Origin: Torpedo marmorata
Taxonomy: Eukaryota
Length of the DNA stretch: 64,000 bases
NCBI GenBank assembly: GCA_977017645.1
Contig: OZ360230.1
Coordinates: forward strand, 32,736,001 to 32,800,000
Reading direction: 5' to 3'
In this document: positions 1 through 64,000 of the stretch, piece after piece
Layout: the number at the start of each line of letters is the position of its first letter
How positions within the stretch are numbered: position 1 is the stretch's first letter
Made by a program: the position numbers and the translations under genes
The notes under the pieces: generated by a model
The model's input: only the letters and a program-made list of their open reading frames with translations
Databases searched by the model: none
What the model was told of the DNA's origin: nothing

Positions 1-1
1 G

Positions 2-1125
2 CCCTCCGATGCTCTATCCCGGGGGACGTGCGCTAGCGCACAGATCGACCGGTTATATGCCCTCCACTGTGACCTCTGCCACCCCGGAGCTACCAGGCTG
101 TTTCACTTTGTGAAGGCCCGTAATCTACCGTACTCCCTAGAAGAGGTCAGGGCGATGACCAGCAGCTGCCAAGTCTGCGCGGAGTGCAAACCGCACTTCT
201 ACCGCCCTGACAGGGCACAGTTAGTTAAGGCAACCCGCCCTTTCGAGCGACTCAGCGTCGACTTCAAGGGCCCCCTCCCCTCCACCGCAACGTGTACTTC
301 CTCAACATCATTGATGAGTACTCGCGGTTCCCCTTCGCCATCCCCTGCCCCGATACCTCGGCCACCTCCGTCATAAGAGCTTTTCGCAAACTCTTCACTC
401 TGTTCGGTTTCCCCCGTTACATCCATAGCGACCGGGGGTCTGCATTCATGAGCGACGAGCTGCGACAATATCTGCTGGAAAAGGGGATCGCCACTAGCAG
501 GACCACGAGCTACAATCCTCGGAGTAACGGCCAGGTGGAAAGAGAGAACGCCACAGTCTGGAAGGCCGCTCTCTTAGCACTTAGCTCTTAGGGACTCCCA
601 CTCTCCCGCTGGCAAGAAGTCCTTCCCGAGGCCCTCCATTCCATCCGGTCCCTGCTATGTACGGCCACCAATGCGACTCCTCATGAGAGACTCTTTTCTT
701 TTCCCAGGAAGTCGACCACCGGGACTACCTTACCAGCATGGCTGACGACCCTAGGGCCAGTGCTGCTCCGCAAACATATCAGGAGCAATAAATACGCCCC
801 AATGGTCGAGAGGGTCCAGTTAGCCCACGCAAACCCCCAGTACGCCTACGTGGTCTTCCCTGATGGGCGGGAAGACACCGTCTCCATCCGGGACCTGGCG
901 CCCGCAGGAGCACAGGAACCCGCTCCCGAACACCCCCTTGGTATGATTACCCCCGTTCAAACAGTCAGTCCCGCCACGACACCACAATCACCAGCACTTT
1001 CGCCGTCACCCGGCGTTCCGGTACCCCAAACCAGGCAGGAGGTGGCTCCGCCGCCTGCCCCATCACCACAAGTACTGCGCCGATCACAACGTCAGATTCG
1101 ACCACCAGATCGGCTTGAGCTATGA
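2..1125 (+). pseudogene. Retrotransposon pol integrase domain, disrupted
   Basis: Frameshift near 285 (ORF 110..376 to ORF 292..591). In-frame TAG at 589-591, after which the same frame continues GLPLSRWQEVLPEALHSIRSLLCTATNATPHERLF into ORF 760..1125. Confidence 0.88.
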
Positions 1126-1197
1126 CTGTATATATGTTAGATGTGTTGTAGTGTTCACTTCACCCCGCTGGACTCTTTTTTTAAAAGGAGGGGTGAA

Positions 1198-1432
1198 TGT
1201 GGTAAACCACTGTATATATGTATTGTGGGCTGGTGATAAGTCTGGACATGCCCTGCTGACTGTCCCGGTGGCTCCTCCCACTACCTCCCTTGAATAAAGG
1301 CCATTGTGCCACAACTCCTACCCCAGTCCGGGACAGATCATCAGCATGAATGTAGGTCCATTCTGTAGTCAATAAAAGCCTTTCAGTTCTAGTACAACTT
1401 CCAGTCTTTTGGAGTTATTGATGGGCGTATCA
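1198..1432 (+). repeat. 3' LTR (235 bp)
   Basis: Begins TGTGG just after the PPT and ends ...GTATCA. Contains two AATAAA (~1293, ~1371). Followed directly by GGCATGGAATACATTG, which matches the D-to-A intron of the array unit. Confidence 0.85.
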
Positions 1433-1999
1433 GGCATGGAATACATTGTAAGAGTAAAAATATTGTCTCGTTCACGTAATCTCTGGTGGACTTATGCAAG
1501 GTGAGAGACCTGACTGTCATCAGAAAGGATCATCGAGTCAGGCTCATGCCCTGATGAAATGACAGTTGCATCCAAGTTTTGATTGAAGGAAATTACTGGG
1601 AAATTAATCCTCAAGTGTCAGTTGGGAAAATCAGTGTTTAATAAATACATTTTTCAACTTCAAAAACCAAAAGTTGATTGAAATGTTCATGCAGATTTCT
1701 TGGAATTCACTTCAACAGGTTTCTATTTTTTACTGAGGCAAAAAGGGTAAACGTTTGGTGCATATTACTTAGAACAAATTTCAACCATCGCTCGAGGCTG
1801 ATAGTTATCAACCTCATGTTGATCCTGACTCTAATTTGTCAGGATGCAACATATAATGTTCAATACTGGCTTAGAATTTATTTTCCTTCATTTCATGCTT
1901 ACCTCTGTAATTTAACTGCATTATCATAAAATAAGAAATTTTATTGTATCCAGATAATTGTTACCTTTAACATCCACGCATGCCTGAATTTATTTTCAG

Positions 2000-4900
2000 T
2001 CTCAGAAACAAGCACGGCCACCACTGGCCCTTCTACCACTCCAGGCACAAGCAGCGAGACAACAGGTACAATCATGCACCATATACGTATCCACCGTTCG
2101 GTCTTCTCTCCCAGTCAATATTTCCTATTGATGCAAATTAAAAACAGTAGCAATGCCTGATGTTTAAAGCTGAAAAGATTCTTCATCATGGCTAAACACA
2201 GTTCCATTCTGTGATTCAATAAAAAATTGCACAGATAAAGCAGATTTAAGAAAAATAATCAGATGCCCAGCAAGATGAAAATCTAATTGTATATTTGTCC
2301 AGTCATGTCTCTACGTCAACTAACATAATGATTCGACAACAATACCTTTGCCATGTCTGTGACGAATTCAAATGTCAAAAGGGGCTTCACATTAAGAACT
2401 AAACATCAGGCTGCAGCGATTGGAGCCAAATATACAATTAATTAGTGTTCTATTTTTTATTTTCAAATTCTTTGCTGTCAGCTAAAATAATGTTGCCATT
2501 AAAATCTATTCAATGGCTTATCAAGGACTGATGCACAAGTAGGTAACTGTGTAAAGTTCACAATTTTGCCCAACTATTCATTCATCACTTGCTGTGACAT
2601 GGAACCTTCTTCACTTTGAAAATAATCAACAGTCACAAGGTATCCCTTGCAACATTGCTATTACACGAACTATTTGACATAAGAAAGGAAATAACATTAA
2701 TTCATTGTTACATCGTCTGTTTAAACCATGTATTAGAGCAGCTTGAACATGCTCTGATGTATTTTAACTAAATGCAATGTGTATCTATTTAAAGGAACTC
2801 TATCTACAACCACAGAAGGTAGTACCTCCTCAGTGGAAAGTACAACTTTCAACTTTTCAACAACAGAGCCAACATCAACGTTGACAGGTAACATTAATGG
2901 GCACCGAGTCTTTGTATGTTGGCAGGAATGAGTTACAAATTGTAAAAATCTACCTCCAATTAGATGTATTATTGGAGTATTGTCCAAGGCTGCATGTCAT
3001 CAGAAAGGTTAAACTGTTCAAAGTCATTCCCGTATGGAAATTCTGTAGTGCGAAATGTTCTGATCAATATAAATTATGTGGATATTAATGCTCAGGGGGC
3101 TTAGGTTGCATCCCTGCGTGATGAATTCCATGTGAAGTCGTATACTTCAGAGCAGTCACTTCAACAGGATGGAATGAATTGAGGGATTAACGATAAACAT
3201 TCATTGTACAAGTACAAGAAAATATTCCAATCAATCTTAAAAACTAGCAATCAACTGAATGGTGACTCCTATTTGACAGGATGTCACACTTTATTTTCAA
3301 TTATTGGTAACCATTTCTTCTTCTCAGTTTCATTTCCCTGTCAGAAATGTAAGTGCTCCGTTGTATAATAAGCTGTTTCATTACATCCAGAGAGTCAACT
3401 TGACTTTAACATCAGCACGTTTTGTCTTCATTTTCAGTATCAGAACAAAGCACGACCACCCCGGCTCCTTCAACCACCTCTGCTACAAGTAGTGAAACAG
3501 CAGGTAGATTTATACATCAAAAGTATCAATACAATACAATGCAAATATAACAGTGACTTTTTAGGGGCTTCCAGATAGACGTGTGAATATACGGGGAAAA
3601 ACGAGCTGAGTAACATTGCAATCACTAGGGATTTTGGAAAATTAGGCATATCAGGTTTATCGCCAACATTATGAGACCTGGGTCCGATTCCGGTGCAGTT
3701 CTGTTCTATTGTCCAGGTTCCCCACAGTCATGTATTCTCTCAATTCAAGTGATGATTGGAGATGCTTGATAAATTTCTATTCAGATTTCTGAATTGCTGA
3801 AAAAATCATGTTATCTTCATAGTTCCATGCACTGAATCAGTGAACTATTCCGTAGATATGGCGTATTAGAGCAAAGATTTTTTTCTTAAAAATAACCATT
3901 GGTCTTGCAAGGTTAGACCACGTGTGAATTTGCATTTTTTATGTCTACACATTATAAAATCTATCTATTAAAATAAAAATGGCTTTGCCGTTGCTGTGAA
4001 GCATTCAAATAACAACATTGCCCTGCTCACTCAAATAACCAAACAGATTTTCAACATAATCAAATGAATATTAAGCTGTAGTCACTGCTGTCATATATGC
4101 ATTCACTTTCTGGCTCTAATATCCTTTTTCAAACACATTCTTCTCTTGTAAAATCCAGATACTTTTGAAATCTAACAAATAATTCATCAATGGATAACCA
4201 ACAAATCAATATCCATGCCAAGTCTACAACTTTTACCTTTAACTATTCATTGATATTTCATGGACGTTTCTTCAAGATAAATAAACATGCAGTTCCATGA
4301 CATCAGTTGCTAACTATGTTATTACATTCTAAAATACTTGGCATAAGAAAGGAAATGAAAGTAAATTGAATAGAGATCTGACTTCCAGGATCGTTGAATC
4401 TAAGTCTAGAACATAGAAGCTAGAACATAGAACAATTCAGCACAGTACAGGCCCTTCGGCCCTCGATGTTGTGCTGACCCACATATTCCTTCCTAAAAAA
4501 AAAGCACTAAACCCTCCCTACCCCATAACCCACTATTTTCCTTTCATCCAAGTGTCTGTCTAAGAGTCTCTTAAATTCCCCCAATGTTTCAGCCTCCACC
4601 ACCATCCCCGGCAAGGCATTCCAGGCACCCATAACTCTCTGTGTAAATAAACCTACCCCTGATGTCTCCCCTAACGTGGACAATGTGGACAGGCTTTTAT
4701 CATTTAAAGTGGGGAAGATTCAAACAAGGGGGCATGGATTGAGATTGAAGGGGTAAAAGTTTAGAGGAAACATGAGGGGGAATTTCTTCACTCAGAGGTT
4801 GGTGGGAGGGTGGAACGACCTTCCGGCCAAAGTGGCAGATGCAGGTTCAATTTCAATTTTTAAGGAAAAGTTGGATAGGTATATGGACGAGAGAGGTTCG

Positions 4901-5914
4901 GAGGGTTATGGGCCAGGTGCGGGTCAGTGGGACGAGTTGGGAGAAGGTGTTCGGCACGGACTAGAAGGGCCGAACCGGCCTGTTTCTGTGCTGTAAGTGT
5001 TATATGGTTATATGGTTATATAAACCTCCCTCCCTTAACTTTGTACATATGTCCTCTGGTGTTTGCTGATCCTGCCCTGGGAAATAGGTGCTGGCTCTCC
5101 ACCCTATCTATGCCTCTCATAAACTTGTAGGCCTCTATCAAGTCTCCTCTCATCCTTTTACGCTCTAAAGAAAAAAATCCCAGCTCTGCTAACCTTGCCT
5201 CATAAGACTTGTTTCCCAATCCAGCCAACATCCTGGTAAATTTCCTCTGCACCCTCTCCATTGCTTCCACATCCTTCCTATAATTGGGTGACCAGACTGA
5301 ACAAAATACTCTTAAGTGTGTTCTTACCAAAGATTTGTAGAGTTGCAACACAACCTCTCTACTCCTGAATTCAATCCCCCTATTAATGAATCCCAGCATC
5401 CCATAGGTCTTTTTAACTATCCTGTCAACCTGTGCGGTGACCTTGAGGGATGTATGGATTTTCACCCCAAGGTCCATCTGTTCATCCACACTCTGAATGA
5501 ACCGACCATTAACCCTCTACTCAGCCTTCTGGTTTGTCCTTACAAAATGCATCACCTCTCACTTATCTGCATTGAAATACATCTGCTACGTTTCTGCCCA
5601 ACTCTGAATCCTGTCTATATCCTCTTGTAACCTTCGACAACCTTCAGCTCCATCCACAACTCCTCCAACCTTCGTGTCATCCGCAAACTTACTGACCCAT
5701 CCTTCCGCCTCTTCATCCAGGTCATTTATAAAAAAAAACAGAGCAGTGGTTCCAGAACAGATCTAATAGCAGCTTTCCATGCCTCTATGTATTTTAACAA
5801 TAATGTTTCACATATTTCAAGGAACTACATCTGTGAAAACAGAACGAATTAACTCCACAGAGCAAATTACATCTTTGACCACTTCTACAACAGAGTCAAC
5901 ATCATTTGTCACAG
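2000..5914 (+). CDS. Mucin unit 1 exons: A 2000-2065, B 2795-2887, C 3438-3503, D 5822-5914
   Basis: ttttcag/TCTCAG..ACAG/gtac; tttaaag/GAACTC..ACAG/gtaac; ttttcag/TATCAG..GCAG/gtag; tttcaag/GAACTA..ACAG/gtaac. Most divergent unit. Confidence 0.85.
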
Positions 5915-8900
5915 GTAACATCAATAATAACCTGCTACTCCAATTGTTGGCATGGAATACATTGTAAGTGTAAAAATATTGTCTCGTTCACATAATTACT
6001 TGTGGAGTTATGCAAGGCGAGAGACCTGACTGTCATCAGAAAGGATCATCGAGTCAGGCTCATGCCCCGATGAACTGACAGTTGCATCCAAGTTTTGATT
6101 GAAGGAATTTACTGGGAAATTAATCCTCAAGTGTCAGTTTGGTAAATCAGTGTTTAATAAATACATTTTTCAACTTCAAAAACCAAAAGTTGATTGAAAT
6201 GATCATGCAGATTTCTTCGCATTCACTTATACCTGTTGCCATTTTTGCTGAGGCAAAATGGGTAAGCATTTGGTGCATATTACTAAGAACAAATTTCAAC
6301 CATCGCTCGAGGCTGACAGTTATCAACCTCATGTTGATCCTGACTCTAATTTGTCAGGATGCAACATATAATGTTCAATACTGGCTTAGAATTTATTTTC
6401 CTTAATTTCATGCTTGCCTCTGTAATTTAACTGCATTATCATATAATAAGAAATTTTATTGTATCCAGAAAATTGTTGTCTTTAACATCAACGCATGCCT
6501 GAATTTATTTTCAGTCGCAGAAACAAGCACGGCCAACACTGCCCCTTCTACCACTCCAGGCACAAGCAGCGAGAAAACAGGTACAATCATGCACCATATA
6601 CGTATCCACCGTTCGGTCTTCTCTCCCAGTCAATATTTCCTCTTGATGCAAATTAAAAACAGTAGCGATGCCTGATGTTTAAAGTTGAAAAGATTCTTCA
6701 TCATGGCTAAACACAGTTCCATTCAGTGATTCAATGAAAAATTGCACAGATAAAGCATATTTGCGACAGCAGATTTAAGAAAAATAATTAGATGCCCAGC
6801 AAGATGAAAATCTAACTGTAAATTTGTCTTGTCGTGTCTCTACGTAAACTAACGTAATAATTCGTCAACAATACCTTTGCCATGTCTGTGACGAATTCAA
6901 ATGTCAAAAGGGGCTTCACATCAAGCACTAAACATCAGACTGCAGTGATTGGTGCCAAATACACAATCATTTACACGCTCTATTTTTTATTTTCAAAATC
7001 CTTGCAGTCAGCTAAAGTAATGTTGCCATTAAAATCTATTCAATGGTTTATCAAGGACTGACGCACAAGTAGGTAACGGTGAAAAGTTCACAATTTTCCC
7101 CAACTATTCACTCATCACTTGCTGTGACATGGAACCTTCTTCACTTCGAAAATAATCAACAGTCACAAGGTATCCCTTGCAACATTGCTATTACACAAAC
7201 TATTTGTCATAAGAAAGGAAATAAAATTAATTCACTGTTACATCGTCTGTTTAAACCATGTATTAGAGCAGCTTGAACATGCTCTGATGTATTTTAACTA
7301 AATTCAATGTGTATCAATTTAAAGGATCTCTATCTACAACGACAGAAGGAAGTACCTCCTCAGTGGAAAGTACGACTTTCAGCTCTTCAACAACAGAGCC
7401 AACATCAACGTCAATAGGTAACATCAATGGGCACCGAGGAGTTGTATGTTGGCAGGGATGAGTTACAAATTGTAAAAATATACCTCCAATCAAATATGTG
7501 CTTGGTGTATTGTCCAAGGCTGCATGTCAACAGAAAGGTTAAACTGTTCAAAGTCATTCCCGTATGGAAATTCTGTGGTGTCAAATGTTCTGATCAATAT
7601 AAATTATGTACATATTATTGCTCAGGGGGGCATAGGTTGCACCCCTGCGTGATGAATTCCATGTGAAGTCGTATATTTCAGAGCAGTCACTTCAACAGGA
7701 TGGAATGAATTGAGGGATTAACGATAATCATTCATTGTACAAGTACGAGAAAATATTCCAATCAATCTTAAAAACTAGCAATTATCTGAATGGTGACTCG
7801 TATTGGACAGGATGTCACACTTTATTTTCAAATATTGGTTACCATTTCTTCTTCTCAGTTTCATTTCCCCTTCAAAAATGTAAGTGCTCTGTTGTATAAT
7901 AAGCTGTTTCATTACATCCAGAGAGTCAACTTGACTTTAACATCAGCACGTTTTGTCTTCATTTTCAGTATCAGAACAAAGCACGACCACCTTGGCTCCT
8001 TCAACCACCTCTGCTACAAGTAGTGAAACAACAGGTAGATTTATACATCAAAAGTATCAATACAATACATTGCAGATATGACAGTGGCTTTTTAGGGGCT
8101 TCCATATAGACGCGTGAATATACAGGGAAAAACGGGTTAAGTAACATTGAAAACACGAGAGATTTTGGAAATTTAGGCATCAGGTAAATTGCTGACATAA
8201 TGAGACCTTGGGCCGATTCCGGTGCAGTTCTGTTCTATTGTCCAGGTTCCCCACAGTCATGTATTCTCTCAATTCAAGTGATGATTGGAGATGCTTGATA
8301 AATTTCTCTTCAGATTTCTGAACTGTTGATGAAAATCATGTTCACTTTATAGTTCCATGCACTGAATCATTGAACTATTCCGTAGATATGGCATATTTGA
8401 GAAAAAAAAACTCTTAAAAATAACCATTGGTCTTGCAATACGAGAACACGTGCGAATTTGCATTTTTTATGCCTCCACATTATAAAATCTAACTATTAAA
8501 ATAAAAATGGCTTTGCCGTCACTGTAAAGCGTTCAAATAACAAAATTGCCCAGCTCACTCAAATTAACAAGAAGAATTCAACCTAATCAAATGAATATTA
8601 AGCTGTAGTCACTGCTGTCATATATGCATTCACTTTCTGGCTCTAACATCCTTTTCAAACACATTCAACTCATGTAAAATCCAGATAATTTTGAAATCTA
8701 ACAAATAATTCATCAATGGACAACCAACAAATAAATATCGATGCCAATTCTACAACTTTTACCATTAACTATTCATTGATATTTCATGGAGGTTCCCTTC
8801 AAGATAAACATGCAGTTCCATGACATCAGTTGCCAACTACGTTATTGCATTCTGAAATACTTGGCATCTGAAAGGAAATGAAAGTAATTTGAATAGAGAT

Positions 8901-11900
8901 CTGACTTCCAGGATTGTTGAATCTCTGTCTAGAACATAGAAGCTAGAACATAGAACAATTCAGCACAGTACAGGCCATTCGGCCCTTGATGTTGTGGCAA
9001 CCCACATATTCCTAAATAAATAAAAAATACTAAACCCTCCCCACCCTATAACCCTCTATTTCTCTTTCATCCATGTGTCTGTCCAAGTGTCTTTTAAATT
9101 GCTCCAATGGTTCAAAATCCACCACCATTCCCTGTAATGCATTACAGGCACCCACAACTCTCTGTGTAAAAAACGTACCCCTGATGTCTCCCCTAAACTT
9201 CCCTCCATTAACTTTGTACATATGTCCTCTGGTGTTTGCAGATCCTGATCTGGGAAACAGGTGCTGGCTGTCCACCCTATCTATGCCTCTCATAATCTTG
9301 TAGACCACCATCAAGTCTCCTCTCATCCTTCTGCACTCCAAAGAGAAAGGTCCCAGCTCTGCTAACCTTGCCTCAATAGACTTGTTTCCCAATCCAGCCA
9401 ACAATCTGGTAAATTTCCGCTGCACCCTCTCCATAGTTTCCACATATTTTCTATAATCAGGTGACCAGAACTGAACACAATACTGACCAAAGATTTGTGG
9501 AGTTACAACATGACCTCTCTACTCCTGAATTCAATCCCCCTAATAATGAATCCCAGCATCACATATGCCTTTTTAAATATCCTGTCAACCTGTGCGGCGA
9601 CCTTGAGGGATGTATGGATTTGTACCGCATGGTCAAAATGTTCATCCACACTCTTAAATATCCAACCATTAACCCTGTACTCAGCATTCTGATTTGTCCT
9701 TCCAAAATGCATCACCTCACACTTATCCGGATTGAAATCCATCTGCCACTTTTCTGCCCAACTCAGCATCCTGTCAAAATCCTCTTGTAAACTTCGACAA
9801 CCTTCAGCTCCATCTACAACTCCTCCAACCTTCGTGTCATCCGCAAACTTACTGACCCATCCTTCCGCCTCTTCATCCAGGTCATTTATAAAAATCACAA
9901 AGAGCAGGGGTCCCAGAAAAGATCTAATAGCAGCTTTCCATGCCTCTATGTATTTTAACAATCATTTTCACATATTTCAAGGAACTACATCTGTGACAAC
10001 AGAACCAAGCACCTCCACCGAGCAAATTACATCTTTGACCACTTCTACAACAGAGTCAACATCATTTGTCACAGGTAACATCAATAATAACCTGCTACTC
10101 CAATTGTTGGCATGGAATACATTGTAAGAGTAAAAATATTGTCTCGTTCACGTAATCTCCTGTGGAGCTATGCAAGGCGAGAGACCTGACTTTCATCAGA
10201 AAGGATCATCGAGTCAGGCTCATGCCCCGATGAACTGACAGTTGCATCCAAGTTTTGATTGAAGGAATTTACTGGGAAATTAATCCTCAAGTGTCAGGTG
10301 CGAAAATCAGTGTTTAATAAATACATTTTTCAACTTCAAAAACCAAAAGTTGATTGAATTGATCATGCAGATTTCTTCGCATTCACTTATACCTGTTGCC
10401 ATTTTTTGCTGAGGCAAAATGGGTAAGCATTTGGTGCATATTACTAAGAACAAATTTCAACCATCGCTCGAGGCTGACAGTTATCAACCTCATGTTGATC
10501 CTGACTGTAATTGGTCAGGATGCAACATATAATGTTCAATACAGGCTTAGAATTTATTTTCCTTAATTTCATGTTTGCCTCTGTAATTTAACTGCATTAT
10601 CATATAATAAGAAATTTTATTGTATCCAGATAATTGTTGCCTTTAACATCCATGCATGCCTGAATTTATTTTCAGTCTCAGAAACAAGCACGGCCACCAC
10701 TGCCCCTTCTACCACTCCAGGCACAAGCAGCGAGACAACAGGTACAATCATGCACCATAAACGTATCCACCGTTCGGTCTTCTCTCCCAGTCAATATTTC
10801 CTCTTGATGCAAATGAAAAACAGTAGCGATGCCTGATGTTTAAAGCTGAAAAGAATCTTCATCACGGCAAAACACAGTTCCATTCAGTGATTCAATGAAA
10901 AATTGCACTGATAAAGCATATTTGCGACAGCAGATTTAAGAAAAATAATCAGATGCCCAGCAAGATGAAAATCTAACAGTAAATTTGTCTTGTCGTGTCT
11001 CTACATAAACTAACGTAATGATTCGAGAACAATACCTTTGCCATGTCTGTGACGAATTCAAATGTCAAAAGGGGCTTCACATGAAGCACTAAACATCAGA
11101 CTGCAGTGATTGGTGCCAGATACACAATCATTTACACGCTCTATTTTTTATTTTCAAAATCCTTGCAGTCAGCTAAAGTAATGTTGCCATTAAAATCTAT
11201 TCAATGGTTTATCAAGGACTGACGCACAATTAGGTAACGGTAAAAAGTTCATAATTTTCCCCAACTATTCACTCATCACTTGCTGTGACATGGAACCTTC
11301 TTCACTTCGAAAATAATCAATAGTCACAAGGTATCCCTTGCAACATTGCTATTAAACAAACTATTTGTCATAAGAAAGGAAATAAAATTACTTCACTGTT
11401 ACATCGTCTATTTAAACCATGTATTAGAGCAGCTTGAACATACTCTGATGTATTTTAACTAAATTCAATGTGTATCAATTTAAAGGATCTCTATCTACAA
11501 CGACAGAGGGAAGTACCTCCTCAGTGGAAAGTACGACTTTCAGCTCATCAACAACAGAGCCAACATCAACGTCAACAGGTAACATCAATAGGCACCGAGG
11601 CTTTGTATGTTGGCAGGGATGAGTTACAAATTGTAAAAATATACCTCCAATCAAATATGTGCTTGGTGTATTGTCCAAGGCTGCATGTCATCAGAAAAGT
11701 TAAACTGTTCAATGTCATTCCCGTATGGAAATTCTGTGGTGTGAAATGTTCTGATCAATATAAATTATGTACATATTAATGCTCAGGGGGGCATAGGTTG
11801 CATCCCTGCGTGATGAATTCCATGTTAAGTCATATACTTCAGATCAGTCACTTCAACAGGATGGAATGAATTGAGGGATTAACGATAATCATTCATTGTA

Positions 11901-14900
11901 CAAGTACGAGAAAATATTCCAATCAATCTTATAAACTAGCAATTATCTGAATGGTGACTCGTATTTGACAGGATGTCACACTTTATTTTCAATTATTGTT
12001 AACCATTTCTTCTTCTCAGTTTCATTTCCCCTTCAAAAATGTAAGTGCTCTGTTGTATAATAAGCTGTTTCATTACATCCAGAGAGTCAACTTGACTTTA
12101 ACATCAGCACGTTTTGTCTTCATTTTCAGTATCAGAACAAAGCACGACCACCCCGGCTCCTTCAACCACCTCTGCTACAAGTAGTGAAACAACAGGTAGA
12201 TTTATACATCAAAAGTATCAATACAATACATTGCAGATATGACAGTGGCTTTTTAGGGGCTTCCAGATAGACGCGTGAATATACGGGGAAAAACGGGTTA
12301 AGTAACATTGAAAACACGAGAGATTTTGGAAATTTAGGCATCAGGTAAATCGTTGACATAATGAGACCTTGGGCCGATTCCGGTGCAGTTCTGTTCTATT
12401 GTCCAGGTTCCCCACAGTCATGTATTCTCTCAATTCAAATGATGATTGGAGAAGCTTGATAAATTTCTCTTCAGATTTCTGAACTGCTGAAGAAAATCAT
12501 GTTCACTTTATAGTTCCATGCACTGAATCACAGAGCTATTCCGTAGATATGGTATATTTGAGAAAAAAAAATTCTTAAAAATAACCATTAGTCTTGCAAG
12601 ACGAGAACACGTGTGAATTTGCATTTTTTATGCCTCCACATTATAAAATCTAACTATTAAAATAAAAATGGCTTTGCCGTCACTGTAAAGCGTTCAAATA
12701 ACTAAATTGCCCAGCTCACTCAAATTACCAAGCAGAATGCAACCCAATCAAATGAATATTAAGCTGTAGTCACTGCTGTCATATATGCATTTACTTTTGG
12801 CTCTAACATCCTTTTCAAACACATTCAACTCATGTAAAATCCAGATAATTTTGAAATCTAACAAATAATTCATCAATGGACAACCAACAAATAAATATCG
12901 ATGCCAATTCTACAACTTTTACCTTTAACTATTCATTGATATTTCATGGGGGTTCCCTTCAAGATAAACATGCAGTTCCATGACATCAGTTGCCAACTAC
13001 GTTATTGCTTTCTGATATACTTGGCATCAGAAAGGAAATGAAAGTAATTTGAATAGAGATCTGACTTCTAGGATTGTTGAATCTCTGTCTAGAACATAGA
13101 AGCTAGAACATAGAACAATTCAGCACAGTACAGGCCATTCGGCCCTTGATGTTGTGCCGACCCATATATTCCTTACTAAAAAAAATATACTAAACATTCC
13201 CTACGCTATAACCCTCTATTTCTCTTTCATCCATGTGTCTGTCCAAGTGTCTTTTAAATTCCCCCAATGTTTCAACATCCACCACCATCCCCGGCAATGC
13301 ATTCCAGGCACCCACAACTCTCTGTGTAAAAAACCTACCCCTGATGTCTCCCCTAAACTTCCCTCCATTAACTTTGTACATATGTCCTCTGGTGTTTGCA
13401 GATCCTGCCCTGGGAAACAGGTGCTGGCTGTCCACCATATCTAAGCCTCTCATAATCTTGTAGACCTCCATCAAGTCTCCTCTCATTCTTCTGCACTCCA
13501 AAGAGAAAGGTCCCAGCTCTGCTAACCTTGCCTCAATAGACTTGTTTCCCAATCCAGCCAACATCCTGCTAATTTCCGCTGCACCCTCTCCATAGCTTCC
13601 ACATATTTCCTATAATCAGGTGACCAGAACTGAACACAATACTTACCAAAGATTTGTGGAGTTGCAACATGACCTCTCTACTCCTGAATTCAATCCCCCT
13701 AATAATGAATCCCAGCATCACATATGCCTTTTTAAATATCCTGTCAACCTGTGCGGCGACCTTGAGGGATGTATGGATTTGTACCGCATGGTCCAAAAGT
13801 TCATCCACACTCTTAAATATCCAACCATTAACCCTGTACTCAGCCTTCTGGTTTGTCCTTCCAAAATGCATCACCTCACACTTATCCGGATTGAAATCCA
13901 TCTGCCACTTTTCTGCCCAACTCAGCATCCTGTCAAAATCCTCTTGTAAACTTCGACAACCTTCAGCTCCATCTGCAACTCCTCCAACCTTCGTGTCATC
14001 CGCAAACTTACTGACCCATCCTTCCGCCTCTTCATCCAGGTCATTTATAAAAATCACAAAGAGCAGGGGTCCCAGAACAGATCTAATAGCAGCTTTCCAT
14101 GCCTCTATGTATTTTAACAATCATTTTCACATATTTCAAGGAACTACATCTGTGACAACAGAACCAAGCACCTCCACAGAGCAAATTACATCTTTGATCA
14201 CTTCTACAACAGAGTCAACATCATTTGTCACAGGTAACATCAATAATAACCTGCTACTCCAATTGTTGGCATGGAATACATTGTAAGTGTAAAAATATTG
14301 TCTCGTTCACATAATCTCCTGTGGAGCTATGCAAGGCGAGAGACCTGACTGTCATCAGAAAGGATCATCGAGTCAGGCTCATGCCCCGATGAACTGACAG
14401 TTGCATCCAAGTTTTGATTGAAGGAATTTACTGGGAAATTAATCCTCAAGTGTCAGTTTGGTAAATCAGTGTTTAATAAATACATTTTTCAACTTCAAAA
14501 ACCAAAAGTTGATTGAAATGATCATGCAGATTTCTTCGCATTCACTTATACCTGTTGCCATTTTTGCTGAGGCAAAATGGGTAAGCATTTGGTGCATATT
14601 ACTAAGAACAAATTTCAACCATCGCTCGAGGCTGACAGTTATCAACCTCATGTTGATCCTGACTCTAATTTTTCAGGATGCAACATATAATGTTCAATAT
14701 TGGCTTAGAATTTATTTTCCTTAATTTCATGCTTGCCTCTGTAATTTAACTGCATTATCATATAATAAGAAATTTTATTGTATCCAGAAAATTGTTGTCT
14801 TTAACATCAACGCATGCCTGAATTTATTTTCAGTCGCAGAAACAAGCACGGCCAACACTGCCCCTTCTACCACTCCAGGCACAAGCAGCGAGAAAACAGG

Positions 14901-17900
14901 TACAATCATGCACCATATACGTATCCACCGTTCGGTCTTCTCTCCCAGTCAATATTTCCTCTTGATGCAAATTAAAAACAGTAGCGATGCCTGATGTTTA
15001 AAGTTGAAAAGATTCTTCATCATGGCTAAACACAGTTCCATTCAGTGATTCAATGAAAAATTGCACAGATAAAGCATATTTGCGACAGCAGATTTAAGAA
15101 AAATAATTAGATGCCCAGCAAGATGAAAATCTAACTGTAAATTTGTCTTGTCGTGTCTCTACGTAAACTAACGTAATAATTCGTCAACAATACCTTTGCC
15201 ATGTCTGTGACGAATTCAAATGTCAAAAGGGGCTTCACATCAAGCACTAAACATCAGACTGCAGTGATTGGTGCCAAATACACAATCATTTACACGCTCT
15301 ATTTTTTATTTTCAAAATCCTTGCAGTCAGCTAAAGTAATGTTGCCATTAAAATCTATTCAATGGTTTATCAAGGACTGACGCACAAGTAGGTAACGGTG
15401 AAAAGTTCACAATTTTCCCCAACTATTCACTCATCACTTGCTGTGACATGGAACCTTCTTCACTTCGAAAATAATCAACAGTCACAAGGTATCCCTTGCA
15501 ACATTGCTATTACACAAACTATTTGTCATAAGAAAGGAAATAAAATTAATTCACTGTTACATCATCTGTTTAAACCATGTATTAGAGCAGCTTGAACATG
15601 CTCTGATGTATTTTAACTAAATTCAATGTGTATCAATTTAAAGGATCTCTATCTACAACGACAGAAGGAAGTACCTCCTCAGTGGAAAGTACGACTTTCA
15701 GCTCTTCAACAACAGAGCCAACATCAACGTCAATAGGTAACATCAATGGGCACCGAGGAGTTGTATGTTGGCAGGGATGAGTTACAAATTGTAAAAATAT
15801 ACCTCCAATCAAATATGTACTTGGTGTATTGTCCAAGGCTGCATGTCAACAGAAAGGTTAAACTGTTCAAAGTCATTCCCGTATGGAAATTCTGTGGTGT
15901 CAAATGTTCTGATCAATATAAATTATGTACATATTATTGCTCAGGGAGGCATAGGTTGCACCCCTGCGTGATGAATTCCATGTGAAGTCGTATATTTCAG
16001 AGCAGTCACTTCAACAGGATGGAATGAATTGAGGGATTAACGATAATCATTCATTGTACAAGTACGAGAAAATATTCCAATCAATCTTAAAAACTAGCAA
16101 TTATCTGAATGGTGACTCGTATTGGACAGGATGTCACACTTTATTTTCAAATATTGGTTACCATTTCTTCTTCTCAGTTTCATTTCCCCTTCAAAAATGT
16201 AAGTGCTCTGTTGTATAATAAGCTGTTTCATTACATCCAGAGAGTCAACTTGACTTTAACATCAGCACGTTTTGTCTTCATTTTCAGTATCAGAACAAAG
16301 CACGACCACCTTGGCTCCTTCAACCACCTCTGCTACAAGTAGTGAAACAACAGGTAGATTTATACATCAAAAGTATCAATACAATACATTGCAGATATGA
16401 CAGTGGCTTTTTAGGGGCTTCCATATAGACGCGTGAATATACAGGGAAAAACGGGTTAAGTAACATTGAAAACACGAGAGATTTTGGAAATTTAGGCATC
16501 AGGTAAATTGCTGACATAATGAGACCTTGGGCCGATTCCGGTGCAGTTCTGTTCTATTGTCCAGGTTCCCCACAGTCATGTATTCTCTCAATTCAAGTGA
16601 TGATTGGAGATGCTTGATAAATTTCTCTTCAGATTTCTGAACTGTTGATGAAAATCATGTTCACTTTATAGTTCCATGCACTGAATCATTGAACTATTCC
16701 GTAGATATGGCATATTTGAGAAAAAAAAATTCTTAAAAATAACCATTGGTCTTACAATACGAGAACACGTGCGAATTTGCATTTTTTATGCCTCCACATT
16801 ATAAAATCTAACTATTAAAATAAAAATGGCTTTGCCGTCACTGTAAAGCGTTCAAATAACAAAATTGCCCAGCTCACTCAAATTAACAAGAAGAATTCAA
16901 CCTAATCAAATGAATATTAAGCTGTAGTCACTGCTGTCATATATGCATTCACTTTCTGGCTCTAACATCCTTTTCAAACACATTCAACTCATGTAAAATC
17001 CAGATAATTTTGAAATCTAACAAATAATTCATCAATGGACAACCAACAAATAAATATCGATGCCAATTCTACAACTTTTACCATTAACTATTCATTGATA
17101 TTTCATGGAGGTTCCCTTCAAGATAAACATGCAGTTCCATGACATCAGTTGCCAACTATGTTATTGCATTCTGAAATACTTGGCATCTGAAAGGAAATGA
17201 AAGTAATTTGAATAGAGATCTGACTTCCAGGATTGTTGAATCTCTGTCTAGAACATAGAAGCTAGAACATAGAACAATTCAGCACAGTACAGGCCATTCG
17301 GCCCTTGATGTTGTGGCAACCCACATATTCCTAAATAAATAAAAAATACTAAACCCTCCCCACCCTATAACCCTCTATTTCTCTTTCATCCATGTGTCTG
17401 TCCAAATGTCTTTTAAATTGCTCCAATGGTTCAAAATCCACCACCATTCCCTGCAATGCATTACAGGCACCCACAACTCTCTGTGTAAAAAACGTACCCC
17501 TGATGTCTCCCCTAAACTTCCCTCCATTAACTTTGTACATATGTCCTCTGGTGTTTGCAGATCCTGATCTGGGAAACAGGTGCTGGCTGTCCACCCTATC
17601 TATGCCTCTCATAATCTTGTAGACCTCCATCAAGTCTCCTCTCATCCTTCTGCACTCCAAAGAGAAAGGTCCCAGCTCTGCTAACCTTGCCTCAATAGAC
17701 TTGTTTCCCAATCCAGCCAACAATCTGGTAAATTTCCGCTGCACCCTCTCCATAGTTTCCACATATTTTCTATAATCAGGTGACCAGAACTGAACACAAT
17801 ACTGACCAAAGATTTGTGGAGTTACAACATGACCTCTCTACTCCTGAATTCAATCCCCCTAATAATGAATCCCAGCATCACATATGCCTTTTTAAATATC

Positions 17901-20900
17901 CTGTCAACCTGTGCGGCGACCTTGAGGGATGTATGGATTTGTACCGCATGGTCAAAATGTTCATCCACACTCTTAAATATCCAACCATTAACCCTGTACT
18001 CAGCATTCTGATTTGTCCTTCCAAAATGCATCACCTCACACTTATCCGGATTGAAATCCATCTGCCACTTTTCTGCCCAACTCAGCATCCTGTCAAAATC
18101 CTCTTGTAAACTTCGACAACCTTCAGCTCCATCTACAACTCCTCCAACCTTCGTGTCATCCGCAAACTTACTGACCCATCCTTCCGCCTCTTCATCCAGG
18201 TCATTTATAAAAATCACAAAGAGCAGGGGTCCCAGAAAAGATCTAATAGCAGCTTTCCATGCCTCTATGTATTTTAACAATCATTTTCACATATTTCAAG
18301 GAACTACATCTGTGACAACAGAACCAAGCACCTCCACCGAGCAAATTACATCTTTGACCACTTCTACAACAGAGTCAACATCATTTGTCACAGGTAACAT
18401 CAATAACAACCTGCTACTCCAATTGTTGGCATGGAATACATTGTAAGAGTAAAAATATTGTCTCGTTCACGTAATCTCCTGTGGAGCTATGCAAGGCGAG
18501 AGACCTGACTGTCATCAGAAAGGATCATCGAGTCAGGCTCATGCCCCGATGAACTGACAGTTGCATCCAAGTTTTGATTGAAGGAATTTACTGGGAAATT
18601 AATCCTCAAGTGTCAGGTGCGAAAATCAGTGTTTAATAAATACATTTTTCAACTTCAAAAACCAAAAGTTGATTGAAATGATCATGCAGATTTCTTCGCA
18701 TTCACTTATACCTGTTGCCATTTTTTGCTGAGGCAAAATGGGTAAGCATTTGGTGCATATTACTAAGAACAAATTTCAACCATCGCTCGAGGCTGACAGT
18801 TATCAACCTCATGTTGATCCTGACTGTAATTGGTCAGGATGCAACATATAATGTTCAATACTGGCTTAGAATTTATTTTCCTTAATTTCATGTTTGCCTC
18901 TGTAATTTAACTGCATTATCATATAATAAGAAATTTTATTGTATCCAGATAATTGTTGCCTTTAACATCCATGCATGCCTGAATTTATTTTCAGTCTCAG
19001 AAACAAGCACGGCCACCACTGCCCCTTCTACCACTCCAGGCACAAGCAGCGAGACAACAGGTACAATCATGCACCATAAACGTATCCACCGTTCGGTCTT
19101 CTCTCCCAGTCAATATTTCCTCTTGATGCAAATGAAAAACAGTAGCGATGCCTGATGTTTAAAGCTGAAAAGAATCTTCATCACGGCAAAACACAGTTCC
19201 ATTCAGTGATTCAATGAAAAATTGCACTGATAAAGCATATTTGCGACAGCAGATTTAAGAAAAATAATCAGATGCCCAGCAAGATGAAAATCTAACAGTA
19301 AATTTGTCTTGTCGTGTCTCTACATAAACTAACGTAATGATTCGAGAACAATACCTTTGCCATGTCTGTGACGAATTCAAATGTCAAAAGGGGCTTCACA
19401 TGAAGCACTAAACATCAGACTGCAGTGATTGGTGCCAGATACACAATCATTTACACGCTCTATTTTTTATTTTCAAAATCCTTGCAGTCAGCTAAAGTAA
19501 TGTTGCCATTAAAATCTATTCAATGGTTTATCAAGGACTGACGCACAATTAGGTAACGGTAAAAAGTTCATAATTTTCCCCAACTATTCACTCATCACTT
19601 GCTGTGACATGGAACCTTCTTCACTTCGAAAATAATCAATAGTCACAAGGTATCCCTTGCAACATTGCTATTAAACAAACTATTTGTCATAAGAAAGGAA
19701 ATAAAATTACTTCACTGTTACATCGTCTATTTAAACCATAAATTAGAGCAGCTTGAACATACTCTGATGTATTTTAACTAAATTCAATGTGTATCAATTT
19801 AAAGGATCTCTATCTACAACGACAGAGGGAAGTACCTCCTCAGTGGAAAGTACGACTTTCAGCTCATCAACAACAGAGCCAACATCAACGTCAACAGGTA
19901 ACATCAATAGGCACCGAGGCTTTGTATGTTGGCAGGGATGAGTTACAAATTGTAAAAATATACCTCCAATCAAATATGTGCTTGGTGTATTGTCCAAGGC
20001 TGCATGTCATCAGAAAAAGTTAAACTGTTCAAAGTCATTCCCGTATGGAAATTCTGTGGTGTGAAATGTTCTGATCAATATAAATTATGTACATATTAAT
20101 GCTCAGGGGGGCATAGGTTGCATCCCTGCGTGATGAATTCCATGTTAAGTCATATACTTCAGATCAGTCACTTCAACAGGATGGAATGAATTGAGGGATT
20201 AACGATAATCATTCATTGTACAAGTACGAGAAAATATTCCAATCAATCTTATAAACTAGCAATTATCTGAATGGTGACTCGTATTTGACAGGATGTCACA
20301 CTTTATTTTCAATTATTGTTAACCATTTCTTCTTCTCAGTTTCATTTCCCCTTCAAAAATGTAAGTGCTCTGTTGTATAATAAGCTGTTTCATTACATCC
20401 AGAGAGTCAACTTGACTTTAACATCAGCACGTTTTGTCTTCATTTTCAGTATCAGAACAAAGCGCAACCACCCCGGCTCCTTCAACCACCTCTGCTACAA
20501 GTAGTGAAACAACAGGTAGATTTATACATCAAAAGTATCAATACAATACATTGCAGATATGACAGTGGCTTTTTAGGGGCTTCCAGATAGACGCGTGAAT
20601 ATACGGGGAAAAACGGGTTAAGTAACATTGAAAACACGAGAGATTTTGGAAATTTAGGCATCAGGTAAATCGTTGACATAATGAGACCTTGGGCCGATTC
20701 CGGTGCAGTTCTGTTCTATTGTCCAGGTTCCCCACAGTCATGTATTCTCTCAATTCAAATGATGATTGGAGAAGCTTGATAAATTTCTCTTCAGATTTCT
20801 GAACTGCTGAAGAAAATCATGTTCACTTTATAGTTCCATGCACTGAATCACTGAGCTATTCCGTAGATATGGTATATTTGAGAAAAAAAAATTCTTAAAA

Positions 20901-23900
20901 ATAACCATTAGTCTTGCAAGACGAGAACACGTGTGAATTTGCATTTTTTATGCCTCCACATTATAAAATCTAACTATTAAAATAAAAATGGCTTTGCCGT
21001 CACTGTAAAGCGTTCAAATAACTAAATTGCCCAGCTCACTCAAATTACCAAGCAGAATTCAACCTAATCAAATGAATATTAAGCTGTAGTCACTGCTGTC
21101 ATATATGCATTTACTTTTGGCTCTAACATTCTTTTCAAACACATTCAACTCATGTAAAATCCAGATAATTTTGAAATCTAACAAATAATTCATCAATGGA
21201 CAACCAACAAATAAATATCGATGCCAATTCTACAACTTTTACCTTTAACTATTCATTGATATTTCATGGGGGTTCCCTTCAAGATAAACATGCAGTTCCA
21301 TGACATCAGTTGCCAACTACGTTATTGCTTTCTGATATACTTGGCATCAGAAAGGAAATGAAAGTAATTTGAATAGAGATCTGACTTCCAGGATTGTTGA
21401 ATCTCTGTCTAGAACATAGAAGCTAGAACATAGAACAATTCAGCACAGTACAGGCCATTCGGCCCTTGATGTTGTGCCGACCCATATATTCCTTACTAAA
21501 AAAAATATACTAAACATTCCCTACGCTATAACCCTCTATTTCTCTTTCATCCATGTGTCTGTCCAAGTGTCTTTTAAATTCCCCCAATGTTTCAACATCC
21601 ACCACCATCCCCGGCAATGCATTCCAGGCACCCACAACTCTCTGTGTAAAAAACCTACCCCTGATGTCTCCCCTAAACTTCCCTCCATTAACTTTGTACA
21701 TATGTCCTCTGGTGTTTGCAGATCCTGCCCTGGGAAACAGGTGCTGGCTGTCCACCATATCTAAGCCTCTCATAATCTTGTAGACCTCCATCAAGTCTCC
21801 TCTCATTCTTCTGCACTCCAAAGAGAAAGGTCCCAGCTCTGCTAACCTTGCCTCAATAGACTTGTTTCCCAATCCAGCCAACATCCTGGTAAATTTCCGC
21901 TGCACCCTCTCCATAGCTTCCACATATTTCCTATAATCAGGTGACCAGAACTGAACACAATACTTACCAAAGATTTGTGGAGTTGCAACATGACCTCTCT
22001 ACTCCTGAATTCAATCCCCCTAATAATGAATCCCAGCATCACATATGCCTTTTTAAATATCCTGTCAACCTGTGCGGCGACCTTGAGGGATGTATGGATT
22101 TGTACCGCATGGTCCAAAAGTTCATCCACACTCTTAAATATCCAACCATTAACCCTGTACTCAGCCTTCTGGTTTGTCCTTCCAAAATGCATCACCTCAC
22201 ACTTATCCGGATTGAAATCCATCTGCCACTTTTCTGCCCAACTCAGCATCCTGTCAAAATCCTCTTGTAAACTTCGACAACCTTCAGCTCCATCTGCAAC
22301 TCCTCCAACCTTCGTGTCATCCGCAAACTTACTGACCCATCCTTCCGCCTCTTCATCCAGGTCATTTATAAAAATCACAAAGAGCAGGGGTCCCAGAACA
22401 GATCTAATAGCAGCTTTCCATGCCTCTATGTATTTTAACAATCATTTTCACATATTTCAAGGAACTACATCTGTGACAACAGAACCAAGCACCTCCACAG
22501 AGCAAATTACATCTTTGACCACTTCTACAACAGAGTCAACATCATTTGTCACAGGTAACATCAATAATAACCTGCTACTCCAATTGTTGGCATGGAATAC
22601 ATTGTAAGTGTAAAAATATTGTCTCGTTCACATAATCTCCTGTGGAGCTATGCAAGGCGAGAGACCTGACTGTCATCAGAAAGGATCATCGAGTCAGGCT
22701 CATGCCCCGATGAACTGACAGTTGCATCCAAGTTTTGATTGAAGGAATTTACTGGGAAATTAATCCTCAAGTGTCAGTTTGGTAAATCAGTGTTTAATAA
22801 ATACATTTTTCAACTTCAAAAACCAAAAGTTGATTGAAATGATCATGCAGATTTCTTCGCATTCACTTATACCTGTTGCCATTTTTGCTGAGGCAAAATG
22901 GGTAAGCATTTGGTGCATATTACTAAGAACAAATTTCAACCATCGCTCGAGGCTGACAGTTATCAACCTCATGTTGATCCTGACTCTAATTTGTCAGGAT
23001 GCAACATATAATGTTCAATACTGGCTTAGAATTTATTTTCCTTAATTTCATGCTTGCCTCTGTAATTTAACTGCATTATCATATAATAAGAAATTTTATT
23101 GTATCCAGAAAATTGTTGTCTTTAACATCAACGCATGCCTGAATTTATTTTCAGTCGCAGAAACAAGCACGGCCAACACTGCCCATTCTACCACTCCAGG
23201 CACAAGCAGCGAGAAAACAGGTACAATCATGCACCATATACGTATCCACCGTTCGGTCTTCTCTCCCAGTCAATATTTCCTCTTGATGCAAATTAAAAAC
23301 AGTAGCGATGCCTGATGTTTAAAGTTGAAAAGATTCTTCATCATGGCTAAACACAGTTCCATTCAGTGATTCAATGAAAAATTGCACAGATAAAGCATAT
23401 TTGCGACAGCAGATTTAAGAAAAATAATTAGATGCCCAGCAAGATGAAAATCTAACTGTAAATTTGTCTTGTCGTGTCTCTACGTAAACTAACGTAATGA
23501 TTCGACAACAATACCTTTGCCATGTCTGTGACGAATTCAAATGTCAAAAGGGGCTTCACATCAAGCACTAAACATCAGACTGCAGTGATTGGTGCCAAAT
23601 ACACAATCATTTACACGCTCTATTTTTTATTTTCAAAATCCTTGCAGTCAGCTAAAGTAATGTTGCCATTAAAATCTATTCAATGGTTTATCAAGGACTG
23701 ACGCACAAGTAGGTAACGGTGAAAAGTTCACAATTTTCCCCAACTATTCACTCATCACTTGCTGTGACATGGAACCTTCTTCACTTCGAAAATAATCAAC
23801 AGTCACAAGGTATCCCTTGCAACATTGCTATTACACAAACTATTTGTCATAAGAAAGGAAATAAAATTAATTCACTGTTACATCGTCTGTTTAAACCATG

Positions 23901-26900
23901 TATTAGAGCAGCTTGAACATGCTCTGATGTATTTTAACTAAATTCAATGTGTATCAATTTAAAGGATCTCTATCTACAACGACAGAAGGAAGTACCTCCT
24001 CAGTGGAAAGTACGACTTTCAGCTCTTCAACAACAGAGCCAACATCAACGTCAATAGGTAACATCAATGGGCACCGAGGAGTTGTATGTTGGCAGGGATG
24101 AGTTACAAATTGTAAAAATATACCTCCAATCAAATATGTACTTGGTGTATTGTCCAAGGCTGCATGTCAACAGAAAGGTTAAACTGTTCAAAGTCATTCC
24201 CGTATGGAAATTCTGTGGTGTCAAATGTTCTGATCAATATAAATTATGTACATATTATTGCTCAGGGGGGCATAGGTTGCAACCCTGCGTGATGAATTCC
24301 ATGTGAAGTCGTATATTTCAGAGCAGTCACTTCAACAGGATGGAATGAATTGAGGGATTAACGATAATCATTCATTGTACAAGTACGAGAAAATATTCCA
24401 ATCAATCTTAAAAATTAGCAATTATCTGAATGGTGACTCGTATTGGACAGGATGTCACACTTTATTTTCAAATATTGGTTACCATTTCTTCTTCTCAGTT
24501 TCATTTCCCCTTCAAAAATGTAAGTTCTCTGTTGTTTAATAAGCTGTTTCATTATATCCAGAGAGTCAACTTGACTTTAACATCAGCACGTTTTGTCTTC
24601 ATTTTCAGTATCAGAACAAAGCACGACCACCTTGGCTCCTTCAACCACCTCTGCTACAAGTAGTGAAACAACAGGTAGATTTATACATCAAAAGTATCAA
24701 TACAATACATTGAAGATATGACAGTGGCTTTTTAGGGGCTTCCATATAGACGCGTGAATATACAGGGAAAAACGGGTTAAGTAACATTGAAAACACGAGA
24801 GATTTTGGAAATTTAGGCATCAGGTAAATTGCTGACATAATGAGACCTTGGGCCGATTCCGGTGCAGTTCTGTTCTATTGTCCAGGTTCCCCACAGTCAT
24901 GTATTCTCTCAATTCAAGTGATGATTGGAGATGCTTGATAAATTTCTCTTCAGATTTCTGAACTGTTGATGAAAATCATGTTCACTTTATAGTTCCATGC
25001 ACTGAATCATTGAACTATTCCGTAGATATGGCATATTTGAGAAAAAAAAATTCTTAAAAATAACCATTGGTCTTGCAATACGAGAACACGTGCGAATTTG
25101 CATTTTTTATGCCTCCACATTATAAAATCTAACTATTAAAATAAAAATGGCTTTGCCGTCACTGTAAAGCGTTCAAATAACAAAATTGCCCAGCTCACTC
25201 AAATTACCAAGAAGAATTCAACCTAATCAAATGAATATTAAGCTGTAGTCACTGCTGTCATATATGCATTCACTTTCTGGCTCTAACATCCTTTTCAAAC
25301 ACATTCAACTCATGTAAAATCCAGATAATTTTGAAATCTAACAAATAATTCATCAATGGACAACCAACAAATAAATATCGATGCCAAGTCTACAACTTTT
25401 ACCATTAACTATTCATTGATATTTCATGGAGGTTCCCTTCAAGATAAACATGCAGTTCCATGACATCAGTTGCCAACTACGTTATTGCATTCTGAAATAC
25501 TTGGCATCAGAAAGGAAATGAAAGTAATTTGAATAGAGATCTGACTTCCAGGATTGTTGAATCTCTGTCTAGAACATAGAAGCTAGAACATAGAACAATT
25601 CAGCACAGTACAGGCCATTCGGCCCTTGATGTTGTGGCAACCCACATATTCCTAAATAAATAAAAAATACTAAACCCTCCCTACCCTATAACCCTCTATT
25701 TCTCTTTCATCCATGTGTCTGTCCAAGTGTCTTTTAAATTGCTCCAATGGTTCAACATCCACCACCATTCCCTGCAATGCATTCCAGGCACCCACAACTC
25801 TCTGTGTAAAAAACGTACCCCTGATGTCTCCCCTAAACTTCCCTCCATTAACTTTGTACATATGTCCTCTGGTGTTTGCAGATCCTGATCTGGGAAACAG
25901 GTGCTGGCTGTCCACCCTATCTATGCCTCTCATAATCTTGTAGACCTCCATCGTCTCCTCTCATCCTTCTGCACTCCAAAGAGAAAGGTCCCAGCTCTGC
26001 TAACCTTGCCTCAATAGACTTGTTTCCCAATCCAGCCAACAATCTGGTAAATTTCCGCTGCACCCTCTCCATAGCTTCCACATATTTCCTATAATCAGGT
26101 GACCAGAACTGAACACAATACTTACCAAAGATTTGTGGAGTTGCAACATGACCTCTCTACTCCTGAATTCAATCCCCCTAATAATGAATACCAACATCAC
26201 ATATGCCTTTTTAAATATCCTGTCAACCTGTGCGGCGACCTTGAGGGATGTATGGATTTGTACCGCATGGTCCAAATGTTCATCCACACTCTTAAATATC
26301 CAACCATTAACCCTGTACTCAGCCTTCTGGTTTGTCCTTCCAAAATGCATCACTTCACAATTATCCGGATTGAAATCCATCTGCCACTTTTCTGCCCAAC
26401 TCTGCATCCTGTCAAAATCCTCTTGTAAACTTCGACAACCTTCAGCTCCATCTGCAACTCCTCCAACCTTCGTGTCATCCGCAAACTTACTGACCCATCC
26501 TTCCGCCTCTTCATCCAGGTCATTTATAAAAATCACAAAGAGCAGGGGTCCCAGAACAGATCTAATAGCAGCTTTCCATGCCTCTATGTATTTTAACAAT
26601 CATTTTCACATATTTCAAGGAACTACATCTGTGACAACAGAACCAAGCACCTCCACAGAGCAAATTACATCTTTGACAACTTCTACAACAGAGTCAACAT
26701 CATTTGTCACAGGTAACATCAATAATAACCTGCTACTCCAATTGTTGGCATGGAATACATTGTAAGAGTAAAAATATTGTCTCGTTCACGTAATCTCTTG
26801 TGGAGCTATGCAAGGCGAGAGATCTGACTGTCATCAGAAAGGATCATCAAGTCAGGCTCATGCCCCGATGAACTGACAGTTGCATCCAAGTTTTGATTGA

Positions 26901-29900
26901 AGGAATTTACTGGGAAATTAATCCTCAAGTGTCAGGTGGGAAAATCAGTGTTTAATAAATACATTTTTCAACTTCAAAAACCAAAAGTTGATTGAAATGA
27001 TCATGCAGATTTCTTCGCATTCACTTATACCTGATGCCATTTTTTGCTGAGGCAAAATGGGTAAGCTTTTGGTGCATATTACTAAGAACAAATTTCAACC
27101 ATCGCTCGAGGCTGACAGTTATCAACCTCATGTTGATCCTGACTCTAATTTGTCAGGATGCAACATATAATGTTCAATACTGGCTTAGATTTTATTTTCC
27201 TTAATTTCATGCTTGCCTCTGTAATTTAACTGCATTATCATATAATAAGAAATTTTATTGTATCCAGATAATTGTTGCCTTTAACATCCATGCATGCCTG
27301 ACTTTATTTTCAGTCTCAGAAACAAGCACGGCCACCACTGCCCCTTCTACCACTCCAGGCACAAGCAGCGAGACAACAGGTACAATCATGCACCATAAAC
27401 GTATCCACCGTTCGGTCTTCTCTACCAGTCAATATTTCCTCTTGATGCAAATGAAAAACAGTAGCGATGCCTGATGTTTAAAGCTGAAAAGATTCTTCAT
27501 CACGGCAAAACACAGTTCCATTCAGTGATTCAATGAAAAATGGCACAGATAAAGCATATTTGCAACAGCAGGTTTAAGAAAAATAATCAGATGCCCAGCA
27601 AGATGAAAATCTAACAGTAAATTTGTCTTGTCGTGTCTCTACATAAACTAACGTAATGATTCGAGAACAATACCTTTGCCATGTCTGTGACGAATTCAAA
27701 TGTCAAAAGGGGCTTCACATCAAGCACTAAACATCAGACTGCAGTGATTGGTGCCAGATACACAATCATTTACACGCTCTATTTTTTATTTTCAAATTCC
27801 TTGCAGTCAGCTAAAGTAATGTTGCCATTAAAATCTATTCAATGGTTTATCAAGGACTGACGCACAAGTAGGTAACGGTGAAAAGTTCACAATTTTCCCC
27901 AACTATTCACTCATCACTTGCTGTGACATGGAACCTTCTTCACTTCGAAAATAATCAACAGTCACAAGGTATCCCTTGCAACATTGCTATTACACAAACT
28001 ATTTGTCATAAGAAAGGAAATAAAATTAATTCACTGTTACATCGTCTGTTTAAACCATGTATTAGAGCAGCTTGAACATGCTCTGATGTATTTTAACTAA
28101 ATTCAATGTGTATCAATTTAAAGGATCTCTATCTACAACGACAGAAGGAAGTACCTCCTCAGTGGAAAGTACGACTTTCAGCTCTTCAACAACAGAGCCA
28201 ACATCAACGTCAATAGGTAACATCAATGGGCACCGAGGAGTTGTATGTTGGCAGGGATGAGTTACAAATTGTAAAAATATACCTCCAATCAAATATGTAC
28301 TTGGTGTATTGTCCAAGGCTGCATGTCAACAGAAAGGTTAAACTGTTCAAAGTCATTCCCGTATGGAAATTCTGTGGTGTCAAATGTTCTGATCAATATA
28401 AATTATGTACATATTATTGCTCAGGGGGGCATAGGTTGCAACCCTGCGTGATGAATTCCATGTGAAGTCGTATATTTCAGAGCAGTCACTTCAACAGGAT
28501 GGAATGAATTGAGGGATTAACGATAATCATTCATTGTACAAGTACGAGAAAATATTCCAATCAATCTTAAAAACTAGCAATTATCTGAATGGTGACTCGT
28601 ATTGGACAGGATGTCACACTTTATTTTCAAATATTGGTTACCATTTCTTCTTCTCAGTTTCATTTCCCCTTCAAAAATGTAAGTTCTCTGTTGTTTAATA
28701 AGCTGTTTCATTATATCCAGAGAGTCAACTTGACTTTAACATCAGCACGTTTTGTCTTCATTTTCAGTATCAGAACAAAGCACGACCACCTTGGCTCCTT
28801 CAACCACCTCTGCTACAAGTAGTGAAACAACAGGTAGATTTATACATCAAAAGTATCAATACAATACATTGCAGATATGACAGTGGCTTTTTAGGGGCTT
28901 CCATATAGACGCGTGAATATACAGGGAAAAACGGGTTAAGTAACATTGAAAACACGAGAGATTTTGGAAATTTAGGCATCAGGTAAATTGCTGACATAAT
29001 GAGACCTTGGGCCGATTCCGGTGCAGTTCTGTTCTATTGTCCAGGTTCCCCACAGTCATGTATTCTCTCAATTCAAGTGATGATTGGAGATGCTTGATAA
29101 ATTTCTCTTCAGATTTCTGAACTGTTGATGAAAATCATGTTCACTTTATAGTTCCATGCACTGAATCATTGAACTATTCCGTAGATATGGCATATTTGAG
29201 AAAAAAAAATTCTTAAAAATAACCATTGGTCTTGCAATACGAGAACACGTGCGAATTTGCATTTTTTATGCCTCCACATTATAAAATCTAACTATTAAAA
29301 TAAAAATGGCTTTGCCGTCACTGTAAAGCGTTCAAATAACAAAATTGCCCAGCTCACTCAAATTACCAAGAAGAATTCAACCTAATCAAATGAATATTAA
29401 GCTGTAGTCACTGCTGTCATATATGCATTCACTTTCTGGCTCTAACATCCTTTTCAAACACATTCAACTCATGTAAAATCCAGATAATTTTGAAATCTAA
29501 CAAATAATTCATCAATGGACAACCAACAAATAAATATCGATGCCAAGTCTACAACTTTTACCATTAACTATTCATTGATATTTCATGGAGGTTCCCTTCA
29601 AGATAAACATGCAGTTCCATGACATCAGTTGCCAACTACGTTATTGCATTCTGAAATACTTGGCATCAGAAAGGAAATGAAAGTAATTTGAATAGAGATC
29701 TGACTTCCAGGATTGTTGAATCTCTGTCTAGAACATAGAAGCTAGAACATAGAACAATTCAGCACAGTACAGGCCATTCGGCCCTTGATGTTGTGGCAAC
29801 CCACATATTCCTAAATAAATAAAAAATACTAAACCCTCCCTACCCTATAACCCTCTATTTCTCTTTCATCCATGTGTCTGTCCAAGTGTCTTTTAAATTG

Positions 29901-32900
29901 CTCCAATGGTTCAACATCCACCACCATTCCCTGCAATGCATTCCAGGCACCCACAACTCTCTGTGTAAAAAACGTACCCCTGATGTCTCCCCTAAACTTC
30001 CCTCCATTAACTTTGTACATATGTCCTCTGGTGTTTGCAGATCCTGATCTGGGAAACAGGTGCTGGCTGTCCACCCTATCTATGCCTCTCATAATCTTGT
30101 AGACCTCCATCGTCTCCTCTCATCCTTCTGCACTCCAAAGAGAAAGGTCCCAGCTCTGCTAACCTTGCCTCAATAGACTTGTTTCCCAATCCAGCCAACA
30201 ATCTGGTAAATTTCCGCTGCACCCTCTCCATAGCTTCCACATATTTCCTATAATCAGGTGACCAGAACTGAACACAATACTTACCAAAGATTTGTGGAGT
30301 TGCAACATGACCTCTCTACTCCTGAATTCAATCCCCCTAATAATGAATACCAACATCACATATGCCTTTTTAAATATCCTGTCAACCTGTGCGGCGACCT
30401 TGAGGGATGTATGGATTTGTACCGCATGGTCCAAATGTTCATCCACACTCTTAAATATCCAACCATTAACCCTGTACTCAGCCTTCTGGTTTGTCCTTCC
30501 AAAATGCATCACTTCACAATTATCCGGATTGAAATCCATCTGCCACTTTTCTGCCCAACTCTGCATCCTGTCAAAATCCTCTTGTAAACTTCGACAACCT
30601 TCAGCTCCATCTGCAACTCCTCCAACCTTCGTGTCATCCGCAAACTTACTGACCCATCCTTCCGCCTCTTCATCCAGGTCATTTATAAAAATCACAAAGA
30701 GCAGGGGTCCCAGAACAGATCTAATAGCAGCTTTCCATGCCTCTATGTATTTTAACAATCATTTTCACATATTTCAAGGAACTACATCTGTGACAACAGA
30801 ACCAAGCACCTCCACAGAGCAAATTACATCTTTGACAACTTCTACAACAGAGTCAACATCATTTGTCACAGGTAACATCAATAATAACCTGCTACTCCAA
30901 TTGTTGGCATGGAATACATTGTAAGAGTAAAAATATTGTCTCGTTCACGTAATCTCTTGTGGAGCTATGCAAGACGAGAGATCTGACTGTCATCAGAAAG
31001 GATCATCAAGTCAGGCTCATGCCCCGATGAACTGACAGTTGCATCCAAGTTTTGATTGAAGGAATTTACTGGGAAATTAATCCTCAAGTGTCAGGTGGGA
31101 AAATCAGTGTTTAATAAATACATTTTTCAACTTCAGAAACCAAAATTTGATTGAAATGATCATGCAGATTTCTTCGCATTCACTTATACCTGATGCCATT
31201 TTTTGCTGAGGCAAAATGGGTAAGCTTTTGGTGCATATTACTAAGAACAAATTTCAACCATCGCTCGAGGCTGACAGTTATCAACCTCATGTTGATCCTG
31301 ACTCTAATTTGTCAGGATGCAACATATAATGTTCAATACTGGCTTAGATTTTATTTTCCTTAATTTCATGCTTGCCTCTGTAATTTAACTGCATTATCAT
31401 ATAATAAGAAATTTTATTGTATCCAGATAATTGTTGCCTTTAACATCCATGCATGCCTGACTTTATTTTCAGTCTCAGAAACAAGCACGGCCACCACTGC
31501 CCCTTCTACCACTCCAGGCACAAGCAGCGAGACAACAGGTACAATCATGCACCATAAACGTATCCACCGTTCGGTCTTCTCTACCAGTCAATATTTCCTC
31601 TTGATGCAAATGAAAAACAGTAGCGATGCCTGATGTTTAAAGCTGAAAAGATTCTTCATCACGGCAAAACACAGTTCCATTCAGTGATTCAATGAAAAAT
31701 GGCACAGATAAAGCATATTTGCAACAGCAGGTTTAAGAAAAATAATCAGATGCCCAGCAAGATGAAAATCTAACAGTAAATTTGTCTTGTCGTGTCTCTA
31801 CATAAACTAACGTAATGATTCGAGAACAATACCTTTGCCATGTCTGTGACGAATTCAAATGTCAAAAGGGGCTTCACATCAAGCACTAAACATCAGACTG
31901 CAGTGATTGGTGCCAGATACACAATCATTTACACGCTCTATTTTTTATTTTCAAATTCCTTGCAGTCAGCTAAAGTAATGTTGCCATTAAAATCTATTCA
32001 ATGGTTTATCAAGGACTGACGCACAATTAGGTAAAGGTAAAAAGTTCATAATTTTCCACAACTATTCACTCATCACTTGCTGTGACATGGAACCTTCTTC
32101 ACTTCGAAAATAATCAATAGTCACAAGGTATCCCTTGCAACATTGCTATTAAACAAACTATTTGTCATAAGAAAGGAAATAAAATTACTTCACTGTTACA
32201 TCGTCTGTTTAAACCATGTATTAGAGCAGCTTGAACATGCTCTGATGTATGTTAACTAAATTCAATGTGTATCAATTTAAAGGATCTCTATCTACAACGA
32301 CAGAAGGAAGTACCTCGTCAGTGGAAACTACGACTTTCAGCTCATCAACAACAGAGCCAACATCAACGTCAATAGGTAACATCAATGGGCACAGAGGCTT
32401 TGTATGTTGGCAGGGATGAGTTACAAATTGTAAAAATATACCTCCAATCAAATATGTGCTTGGTGTATTGTCCAAGGCTGCATGTCATCAGAAAAGTTAA
32501 ACTGTTCAAAGTCATTCCCGTATGGAAATTCTGTGGTGTGAAATGTTCTGATCAATATAAATTATGTACATATTATTGCTCAGGGGGGCATAGGTTGCAT
32601 CCCTGCGTGATGAATTCCATGTGAAGTCGTATATTTCAGAGCAGTCACTTCAACAGGATGGAATGAATTGAGGGATTAACGATAATCATTCATTGTACAA
32701 GTACGAGAAAATATTCCAATCAATCTTAAAAACTAGCAATTATCTGAATGGTGACTCGTATTGGACAGGATGTCACACTTTATTTTCAAATATTGGTTAC
32801 CATTTCTTCTTCTCAGTTTCATTTCCCCTTCAAAAATGTAAGTGCTCTGTTGTATAATAAGCTGTTTCATTACATCCAGAGAGTCAACTTGACTTTAACA

Positions 32901-35900
32901 TCAGCACGTTTTGTCTTCATTTTCAGTATCAGAACAAAGCACGACCACCTTGGCTCCTTCAACCACCTCTGCTACAAGTAGTGAAACAACAGGTAGATTT
33001 ATACATCAAAAGTATCAATACAATACATTGCAGATATGACAGTGGCTTTTTAGGGGCTTCCATATAGACGCGTGAATATACAGGGAAAAACGGGTTAAGT
33101 AACATTGAAAACACGAGAGATTTTGGAAATTTAGGCATCAGGTAAATTGCTGACATAATGAGACCTTGGGCCGATTCCGGTGCAGTTCTGTTCTATTGTC
33201 CAGGTTCCCCACAGTCATGTATTCTCTCAATTCAAGTGATGATTGGAGATGCTTGATAAATTTCTCTTCAGATTTCTGAACTGTTGATGAAAATCATGTT
33301 CACTTTATAGTTCCATGCACTGAATCATTGAACTATTCCGTAGATATGGCATATTTGAGAAAAAAAAATTCTTAAAAATAACCATTGGTCTTGCAATACG
33401 AGAACACGTGCGAATTTGCATTTTTTATGCCTCCACATTATAAAATCTAACTATTAAAATAAAAATGGCTTTGCCGTCACTGTAAAGCGTTCAAATAACA
33501 AAATTGCCCAGCTCACTCAAATTACCAAGAAGAATTCAACCTAATCAAATGAATATTAAGCTGTAGTCACTGCTGTCATATATGCATTCACTTTCTGGCT
33601 CTAACATCCTTTTCAAACACATTCAACTCGTAAAATCCAGATAATTTTGAAATCTAACAAATAATTCATCAATGGACAACCAACAAATAAATATCGATGC
33701 CAAGTCTACAACTTTTACCATTAACTATTCATTGATATTTCATGGAGGTTCCCTTCAAGATAAACATGCAGTTCCATGACATCAGTTGCCAACTACGTTA
33801 TTGCATTCTGAAATACTTGGCATCAGAAAGGAAATGAAAGTAATTTGAATAGAGATCTGACTTCCAGGATTGTTGAATCTCTGTCTAGAACATAGAAGCT
33901 AGAACATAGAACAATTCAGCACAGTACAGGCCATTCGGCCCTTGATGTTGTGCCGACCCATATATTCCTTGCTAAATAAAATATACTAAACATTCCCTAC
34001 GCTATAACCCTCTATTTCTCTTTCATCCATGTGTCTGTCCAAGTGTCTTTTAAATTCCCCCAATGTTTCAACATCCACCACCACCCCCGGCAATGCATTC
34101 CAGGCACCCACAACTCTCTGTGTAAAAAACCTACCCCTGATGTCTCCCCTAAACTTCCCTCCATTAACTTTGTACATATGTCCTATGGTGTTTGCAGATC
34201 CTGCCCTGGGAAACAGGTGCTGGCTGTCCACCCTATCTATGCCTCTCATAATCTTGTAGACCTCCATCAAGTCTCCTCTCATTCTTCTGCACTCCAAAGA
34301 GAAAGGTCCCAGCTCTGCTAACCTTGCCTCAACAGACTTGTTTCCCAATCCAGCCAACATCCTGGTAAATTTCCGCTGCACCCTCTCCATAGCTTCCATA
34401 TATATTTCCTATAATCAGGTGACCAGAACTGAACACAATACTTACCAAAGATTTGTGGAGTTGCAACATGACCTCTCTACTCCTGAATTGAATCCCCCTA
34501 ATAATGAATACCAGCATCACATTTGCCTTTTTAAATATCCTGTCAACCTGTGCGGCGACCTTGAGGGATGTATGGATTTGTACCGCATGGTCTAAATGTT
34601 CATCCACACTCTTAAATATCCAACCATTAACCCTGTACTCAGCCTTCTGGTTTGTCCTTCCAAAATGCATCACTTCACAATTATCCGGATTGAAATCCAT
34701 CTGCCACTTTTCTGCCCAACTCTGCATCCTGTCAAAATCCTCTTGTAAACTTCGACAACCTTCAGCTCCATCTGCAACTCCTCCAACCTTCGTGTCATCC
34801 GCAAACTTACTGACCCATCCTTCCGTTCTTCATCCAGGTCATTTATAAAAATCACAAAGCGCAGGGGTCCCAGAAAAGATCTAATAGCAGCTTTCCATGC
34901 CTCTATGTATTTTAACAATCATTTTCACATATTTCAAGGAACTACATCTGTGACAACAGAACCAAGCACCTCCACAGAGCAAATTACATCTTTGACAACT
35001 TCTACAACAGAGTCAACATCATTTGTCACAGGTAACATCAATCATAACCTGCTACTCCAATTGTTGGCATGGAATACATTGTAAGAGTAAAAATATTGTC
35101 TCGTTCACGTAATCTCTTGTGGAGCTATGCAAGGCGAGAGACCTGACTGTCATCAGAAAGGATCATCGAGTCAGGCTCATACCCCGATGAACTGACAGTT
35201 GCATCCAAGTTTTGATTGATGGAAATTACTGGCAAAAATTAATCCTCAAGTGTCAGTTTGGAAAATCGGTGTATAATAAATAAATTTTTCAACTTCAAAA
35301 ACCAAAAGTTGATTGAAATGATCATGCAGATTTCTTCGCATTCACTTCAACCTGTTGCCATTTTTTGCTGAGGCAAAATGGGTAAGCTTTTGGTGCATAT
35401 TACTAAGAACAAAGTTCAACCATCGCTCGACGCTGACAGTTATCAACCTCATGTTGATCCTGACTCTAATTTGTCAGGATGTAACATATAATGTTCAATA
35501 CAGGCTTAGAATTTATTTTCCTTAATTTCATGCTTACCTCTGTAATTTAACTGCATTATCATATATTAAGATATTTTATTGTATCCAGGTAATTGTTGCA
35601 TTTAACATCAACGCATGCCTGAATTTATTTTCAGTCTCAGAAACAAGCACGGCCACCACTGCCCCTTCTACCACTCCAGGCACAAGCAGCGAGACAACAG
35701 GTACAATCATGCACCATATACGTATCCACCGTCTTCTCTCCCAGTCAATATTTCCTCTTGATGCAAATTAAAAACAATGGCGATGCCTGATGTTTAAAGC
35801 GGAAAAGATTCTTCATCATGGCTAAACACAGTTCCATTCTGTGATTCAATGAAAAATTGCACAGATAAAGCATATTTGCAACAGCAGGTTTAAGAAAAAT

Positions 35901-38900
35901 AATCAGATGCCCAGCAAGATGAAAATCTAACTGTAAATTTGTCTTGTAGTGTCTCTAAGTAAACTAATGTAATGATTCGACAACAATACCTTTGCCATGT
36001 CTGTGATGAATTCAAATGTCAAAAGGGGCTTCACATTATGCACTAAACATCAGACTGCAGTGATTGGTGCCAAATATACAATCATTTACACGCTCTATTT
36101 TTTATTTTCAAAATCCTTGCAGTCAGCTAAAGTAATGTTGCTATTAAAATCTATTCAATGGTTTATCAACGACGGACGCACAAGTAGGTAACGGTGAAAA
36201 GTTCACAATTTTGCCCAACTATTCACTCATCACTTGCAGTGACATGGAACCTTCTTCACTTCGAAAATAATCAACAGTCACAAGGAATCCCTTGCAACAT
36301 TGCTATTACACAAACTATTTGTCATAAGAAAGGAAATAAAATTAATTCACTATTACATTATCTGTTTAAACCATGTATTAGATCAGCTTGAACATACTCT
36401 GTTTTATTTTAACTAAATGCAATGTGTATCTATTTAAAGGAACTCTATCTTCAACGACAGAAGGAAGTACCTCGTCAGTGGAAAGTACAACTTTCAGCTC
36501 TTCAACAACAGAGCCAACATCAACGTCAACAGGTAACATCAATGGGCACCGAGACTTTGTATGTTGGCAGGGATGAGTTACAAATTGTTAAAATATACCT
36601 CCAATCAAATATGTGATTGGTCTATTGTCCAAGGCTGCATGTCATCAGAAAGGTTAAACCTTTCAAAGTCATTCCCGTATGGAAATTCTGTTGTGTGAAA
36701 TGTTCTGATCAATATAAATTATGTACATATTAATGCTCAGGGGGGCATAGGTTGCATCCCTGCGTGATGAATTCCATGTTAAGTCGTATAGTTCAGAGCA
36801 GTTACTTCAACAGGATGGAATGAATTGAGGGATTAACGATAAACATTCATTGTACAAGTACGAGAAAATATTCCAATCAATCTTAAAAACTAGCAATCAT
36901 CTGAATGGTGACTCGTATTTGACAGGATGTCACACTTTATTTTCAATTATTTTTAACCATTTCTTCTCAGTTTCATTTCCCCTTCAAAAATGTAAGTGCT
37001 CTGTTGTATAATAAGCTGTTTCATTACATCCAGAGAGTCAACTTGACTTTAACATCAGCACGTTTTGTTTTCATTTTCAGTATCAGAACAAAGCACGACC
37101 ACCCTGGCTCCTTCAACTACAAGTAGTGAAACAACAGGTAGATTTCTACATCAAAAGTATCAATACAATACATTGCAGATATGACAGTGGCATTTTAGGG
37201 GCTTTCAGATAGACGCGTGAATATACGGGGAAAAACGGGTTAAGTAACATTGAAAACACGAGAGATTTTGGAAATTTAGGCATCAGGTAAATTGCTGACA
37301 TAATGAGACCTTGGGCCGATTCCGGTACAGTTCTGTTCTATTGTCCAGGTTCCCTACAGTCATGTATTCTCTCAATTCAAGTGATGATTGGAGATGCTTG
37401 ATAAATTTCTCTTCAGATTTCTGAACTGCTGAAGAAAACCATGTTCACTTTATAGTTCCATGCACTGAATCAGTGAACTATTCCGTAGATATGGCATATT
37501 TGAGAAAAAAAAATTCTTAAAAATAACCATTGGTCTTGCAAGACGAGACCACGTGTGAATTTGCATTTTTTATGTCTCCACATTATAAAATCTATCTACT
37601 AAAATAAAAATGGCTTTGCCGTCACTGTAAAGCGTTCAAATAACAAAATTGCCCAGCTCACTCAAATTACCAAGCAGAATTCAACCTAATCAAATGAATA
37701 TTAAGCTGTAGTCACTGCTGTCATATATGCATTCACTTTCTGGCTCTAACATCCTTTTCTCACACATTCAACTCATGTAAAATCCAGATAATTTTGAAAT
37801 CTAACAAATAATTCATCAATGGACAACCAACAAATAAATATCAATGCCAATTCTACAACTTTTACCATTAACTATTCATTGATATTTCATGGAGGTTCCC
37901 TTCAAGATAAACATGCAGTTCCATGACATCAGTTCCCAACTATGTTATTGCATTCTGAAATACTTGGCATCGGAAAGGAAATGCAATTAATTTGAATAGA
38001 GATCTGACTTCCAGGATCGTTGAATCTAAGTCGAGAACATATAAGCTAGAAAATAGCACAATTCAGCACATTACAGGCCTTTCGGCCTTTGATGTTGTGT
38101 CGACCTACATATTCCTTCCTAAACTAAAGTACTAAACCCTCCCTACCCTATAACCCTTTATTTCTCTTTAATCCATGTGTCTGTCTAAGTGTCTTTTAAA
38201 TTCCCGCAATGTTTCAACATCCACCACCATTCCCGGCAATGCATTCCAGGCACCCACAACTCTCTGTGTAAAAAACCTACCACTGATGTCTCCCCTAAAC
38301 TTCCCTCCATTAACTTTGTACATATGTCCTCTGGTGTTTGCAGATCCTGATCTGGGAAACAGGTGCTGGCTGTCCACCCTATCTATGCCTCTCATAATCT
38401 TGTAGACCTCCATCAAGTCTCCTCTCATCCTTCTGCACTCCAAAGAGAAAGGTCCCAGCTCTGCTAACCTTGCCTCAACAGACTTCTTTCCCAATCCAGC
38501 CAACATCCTGGTAAATTTCCGCTGCACCCTCTCCATAGCTTCCACATATTTCCTATAAATAGGTGACCAGAACTGAACACAATACTTACCAAAGATTTGT
38601 GGAGTTGCAACATGACCTCTCTACTCCTGAATTAAATCCCCCTATTAATGAATCCCAGCATCACATATACCTTTTTAAATATCCTGTCAACCTGTGCGGC
38701 GACCTTGAGGGATGTATGGACTTGTACCGCATGGTCCAAATGTTCATCCACACTCTTAAATATCCGACCATTAACCCTGAACTCAACATTCAGGTTTGTC
38801 CTTCCAAAATGCATCACCTCACACTTATCCGGATTGAAATCCATCTGCCACTTTTCTGCCCAACTCAGCATCCTTTCAAAATCCTCTTGAAAACTTCGAC

Positions 38901-41900
38901 AACACTCAGCTCCATCTAACACTCCTCCAACCTTCGTGTCATCCGCAAACATACTGACCCATCCTTCCGCCTCTTCATCCAGATCATTTATAAAAATCAC
39001 AAAGAGCAGGGGTCCCAGAACAGATCTAACAGCAGCTTTCCATGCCTCTATGTATTTTAACAATCATTTTCACATATTTCAAGGAACTACATCTGTGACA
39101 ACAGAACCAAGCACCTCCACCGAGCAAATTACATCTTTGACCACTTCTACAACAGAGTCAACATCATTTGTCACAGGTAACATCAATCATAACCTGCTAC
39201 TCCAATTGTTGGCATGGAATACATTGTAAGATTAAAAATATTGTCTCGTTCACGTAATCTCTTGTGGAGCTCTGCAAGGCAAGAGACCTGACTGTCATCA
39301 GAAAGGATCATCAAGTAAGGCTCATGCCCCGATGAAATGACAGTTGCATCCAAGTTTTGATTGAAGGAAATTACTGGCAAAAATTAATCCGCAAGTGTCA
39401 GTATGGAAAATCAGTGTTTAATAAATACATTTTTCAACTTCAGAAACCAAAATTTGATTGAAATGATCATGCAGATTTCTTCGCATTCACTTTAGCCTGT
39501 TGCCATTTTTTGCTGAGGCAAAATGGGTAAGCTTTTGGTGCATATTACTAAGAACAAATTTCAACCATCGCTCGAGGCTGACAGTTATCAACCTCATGTT
39601 GATCCTGACTCTAATTTGTCAGGATGTAACATATATTGTTCAATACTGGCTTAGAATTTATTTTCCTTAATTTCATGCTTACCTCTGTAATTTAACAGTA
39701 TTATCATATGTTAAGAAATTTTATTGTATCCAGATAAATGTTTCCTTTAACTTCAACGCATGCCTGATCTTATTTTCAGTCTCAGAAACAAGCACGGCCA
39801 TCACTGGCCCTTCTACCACTCCAGGCACAAGCAGCGAGACAACAGGTACAATCATGCACCATATAGGTATCCACCGTTCGGTCTTCTCTCCCAGTCAATA
39901 TTTCCTCTTGATGCAAATGAAAAACAGTAGCGATGCCTGATGTTTAAAGCTGAAAAGATTCTTCATCATGGCTAAGCACAGTTCCATTCAGTGATTCAAT
40001 GAAAAATTGCACAAATAAAGCATATTTGCAACAGCAGATTTAAGAAAAATAATCAGATGCCCAGCAAGATGAAAATCTAACTGTAAATTTGTCTTGTCTT
40101 GTCTCTACATAAACTAACATAATGATTTGACAACAATACCTTTGCCATGTCTGTGAAGAATTCAAATGTCAAAAGGGGCTTCACATAAAGCACTAAACAT
40201 CAGACTGCAGTGATTGATGCCAAATACACAATCATTTACACGCTCTATTTTTTATTTTCAAAATCCTTGCAGTCAGCTAAAGTAATGTTGCCATTAAAAT
40301 CTATTCAATGGTTTATCAAGGACTGATGCACAAGTAGGTAACTGTGAAAAGTTCACAATTTTGCCCAACTATTCACTCATCACTTGCTGTGACATGGAAC
40401 CTTCTTCACTTCGAAAATAATCAACAGTCACAAAGTATGCCTTGCAACATTGCTATTACACAAACTATTTGTCATAAGAAAGGAAATAAAATTAATTCAC
40501 TGTTACATCATCTGTTTAAACCATGTATTAGAGCAGCTTGAACATACTCTGATGTATTTTAACTAAATGTAATGTGTATCAATTTAAAGGAACTCTATCT
40601 ACAACGACAGAAGGAAGTACATCATCAGTGGAAAGTACAACTTTCAGCTCTTCAACAACAGAGCCAACATCAACGTCAACAGGTAACATCAATGGGCACC
40701 GAGGTTTTGTATGTTGGCAGGGATGAGTTACAAATTGTAAAAATATACCTCCAATCAAATATGTGCTTGGTGTATTGTCCAAGGCTGCATGTCATCAGAA
40801 AGGTTAAACTGTTCAAAGTCATTCCCGTATGGAAATTCTGTTGTGTGAAATGTTCTGATCAATATAAATTATGTACATATTAATGCTCAGGGGGGCATAG
40901 GTTGCATCCCTGCGTGATGAATTCCATGTTAAGTCGTATACTTCAGAGCAGTTACTTCAACAGGATGGAATGAATGGAAGGATTAATGATAAACATTCAT
41001 TGTACAAGTTCGAGAAAATATTCCAATCAATCTTAAAAACTAGCAATTATCTGAATGGTGACTCGTATTTGACAGGATGTCTCACTTTATTTTCAATTAT
41101 TGCTAACCATGTCTTCTTCTCAGTATCATTTCCCCTTCAAAAATGTAAGTGCTCTGTTGTATAATAAGCTGTTTCATTACATCCAGAGAGTCAACTTGAC
41201 TTTAACATCAGCACGTTTTGTCTTCATTTTCAGTATCAGAACAAAGCACGACCACCCTGGCTCCTTCAACTACCTCGGCAACAAGTAGTGAAACAACAGG
41301 TAGATTTATACACCAAAAGTATCAATACAATACATTGCAGATATGACAGTGGCTTTTTAGGGGCTTCCAGATAGAAGCGTGAATATACGGGGAAAAATGG
41401 GTTAAGTAACAATGAAAGCAGAAGAGATTTTGTAAATTTAGGCATCAGGTAAATTGCTGACATAATGAGACCTTGGGCCGATTCCGGTGCAGTTCTGTTC
41501 TATTGTCCAGGTTCCCCACAGTCATGTATTCTCTCAATTCAAGTGATGATTGGAGATGCTTGATAAATTTCTCTTCAGATTTCTGAACTGATGAAGAAAA
41601 TCATTTTCACTTTATAGTTCCATGCACTGAATCAGTGAACTATTGCGTAGATATGGCATATTTGAGAAAAACAAATCCTTAAAAATAACCATTGGTCTTG
41701 TAAGACGAGAACACGTGTGAATTTGCATTTTTTTATGCCTCCACATTATAAAATCTAACTATTAAAATAAAAATGGCTTTGCCGTCACTGTAAAGCGTTC
41801 AAATAACAAAATTGCCCAGCACACTCAAATAACTAAGCAGAATACAAGCTAATCAAATGAATATTAAGCTGTAGTCACTGCTGTCATATATGCATTCACT

Positions 41901-44900
41901 TTCTGGCTCTAACATCCTTTTCAAACACATTCAACTCATGTAAAATCCAGATAATTTTGAAATCTAACAAATAATTCATCAATGGACAACCAACAAATAA
42001 ATATCGATGCCAATTCTACAACTTTTACCATTAACTATTCATTGATATTTCATGGAGGTTCCCTTCAAGATAAACATGCAGTTCCATGACATCAGTTGCC
42101 AACTACGTTATTGCATTCTGAAATACTTGGCATCAGAAAGGAAATGAAAGTAATTTGAATAGAGATCTGACTTCCAGGATCGTTGAAACTAAGTCTAGAA
42201 CATAGAAGCTAGAACATAGAACAATTCAGCACAGTACAGGCCCTTCGGCCTTTGATGTTGTGTCGACCCACATGTTCCTTCCCAAAAAAAAGTACTAAAC
42301 CCTCCGTACCCTATAACCCTCTATTTCTCTTTCATCCATGTGTCTGTCTAAGTGTCTTTTAAATTCCCCCAATGTTTCAGCCTCCACCACCACCCACGGC
42401 AAGGCATTCCAGGCACCCACAACTCTCTGTGTAAACAACCTACCCCTGATGTCTCCCCTAAACGTCCCTCCATTAACTTTGTACATATGTCCTCTGGTGT
42501 TTGCAGATCCTGCCCTGGGAAACAGGTGCTGGCTGTCCACCCTATCTATGCCTCTCATAATCTTGTAGACCTCCATCAAGTCTCCTCTCATCCTTCTGCA
42601 CTTCAAAGAGAAAGGTCCCAGCTCTGCTAACCTTGCCTCAACAGACTTGTTTCCCAATCCAGCCAAAATCCTGGTAAATTTCCGCTGCACCCTCTCCACA
42701 GCTTCCACATATTTCCTATAATCAGGTGACCAGAACTGAACACAATACTTACCAAAGATTTGTGGAGTTGTAACATGACCTCTCTACTCCTGAATTCAAT
42801 CCCCCTAATAGTGAATCCCAGCGTCACATATGCCTTTTAAAATATCCTGTCAACCTGTGCGGCGACCTTGAGGGACGTATGTATTTGTACCGCATGGTCC
42901 AAGTGTTCATCCACACTCTTTAATATCCGACCATTAACCCTGTACTCAGCCTTCTGGTTTGTCCTTCCAAAATGCATCACCTCACACCTATCCGGATTGA
43001 AATACATCTGCCACTTTTCTACCCAACTCTGCATCCTGTCAAAATCCTCTTGTAAACTTCGACAACCTTCAGCTCCATCTACAACTCCTCCAACCTTTGT
43101 GTCATCCGCAAACTTATTGACCCATCCTTCCGCCTCTTCATCCAGGTCATTTATAAAAATCACAGAGCAGGGGTCCCAGAACAGATCTAATAGCAGCTTT
43201 CCATGCCTCTATGTATTTTAACAATCATTTTCACATATTTCAAGGAACTACATCTGTGACAACAGAACCAAGCACCTCCACCGAGCAAATTACATCTTTG
43301 ACCACTTCTACAACAGAGTCAACATCATTTGTCACAGGTAACATCAATATTAACCTGCTACTCCAATTGTTGGCATGGAATACATTTTAAGAGTAAAAAT
43401 ATTGTCTCGTTCACGTAATCTCTTGTGGAGCGATGCAAGGCGAGAGACCTGACGGTCATCAGAAAGGATCATCGAGTCAGGCTCATGCCCCGATGAAATG
43501 ACAGTTGCATCCAAGTTTTGATTGAAGGAAATTACTGGCAAAAATTAATCCTCAAGCGTCAGTTTGTAAAATCAGTGTTTAATAAATACATATTTCAACT
43601 TCAAAACCAAAAGTTGATTGAAATGATCATGCAGATTTCTTCGCATTCACTTCAACCTGTTGCCATTTTTTGCTGAGGCAAAATGGGTAAGCTTTTGGTG
43701 CATATTACTAAGAACAAATTTCACCCAACGCTCGACGCTGACAGTTATCAACCTCATGTTGATCCTGACTCTAATTTGTCAGGATGTAACATATAATGTT
43801 CAATACTGGCTTTGAATTTATTTTCCTTAATTTCATGCTTACCTCTGTAATTTACCAGCATTATCATATAATAAGAAATTTTATTGTATCCAGATAATTG
43901 TTACCTTTAACATCAACGCATGCCTGAATTTATTTTCAGTCTCAGAAACAAGCACGTCCACCACTGCCCCTTCTACCACTCCAGGCACAAGTAGCGAGAC
44001 AACAGGTACAATCATGCACCATATACGTATCCACCGTTCGGTCTTCTCTCCCAGTCAATATTTCCTCTTGATGCAAATTAAAAACAGTAGCAATGCCTGA
44101 TGTTTAAAGCTGAAAAGATTCTTCATCATGACTAAACACAGTTCCATTCAGTGATTCAATGAAAAATTGCACAGATAATGCATATTTGCAACAGCAGATT
44201 TAAGAAAAATAATCTGATGCCCAGCAAGATGAAAATCTAACTGTAAATTTGTCTTGTGTCTCTACATAAACTAACGTAATGATTCGACAACAATACCTTT
44301 GCCATGTCTGTGACGAATTCAAATGTCAAAAGGGGCTTCACATAAAGCACTAAACATCAGACTGCAGTGATTGGTGCCAGATACACAATCATTTACACGC
44401 TCTATTTTTTATTTTCAAAATCCTTGCAGTCAGCTAAAGTAATGTTGCCATTAAAATCTATTCAATGGTTTATCAAGGACTGACGCACAAGTAGGTAACA
44501 GTGAAAAGTTCACAATTTTGCCCAACTATTCACTCATCACTTGCTGTGACATGGAACCTTCCTCACTTCGAAAATAATCAACAGTCACCAGGTATCCCTT
44601 GCTACATTGCTATTACACTAACTATTTGTCATAAGAAAGGAAATAAAATTAATTCACTGTTACATCGTCTGTTTAAACCATGTATTAGAGCAGCTTGAAC
44701 ATACTCTGATGTATTTTAACTAAATGTAATGTGTATCTATTTAAAGGAACTCTATCTACAACGACAGAAGGAAGTACCTCGTCAGTGGAAAGTACAACTT
44801 TCAGCTCTTCAACAACAGAGCCAACATCAACGTCAACAGGTAACATCAATGGGCACCGAGGCTTTGTATGTTGGCAGGGATGAGAAATAAATTGTAAAAA

Positions 44901-47900
44901 TATACCTCCAATCAAATATGTGCTTGTTGTATTGTCCAAGGCTGCATGTCATCAGAAAGGTTAAACTGTTCAAAGTCATACCCGTATGGAAATTCTGTGG
45001 TGTGAAATGTTCTGATCAATATAAATTATGTACATATTAATGAACAGGGGGGCATAGGTTGCATCCCTGCGTGATGAATTCCATGTTAAGTCGTATACTT
45101 CAGAGCAGTTACTTCAACAGGATGGAATGAATTGAGGGATTAACGATAAACATTCATTGTACAAGTACGAGAAAATATTCCAATCAATCTTAAAAACTAG
45201 CAATCATCTGAATGTTGGCTCGTATTTGACAGGATGTCACACTTTATTTTCAATTATTGGTAACCATTTCTTCTTCTCAGTTTCATTTCCCCTTCAAAAA
45301 TGTAAGTGCTCTGTTGTATAATAAGCTGTTTCATTACATCCAGAGAGTCAACTTGACTTTAACATCAGCACGTTTTGTCTTCATTTTCAGTATCAGAACA
45401 AAGCACGACCACCTTGGCTACTTCAACCACCTCTGCTACAAGCAGTGAAACAACAGGTAGATTTATACATCAAAAGTATCAATACAATACATTCCAGATA
45501 TGACAGTGGCTTTTTAGAGGCTTCCAGATAGAAGCGTGAATATACGGGGAAAAACGGGCTGAGTAACATTAAAAGCACGAGAAATTTTGGAAATTTTGGC
45601 ATCAGGTAAATCGTTGACATAATGAGACCTTGGGCCGATTCCGGTGCAGTTCTGTTCTATTGTCCAGGTTCCCCACAGTCATGTATTCTCTCAATTCAAA
45701 TGATGATTGGAGATGCTTGATAAATTTCTCTTCAGATTTCTGAACTGCTGAAGAAAATCATGTTCACTTTATAGTTCCACTTCCATGCACTGAATCAGTG
45801 AACTATTCCTTAGATATGGCATATTTGAGAAAAAAAATTCTTAAAAATAACCATTGGTCTTGCAAGACGAGAACACGTGTGAATTTGCGTTTTTTATGCC
45901 TCCACATTATAAAATCTAACTATTAAAATAAAAATGGCTTTGCCGTCACTGTAAAGCGTTCAAATAACAAAATTGCCCAGCTCACTTAAATAACCAAGCA
46001 GAATTCAACCTAATCAAATGAATATTAAGCTGTAGTCACTGCTGTCATATATGCATTCACTTTCTGGCTCTAACAACCTTTTCAAACACATTCAACTCAT
46101 GTAAAATCCAGATAATTTTGAAATCTAACAAATAATTCATCAATGGACAACCAACAAATAAATATCGATGCCAATTCTACAACTTTTACCATTAACTATT
46201 CATTGATATTTCATGGAGGTTCCCTTCAAGATAAACATGCAGTTCCATGACATCAGTTGCCAACTACGTTATTGCATTCTGAAATACTTGGCATCAGAAA
46301 GGAAAGGAAAGTAATTTGAATAGAGATCTGACTTCCAGGATTGTTGAATCTCTGTCTAGAACATAGAAGCTAGAACATAGAACAATTCAGCACAGTACAG
46401 GCCATTCGGCCCTTGATGTTGTGCCGACCCAAATATTCCTTACTAAAAAAAATATACTAAACCCTCCCTACCCTATAACCCTCTATATCTCTTTCATCCA
46501 TGTGTCTGTCCAAGTGTCTTTTAAATTCCCCCAATGTTTCAACATCCACCACCATCCCTGGCAATGCATTCCAGGCACCCACAACTCTCTGTGTAAAAAA
46601 CCTACCCCTGATGTCTCCCCTAAACTTCCCTCCATTAACTTTGTACATATGTCCTCTGGTGTTTGCAGATCCTGATCTGGGAAACAGGTGCTGGCTGTCC
46701 ACCCTATCTATGCCTCTCATAATCTTGTAGACCTCCATCAAGTCTCCTCTCATCCTTCTGCACTCCAAAGAGAAAGGTCCCAGCTCTGCTAACCTTGCCT
46801 CAACAGACTTGTTTCCCAATCCAGCCAACATCCTGGTAAATTTCCGCTGCACCCTCTCCATAGCTTCCACATATTTCCTATAAATAGGTGACCAGAACTG
46901 AACACAATACTTACCAAAGATTTGTGGAGTTGCAACATGACCTCTCTCCTCCTGAATTCAATCCCCCTAATAATGAATACCAGCATCACATATGCCTTTT
47001 TAAATATCCTGTCAACCTGTGCGGCGACCTTGAGGGATGTATGGATTTGTACCGCATGGTCCAAAAGTTCATCCACACTCTTAAATATCCAACCATTAAC
47101 CCTGTACTCAGCATTCTACTTTGTCCTTCCAAAATGCATCACTTCACACTTATCCGGATTGAAATCCATCTGCCACTTTTCTGCCGAACTCTGCATCCTG
47201 TCAAAATCCTCTTGTAAACTTCGACAACCTTCAGCTCCATCTACAACTCCTCCAACCTTCGTGTCATCCGCAAACTTACTGACCCATCCTTCCCCCTCTT
47301 CATCCAGGTCATTTATAAAAATCACAAAGAGCAGGGGTCCCAGAACAGATCTAATAGCAGTTTTCCATGCCTCTATGTATTTTAACAATCATTTTCACAT
47401 ATTTCAAGGAACTACATCTGTGACAACAGAACCAAGCACCTCCACCGAGCAAATTAAATCTTTGACCACTTCTACAACAGAGTCAACATCATTTGTCACA
47501 GGTAACATCAATAATAACCTGCTACTCCAATTGTTGGCATGGAATACATTGTAAGAGTAAAAATATTGTCTCGTTCACGTAATCTCTTGTGGAGCTATGC
47601 AAGGCGAGAGACCTGACTGTCATCAGAAAGGATCATCAAGTCAGGCTTATGCCCCGATGAACTGACAGTTGCATCCAAGTTTTGATTGAAGGAAATTACT
47701 GGCAAAAATTAATCCTCAAGTGTCAGTTTGGAAAATCAGTGTTTAATAAATACATTTTTCAACTTCAAAAACCAAAAGTTGATTGAAATGATCATGCAGA
47801 TTTCTTCGCATTCACTTCAACCTGTTGCCATTTTTGCTGAGGCAAAATGGGTAAGCTTTTGGTGCATATAACTAAGAACAAATTTCAACCATTGCTCGAG

Positions 47901-50900
47901 GCTGACAGTTATCAACCTCATGTTGATCCTGACTCTAATTTGTCAGGATGTAACATATAATGTTCAATACAGGCTTAGAATTTATTTTCCTTAATTTCAT
48001 GCTTACCTCTGTAATTTAACTGCATTATCATATATTAAGCAATTTTATTGTATCCAGATAATTGTTGCCTTTAACATCAACGCATGCCTGAATTTATTTT
48101 CAGTCTCAGAAACAATCACGGCCACCACTGCCCCTTCTACCACTCCAGGCACAAGCAGCGAGACAACAGGTACAATCATGCACCATATACGTATCGACCG
48201 TTCGGTCTTCTCTCCCAGTCAATATTTCCTCTTGATGCAAATTAAAAACAGTAGGGATGCCTGATGTTTAAAGCTGAACAGATTCTTCATCATGGCTAAA
48301 CACAGTTCCATTCTGTGATTCAATGAAAAGTTGCACAGATAAAGCATATTTGCGACAGCAGATTTAAGAAAAATAATCAGATGCCCAGTAAGATGAAAAT
48401 CTAACTGTAAATTTGTCTTGTCGTGTCTCTACATAAACTAACGTAATGATTCGAGAACAATACCTTTGCCATGTCTGTGACGAATTCAAATGTCAAAAGG
48501 GGCTTCACATCAAGCACTAAACATCAGACTGCAGTGATTGGTGCCAAATACACAATAATTTACACGCTCTATTTTTTATTTTCAAAATCCTTGCAGTCAG
48601 CTAAAGTAATGTTGCCATTAAAATCTATTCAATGGTTTATTAAGGACTGACGCACAAGTAGGTAATGGTGAAAAGTTCACAATTTTGCCCAACTATTCAC
48701 TCATCACTTGCTGTGACATGGAACCTTCTTCACTTCGAAAATAATCAACAGTCACAAGGTATCCCTTGCAACATTGCTATTACACAAGCTATTTGTCATA
48801 AGAAAGGAAATAAAATTAATTCACTGTTACATCGTCTGTTTAAACCATGTATTAGAGCAGCTTGAACATACTCTGATGTATTTTAACTAAATTCAATGTG
48901 TATCAATTTAAAGCAACTCTATCTACAACGACAGAAGGAAGTACCTCATCAGTGGAAAATACATCTTTCAGCTCTTCAACAACAGAGCCAACATCAACGT
49001 CAACAGGTAACATCAATGGGCACCGAGGCTTTGTATGTTGGCAGGGATGAGTAACAAATTGTAAAAATATACCTCCAACCAAATATGTGCTTGGTGTATT
49101 GTCCAAGGCTGCATGTCATCAGAAGGTTAAACTGTTCAAAGTCATTCCCGTATGGAAATTCTGTGGTGTGAAATGTTCTGATCAATATAAATTATGTACA
49201 TATTAATGCTCAGGGGGGCATAGGTTGCATCCCTGCGTGATGAATTCCATGTTAAGTCGTATACTTCAGAGCAGTCACTTCAACAGGATGGAATGAATTG
49301 TAGGATTAATGATAAACATTCATTGTACAAGTACGAGAAAATATTCCAATCAATCTTAAAAACGAGCAATTATCTGAATGGTGACTCGTATTTGACAGGA
49401 TGTCACACTTTATTTTCAATTATTGGTAACCATTTCTTCTTCTCAGTTTCATTTCCCCTTCAAAAATGTAAGTGCTCTGTTGTATAATAAGCTGTTTCAT
49501 TACATCCAGAGAGTCAACTTGACTTTAAAATCAGCACGTTTTGTCTTCATTTTCAGTATCAGAACAAAGCACGACCACCCTGGCTCCTTCAACTACCTCG
49601 GCAACAAGTAGTGAAACAACAGGTAGATTTATACATCAAAAGTATCAATACAATACATTGTAGATATGACAGTGGCTTTTTAGGGGCTTCCAGATAGACG
49701 CGTGAATATACGGAGAAAAACAGGTTAAGTAACAATGAAAGCAGGAGAGATTTTGTAAATTTCGGCATCAGGTAAATTGCTGACATAATGAGACCTTGGG
49801 CCGATTCCGGTGCAGTTCTGTTCTATTGTCCAGGTTCCCCACAGTCATGTATTCTCTCAATTCAAGTGATGATTGGAGATGCTTGATAAATTTCTCTTCA
49901 GATTTCTGAACTGCTGAAGAAAATAATTTTCAGTTTATAGTTCCATGCACTGAATCAGTGAACTATTGCGTAGATATGGCATATTTGAGAAAAAAAATAC
50001 TTAAAAATAACCATTGGTCTTGCAAGACGAGAACACGTGTGAATTTGCATTTTTTATGCCTCCATATTATAAAATCTAACTATTAAAATAAAAATGGCTT
50101 TGCCGTCACTGTAAAGCGTTCAAATAACAAAATTGCCCAGCTCACTTAAATAACCAAGCAGAATTCAACCTAATCAAATGAATATTAAGCTGTAGTCACT
50201 GCTGTCATATATGCATTCACTTTCTGGCTCTAACATCCTTTTCAAACACATTCAACTCATGTAAAATCCAGATAATTTTGAAATCTAACAAATAATTCAT
50301 CAATGGACAACCAACAAATAAATATCGATGCCAATTCTACAACTTTTACCATTAACTATTCATTGATATTTCATGGAGGTTCCATTCAAGATAAACATGC
50401 AGTTCCATGACATCAGTTGCCAACTACGTTATTGCATTCTGAAATACTTGGCATCAGAAAGGAAATGAAAGTAATTTGAATAGAGATCTGACTTCCAGGA
50501 TCGTTGAATCTAAGTCTAGAACATAGAAGCTAGAACATAGAACAATTCAGCACAGTACAGGCCCTTCGGCCTTTGATGTTGTGCCGACCCACATGTTCCT
50601 TCCTAAAAAAAAGTACTAAACCCTCCCTACCCTATAACCCTCTATTTCTCTTTCATCCATGTGTCTGTCAAAGTGTCTTTTAAATTCCCCCAATGTTTCA
50701 ACATCCACCACCATCCCCGGCAATGCATTCCAGGCACCCACAACTCTCTGTGTAAAAAACCTACCCCTGATGTCGCCCCTAAACTTCCCTCCATTAACTT
50801 TGTACATATGTCCTCTGGTGTTTGCAGATCCTGCCCTGGGAAACAGGTGCTGGCTGTCCACCCTATCTATGCCTCTCATAATCTTGTAGACCTCCATCAA

Positions 50901-53900
50901 GTCTCCTCTCATCCTTCTGCACTTCAAAGAGAAAGGTCCCAGCTCTGCTAACCTTGCCTCAACAAAGACTTGTTTCCCAATCCAGCCAACATCCTGGTAA
51001 ATTTCCGCTGCACCCTCTCCACAGCTTCCACATATTTCCTATAATCAGGTGACCAGAACTTAACTCAATACTTACCAAAGATTTGTGGAGTTGTAACATG
51101 AACTCTCTACTCCTGAATTCAATCCCCCTAATAGTGAATCCCAGCATCACATATGCCTTTTTAAATATTCTGTCAACCTCTGCGGCGACCTTGAGGGATG
51201 TATGTATTTGTACCGCATGGTGCAAGTGTTCATCCACACTCTTTAATATCCGACCATTAACCCTGTACTCAGCCTTCTGGTTTGTCCTTCCAAAATGCAT
51301 CACCTCACACTTATCCGGATTGAAATCCATCTGCCACTTTTCTGCCCAACTCTGCATCCTGTCAAAATCCTCTTGAAAATTTCAACAACCTTCAGCTCCA
51401 TCTACAACTCCTCCAACCTTCGTGTCATCCGCAAACTTATTGACCCATCCTTCCGCCTCTTCATCCAGGTCATTTATAAAAATCACAAAGAGCAGGGGTC
51501 CCAGAATAGATCTAATAGCAGCTTTCCATGCCCCTATGTATTTTAACAATCATTTTCACATATTTCAAGGATCTACATCTGTGACAACAGAACCAAGCAC
51601 CTCCACCGAGCAAATTACATCTTTGACAACTTCTACAACAGAGTCAACATCATTTGTCACAGGTAACATCAATCATAACCTGCTACTCCAATTGTTGGCA
51701 TGGAATACATTGTAAGAGTTAAAATATTGTCTTGTTCACGTAATCTCTTGTGGAGCTATGCAAGGCGAGAGACCTGACTGTCATCAGAAAGGATCATCGA
51801 GTCAGGCTCATGCCCCGATGAAATGACAGTTGCATCCAAGTTTTGATTGAAGGAAATTACTGGCAAAAATTAATCCTCAAGTGTCAGTTTGGAAAATCAG
51901 TGTTTAATAAATACATTTTTCAACTTCAAAAACCAAAAGTTGATTGAAATGATCATGCAGATTTCTTCGCATTCACTTCAACCTGTTGCCATTTTTTGCT
52001 GAGGCAAAATGGGTAAGCTTTTGGTGCATATTACTAAGAACAAATTTCAACCAACGCTCGACGCTGACAGTTATCAACCTCATGTTGATCCTGACTCTAC
52101 TTTGTCAGGATGTAACATATAATGTTCAATACTGGCTTAGAATTTATTTTCCTTAATTTCATGCTTACCTCTGTAATTTAACTGCATTATCATATAATAA
52201 GAAATTTTATTGTATCCAGATAATTGTTGCCTTTAACATCAACGCATGCCTGAATTTATTTTCAGTCTCAGAAACAAGCACGGCCACCACTGCCCCTTCT
52301 ACCACTCCAGGCACAAGCAGCGAGACAACAGGTACAATCATGCACCATATACGTATCCACCGTTCGGTCTTCTCTACCAGTCAATATTTCCTCTTGATGC
52401 AAATGAAAAACTGTAGCAATGCCTGATGTTTAAAGCTGAAAAGATTCTTCATCATGGCTAAACACAGTTCCATTCTGTGATTCAATGAAAAATTGCACAG
52501 ATAAAGCATATTTTCAACAGCAGATTTAAGAAAAATAATCAGATGCCCAGCAAGATGAAAATCTAACTATAAATTTGTCTTGTCGTGTCTCTACATAAAC
52601 TAACGTAATGATTCGACAACAATACCTTTGCCATGTCTGTGACGAATTCAAATGTCAAAAGGGGCTTCACATCAAGCACTAAACATCAGACTGCAGTGAT
52701 TGGTGCCAAATACACAATCATTTACACGCTCTATTTTTTATTTTCAAAATCCTTGCAGTCAGCTAAAGTAATGTTGCCATTAAAATCTATTCAATGGTTT
52801 ATCAAGGACTGACGCACAAGTAGGTAACTGTGAAAAGTTCACAATTTTGCCCAACTATTCACTCATCACTTGCTGTGACATGGAACCTTCTTCACTTCGA
52901 AAATAATCAACAGTCACAAGGTATCCCTTGCAACATTGTTATTACACAAGCTATTTGTCATAAGAAAGGAAATAAAATTAATTCACTGTTACATCGTCTG
53001 TTTAAACCATGTATTAGAGCAGCTTGAAGATACTCTGTTGTATTTTAACTAAATTCAATGTGTATCAATTTAAAGCAACTCTATCTACAACGACAGTAGG
53101 AAGTACCTCGTCAGTGGAAAGTACAACTTTCAGCTCTTCAACAACAGAGCCAATATCAACGTCAACAGGTAAAATCAATGGGCACCGAGGCTTTGTACGT
53201 TGGTAGGGATGAGTTACAAATTGTAAAAATATACCACCAATCAAATATGTGCTTGGTGTATTGTCCAAGGCTGCATGTCATCAGAAAAGTTAAACTGTTC
53301 AAAGTCATTCCCGTATGGAAATTCTGTGGTGTGAAATGTTCTGATCAATATAAATTATGTACATATTAATGCTCAGGGGGGCATAGGTTGCATCCCTGCG
53401 TGATGAATTCCATGTTAAGTCGTATACTTCAGAGCAGTTACTTCAACAGGATGGAATGAATTGAGGGATTAACGATAAACATTCATTGTACAAGTACGAG
53501 AAAATATTCCAATCAATCTTAAAAACTAGCAATCATCTGAATGGTGACTCGTATTTGACAGGATGTCACACTTTATTTTCAATTATTGGTATCCATTTCT
53601 TCTGCTCAGTATCATTTCCCCTTCAAAAATGTAATGCTCTGTTGTATAATAAGCTGTTTCATTACATCCAGAGAGTCAACTTGACTTTAACATCAGCACG
53701 TTTTGTCTTCATTTTCAGTATCAGAACAAAGCGCGATCACCCTGGCTCCTTCAACTACCTCTGCTACAAGTAGTGAAACAACAGGTAGATTTATACATCA
53801 AAAGTATCAATGCAATACATTGCAGATATGACAGTGGTTTTTAAGGGGCTTCCAGATAGACGCGTGAATATACGGGGAAAAACGGGTTAAGTAACAATGA

Positions 53901-56900
53901 AAACACGAGAGAATTTGTAAATTTAGGCATCAGGTAAATTGCTGACATAATGAGACCTTGGGCCGATTCCGGTGCAGTTCTGTTCTATTGTCCAGGTTCC
54001 CCACAGTCATGTATTCTCTCAATTCAAGTGATGATTGGAGATGCTTGATAAATTTCTCTTCAGATTTCTGAACTGCTGAAGAAAATCATTTTCACTTTAT
54101 AGTTCCATGCAATGAATCAGTGAACTATTCCGTAGATATGGCATATTTGAGAAAAAAAAATTCTTAAAAATAACCATTGGTCTTGCAAGACGAGACCACG
54201 TGTGAATTTGCATTTTTTATGCCTCCACATTATAAAATCTAACTATTAAAATAAAAATGGCTTTGCCGTCACAGTAAAGCGTTCAAATAACAAAATTGCC
54301 CAGCTCACTCAAATAACCAAGCAGAATTTCAACCTAATCAAATGAATATTAAGCTGTAGTCACTGCTGTCATATATGCATTCACTTTCTGGCTCTAATAT
54401 CCTTTTCAAACACATTCTACTCTTGTAAGATGCAGATAGTTTTGAAATCTAACAAATAATTCAATAATGGTTAACCAACAAATAAATATCTATGCCAATT
54501 CTACAACTTTTAACTTCAACTATTCGTTGATATTTCATGGAGGTTTCTTCAAGATAAATAATCATGCAGTTCCATGACATCAGTTGCCAACTACGTTATT
54601 GCATTCTGAAATACTTGGCATCAGAAAGGAAATGAAAGTAATTTGAATAGAGATCTGACTTCCAGGATCATTGAAACAATGTCTGCAACATAGAAGCTAG
54701 AACATAGAACAATTCAGCACAGTACAGGCCCTTCGGCCTTTGATGTTGTGCCGACCCACATTTGACAGATTAGAGTGGAATTATTTATTTAAAGTATTGG
54801 AAAAATTTGGTTTTGGAATTACATTTATTAATTGGATTAAAACTATATATAAGGAACCCTCTGCTAGGGTGGTTACAAATGGACAAATTTCTTCAAAGTT
54901 TTTGTTGACTAGGTCGACACGACAAGGATGTCCGTTATCACCCGCATTATTTGTTTTAGCAATTGAACCTTTGGCGGAATTAATTAGACAAGATATTAAG
55001 ATTGCGGGTATTAAAGTTGGAAATGAAGAACATAAGATTAATCTATTTGCAGATGATGTATTGATATATATGACAAAACCTATTACTTCTTTAATACATT
55101 TGGATGTTATATTGAGGGAATATGGGGAGATTTCTGGTTATAAAATCAATTCTGATAAAAGTGAAATTATGGCATTAACACAAGGCGATTATAGTAAATG
55201 GAAAGAAATTACACAATTTAAATGGTCAAACGAAGGAATTAAATATTTAGGTATAAAGATAGATACTAAACTAGCCAACTTATATAAATTAAATTATTTA
55301 CCATTATTTGCGAAAATTAAAAAAGATTTGGAAAGTTGGAAGGATTTATCTATAACTTTATTAGGAAGGGTAAATTGTATTAAAATGAATATCTTTCCAA
55401 TGATTCAATATCTTTTTCAATCAATTCCATATGAAATTCCTCAAAAATCTTTTAAAGATTTAAATTTTATTATTAGGAAGTTTTTGTGGAAAGGTAAATT
55501 GGCTAGAGTAGCTATGGAAAATTTAACTTGGAATTATGAATTGGGTGGATTACAACTGCCTAATTTTCAAAATTATTATAAAGCAGCCCAATTATGGTTT
55601 ATTAATGAATTGTTGGATTTAACAAAAGATTCGGCGTGGATCCGAATAGAATTAAATAATATAGGAGAAGATTTGAAGGAAGAAGTTATTTATAAATGGA
55701 ATTCTAAATTAATATTGATAAGTGGTAAAAATTCTCCTATTTTTAAACATTTATTAGAAATATGGAATAGATTGGATAAAGAGATAGGAGCGAAAGGTTT
55801 AATTTCGCCAAATATGCCTTTATATCAAAATAGACTTATTCCATTTGCTTTTAATAATCAGTTATTTAAAATTTGGTTTCAAAAGGGAATTAAGAATGTA
55901 AATGATTGTTTTGAAGCTGGTAAATTTATTACTTTTCAAAGAATGAAAGATAAATTTAATATATTAAATAATACATATTTTGCCTATTTTCAAATTAAAG
56001 CTTTTTTAGTTGAAAAACTGGGTCATAATTTGGTTTTACCTCGACAAAGTGAATTTGAATTATTAGTTATAAATGGAGGTGTAAATAAATTTATTTCTCA
56101 AATGTATAAATTATTACAGAGGAAAATGCCCAAGGTAGCAATTCATAAATCAAGATTAAAATGGGAATCAGATTTGAATGTAACTATAGAAGAAAAACAT
56201 TGGAAAGAATTATGTAAGTTAAGTATGACTAAAATTATTAATGTCAGATATAGATTAGTGCAATATAATTTTTTTCATCAATTATATTTAACACCTAAAA
56301 AATTAAAGAAGTTTAATCCAGCGTTATCAGATATGTGTTTTAGATGTAATAGGGAAGAAGGTTCTTTTGTACATTCTACTTGGTTTTGTCCAAAGATTCA
56401 GGATTTTTGGTTTAAGGTTAAGGAATTTTTAGATAAAGTATTAAGAAATATACTCCCAATGGATCCGATGATATTTTTATTTGCAGATATTAAAAGAATT
56501 AGTATTATGATGAATTTAAATATGTATCAAATTGAGTTTTTGAGAATTGCTTTAGCTGTTGCTAAGAAATGTATTGCTATCACTTGGAAATCTGATGTAG
56601 ATTTAGGTTTAGAAAGGTGGCATGCAGAACTTCGTTCTTGTATACCACTTGAAAAAATTACTTATAATTTACGTAACAAATATCATTTCTTTTCGAAAAT
56701 ATGGAGCCCATATATAAAAGCGGTCGACTTAAAAATAAAAATTTGAAGATCTCTGAACATTGGATCAGGCTGGTGAACCTAATTTCCACAAAAATTTTAG
56801 TTTATAGTTATTCTTATTGTAGATTGACATTCTCCTTAGTTTATCTTTTTCTTTTCTTTATTTTATTTTATTTTATAGATTAGTACGGGTGGGGGGGTTA

Positions 56901-59900
56901 GGGTGGGGAGGGTGGTTGGGAGGGAGAAAATATATCACATGTATTTTGATAATTTTGCGATTTATACAATGTATTTTGTGATTTAAAATTTTAAATAAAA
57001 TATTCAAAAAAAAAAAAAAAAAAAAAAAGTACTAAATCCTCCCTAACCTATAACCATCTATTTCTCTTTCATCCATGTGTCTCTCTAAGTGTCTTTTAAA
57101 TTCCCCCAATGTTTCAACATCCACCACCATCCCCGGCAATGCATTCCAGGCACCCACAATTCTCTGTGTAAAAAACCTACCCCTGATGTTTCCCCTAAAC
57201 TTCCCTCCATTAACTTTGTACATATGTCCTATGGTGTTTGCAGATCCTGCCCTGGGAAACAGGTGCTGGCTGTCCACCCTATCTATGCCTCTCATAATCT
57301 TGTAGATCTCCATCAAGTCTCCTTTCATCCTTCTGCACTCCAAAGAGAAAGGTCCCAGCTCTGCTAACCTTGCCTCAACAGACTTGTTTCCCAATCCAGC
57401 CAACATCCTGGTAAATTTCCGCTGCACCCTCTCCATAGCTTCCACATATTTCCTATAATCAGGTGACCAGAACTGAACACAATACTTACAAATGATTTGT
57501 GGAGTTGCAACATGACCTCTCTACTCCTGAATTCAATCCCCCTAATAATGAATCCCAGCATCACATATGCCTTTTTAAATATCCTGTCAACCTGTGTGGC
57601 GACCTTGAGGGATATATGGATTTGTACCGCATGGTCCAAATGTTCATCCACACTCTTAAATATCCAACCATTAACCCTGTATTCAGCATTCTGGTTTGTC
57701 CTTCCAAAATGCATCACCTCACACTTATCCGGATTGAAATCCATCTGCCACTTTTCTGCCCAACTCAGCATCCTGTCAAAATCCTCTTGTAAACTTCGAC
57801 AACCTTCAGCTCCATCTACAACTCCTCCAACCTTCGTGTCATCTGCAAACTTACTGACCCATCCGTCCGCCTCTTCATCCATGTCATTTATAAAAATCAC
57901 AAAGAGCAGGGGTCCCAGAACAGATCTAATAGCAGTTTTCCATGCCTCTATGTATTTTAACAATCATTTTCACATATTTCAAGGAACTACATCTGTGACA
58001 ACAGAACCAAGCACCTCCACCGAGCAAATTACATCTTTGACAACTTCTACAACAGAGTCAACATCATTTGTCACAGGTAACATCAATCATAACCTGCTAC
58101 TCCAATTGTTGGCATGGAATACATTGTAAGAGTAAAAATATTGTCTCGTTCACGTAATCTCTTGTGGAGCTATGCAAGGCGAGAGATCTGACTGTCATCA
58201 GAAAGGATCATCGAGTCAGGCTCATGCCCCGATGAAATGACAGTTGCATCCAAGTTTTGATTGAAGGAAATTACTGGCAAAAATTAATCCTCAAGTGTCA
58301 GTTTGGAAAATCAGTGTTTAATAAATACATATTTTAAATTCAAAAACCAAAAGTTGATTGAAATGATCATGCAGATTTCTTCGCGTTCACTTCAAACTGT
58401 TGCCATTTTTTGCTGAGGCAAAATGGGTAAGCTTTTGGTGCATATTACTAAGAACAAATTTCAACCATTGCTCGAGGCTGACAGTTATCAACCTCATGTT
58501 GATCCTGACTCTAATTTGTCAGGATGCTACGTATAATGTTCAATACTGGCTTAGAATTTATTTTCCTTAATTTCATGCTTGCCTCTGTAATTTAACTGCA
58601 TTATCATATATTAAGAAATTTTATTGTATCCAGATAATTGTTGCCTTTAACATCAACGCATGCCTGACTTATTTTCAGTCTCAGAAACGAGCACGTCCAC
58701 CACTGCCCCTTCTACCACTCCAGGCACAAGCAGCGAGACAACAGGTACAATCATGCACCATATACGTATCCACCGTTCGGTCTTCTCTCCCAGTCAATAA
58801 TTCCTCTTGATGCAAATTAAAAACAGTAGGGATGCCTGATGTTTAAAGCTGAAAAGATTCTTCATCATGGTTAAACACAGTTCCATTCTGTGATTCAATG
58901 AAAAATTGCACAGATAAAGCATATTTGCAACAGCAGATTTAAGAAAAATAATCTGATGCCAGTGCAAGATAAAAATCTAACTAAAAATTTGTCTTGTCGT
59001 GTCTCTACATAAACTAACGTAATGATTCGACAACAATACCTTTGCCATGTCTGTGACGAATTCAAATGTCAAAAGGGGCATCACATCAAGCACTAACCAT
59101 CAGACTGCAGTGATTGGTGCCAAATACACAATCATTTACACACTCTATTTTTTATTTTCAAAATCCTTGCAGTCAGCTTAAGTAATGTTGCCATTAAAAT
59201 CTATTCAATGGTTTATCAATGACTGACGCACAAGTAGGTAACGGTGAAAAGTTCACAATTTTGCCCAACTATTCACTCATCACTTGCTGTGACATGGAAC
59301 CTTCTTCACTTCGAAAATAATCAACAGTCACAAGGTATCCCTTGCAACATTGTTATTACACAAACTATTTGTCATAAGAAAGGAAATAAAATTAATTCAC
59401 TGTTACATCGTCTGTTTAAACCATGTATTAGAGCAGCTTGAACATACTCTGATGTATTTTAACTAAATTCAATGTGTATCAATTTAAAGGATCTCTATCT
59501 ACAACGACAGAGGGAAGTACCTCCTCAGTGGAAAGTACGACTTTCAGCTCATCAACAACAGAGCCAACTTCAACGTCAATAGGTAACATCAATGGGCACC
59601 GAGGCATTGTATGTTGGCAGGGATGAGTTACAAATTGTAAAAATATACCTCCAATCAAATATGTGCTTGGTGTATTGTCCAAGGCTGCATGTCATCAGTA
59701 AGGTTAAACTGTTCAAAGTCATTCCCGTATGGAAATTCTGTGGTGTGAAATGTTCTGATCAATATAAATTATGTACATATTAATGCTCAGGGGGGCATAG
59801 GTTGCATCCCTGCGTGATGAATTCCATGTTAAGTCGTATACTTCAGAGCAGTCACTTCAACAGGATGGAATGAATTGAGGGATTAACGATAAACATTCAT

Positions 59901-62900
59901 TGTACAAGTACGAGAAAATATTCCAATCAATCTTAAAAACTAGCAATTATCTGAATGGTGACTCGTATTGGACAGGATGTCACACTTTATTTTCAAATAT
60001 TGGTTACCATTTCTTCTTCTCAGTTTCATTTCCCCTTCAAAAATGTAAGTGCTCCGTTGTATAATAAGCTGTTTCATTACATCCAGAGAGTCAACTTGAC
60101 TTTAACATCAGCACGTTTTGTCTTCATTTTCAGTATCAGAACAAAGCACGACCACCTTGGCTCCTTCAACCACCTCTGCTACAAGTAGTGAAACAACAGG
60201 TAGATTTATACATCAAAAGTATCAATACAATACATTGCAGATATGACAGTGGCTTTTTAGGGGCTTCCAGATAGAAGCGTGAATATACGGGGAAAAACGG
60301 GCTGAGTAACATTAAAAGCACGAGAGATTTTGGAAATTTTGGCATCAGGTAAATCTTTGACATAATGAGACCTTGGGCCGATTCCGGTGCAGTTCTGTTC
60401 TATTGTCCAGGTTCCCCACAGTCATGTATTCTCTCAATTCAAGTGATGATTGGAGATGCTTGATAAATTTCTCTTCAGATTTCTGAACTGCTGAAGAAAA
60501 TCAAGTTCACTTTATAGTTCCATGCACTGAATCAGTGAACTATTCCGTAGATATGGCATATTTTAGAAAAAAATACTTAAAAATAACCATTGGTCTTGCA
60601 AGACGAGAACACGTGTGAATTTGCATTTTTTATGCCTCCACATTATAAAATCTAACTATTAAAATAAAAATGTCTTTGCCGTCACTGTAAAGCGTTCAAA
60701 TAACAAAATTGCCCAGCTCACTCAAATAACCAAGCAGAATTCAACCGAATCAAATGAATATTAAGCTGTAGTCACTGCTGTCATATATGCATTCACTTTC
60801 TGGCTCTAACATCCTTTTCAAACACATTCAACTCATGTAAAATCCAGATAATTTTGAAATCTAACAAATAATTCATCAATGGACAACCAACAAATAAATA
60901 TCGATGCCAATTCTACAACATTTACCTTTAACTATTCATTGATATTTCATGGAGGTTCCCTTCAAGATAAACATGCAGTTCCATGACATCAGTTGCCAAC
61001 TATTTTATTGCATTCTGAAATACTTGGCATCAGAAAGGAAATGAAAGTAATTTGAATAGAGATCTGATGTCCAGGATCGTTGAATCTAAGTCTAGAACAG
61101 AGAAGCTAGAACATGGAACAATTCAGCACAGTACAGGCCCTTCGGCCCTCGATGTTGTGCCGACCCACATATTCCTTCCTAAAATAAAAGTACTAAACCC
61201 TCCCTACCCTATAACCCTCTATTTCTCTTTCATCCATGTGTCTGTCTAAGTGTCTCTTAAATTCCCCCAATGTTTCAGCCTCCACCACCATCCCCGGCAA
61301 TGCATTCCAGGCACTCACAACTCTCTGTGTAAAAAACCTACCCCTGATGTCTCCCCTAAACTTCGCTCCATTAACTTTGTACATATGTCCTCTGGTGTTT
61401 GCAGGTCCTGCCCTATCTATTCCTCTCATAATCTTGTAGACCTCCATCAAGTCTCCTTTCATCCTTCTGCACTCCAAAGAGAAAGGTCCCAGCTCTGCTA
61501 ACCTTGCCTCAACAGACTTGTTTCCCAATCCAGCCAACATCCTGGTAAATTTCCGCTGCACCCTCTCCATAGCTTCCACATATTTTCCTTAATTTCATGC
61601 TTGCCTCTGTAATTTAACTGCATTATCGTATAATAAGAAATTTTATTGTATCCAGATAATTGTTACCTTTAACATCAACGCATGCCTGAATTCATTTTCA
61701 GTCTCAGAAACAAGCACGGCCACAACTGCCCCTTCTACCACTCCAGGCACAAGCAGCGAGACAACAGGTACAATCATGCACCATATACGTATCCACCGTT
61801 CGGTCTTCTCTCCCAGTCAATATTTCCTCTTGATGCAAATTAAAAACAGTAGCGATGCCTGATGTTTAAAGCTTGAAAGATTCTTCTTCATGGCTAAACA
61901 CAGTTCCATTCTGTGATTCAATGAAAAATTGCACAGATTAAGCATATTTGCGACAGCAGATTTAAGAAAAATAATCAGATGCCCAGCAAGATGAAAATCT
62001 AACTGTAAATTTGTCTTGTCGTGTCTCTACATAAACTAACGTAATGATTCAACAACAATACCTTTGCCATGTGTGTGACGAATTCAAATGTCAAAAGGGG
62101 CTTCACAACAAGAACTAAACATCAGACTGCAGTGATTGGTGCCAAATACACAATCATTTACACGCTCTATTTTATATTTTCAAAATCCTTGCAGTCAGCT
62201 GAAGTAATGTTGCCATTAAAATCTATTCAATGGTTTAGCAAGGACTGATGCACAAGTAAGTAACAGTGAAAAGTTCACAATTTTGCCCAACTATTCACTC
62301 ATCACTTGCTGTGACATGGAACCTTCCTCACTTCGAAAATAATCAACAGTCACAAGGTATCCCTTGCAACATTGCTATTACACAAACTATTTGTCATAAG
62401 AAAGGAAATAAAATTAATTCACTGTTACATCGTCTGTTTAAACCATGTATTAGAGCAGCTTGAACATACTCTGATGTATTTTAACTAAATGCAATGTGTA
62501 TCAATTTAAAGGAACACTATCTACAACGACAGAAGGAAGTACCTCGTCAGTGGAAAGTACAACTTTCAGCTCTTCAACAACAGAGCCAACATCAACGTCA
62601 ACAGGTAACATCAATGGGCACCGAGGCTTTGTATGTTGGCAGGGATGAGTTACAAATTGTAAAAATATACCTCAAATCAAATATGTGCTTGGTGTATTGT
62701 CCAAACTGCATGTCATCAGAAAGGTTAAACTGTTCAAGGTCATTCCCGTATGGAAATTCTGTGGTGTGAAATGTTCTGATCAATATAAATTATGTACATA
62801 TTAATGCTCAGGGGGGCATAGGTTGCATCCCTACGTGATGAATTCCATGTTAAGTCGTATACTTCAGAGCAGTCACTTCAACAGGATGGAATGAATTGAG

Positions 62901-63219
62901 GGATTAACGATAAACATTCATTGTACAAGTACGAGAAAATATTCCAATCAATCTTAAAAACTAGCAATCATCTGGATGATGACTCCTATTTGACAGGATG
63001 TCACACTTTATTTTCAATTATTGGTATCCATTTCTTCTTCTCAGTATCATTTCCCCTTCAAAAATGTAATGCTCTGTTGTATAATAAGCTGTTTCATTAC
63101 ATCCAGAGAGTCAACTTGACTTTAACATCAGCACGTTTTGTCTTCATTTTCAGTATCAGAACAAAGCACGATCACTCTGGCTCCTTCAACTACCTCTGCT
63201 ACAAGTAGTGAAACAACAG
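2000..63219 (+). CDS. Internal 58 exons of a large mucin-like (Ser/Thr-rich, PTS) glycoprotein gene; partial, ~1525 aa in window
   Basis: Every exon has an AG acceptor and GT donor, a length divisible by 3 and phase 1-1. Translation is ~66% S/T. No stop or frameshift seen; the one exonic indel is 9 bp and in frame. Confidence 0.9.
4408..5761 (-). mobile_element. 5'-truncated CR1-clade LINE fragment in the C-D intron (unit 1), containing a nested insert
   Basis: Minus-strand RT C-terminal peptides ([35 protein letters not shown]); tail reads (TTCTATG)-like on the minus strand. Confidence 0.9.
4675..5021 (+). mobile_element. Short 3' fragment of a second CR1-clade family, inserted in opposite orientation inside the unit-1 CR1
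   Basis: Encodes [18 protein letters not shown]...[10 protein letters not shown] and ends in a (GTTATATG)n tail. Interrupts CCCTAA/AC and is absent from all other units. Confidence 0.88.
6515..10074 (+). CDS. Mucin unit 2 exons: A 6515-6580, B 7325-7417, C 7969-8034, D 9982-10074
   Basis: Conserved splice sites; exon A variant [22 protein letters not shown]. Confidence 0.87.
8931..9922 (-). mobile_element. CR1-clade LINE fragment, unit 2 copy
   Basis: [14 protein letters not shown]...KFADDTK...NTRGH...LDRHMD on the minus strand. Confidence 0.9.
10676..14233 (+). CDS. Mucin unit 3 exons: A 10676-10741, B 11486-11578, C 12130-12195, D 14141-14233
   Basis: Conserved splice sites; open S/T-rich frame. 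Confidence 0.87.
13091..14081 (-). mobile_element. CR1-clade LINE fragment, unit 3 copy
   Basis: Same boundaries and motifs as unit 2. Confidence 0.9.
14834..18393 (+). CDS. Mucin unit 4 exons: A 14834-14899, B 15644-15736, C 16288-16353, D 18301-18393
   Basis: Near-identical to unit 2. Confidence 0.87.
17250..18241 (-). mobile_element. CR1-clade LINE fragment, unit 4 copy
   Basis: Same boundaries and motifs. Confidence 0.9.
18995..22554 (+). CDS. Mucin unit 5 exons: A 18995-19060, B 19805-19897, C 20450-20515, D 22462-22554
   Basis: Near-identical to unit 3. Confidence 0.87.
21411..22402 (-). mobile_element. CR1-clade LINE fragment, unit 5 copy
   Basis: Same boundaries and motifs. Confidence 0.9.
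23155..26712 (+). CDS. Mucin unit 6 exons: A 23155-23220, B 23965-24057, C 24609-24674, D 26620-26712
   Basis: Unit-2-type exon A; conserved splice sites. Confidence 0.87.
25571..26560 (-). mobile_element. CR1-clade LINE fragment, unit 6 copy
   Basis: Same boundaries and motifs. Confidence 0.9.
27314..30871 (+). CDS. Mucin unit 7 exons: A 27314-27379, B 28124-28216, C 28768-28833, D 30779-30871
   Basis: Conserved splice sites; B-D region near-identical to unit 6. Confidence 0.87.
29730..30719 (-). mobile_element. CR1-clade LINE fragment, unit 7 copy
   Basis: Same boundaries and motifs. Confidence 0.9.
31473..35031 (+). CDS. Mucin unit 8 exons: A 31473-31538, B 32283-32375, C 32927-32992, D 34939-35031
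   Basis: Conserved splice sites; open frame. Confidence 0.87.
33887..34879 (-). mobile_element. CR1-clade LINE fragment, unit 8 copy
   Basis: Same boundaries and motifs. Confidence 0.9.
35635..39176 (+). CDS. Mucin unit 9 exons: A 35635-35700, B 36440-36532, C 37081-37137 (57 nt), D 39084-39176
   Basis: Exon C carries a 9-bp in-frame deletion. Confidence 0.87.
38034..39024 (-). mobile_element. CR1-clade LINE fragment, unit 9 copy
   Basis: Same boundaries and motifs. Confidence 0.9.
39780..43337 (+). CDS. Mucin unit 10 exons: A 39780-39845, B 40590-40682, C 41234-41299, D 43245-43337
   Basis: Conserved splice sites; open frame. Confidence 0.87.
42197..43185 (-). mobile_element. CR1-clade LINE fragment, unit 10 copy
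   Basis: Same boundaries and motifs. Confidence 0.9.
43940..47501 (+). CDS. Mucin unit 11 exons: A 43940-44005, B 44747-44839, C 45391-45456, D 47409-47501
   Basis: Conserved splice sites; open frame. Confidence 0.87.
46358..47349 (-). mobile_element. CR1-clade LINE fragment, unit 11 copy
   Basis: Same boundaries and motifs. Confidence 0.9.
48104..51662 (+). CDS. Mucin unit 12 exons: A 48104-48169, B 48914-49006, C 49557-49622, D 51570-51662
   Basis: Conserved splice sites; open frame. Confidence 0.87.
50518..51510 (-). mobile_element. CR1-clade LINE fragment, unit 12 copy
   Basis: Same boundaries and motifs. Confidence 0.9.
52266..58076 (+). CDS. Mucin unit 13 exons: A 52266-52331, B 53076-53168, C 53719-53784, D 57984-58076
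   Basis: C-D intron enlarged by the L1 insertion; exons intact. Confidence 0.85.
54760..57028 (+). mobile_element. 5'-truncated L1-clade LINE (ORF2 C-terminal part, 3' UTR, poly-A)
   Basis: AT-rich insert absent from other units; G-rich 3' UTR tract; AATAAA at 56994-56999; A23 at 57006-57028. Confidence 0.93.
54761..56746 (+). CDS. L1 ORF2 fragment: reverse transcriptase plus C-terminal Cys/His zinc-binding region (no native start)
   Basis: [44 protein letters not shown]; about 660 codons without a stop. Confidence 0.9.
   Translation, partial: FDRLEWNYLFKVLEKFGFGITFINWIKTIYKEPSARVVTNGQISSKFLLTRSTRQGCPLSPALFVLAIEPLAELIRQDIKIAGIKVGNEEHKINLFADDVLIYMTKPITSLIHLDVILREYGEISGYKINSDKSEIMALTQGDYSKWKEITQFKWSNEGIKYLGIKIDTKLANLYKLNYLPLFAKIKKDLESWKDLSITLLGRVNCIKMNIFPMIQYLFQSIPYEIPQKSFKDLNFIIRKFLWKGKLARVAMENLTWNYELGGLQLPNFQNYYKAAQLWFINELLDLTKDSAWIRIELNNIGEDLKEEVIYKWNSKLILISGKNSPIFKHLLEIWNRLDKEIGAKGLISPNMPLYQNRLIPFAFNNQLFKIWFQKGIKNVNDCFEAGKFITFQRMKDKFNILNNTYFAYFQIKAFLVEKLGHNLVLPRQSEFELLVINGGVNKFISQMYKLLQRKMPKVAIHKSRLKWESDLNVTIEEKHWKELCKLSMTKIINVRYRLVQYNFFHQLYLTPKKLKKFNPALSDMCFRCNREEGSFVHSTWFCPKIQDFWFKVKEFLDKVLRNILPMDPMIFLFADIKRISIMMNLNMYQIEFLRIALAVAKKCIAITWKSDVDLGLERWHAELRSCIPLEKITYNLRNKYHFFSKIWSPYIKAVDLKIKI
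58679..60199 (+). CDS. Mucin unit 14 exons: A 58679-58744, B 59490-59582, C 60134-60199 (exon D deleted)
   Basis: Deletion junction at ~61581-61589 removes exon D. Confidence 0.85.
61094..61585 (-). mobile_element. CR1-clade LINE fragment, unit 14 copy, truncated by deletion
   Basis: Only the 3' half remains; it also has an internal 27-bp deletion ([10 protein letters not shown]). Confidence 0.88.
61702..63219 (+). CDS. Mucin unit 15 exons: A 61702-61767, B 62512-62604, C 63154-63219 (unit continues past the window)
   Basis: Conserved splice sites; open frame. Confidence 0.85.
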
Positions 63220-63857
63220 GTAGATTTATACATCAAAAGTATCAATACAATACATTGCAGATATGACAGTGGCTTTTAAGGGGCTGCCAGATAGACGCGT
63301 GAATATACGGGGAACAACGGGTTAAGTAACAATGAAAACACGAGAGAATTTGTAAATTTAGGCATCAGGTAAATTGCTGACATAATGAGACCTTGGGCCG
63401 ATTCCGGTGCAGTTCTGTTCTATTGTCCAGGTTCCCCACAGTCATGTATTCTCTCAATTCAATTGATGATTGGAGATGCTTGATAAATTTCTCTTCAGAT
63501 TTCTGAACTGCTGAAGAAAATCATTTTCACTTTATAGTTCCATGCAATGAATCAGTGAACTATTGCGTAGATATGGCATATTTGAGAAAAAAAAATTCTT
63601 AAAAATAACCATTGGTCTTGCAAGACGAGACCACGTGTGAATTTGCATTTTTTATGCCTCCACATTATAAAATCTAACTATTAAAATAAAAATGGCTTTG
63701 CCGTCACAGTAAAGCGTTCAAATAACTAAATTGCCCAGCTCACTCAAATAACCAAGCAGAATTTCAACCTAATCAAATGAATATTAAGCTGTAGTCACTG
63801 CTGTCATATATGCATTCACTTTCTGGCTGTAATATCCTTTTCAAACATTTTCTACTC

Positions 63858-64000
63858 TTTTTTTTTTTAAATAATTTTATTTAAATTTTAAAATCACAAA
63901 ATACATAAATCAAAAATACTATATCATTCCAAATACATGTGATATATTTCCCCCCCTCCCACCCTCCGCTCCCCAACCCCCCAGCACTATTCAAAAAAAA
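63858..64000 (-). mobile_element. 3' end of a second L1 of the same or a related family, antisense, running off the window
   Basis: Poly-T then TTTATTTAAATTTTAAAATCACAAAATACAT...ACATGTGATATATTT and a C-rich tract, the reverse complement of the 3' UTR at ~56885-57005. Confidence 0.85.

What the first reader, a model, noticed from the sequence alone, without database searches (positions are those of the whole stretch)
2000..63219. Hidden giant mucin-like gene whose PTS domain is a genomic array of 4-exon cassettes
Seen: 58 tiny exons (66/93/66/93 nt) with conserved AG/GT in a 4.16-kb repeat. They splice to a continuous ~1525-aa chain of 106-aa modules, ~66% Ser/Thr, ~10 Glu per module, with no Cys and almost no Lys/Arg. 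Only ~7% of the array is coding and no track ORF reports it properly. Known: MUC1, MUC2, MUC4, MUC5AC and MUC5B encode their repeat domains mainly in one large exon, whereas multi-exon PTS regions are known from MUC19-type, some avian and amphibian integumentary mucins. Inference: a probably unannotated or misannotated lineage-specific, acidic, heavily O-glycosylated mucin whose length evolves by multi-kb unequal crossover.
Basis: partly seen in the sequence, partly recalled or inferred. Interest (0 to 1): 0.85.

Follow-up and report, generated by a model that had tools for sequence, protein, structure and literature searches.

The report
Multi-exon mucin repeat array, likely shark/ray
This stretch of an animal genome, probably a shark or ray, holds fifteen near-identical 4-kb blocks whose tiny exons splice into a long serine/threonine-rich, mucus-type protein segment; similar designs are known in chicken, frog and blood-fluke mucins, and the gene's identity cannot be read from this window.

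Summary
There are 58 AG/GT-bounded phase-1 exons (15 A, 15 B, 15 C, 13 D) in 15 tandem ~4.16-kb units. They splice in silico to 1,524 stop-free codons (64% Ser+Thr, 9% Glu, 5% Pro, no Cys). Corrections: one C exon is 57 nt, unit 14 has lost D, and both gene ends lie outside the window. Exons are NOT more conserved than introns base for base. But no stop, frameshift or splice-dinucleotide change occurs where about 6 are expected (P about 0.002, rough), and all four exon classes share a branch-point-like TTAAC. The unit arose from an older two-exon cassette (A~C, B~D), captured a CR1 fragment, and is still turned over by recombination (mosaic units, a 99.65% identical 8.3-kb dimer). Best reading: the interior of a live gene encoding a long O-glycosylated mucin-type domain, probably in a cartilaginous fish. 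Family, expression and annotation status are untested; two searches with exon peptides and one Atlas look-up found nothing. Multi-exon PTS domains (chicken Muc13 and MUC2, Xenopus Otogl) and exon-plus-intron tandem repeats (SmPoMuc, LPA KIV-2) are published, so this is a new variant of a known kind.

The parts
2000..63219 (+). Tandem array of 15 four-exon cassettes (A-B-C-D), interior of a predicted mucin-domain gene; probably continues beyond both window ends
   Evidence: 58 exons; 1,524 stop-free codons; A starts at 2000, 6515, 10676, 14834, 18995, 23155, 27314, 31473, 35635, 39780, 43940, 48104, 52266, 58679, 61702
27314..27379 (+). Exon A (66 nt, phase 1-1), example from unit 7; 15 copies
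   Evidence: AG/GT in 15 of 15, donor CAG|GTACAA in 15 of 15; TTAAC at -20..-36 in 15 of 15
28124..28216 (+). Exon B (93 nt, phase 1-1), unit 7; 15 copies; weak pyrimidine tract, AAG acceptor
   Evidence: TTAAC 15 of 15
28768..28833 (+). Exon C (66 nt, phase 1-1), unit 7; 15 copies; paralogue of A (74% nt, 76% aa)
   Evidence: TTAAC 14 of 15
30779..30871 (+). Exon D (93 nt, phase 1-1), unit 7; 13 copies; paralogue of B (69% nt, 47% aa)
   Evidence: TTAAC 13 of 13
37081..37137 (+). Shortened C exon of unit 9 (57 nt): the only exonic indel in the array, in frame
60200..61701 (+). Fused C-to-A intron of unit 14: about 1.14 kb deleted, removing exon D whole; frame kept
   Evidence: intron 1,502 nt; junction near 61,580 with a short shared motif
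29729..30721 (-). 5'-truncated, decayed CR1-type LINE in the C-D intron (unit 7 shown); amplified with the cassette, seen in 14 of 14 C introns long enough to reach it
   Evidence: RVT_1; stops and frame changes in many copies; bounds; named relatives from Chiloscyllium and Mobula
54762..57028 (+). Young 5'-truncated L1-type LINE inserted into the CR1 of unit 13; open 681-codon frame, poly(A) signal at 56994 and A-tail
1..1432 (+). 3' end of an LTR retrotransposon (integrase in broken frames, polypurine tract, 235-nt LTR 1198-1432) inserted about 35 nt downstream of a D-exon donor
   Evidence: rve and Integrase_H2C2; junction matches the D-A intron of unit 1; LTR bounds
4675..5020 (+). Extra ~350-nt CR1-like 3' fragment in the opposite orientation, inside the CR1 of unit 1 only
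63858..64000 (-). 3' tail of a second L1-family copy (79% identical to the unit-13 L1 tail), interrupting intron C-D of unit 15 at the window edge

Best explanation
This is the interior of a functional vertebrate (probably cartilaginous-fish) gene for a large extracellular glycoprotein. Its mucin-type domain is built from symmetric phase-1 mini-exons. SHOWN: splicing A-B-C-D in order gives 106-aa acidic Ser/Thr modules, at least 1,524 aa; any exon can be skipped or lost without a frameshift, since all end in G and junction codons are only Gly, Val or Ala; an older two-exon cassette (66+93 nt) doubled, one half captured a CR1, and the 4.16-kb unit was amplified and mixed by recombination. INFERRED: the transcript is spliced in vivo; the chain is densely O-glycosylated into an extended, negatively charged bottle-brush acting as mucus or glycocalyx; selection acts on frame, splice signals and composition, not on exact residues; copy number varies between alleles by unequal crossover. 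Family not determined. My split, given a live gene: membrane mucin of Muc13/SEA/HEG type 0.45, secreted or gel-forming mucin 0.3, stalk of another surface protein 0.25.
For: 0 stops in 1,524 codons, 58 of 58 AG/GT. Disabling lesions: 0 observed vs about 1.9 stops and 2.4 splice-dinucleotide alleles expected from the intron mutation spectrum, plus about 2 frameshifts (24 non-3n indels in 3,858 intron columns scaled to 318). Sliding pseudo-exon control gives P=0.015 for no frameshift and no splice change, about 0.002 with stops. The CR1 in the same units carries stops and frame changes. TTAAC at -20..-36 in 57 of 58 acceptors; background 2.6% per 16-nt window. Paralogous exons keep exact lengths (0 gaps in 159 nt under two strict penalty sets) while paralogous introns have 43-45 gaps in about 1,255 aligned columns; A/C pS 0.50 vs pN 0.16. 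Both structural losses (9 nt in one C, whole D) keep frame. Recombination: neighbouring-site incompatibility 0.095 vs 0.203 shuffled, p=0.001; units 6, 7 and 8 are mosaics.
Against: Exon p-distance (0.025-0.056) is not below intron p-distance (0.033-0.040). Non-synonymous alleles 32 vs 34.4 expected; the dN/dS-like ratio of 0.57 (p=0.03) comes from a synonymous excess, 24 vs 14.8. B/D shows pN 0.35 above pS 0.26, and pooled A/C+B/D is not significant, Fisher p=0.32. Each lesion class alone is not significant (stops P=0.15, splice P=0.09). Intron indels partly sit in homopolymer runs that exons lack, so 0.002 is optimistic. Gap-free runs of 118 and 98 columns occur in the paralogous intron alignment, and lax penalties put 2 compensating gaps in B/D. 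B and D acceptors are weak. No homologue found. No transcript evidence. Two sense-strand retroelements with AATAAA lie in introns.
Confidence: 0.8

Rival explanations
1. A recently inactivated mucin gene (pseudogene): the exons were real, but the locus is no longer translated and now drifts as a macrosatellite that collects retroelements.
For: Non-synonymous rate equals intron rate. Four insertions private to single units or window ends, two of them sense-strand with poly(A) signals. One exon lost. No protein hit.
Against: No disabling lesion over 3-8% unit divergence, P about 0.002. Both deletions keep frame. AATAAA already occurs 5 times per normal unit, so extra ones are weak evidence. All insertions are intronic, but that is uninformative as introns are 92% of the array.
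Confidence: 0.12
2. A non-coding macrosatellite built around a CR1 fragment; the 'exons' are chance AC-rich patches whose apparent conservation is only recent amplification.
For: Whole-unit identity 95-99.7% including introns. Exons no more conserved than introns.
Against: The four S/T-richest windows of a unit coincide with AG/GT-bounded, 3n-length, same-phase segments sharing TTAAC and AG|GTA. A/C and B/D keep exact length across about 30% divergence. Thr uses all four codons and Ser both codon boxes.
Confidence: 0.03
3. An acidic Fam20C-phosphorylated mineralisation protein (SCPP/SPARC-L type) rather than an O-glycosylated mucin.
For: 143 Glu, net charge -137, 58 S-x-E motifs; elasmobranchs have an acidic scpp gene (PMC9122587, passages).
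Against: All 57 introns here are phase 1, whereas phase 0 is the usual scpp phase and holds for the first three coding introns of elasmobranch scpp. No Asp and no Tyr. Thr outnumbers Ser; T-x-E (54) is as common as S-x-E (58), as composition alone would give.
Confidence: 0.03
4. Assembly artefact: collapsed or falsely duplicated copies inflate the array.
For: Units 2-3 and 4-5 are 99.65% identical over 8.3 kb.
Against: That pair still differs by 27 substitutions and 2 gaps; most unit pairs differ by 3-4.6% and carry private insertions or deletions. An artefact could change the count by a unit or two, not create the structure.
Confidence: 0.02

Closest known systems
Chicken Muc13 (and zebrafish Muc13 homologue), PMC1552070; abstract and passages read
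   Same: PTS domain encoded by many near-identical small exons; Cys-free; authors propose length control by recombination and by splicing, and call it possibly the ancestral vertebrate design.
   Different: There one exon is one 20-aa repeat, at least 12 repeats. Here four different exons form a 106-aa module inside a 4.16-kb unit, at least 15 units. SEA and TM domains could not be looked for here.
Chicken MUC2 central region, PMC3549977; passages
   Same: PTS repeats spread over exons 32-45 in repeated genomic segments that defeat assembly.
   Different: 69-aa unit with 22% Pro and interspersed CysD domains; here 5% Pro, 9% Glu and no Cys in 1,524 aa.
Xenopus tropicalis Otogl skin mucin, PMC5789918; passages
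   Same: Multi-exonic central mucin domain in an aquatic vertebrate.
   Different: 34 PTS repeats alongside 39 Cys-rich repeats; none here.
Schistosoma mansoni SmPoMuc, PMC2576457; passages
   Same: Mucin repeat encoded as tandem exon-plus-intron genomic units (about 1 kb, up to 20, introns over 93% identical) under concerted evolution.
   Different: One 27-bp exon per unit, multigene family, flatworm; here four exons per 4.16-kb unit with an embedded LINE.
Human LPA KIV-2, PMC6314250; passages
   Same: Multi-kb, multi-exon intragenic tandem unit (5.6 kb, 2 exons, 1 to over 40 copies) that sets protein length.
   Different: Encodes folded kringles, not a low-complexity Ser/Thr domain.

Membership tests
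Mucin-type (PTS) domain | Long tandem repeat rich in Ser/Thr | tested here: met
   S+T 55-70% in 1,425 of 1,425 100-aa windows
Mucin-type (PTS) domain | Pro enrichment (5% threshold recalled from PTSpred, not found in the text read) | tested here: inconclusive
   Pro 4.8% overall; at least 5% in 961 of 1,425 windows, above 5% in 147
Mucin-type (PTS) domain | Dense O-GalNAc glycosylation | not testable with these tools
   Inferred from composition only
Mucin-type (PTS) domain | Secreted or membrane-bound (signal peptide) | not testable with these tools
   Gene ends outside the window; no further S/T-rich candidate exon in 2-1999 or 63220-63990
SEA-type membrane mucins (Muc13, MUC1/3/16/17) | SEA domain, transmembrane helix, cytoplasmic tail | not testable with these tools
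   Outside the window
SEA-type membrane mucins (Muc13 of chicken/fish) | PTS domain on many small near-identical exons without Cys | tested here: met
   vs PMC1552070; not unique to this family
Gel-forming mucins (Muc2/5/6/19, Otogl) | N-terminal VWD-C8-TIL units and C-terminal cystine knot | not testable with these tools
   Outside the window
Gel-forming mucins of Muc2/Muc5/Otogl type | CysD or Cys-rich domains interspersed in the PTS region | tested here: not met
   0 Cys in 1,524 aa; only exons resembling the four seeds were spliced, and CysD-free stretches exist in such mucins, so this lowers but does not exclude
SCPP / SPARC-L acidic proteins | Mainly phase-0 introns | tested here: not met
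   57 of 57 introns phase 1 vs PMC9122587
SCPP / SPARC-L acidic proteins | Asp/Glu-rich with S-x-E sites, Tyr-rich region | tested here: inconclusive
   58 S-x-E, but no Asp or Tyr
Structured RNA array (snoRNA, tRNA, miRNA host repeat) | Rfam family or tRNA gene in the unit | tested here: not met
   0 Rfam matches at gathering score; 0 tRNA genes

The most novel reading that the evidence does not exclude
An orphan giant mucin of sharks or rays, unrelated at its ends to Muc13, Muc19 or other named mucins, whose domain length and charge are tuned at two levels: between alleles by 4-8 kb unequal crossover, and within a cell by combinatorial skipping of frame-neutral cassette exons (B and D have weak acceptors). 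It would be a vertebrate counterpart of the SmPoMuc polymorphism system, invisible to six-frame PTS searches.
Probability: 0.15. Interest if true: 0.65.

Novelty: new variant of a known kind. Interest (0 to 1): 0.4.

Why it matters
If expressed, it supports the proposal (PMC1552070) that exon-split PTS domains are an old vertebrate design, extending it to a probable cartilaginous fish, and shows a nested history (two-exon cassette, four-exon unit, 8.3-kb dimer) dated by retroelement insertions. In practice, such domains are missed by six-frame PTS scans because each exon is only 21-30 codons, so mucin inventories of these animals may be incomplete. It also gives a ready test of splicing-based control of mucin length. 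It does not reveal a new mechanism.

Tried and rejected
Homologue searches for the mucin peptide: an alignment of 7 B/D exon translations with short intron-encoded flanks gave no hit at E up to 10 among 7,998 candidates, limited to proteins of 71-2,000 aa; phmmer with a 31-aa D peptide against 1.84 billion representatives gave 0 hits; ESM Atlas gave no usable hit; Pfam gave none for two 40-aa peptides. These are weak negatives, since short low-complexity queries are filtered and a giant protein would exceed the length cap. The spliced 106-aa module itself was not searched. Nucleotide conservation of exons over introns was tested and not found. The stop-free antisense frame of the spliced sequence was rejected as a by-product of codon composition. 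RNA genes: none. Tandem Repeats Finder sees only a 14-nt duplication at the CR1 tail and one 21-nt repeat, as its period limit is 500. The L1 protein search did not name the host: best named hits are teleost and amphibian elements at 29-41%. A sentence in PMC6314250 on mutation density compares exon 1 with exon 2, not exons with introns, so it was not used. Ten literature searches listed no paper on a chondrichthyan multi-exon PTS array; the library lacks most subscription journals and no supplements were read. No fold or complex was run, as the chain is low-complexity. Bacterial, phage and plasmid collections were not searched; viral and metagenome contigs were closed.

Full report
Observation. 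Exact 20-mers recur mostly at offsets of 4,157-4,164 and about 8,320 nt. Four seed exons taken from the first unit were scanned without gaps over both strands at 55% identity or more. This gave 58 hits, all on +: 15 A (66 nt), 15 B (93), 15 C (14 of 66, one of 57) and 13 D (93), each between AG and GT. D is missing in unit 14 through a deletion of about 1.14 kb and in unit 15 because the window ends. Joined in order they give 4,575 nt, 7.5% of the span, with one frame free of stops for 1,524 codons. The chain is 64.2% Ser+Thr, 9.4% Glu and 4.8% Pro, with 5 Lys, 1 Arg, no Cys or Asp, and 3 N-glycosylation sequons. All introns are phase 1; every exon ends in G, and all possible junction codons are Gly, Val or Ala. 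No ORF of 90 aa or more represents the chain.

Is it coding? Three lines favour it. First, in unit 7 the four best S/T windows over six frames are the four exons (0.67-0.76; next 0.43), and they sit between splice signals. Donors are AG|GTA in 58 of 58, and a branch-point-like TTAAC lies 20-36 nt upstream in 57 of 58 acceptors against a 2.6% background; these are really four, or two, independent origins, not 58. Second, no disabling lesion is seen. From the intron mutation spectrum about 1.9 stop alleles and 2.4 splice-dinucleotide alleles are expected, and about 2 frameshifts (24 non-3n indels in 3,858 intron columns, scaled to 318 exon columns). A sliding pseudo-exon control gives P=0.015, or about 0.002 with stops. 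The C-D intron control used 11 of 13 introns; units 1 and 13 were dropped for their large insertions. The CR1 fragment in the same units has stops and frame changes. Third, A and C, and B and D, are paralogues. They kept exact lengths, while the paralogous introns show 43-45 gaps in about 1,255 aligned columns at 62-66% identity; A/C has pS 0.50 and pN 0.16.

Evidence against. Base for base the exons are no more conserved than the introns (mean p 0.025-0.056 vs 0.033-0.040). Non-synonymous alleles number 32 against 34.4 expected; the ratio of 0.57 (p=0.03) reflects 24 synonymous alleles against 14.8 expected. B/D has pN above pS, and the pooled old comparison is not significant (p=0.32). No lesion class is significant alone. 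Homopolymer indels inflate the intron control, and long gap-free runs (118, 98 columns) do occur in the intron alignment. This fits selection on frame and composition rather than on residues, which is what mucin domains are reported to show (PMC9417175, passages), but it also leaves room for a recently dead gene. There is no transcript evidence and no homologue was found; these searches are weak for short low-complexity queries.

History of the array. A two-exon cassette (66+93 nt) doubled. A 5'-truncated CR1-type LINE entered the C-D intron (29729-30721 in unit 7) and was amplified with the 4.16-kb unit. Over the shared A-to-C part, unit pairs differ by up to 4.6%, and unit 1 by 7.3-8.0%. Units 2-3 and 4-5 form an 8.3-kb dimer at 99.65% identity with 27 substitutions. 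Among 11 full units (2-12), neighbouring informative sites are far more compatible than shuffled (0.095 vs 0.203, p=0.001), and units 6, 7 and 8 are mosaics of unit-2 and unit-3 types (p at most 0.0002). That shows recombination; unequal crossover and gene conversion are not separated. Later insertions are private: a CR1-like piece in unit 1, an L1-type element with an open 681-codon frame in unit 13, an L1 tail at the right edge, and an LTR element about 35 nt behind a D donor at the left edge. Both window ends therefore fall inside intronic insertions, and the array probably goes on; 1,524 aa is a minimum.

Host. Of 51 hits to the CR1 frame, the only named vertebrates are Chiloscyllium punctatum (66%) and Mobula hypostoma (58%); one hit carries a bacterial label, probably contamination (inference). 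Named L1 hits are mostly teleost and amphibian at 29-41%. A cartilaginous fish is likely, not proven.

Mechanism. Most likely the pre-mRNA is spliced through the mini-exons into a long acidic Ser/Thr chain that is O-glycosylated into an extended brush for mucus or glycocalyx (inferred from composition and general mucin biology). Symmetric phase-1 exons make every gain, loss or skip frame-neutral, which explains why multi-kb crossovers and the loss of one D are tolerated. Whether skipping is used in vivo is unknown; B and D have weak acceptors. Confidence in a live mucin-type domain is 0.8, a recent pseudogene 0.12, other readings 0.08. SCPP-type identity fails on intron phase. An RNA-gene array fails.

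Comparison with known systems. Chicken Muc13 has a PTS domain on multiple exons, one repeat per exon, with a zebrafish parallel and a proposal of splicing control (PMC1552070). Chicken MUC2 repeats span exons 32-45 (PMC3549977). Xenopus Otogl has a multi-exonic mucin domain (PMC5789918). SmPoMuc repeats are 1-kb exon-plus-intron units under concerted evolution (PMC2576457). LPA KIV-2 is a 5.6-kb two-exon unit in 1 to over 40 copies (PMC6314250). Human MUC3A/B show the usual single-exon design (PMC9578598). The ghost shark is reported to have Muc2, Muc5, two Muc6 and three Muc19 genes (PMC4948705), with no exon structure of PTS regions in the passages seen. PMC5100051, PMC3056801 and PMC2180178 were also seen as passages and added nothing decisive. 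All papers were read as keyword passages, with abstracts in part; no supplements. It works like these systems; membership of any named mucin family is untested because the terminal domains lie outside the window. Ten searches listed no paper on such an array in a cartilaginous fish, within a library that lacks most subscription journals.

Verdict. A real and well-formed structure, probably part of a live gene. The four-exon, LINE-carrying, nested cassette is a new variant of a known design.

Noticed in passing
window 54762-57028 (+): Young L1-type LINE with an uninterrupted 681-codon frame (RT end to C-terminus), about 29% GC, inserted at an A-run of the CR1 with loss of about 10 target bases; best database match only 57% identical, so possibly an undescribed active family.
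   Followed up: partly
window 63858-64000 (-): A second copy of the same L1 family, 79% identical at the 3' tail, so two subfamilies hit the array within 7 kb.
   Followed up: partly
window 1-1432 (+): LTR retrotransposon end (integrase split over three frames, 235-nt LTR with AATAAA) in sense orientation inside intron D-A; could cause premature polyadenylation of the host transcript.
   Followed up: partly
window 2000-6514: Unit 1 is about twice as diverged (7.3-8.0%) as the other units and holds two of the three N-glycosylation sequons and the only Arg; it may mark the edge of the homogenised zone, or be isolated by the adjacent insertion.
   Followed up: no
exon alignments A-D: Synonymous alleles exceed the intron-based expectation (24 vs 14.8, P=0.017), unexplained; could be homogenisation favouring introns or a mutation-model error.
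   Followed up: no
window 35635-39779: Unit 9 is 4,145 nt, with several small deletions including the only exonic indel.
   Followed up: no
exons A/C vs B/D: Weak local similarity between the 66-nt and 93-nt classes (scores 23-29), hinting at a still older single-exon ancestor; may be composition only.
   Followed up: partly

What the first reader, a model, noticed from the sequence alone, without database searches (positions are those of the whole stretch)
2000..63219. All exons are symmetric phase 1-1: a combinatorial, length-tunable splicing system
Seen: every exon is a multiple of 3 long and ends on the first G of a codon, so any exon can join any downstream exon in frame. B and D acceptors look weak (AAG; B has a poor pyrimidine tract, gtgtatcaatttaaag) while A and C are strong (ttttcag). 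Inference: one allele could yield a polydisperse ladder of mucin lengths by cassette skipping, analogous to the splice-generated polydispersity described for Xenopus integumentary mucins.
Basis: partly seen in the sequence, partly recalled or inferred. Interest (0 to 1): 0.7.

Follow-up and report, generated by a model that had tools for sequence, protein, structure and literature searches.

The report
Shark/ray mucin with mini-exon stalk
The repeat hides 58 small frame-preserving exons that are part of the predicted sugar-coated stalk of a very large mucin-4-like gene of a shark or ray; their symmetry likely reflects how the gene grew by copying exons, a design already known from chicken and frog mucins, and whether cells tune stalk length by splicing is untested.

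Summary
Observation confirmed: 58 of 58 exons in the window are 3n long, phase 1-1, AG/GT-bounded and stop-free. They sit in a gene of about 525 kb: signal exon, about 165 PTS mini-exons (about 4,300 aa), EGFs, NIDO, VWD (GDPH), C8, EGFs, TM. Its closest named relatives are elasmobranch mucin-4-like models.

The symmetry is weak evidence for a splicing system. The exons descend from at most two ancestral exons, and the signal exon, 11 of 11 EGF exons and 7 of 16 domain exons share phase 1. Only B has a clearly weak acceptor.

Across 217 copies there are no stop alleles (6-8 expected) and no GT changes, so exons are normally included. Some skipping is forced, because a few copies outside the window are dead. 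Independent skipping would give a narrow length spread (CV 1-7%). The proposed test junctions A-C, C-A and B-D already exist as genomic neighbours. No usable RNA was found. The same hypothesis was published for chicken Muc13 in 2006.

The parts
2000..63219 (+). Array of 58 PTS mini-exons in a ~4.16-kb tandem unit (D-A-B-C order); the middle part of the mucin stalk of a gene that runs far beyond the window on both sides
   Evidence: Exon map. Unit lengths mostly 4145-4164 nt, unit pairs 90.7-99.7% identical, median 95.5% (91 pairs). Window = G000:C42:32736001-32800000.
2000..2065 (+). Exon type A (66 nt, phase 1-1), first of 15 copies; has an in-frame second AG 6 nt inside the exon
   Evidence: Other starts: 6515, 10676, 14834, 18995, 23155, 27314, 31473, 35635, 39780, 43940, 48104, 52266, 58679, 61702. 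Fallback AG.
2795..2887 (+). Exon type B (93 nt, phase 1-1), first of 15 copies; AAG acceptor with a poor pyrimidine tract, the only clearly weak acceptor
   Evidence: Other starts: 7325, 11486, 15644, 19805, 23965, 28124, 32283, 36440, 40590, 44747, 48914, 53076, 59490, 62512. Score.
3438..3503 (+). Exon type C (66 nt, phase 1-1, homologue of A), first of 15 copies; strong acceptor
   Evidence: Other starts: 7969, 12130, 16288, 20450, 24609, 28768, 32927, 37081, 41234, 45391, 49557, 53719, 60134, 63154.
5822..5914 (+). Exon type D (93 nt, phase 1-1, homologue of B), first of 13 copies; AAG acceptor but a normal pyrimidine tract
   Evidence: Other starts: 9982, 14141, 18301, 22462, 26620, 30779, 34939, 39084, 43245, 47409, 51570, 57984. 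Score.
37081..37137 (+). C copy with an in-frame 9-nt deletion (57 nt)
60200..61701 (+). C-to-A intron of a unit that lost exon D by a genomic deletion of about 1.1 kb, which makes C-A a constitutive junction
54764..57027 (+). 5'-truncated LINE insertion with poly(A) end inside a C-D intron (passenger)
   Evidence: RVT_1 E 7e-20; ORF 54701-56746; sequence. The ends given are approximate.
1..1430 (+). Part of an LTR-retrotransposon insertion in the D-A intron just before the first A exon of the window (passenger)
   Evidence: rve E 1e-16 at 229-588; the preceding D exon lies about 5.1 kb upstream. The end given is approximate.

Best explanation
The 58 exons are phase 1-1 copies that encode part of the threonine/serine-rich stalk of a mucin-4-like gene; their symmetry is likely a legacy of exon duplication between phase-1 neighbours, and the exons are predicted to be spliced mostly in genomic order, with length likely set chiefly by DNA copy number.

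Shown in sequence: a two-exon module (66 + 93 nt) doubled into a four-exon unit that was amplified in tandem; units gained and lost single exons by deletion; a few copies decayed; the downstream domain exons join into an open chain.

Inferred: because every exon keeps the frame, loss of one exon by deletion, by acceptor loss or by a splicing error costs little. The array therefore tolerates turnover. Dead copies are skipped, and low-level skipping (most likely of B) gives many near-full-length mRNAs whose lengths differ by a few per cent. O-glycosylation, GDPH cleavage and membrane anchoring are inferred from family knowledge.
For: Ancestry: A~C and B~D homology, with flanking intron similarity inside the unit.

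Phase context: the likely signal exon ends in phase 1; 11 of 11 EGF exons and 7 of 16 NIDO-to-C8 exons checked are also 1-1. Class 1-1 is the rule for extracellular modules (PMC8001218, passages). Disordered proteins are often built from tandemly duplicated symmetric exons (PMC3632108, passages).

Selection for inclusion, 217 full-length copies: 0 stop alleles vs 6.2-8.5 expected from flanking introns (P about 0.001-0.002); 0 GT changes vs 5.9 (P 0.003); missense nearly neutral (omega 0.89). Two of three frameshifting deletion alleles sit on copies without an acceptor (8 of 226 copies lack AG; P about 0.004).

DNA-level turnover: 9 of 151 neighbour pairs in this gene copy depart from D-A-B-C order. 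The paralogous copy has 74 A-D exons against 152.

The four RefSeq isoform models seen for the Chiloscyllium plagiosum relative differ in an EGF, an fn3 or the C-terminal segment, not in the PTS part.
Against: No RNA was examined, so inclusion is inferred. Purging of stops would also occur at 50% inclusion, so it does not prove constitutive splicing. B has a weak AAG acceptor in all 15 window copies, and A has a below-median acceptor and donor. AG loss is not depleted (5 alleles vs 6.0 expected), so dropping an exon is cheap. One 31-nt C copy has intact AG/GT and an in-frame stop, so it must be skipped or the allele is null. [quoted passage not shown] The Chiloscyllium isoforms are automatic models of a relative with a much shorter PTS part.
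Confidence: 0.6

Rival explanations
1. Type-specific cassette skipping: exon B (perhaps also D) is skipped at a substantial, possibly tissue-dependent rate, which shifts mean stalk length and glycosylation-site mix while keeping a narrow spread.
For: B acceptor scores below 51 of 53 comparison sites. AAG occurs in 0 of 27 domain-exon acceptors. All copies of a type share nearly the same splice signals, so one splicing factor could act on all of them at once (inference). Skipping 30% of B would shorten the stalk by about 340 aa.
Against: The B and D copies inspected (one per type) have a TTAAC branch-point match at -31 and -27 inside a 46-51-nt AG-free zone, which may compensate. D is no weaker than A. 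The AAG may simply be inherited from the shared B/D ancestor. No stop alleles in 52 B copies (3.0 expected).
Confidence: 0.22
2. One reading: long-range, combinatorial skipping makes one allele yield a broad ladder of mucin lengths, as in Xenopus integumentary mucins or schistosome SmPoMuc.
For: Any donor can join any downstream acceptor in frame. About 165 short exons lie over 270 kb. Precedents: FIM-C.1 and SmPoMuc. FIM-B.1 repeat splicing is recalled, not read.
Against: Independent skipping, even at 50% of all A-D exons, gives a CV of only 6.9%, so a ladder needs correlated multi-exon skipping, for which no sequence feature was found or tested. In chicken MUC2 a search across the cDNA found one characterised in-frame PTS deletion and no massive splicing on infection (PMC3549977, passages).
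Confidence: 0.15
3. The array is a non-coding macrosatellite or the remains of a pseudogene, and the exons are not used.
For: Exon substitutions are nearly neutral at the amino-acid level (omega 0.89). One copy carries a stop with intact splice sites. No transcript was seen.
Against: No stops and no GT changes in 217 copies. 27 downstream exons join to 1,328 aa without a stop, 797 of 1,168 aligned residues identical to a shark mucin-4-like model. Signal-like and TM exons are present.
Confidence: 0.03

Closest known systems
Elasmobranch and amphibian 'mucin-4-like' / 'mucin-like protein' RefSeq models (e.g. XP_043558361.1 Chiloscyllium plagiosum, XP_067850809.1 Heptranchias perlo)
   Same: PTS, EGFs, NIDO, VWD with GDPH, C8-3_MUC4, EGFs, TM in the same order; the first VWD exon is 77-87% identical to the shark and ray hits.
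   Different: PTS of about 4,300 aa in about 165 exons, against roughly 250-1,050 aa in the models inspected; about 40 EGF exons; no fn3 match seen. The neighbouring gene at 33.29-33.40 Mb is closer to these models than this gene is, so this one is likely a paralogue. The exon structure of the relatives' PTS was not checked.
Chicken Muc13 (Lang, Hansson, Samuelsson 2006, PMC1552070; passages and section 8 read)
   Same: Transmembrane mucin whose PTS repeats are one exon each; the paper proposes length control by splicing, the same hypothesis as this finding.
   Different: SEA-type mucin with at least 12 repeats of 20 aa; here a NIDO/VWD-type mucin with a four-exon unit and more than ten times as many exons.
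Xenopus integumentary mucins FIM-B.1/C.1 and Otogl/MucXS (PMC7177656 and PMC5789918, passages)
   Same: Multi-exon mucin domain (Otogl); polymorphism attributed to alternative splicing (FIM-C.1).
   Different: Secreted gel-forming mucins with TFF or VWD-type cysteine domains. Splicing variation is reported there and untested here. The original FIM papers were not read.
Schistosoma mansoni SmPoMuc (PMC2576457, passages)
   Same: A small exon with its introns tandemly repeated as a homogenised genomic unit; repeat number varies at DNA level.
   Different: One 27-nt exon per 1-kb unit, at most about 20 copies, transcripts with more repeats than the genome; unrelated protein.
Human MUC4 (PMC4902942, passages)
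   Same: NIDO, VWD, EGF, TM layout; cysteine-free VWD.
   Different: Tandem repeats lie in one large exon 2, skipped whole in MUC4/Y; Pfam AMOP was not detected here.

Membership tests
Elasmobranch mucin-4-like group (NIDO-VWD-C8-EGF-TM mucins) | NIDO domain after the PTS region | tested here: met
   PF06119 on two exons, E 2e-5 and 1.5e-3, each below the curated cut-off alone; collinear tblastn to P0007 and P0004.
Elasmobranch mucin-4-like group (NIDO-VWD-C8-EGF-TM mucins) | VWD domain starting with GDPH, followed by C8-3_MUC4 | tested here: met
   PF00094 E 2e-6; GDPH in the joined chain; PF23263 E 1e-12.
Elasmobranch mucin-4-like group (NIDO-VWD-C8-EGF-TM mucins) | EGF repeats and a C-terminal transmembrane segment | tested here: met
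   EGF_CA hits. TM-like exon at 33,231,464-33,231,652, 62% identical to P0007 1840-1896; no TM predictor was run.
Elasmobranch mucin-4-like group (NIDO-VWD-C8-EGF-TM mucins) | N-terminal signal peptide | tested here: inconclusive
   One hydrophobic ATG exon with a phase-1 donor at 32,706,189-32,706,252, shared by both copies, was the only candidate of my filter; no signal-peptide predictor was available.
MUC4 proper (orthologue of human MUC4) | AMOP domain between NIDO and VWD | tested here: not met
   No PF03782 hit on the three intervening exons, nor on the named relative P0007; the genome search gave 6 matches, none on this contig. A diverged AMOP-like segment is not excluded.
MUC4 proper (orthologue of human MUC4) | Cysteine-free VWD | tested here: met
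   No Cys in the four VWD exon translations; criterion from PMC1552070.
MUC4 proper (orthologue of human MUC4) | Orthology by tree or synteny | not tested
   No human sequence was fetched and no tree was built.
Splice-generated polydisperse mucins (FIM-B.1/C.1, SmPoMuc type) | Repeats encoded by separate frame-preserving exons | tested here: met
   58 of 58 in the window.
Splice-generated polydisperse mucins (FIM-B.1/C.1, SmPoMuc type) | Transcripts of one allele differ widely in repeat number | not testable with these tools
   No RNA holder was listed; the one run offered gave no exon-exon joints among those shown.

The most novel reading that the evidence does not exclude
Because each exon type carries nearly the same splice signals in all of its 34-41 copies, one splicing factor acting on the weak B acceptor could drop many B exons at once. 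That would set the height and glycosylation pattern of a ~4,300-residue cell-surface stalk tissue by tissue: a splicing rheostat for glycocalyx thickness in a vertebrate, readable from short-read junction counts.
Probability: 0.15. Interest if true: 0.65.

Novelty: new member of a known kind. Interest (0 to 1): 0.27.

Why it matters
As it stands, this is a large example of a known design: a mucin stalk built from many small exons. Automatic annotation likely truncates such stalks. Its practical value is as a test case for the 2006 proposal that such stalks are length-controlled by splicing. The four distinguishable exon types give known baselines for skip junctions and six junction types that cannot arise from ordered splicing of intact exons, so ordinary short-read RNA-seq can measure skipping without assembling the repeat. 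The pattern of dead copies (donors never mutated, acceptors lost freely, in-frame fallback AG) also shows how such arrays shed exons. If regulated skipping were found, it would be a new way of setting glycocalyx thickness.

Tried and rejected
RNA: no RNA holder listed. The one run offered, X1 (share 0.09, kind guessed), was laid twice. It covered mainly repeats, two listed pieces ran across exon-intron borders, and no joint shown matched an exon-exon junction (35 joints were not shown). It is uninformative.

SEA search of the genome: 31 matches, all on another contig. Three exons before the TM gave no SEA hit, so no SEA domain is claimed.

AMOP: not found.

Protein search with a D exon and flanks: 32 candidates, none scored.

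A/C against B/D: no alignable homology at DNA level, so a single ancestral exon is not claimed.

MaxEntScan is not available; a recalled-frequency matrix was used instead.

Eight partial BLAST hits were dropped as unresolved before the counts. One lies in the window at about 1433 and is intron flank only. One (32,725,824, 81 nt, 1-1) is a probable exon counted only in the PTS total. One is a B fragment in copy 2.

One search had exon C off by one base; corrected.

Literature searches found no description of a shark or ray mucin-4-like gene with a mini-exon PTS domain. The library lacks most subscription papers, and no supplements were read. PMC4948705 (passages) had nothing on exon structure.

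Full report
Observation. The window is a tandem array of a ~4.16-kb unit with four small exons. I mapped 58 exons between 2000 and 63219: 15 A, 15 B, 15 C, 13 D. All are 3n long (66, 93, one 57), phase 1-1 and AG/GT-bounded. They join to 1,525 stop-free codons, 64% Thr+Ser.

The gene. The window lies at G000:C42:32,736,001-32,800,000 of a 6.2-Gb genome. I fetched 1.6 Mb around it. The A-D array has 152 exons; with 14 diverged tail exons and two leading exons the PTS part is about 165 usable exons and about 4,320 aa over 270 kb. Upstream is a likely signal-peptide exon that ends in phase 1 (32,706,189-32,706,252). Downstream come 9 EGF exons, NIDO, an unassigned segment, VWD with GDPH, C8-3_MUC4, 31 more EGF matches and a TM-like exon ending at 33,231,652. 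Twenty-seven of these exons join to 1,328 aa with no stop, 797 of 1,168 aligned residues identical to a Chiloscyllium mucin-4-like model. The best hits are shark and ray models. Pfam AMOP was not detected, so I file it with the elasmobranch mucin-4-like group and not as a MUC4 orthologue. A 95-100% identical copy lies about 800 kb upstream with 74 A-D exons.

Is the symmetry evidence for a splicing system? Only weakly. A and C are homologues and so are B and D, so phase was fixed at most twice and then copied. The array sits between a phase-1 signal exon and phase-1 EGF exons. All 11 EGF exons checked and 7 of 16 NIDO-to-C8 exons, which encode parts of folded domains, are also 1-1. Class 1-1 is the known rule for extracellular modules (PMC8001218, passages), and tandem duplication of symmetric exons is a described route to disordered proteins (PMC3632108, passages). 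That paper also finds that symmetry and disorder correlate with alternative splicing, so the prior for skipping is raised, not removed.

Splice sites. With a matrix of recalled frequencies, B is weak (2 of 53 comparison acceptors score lower), C is strong, and A and D are alike and below the median. AAG occurs in none of 27 corrected domain-exon acceptors. The one copy per type inspected has a TTAAC branch-point match at -27 to -33. The comparison set was picked partly by score and contained several mis-set borders.

Selection. In 217 full-length copies from both gene copies I counted distinct alleles per column against rates from 1,920 nt of flanking intron. Stops: 0 against 6.2-8.5 expected. 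GT changes: 0 against 5.9. Missense is nearly neutral (omega 0.89). Frameshifting deletions: 3 alleles, plus two exons broken at their 3' end in the upstream copy, against about 16 expected; that figure is inflated by 1-nt indels (57 of 112). Acceptor AG changes are not depleted: 5 alleles in 8 of 226 copies against 6.0. Two of these alleles are in A, which has an in-frame AG 6 nt further on; the 11 tail exons of 60 nt appear to use that site. Two of the three frameshift alleles sit on AG-less copies (P about 0.004, small numbers). I read this as: intact exons are included often enough for stops and frameshifts to be purged, while clean loss of an exon is cheap. Allele counts are not event counts, and the test cannot tell 50% from 100% inclusion.

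Evidence for some skipping. A 31-nt C copy at 32,830,528 has intact AG/GT and an in-frame stop. It must be skipped, or this allele is null, or the assembly is wrong there. Two frameshifted copies without AG are presumably always skipped. At only 1% error per A-D exon, 23% of mRNAs would keep all of them.

Would skipping give a ladder? Not if exons are skipped independently. The CV of stalk length is 0.8% at 1% skipping, 2.2% at 30% B skipping and 6.9% at 50% skipping of all A-D exons. Skipping can shift the mean but not spread it much. A ladder needs correlated long-range skipping, which I could not test. Length change at DNA level is visible: 9 of 151 neighbour pairs break the D-A-B-C order, including a D-less unit in the window, and the two gene copies differ twofold in exon number.

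The proposed test needs correcting. A-C, B-D, C-A and D-B all occur between intact neighbours (3/54, 7/53, 3/49, 5/57), so their presence proves nothing; their excess over baseline does. A-A, B-A, B-B, C-B, C-C and D-C never occur. Unit-specific SNPs are limited: 21 of 58 window exons are unique among 226 copies. No usable RNA was available.

What is known. Chicken Muc13 has one exon per PTS repeat, and its authors proposed length control by splicing (PMC1552070, section 8). Xenopus Otogl is multi-exonic (PMC5789918). FIM-C.1 is called polymorphic through alternative splicing (PMC7177656). SmPoMuc repeats a 27-nt exon in 1-kb units (PMC2576457). In chicken MUC2 one PTS splice variant was characterised (PMC3549977). 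Apart from section 8, all of these were seen as passages only. Unchecked notes of this scan report the same design in other mucins of cartilaginous fishes, one in this genome. Four isoform models of the Chiloscyllium relative differ outside the PTS part.

Verdict. A real and very large mini-exon mucin stalk; a new member of a known design. Ordered splicing with cheap exon loss: 0.6. Substantial type-specific skipping: 0.22. Broad combinatorial ladder: 0.15. Interest 0.27.

Noticed in passing
G000:C42 about 31.74-32.42 Mb (L106-L125, L046-L065, L086-L105, L146-L154): A 95-100% identical copy of the gene about 800 kb upstream, with different insertions, 74 A-D exons and its own EGF tail (54 EGF matches against 31). 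No TM-end exons were found up to 32.53 Mb, so it may be secreted or truncated. A haplotype artefact is not excluded.
   Followed up: partly
G000:C42:33,293,000-33,400,000 (L135-L145): A third mucin-4-like gene follows, closer to the named shark and ray models. It has about 9 related S/T-rich mini-exon candidates; two inspected are 66 and 69 nt, phase 1-1.
   Followed up: partly
G000:C42:33,092,597-33,185,419 (L075-L084): The second EGF cluster is itself a recently amplified array of phase 1-1 exons. The copy at 33,116,011 lacks its donor GT at the usual place.
   Followed up: partly
G000:C42:32,951,730-32,992,422 (L021-L025): A second PTS sub-array: ten 60-nt exons in a ~3.66-kb unit, A/C-derived, apparently using the AG 6 nt inside the ancestral exon.
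   Followed up: partly
A-D array, both gene copies: Donor GT never changes by point mutation (0 alleles) while acceptor AG changes five times (P about 0.03). Acceptor loss may give a clean skip or an in-frame shift, and donor loss a harmful read-through.
   Followed up: partly
window 54764-57027 and 1-1430: A 5'-truncated LINE with a long open RT-containing frame, and an LTR-element piece with an integrase core, both inserted in introns of the array.
   Followed up: no
G000:C54:34,109,966-34,238,259: A tandem array of about 30 SEA-domain exon matches on another contig, MUC16-like according to earlier scan notes.
   Followed up: no
G000:C42:32,476,860-32,527,347: About 50 kb that match 32,536,001-32,585,796 at 99.6%: a very recent tandem duplication or an assembly duplication between the two gene copies.
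   Followed up: no
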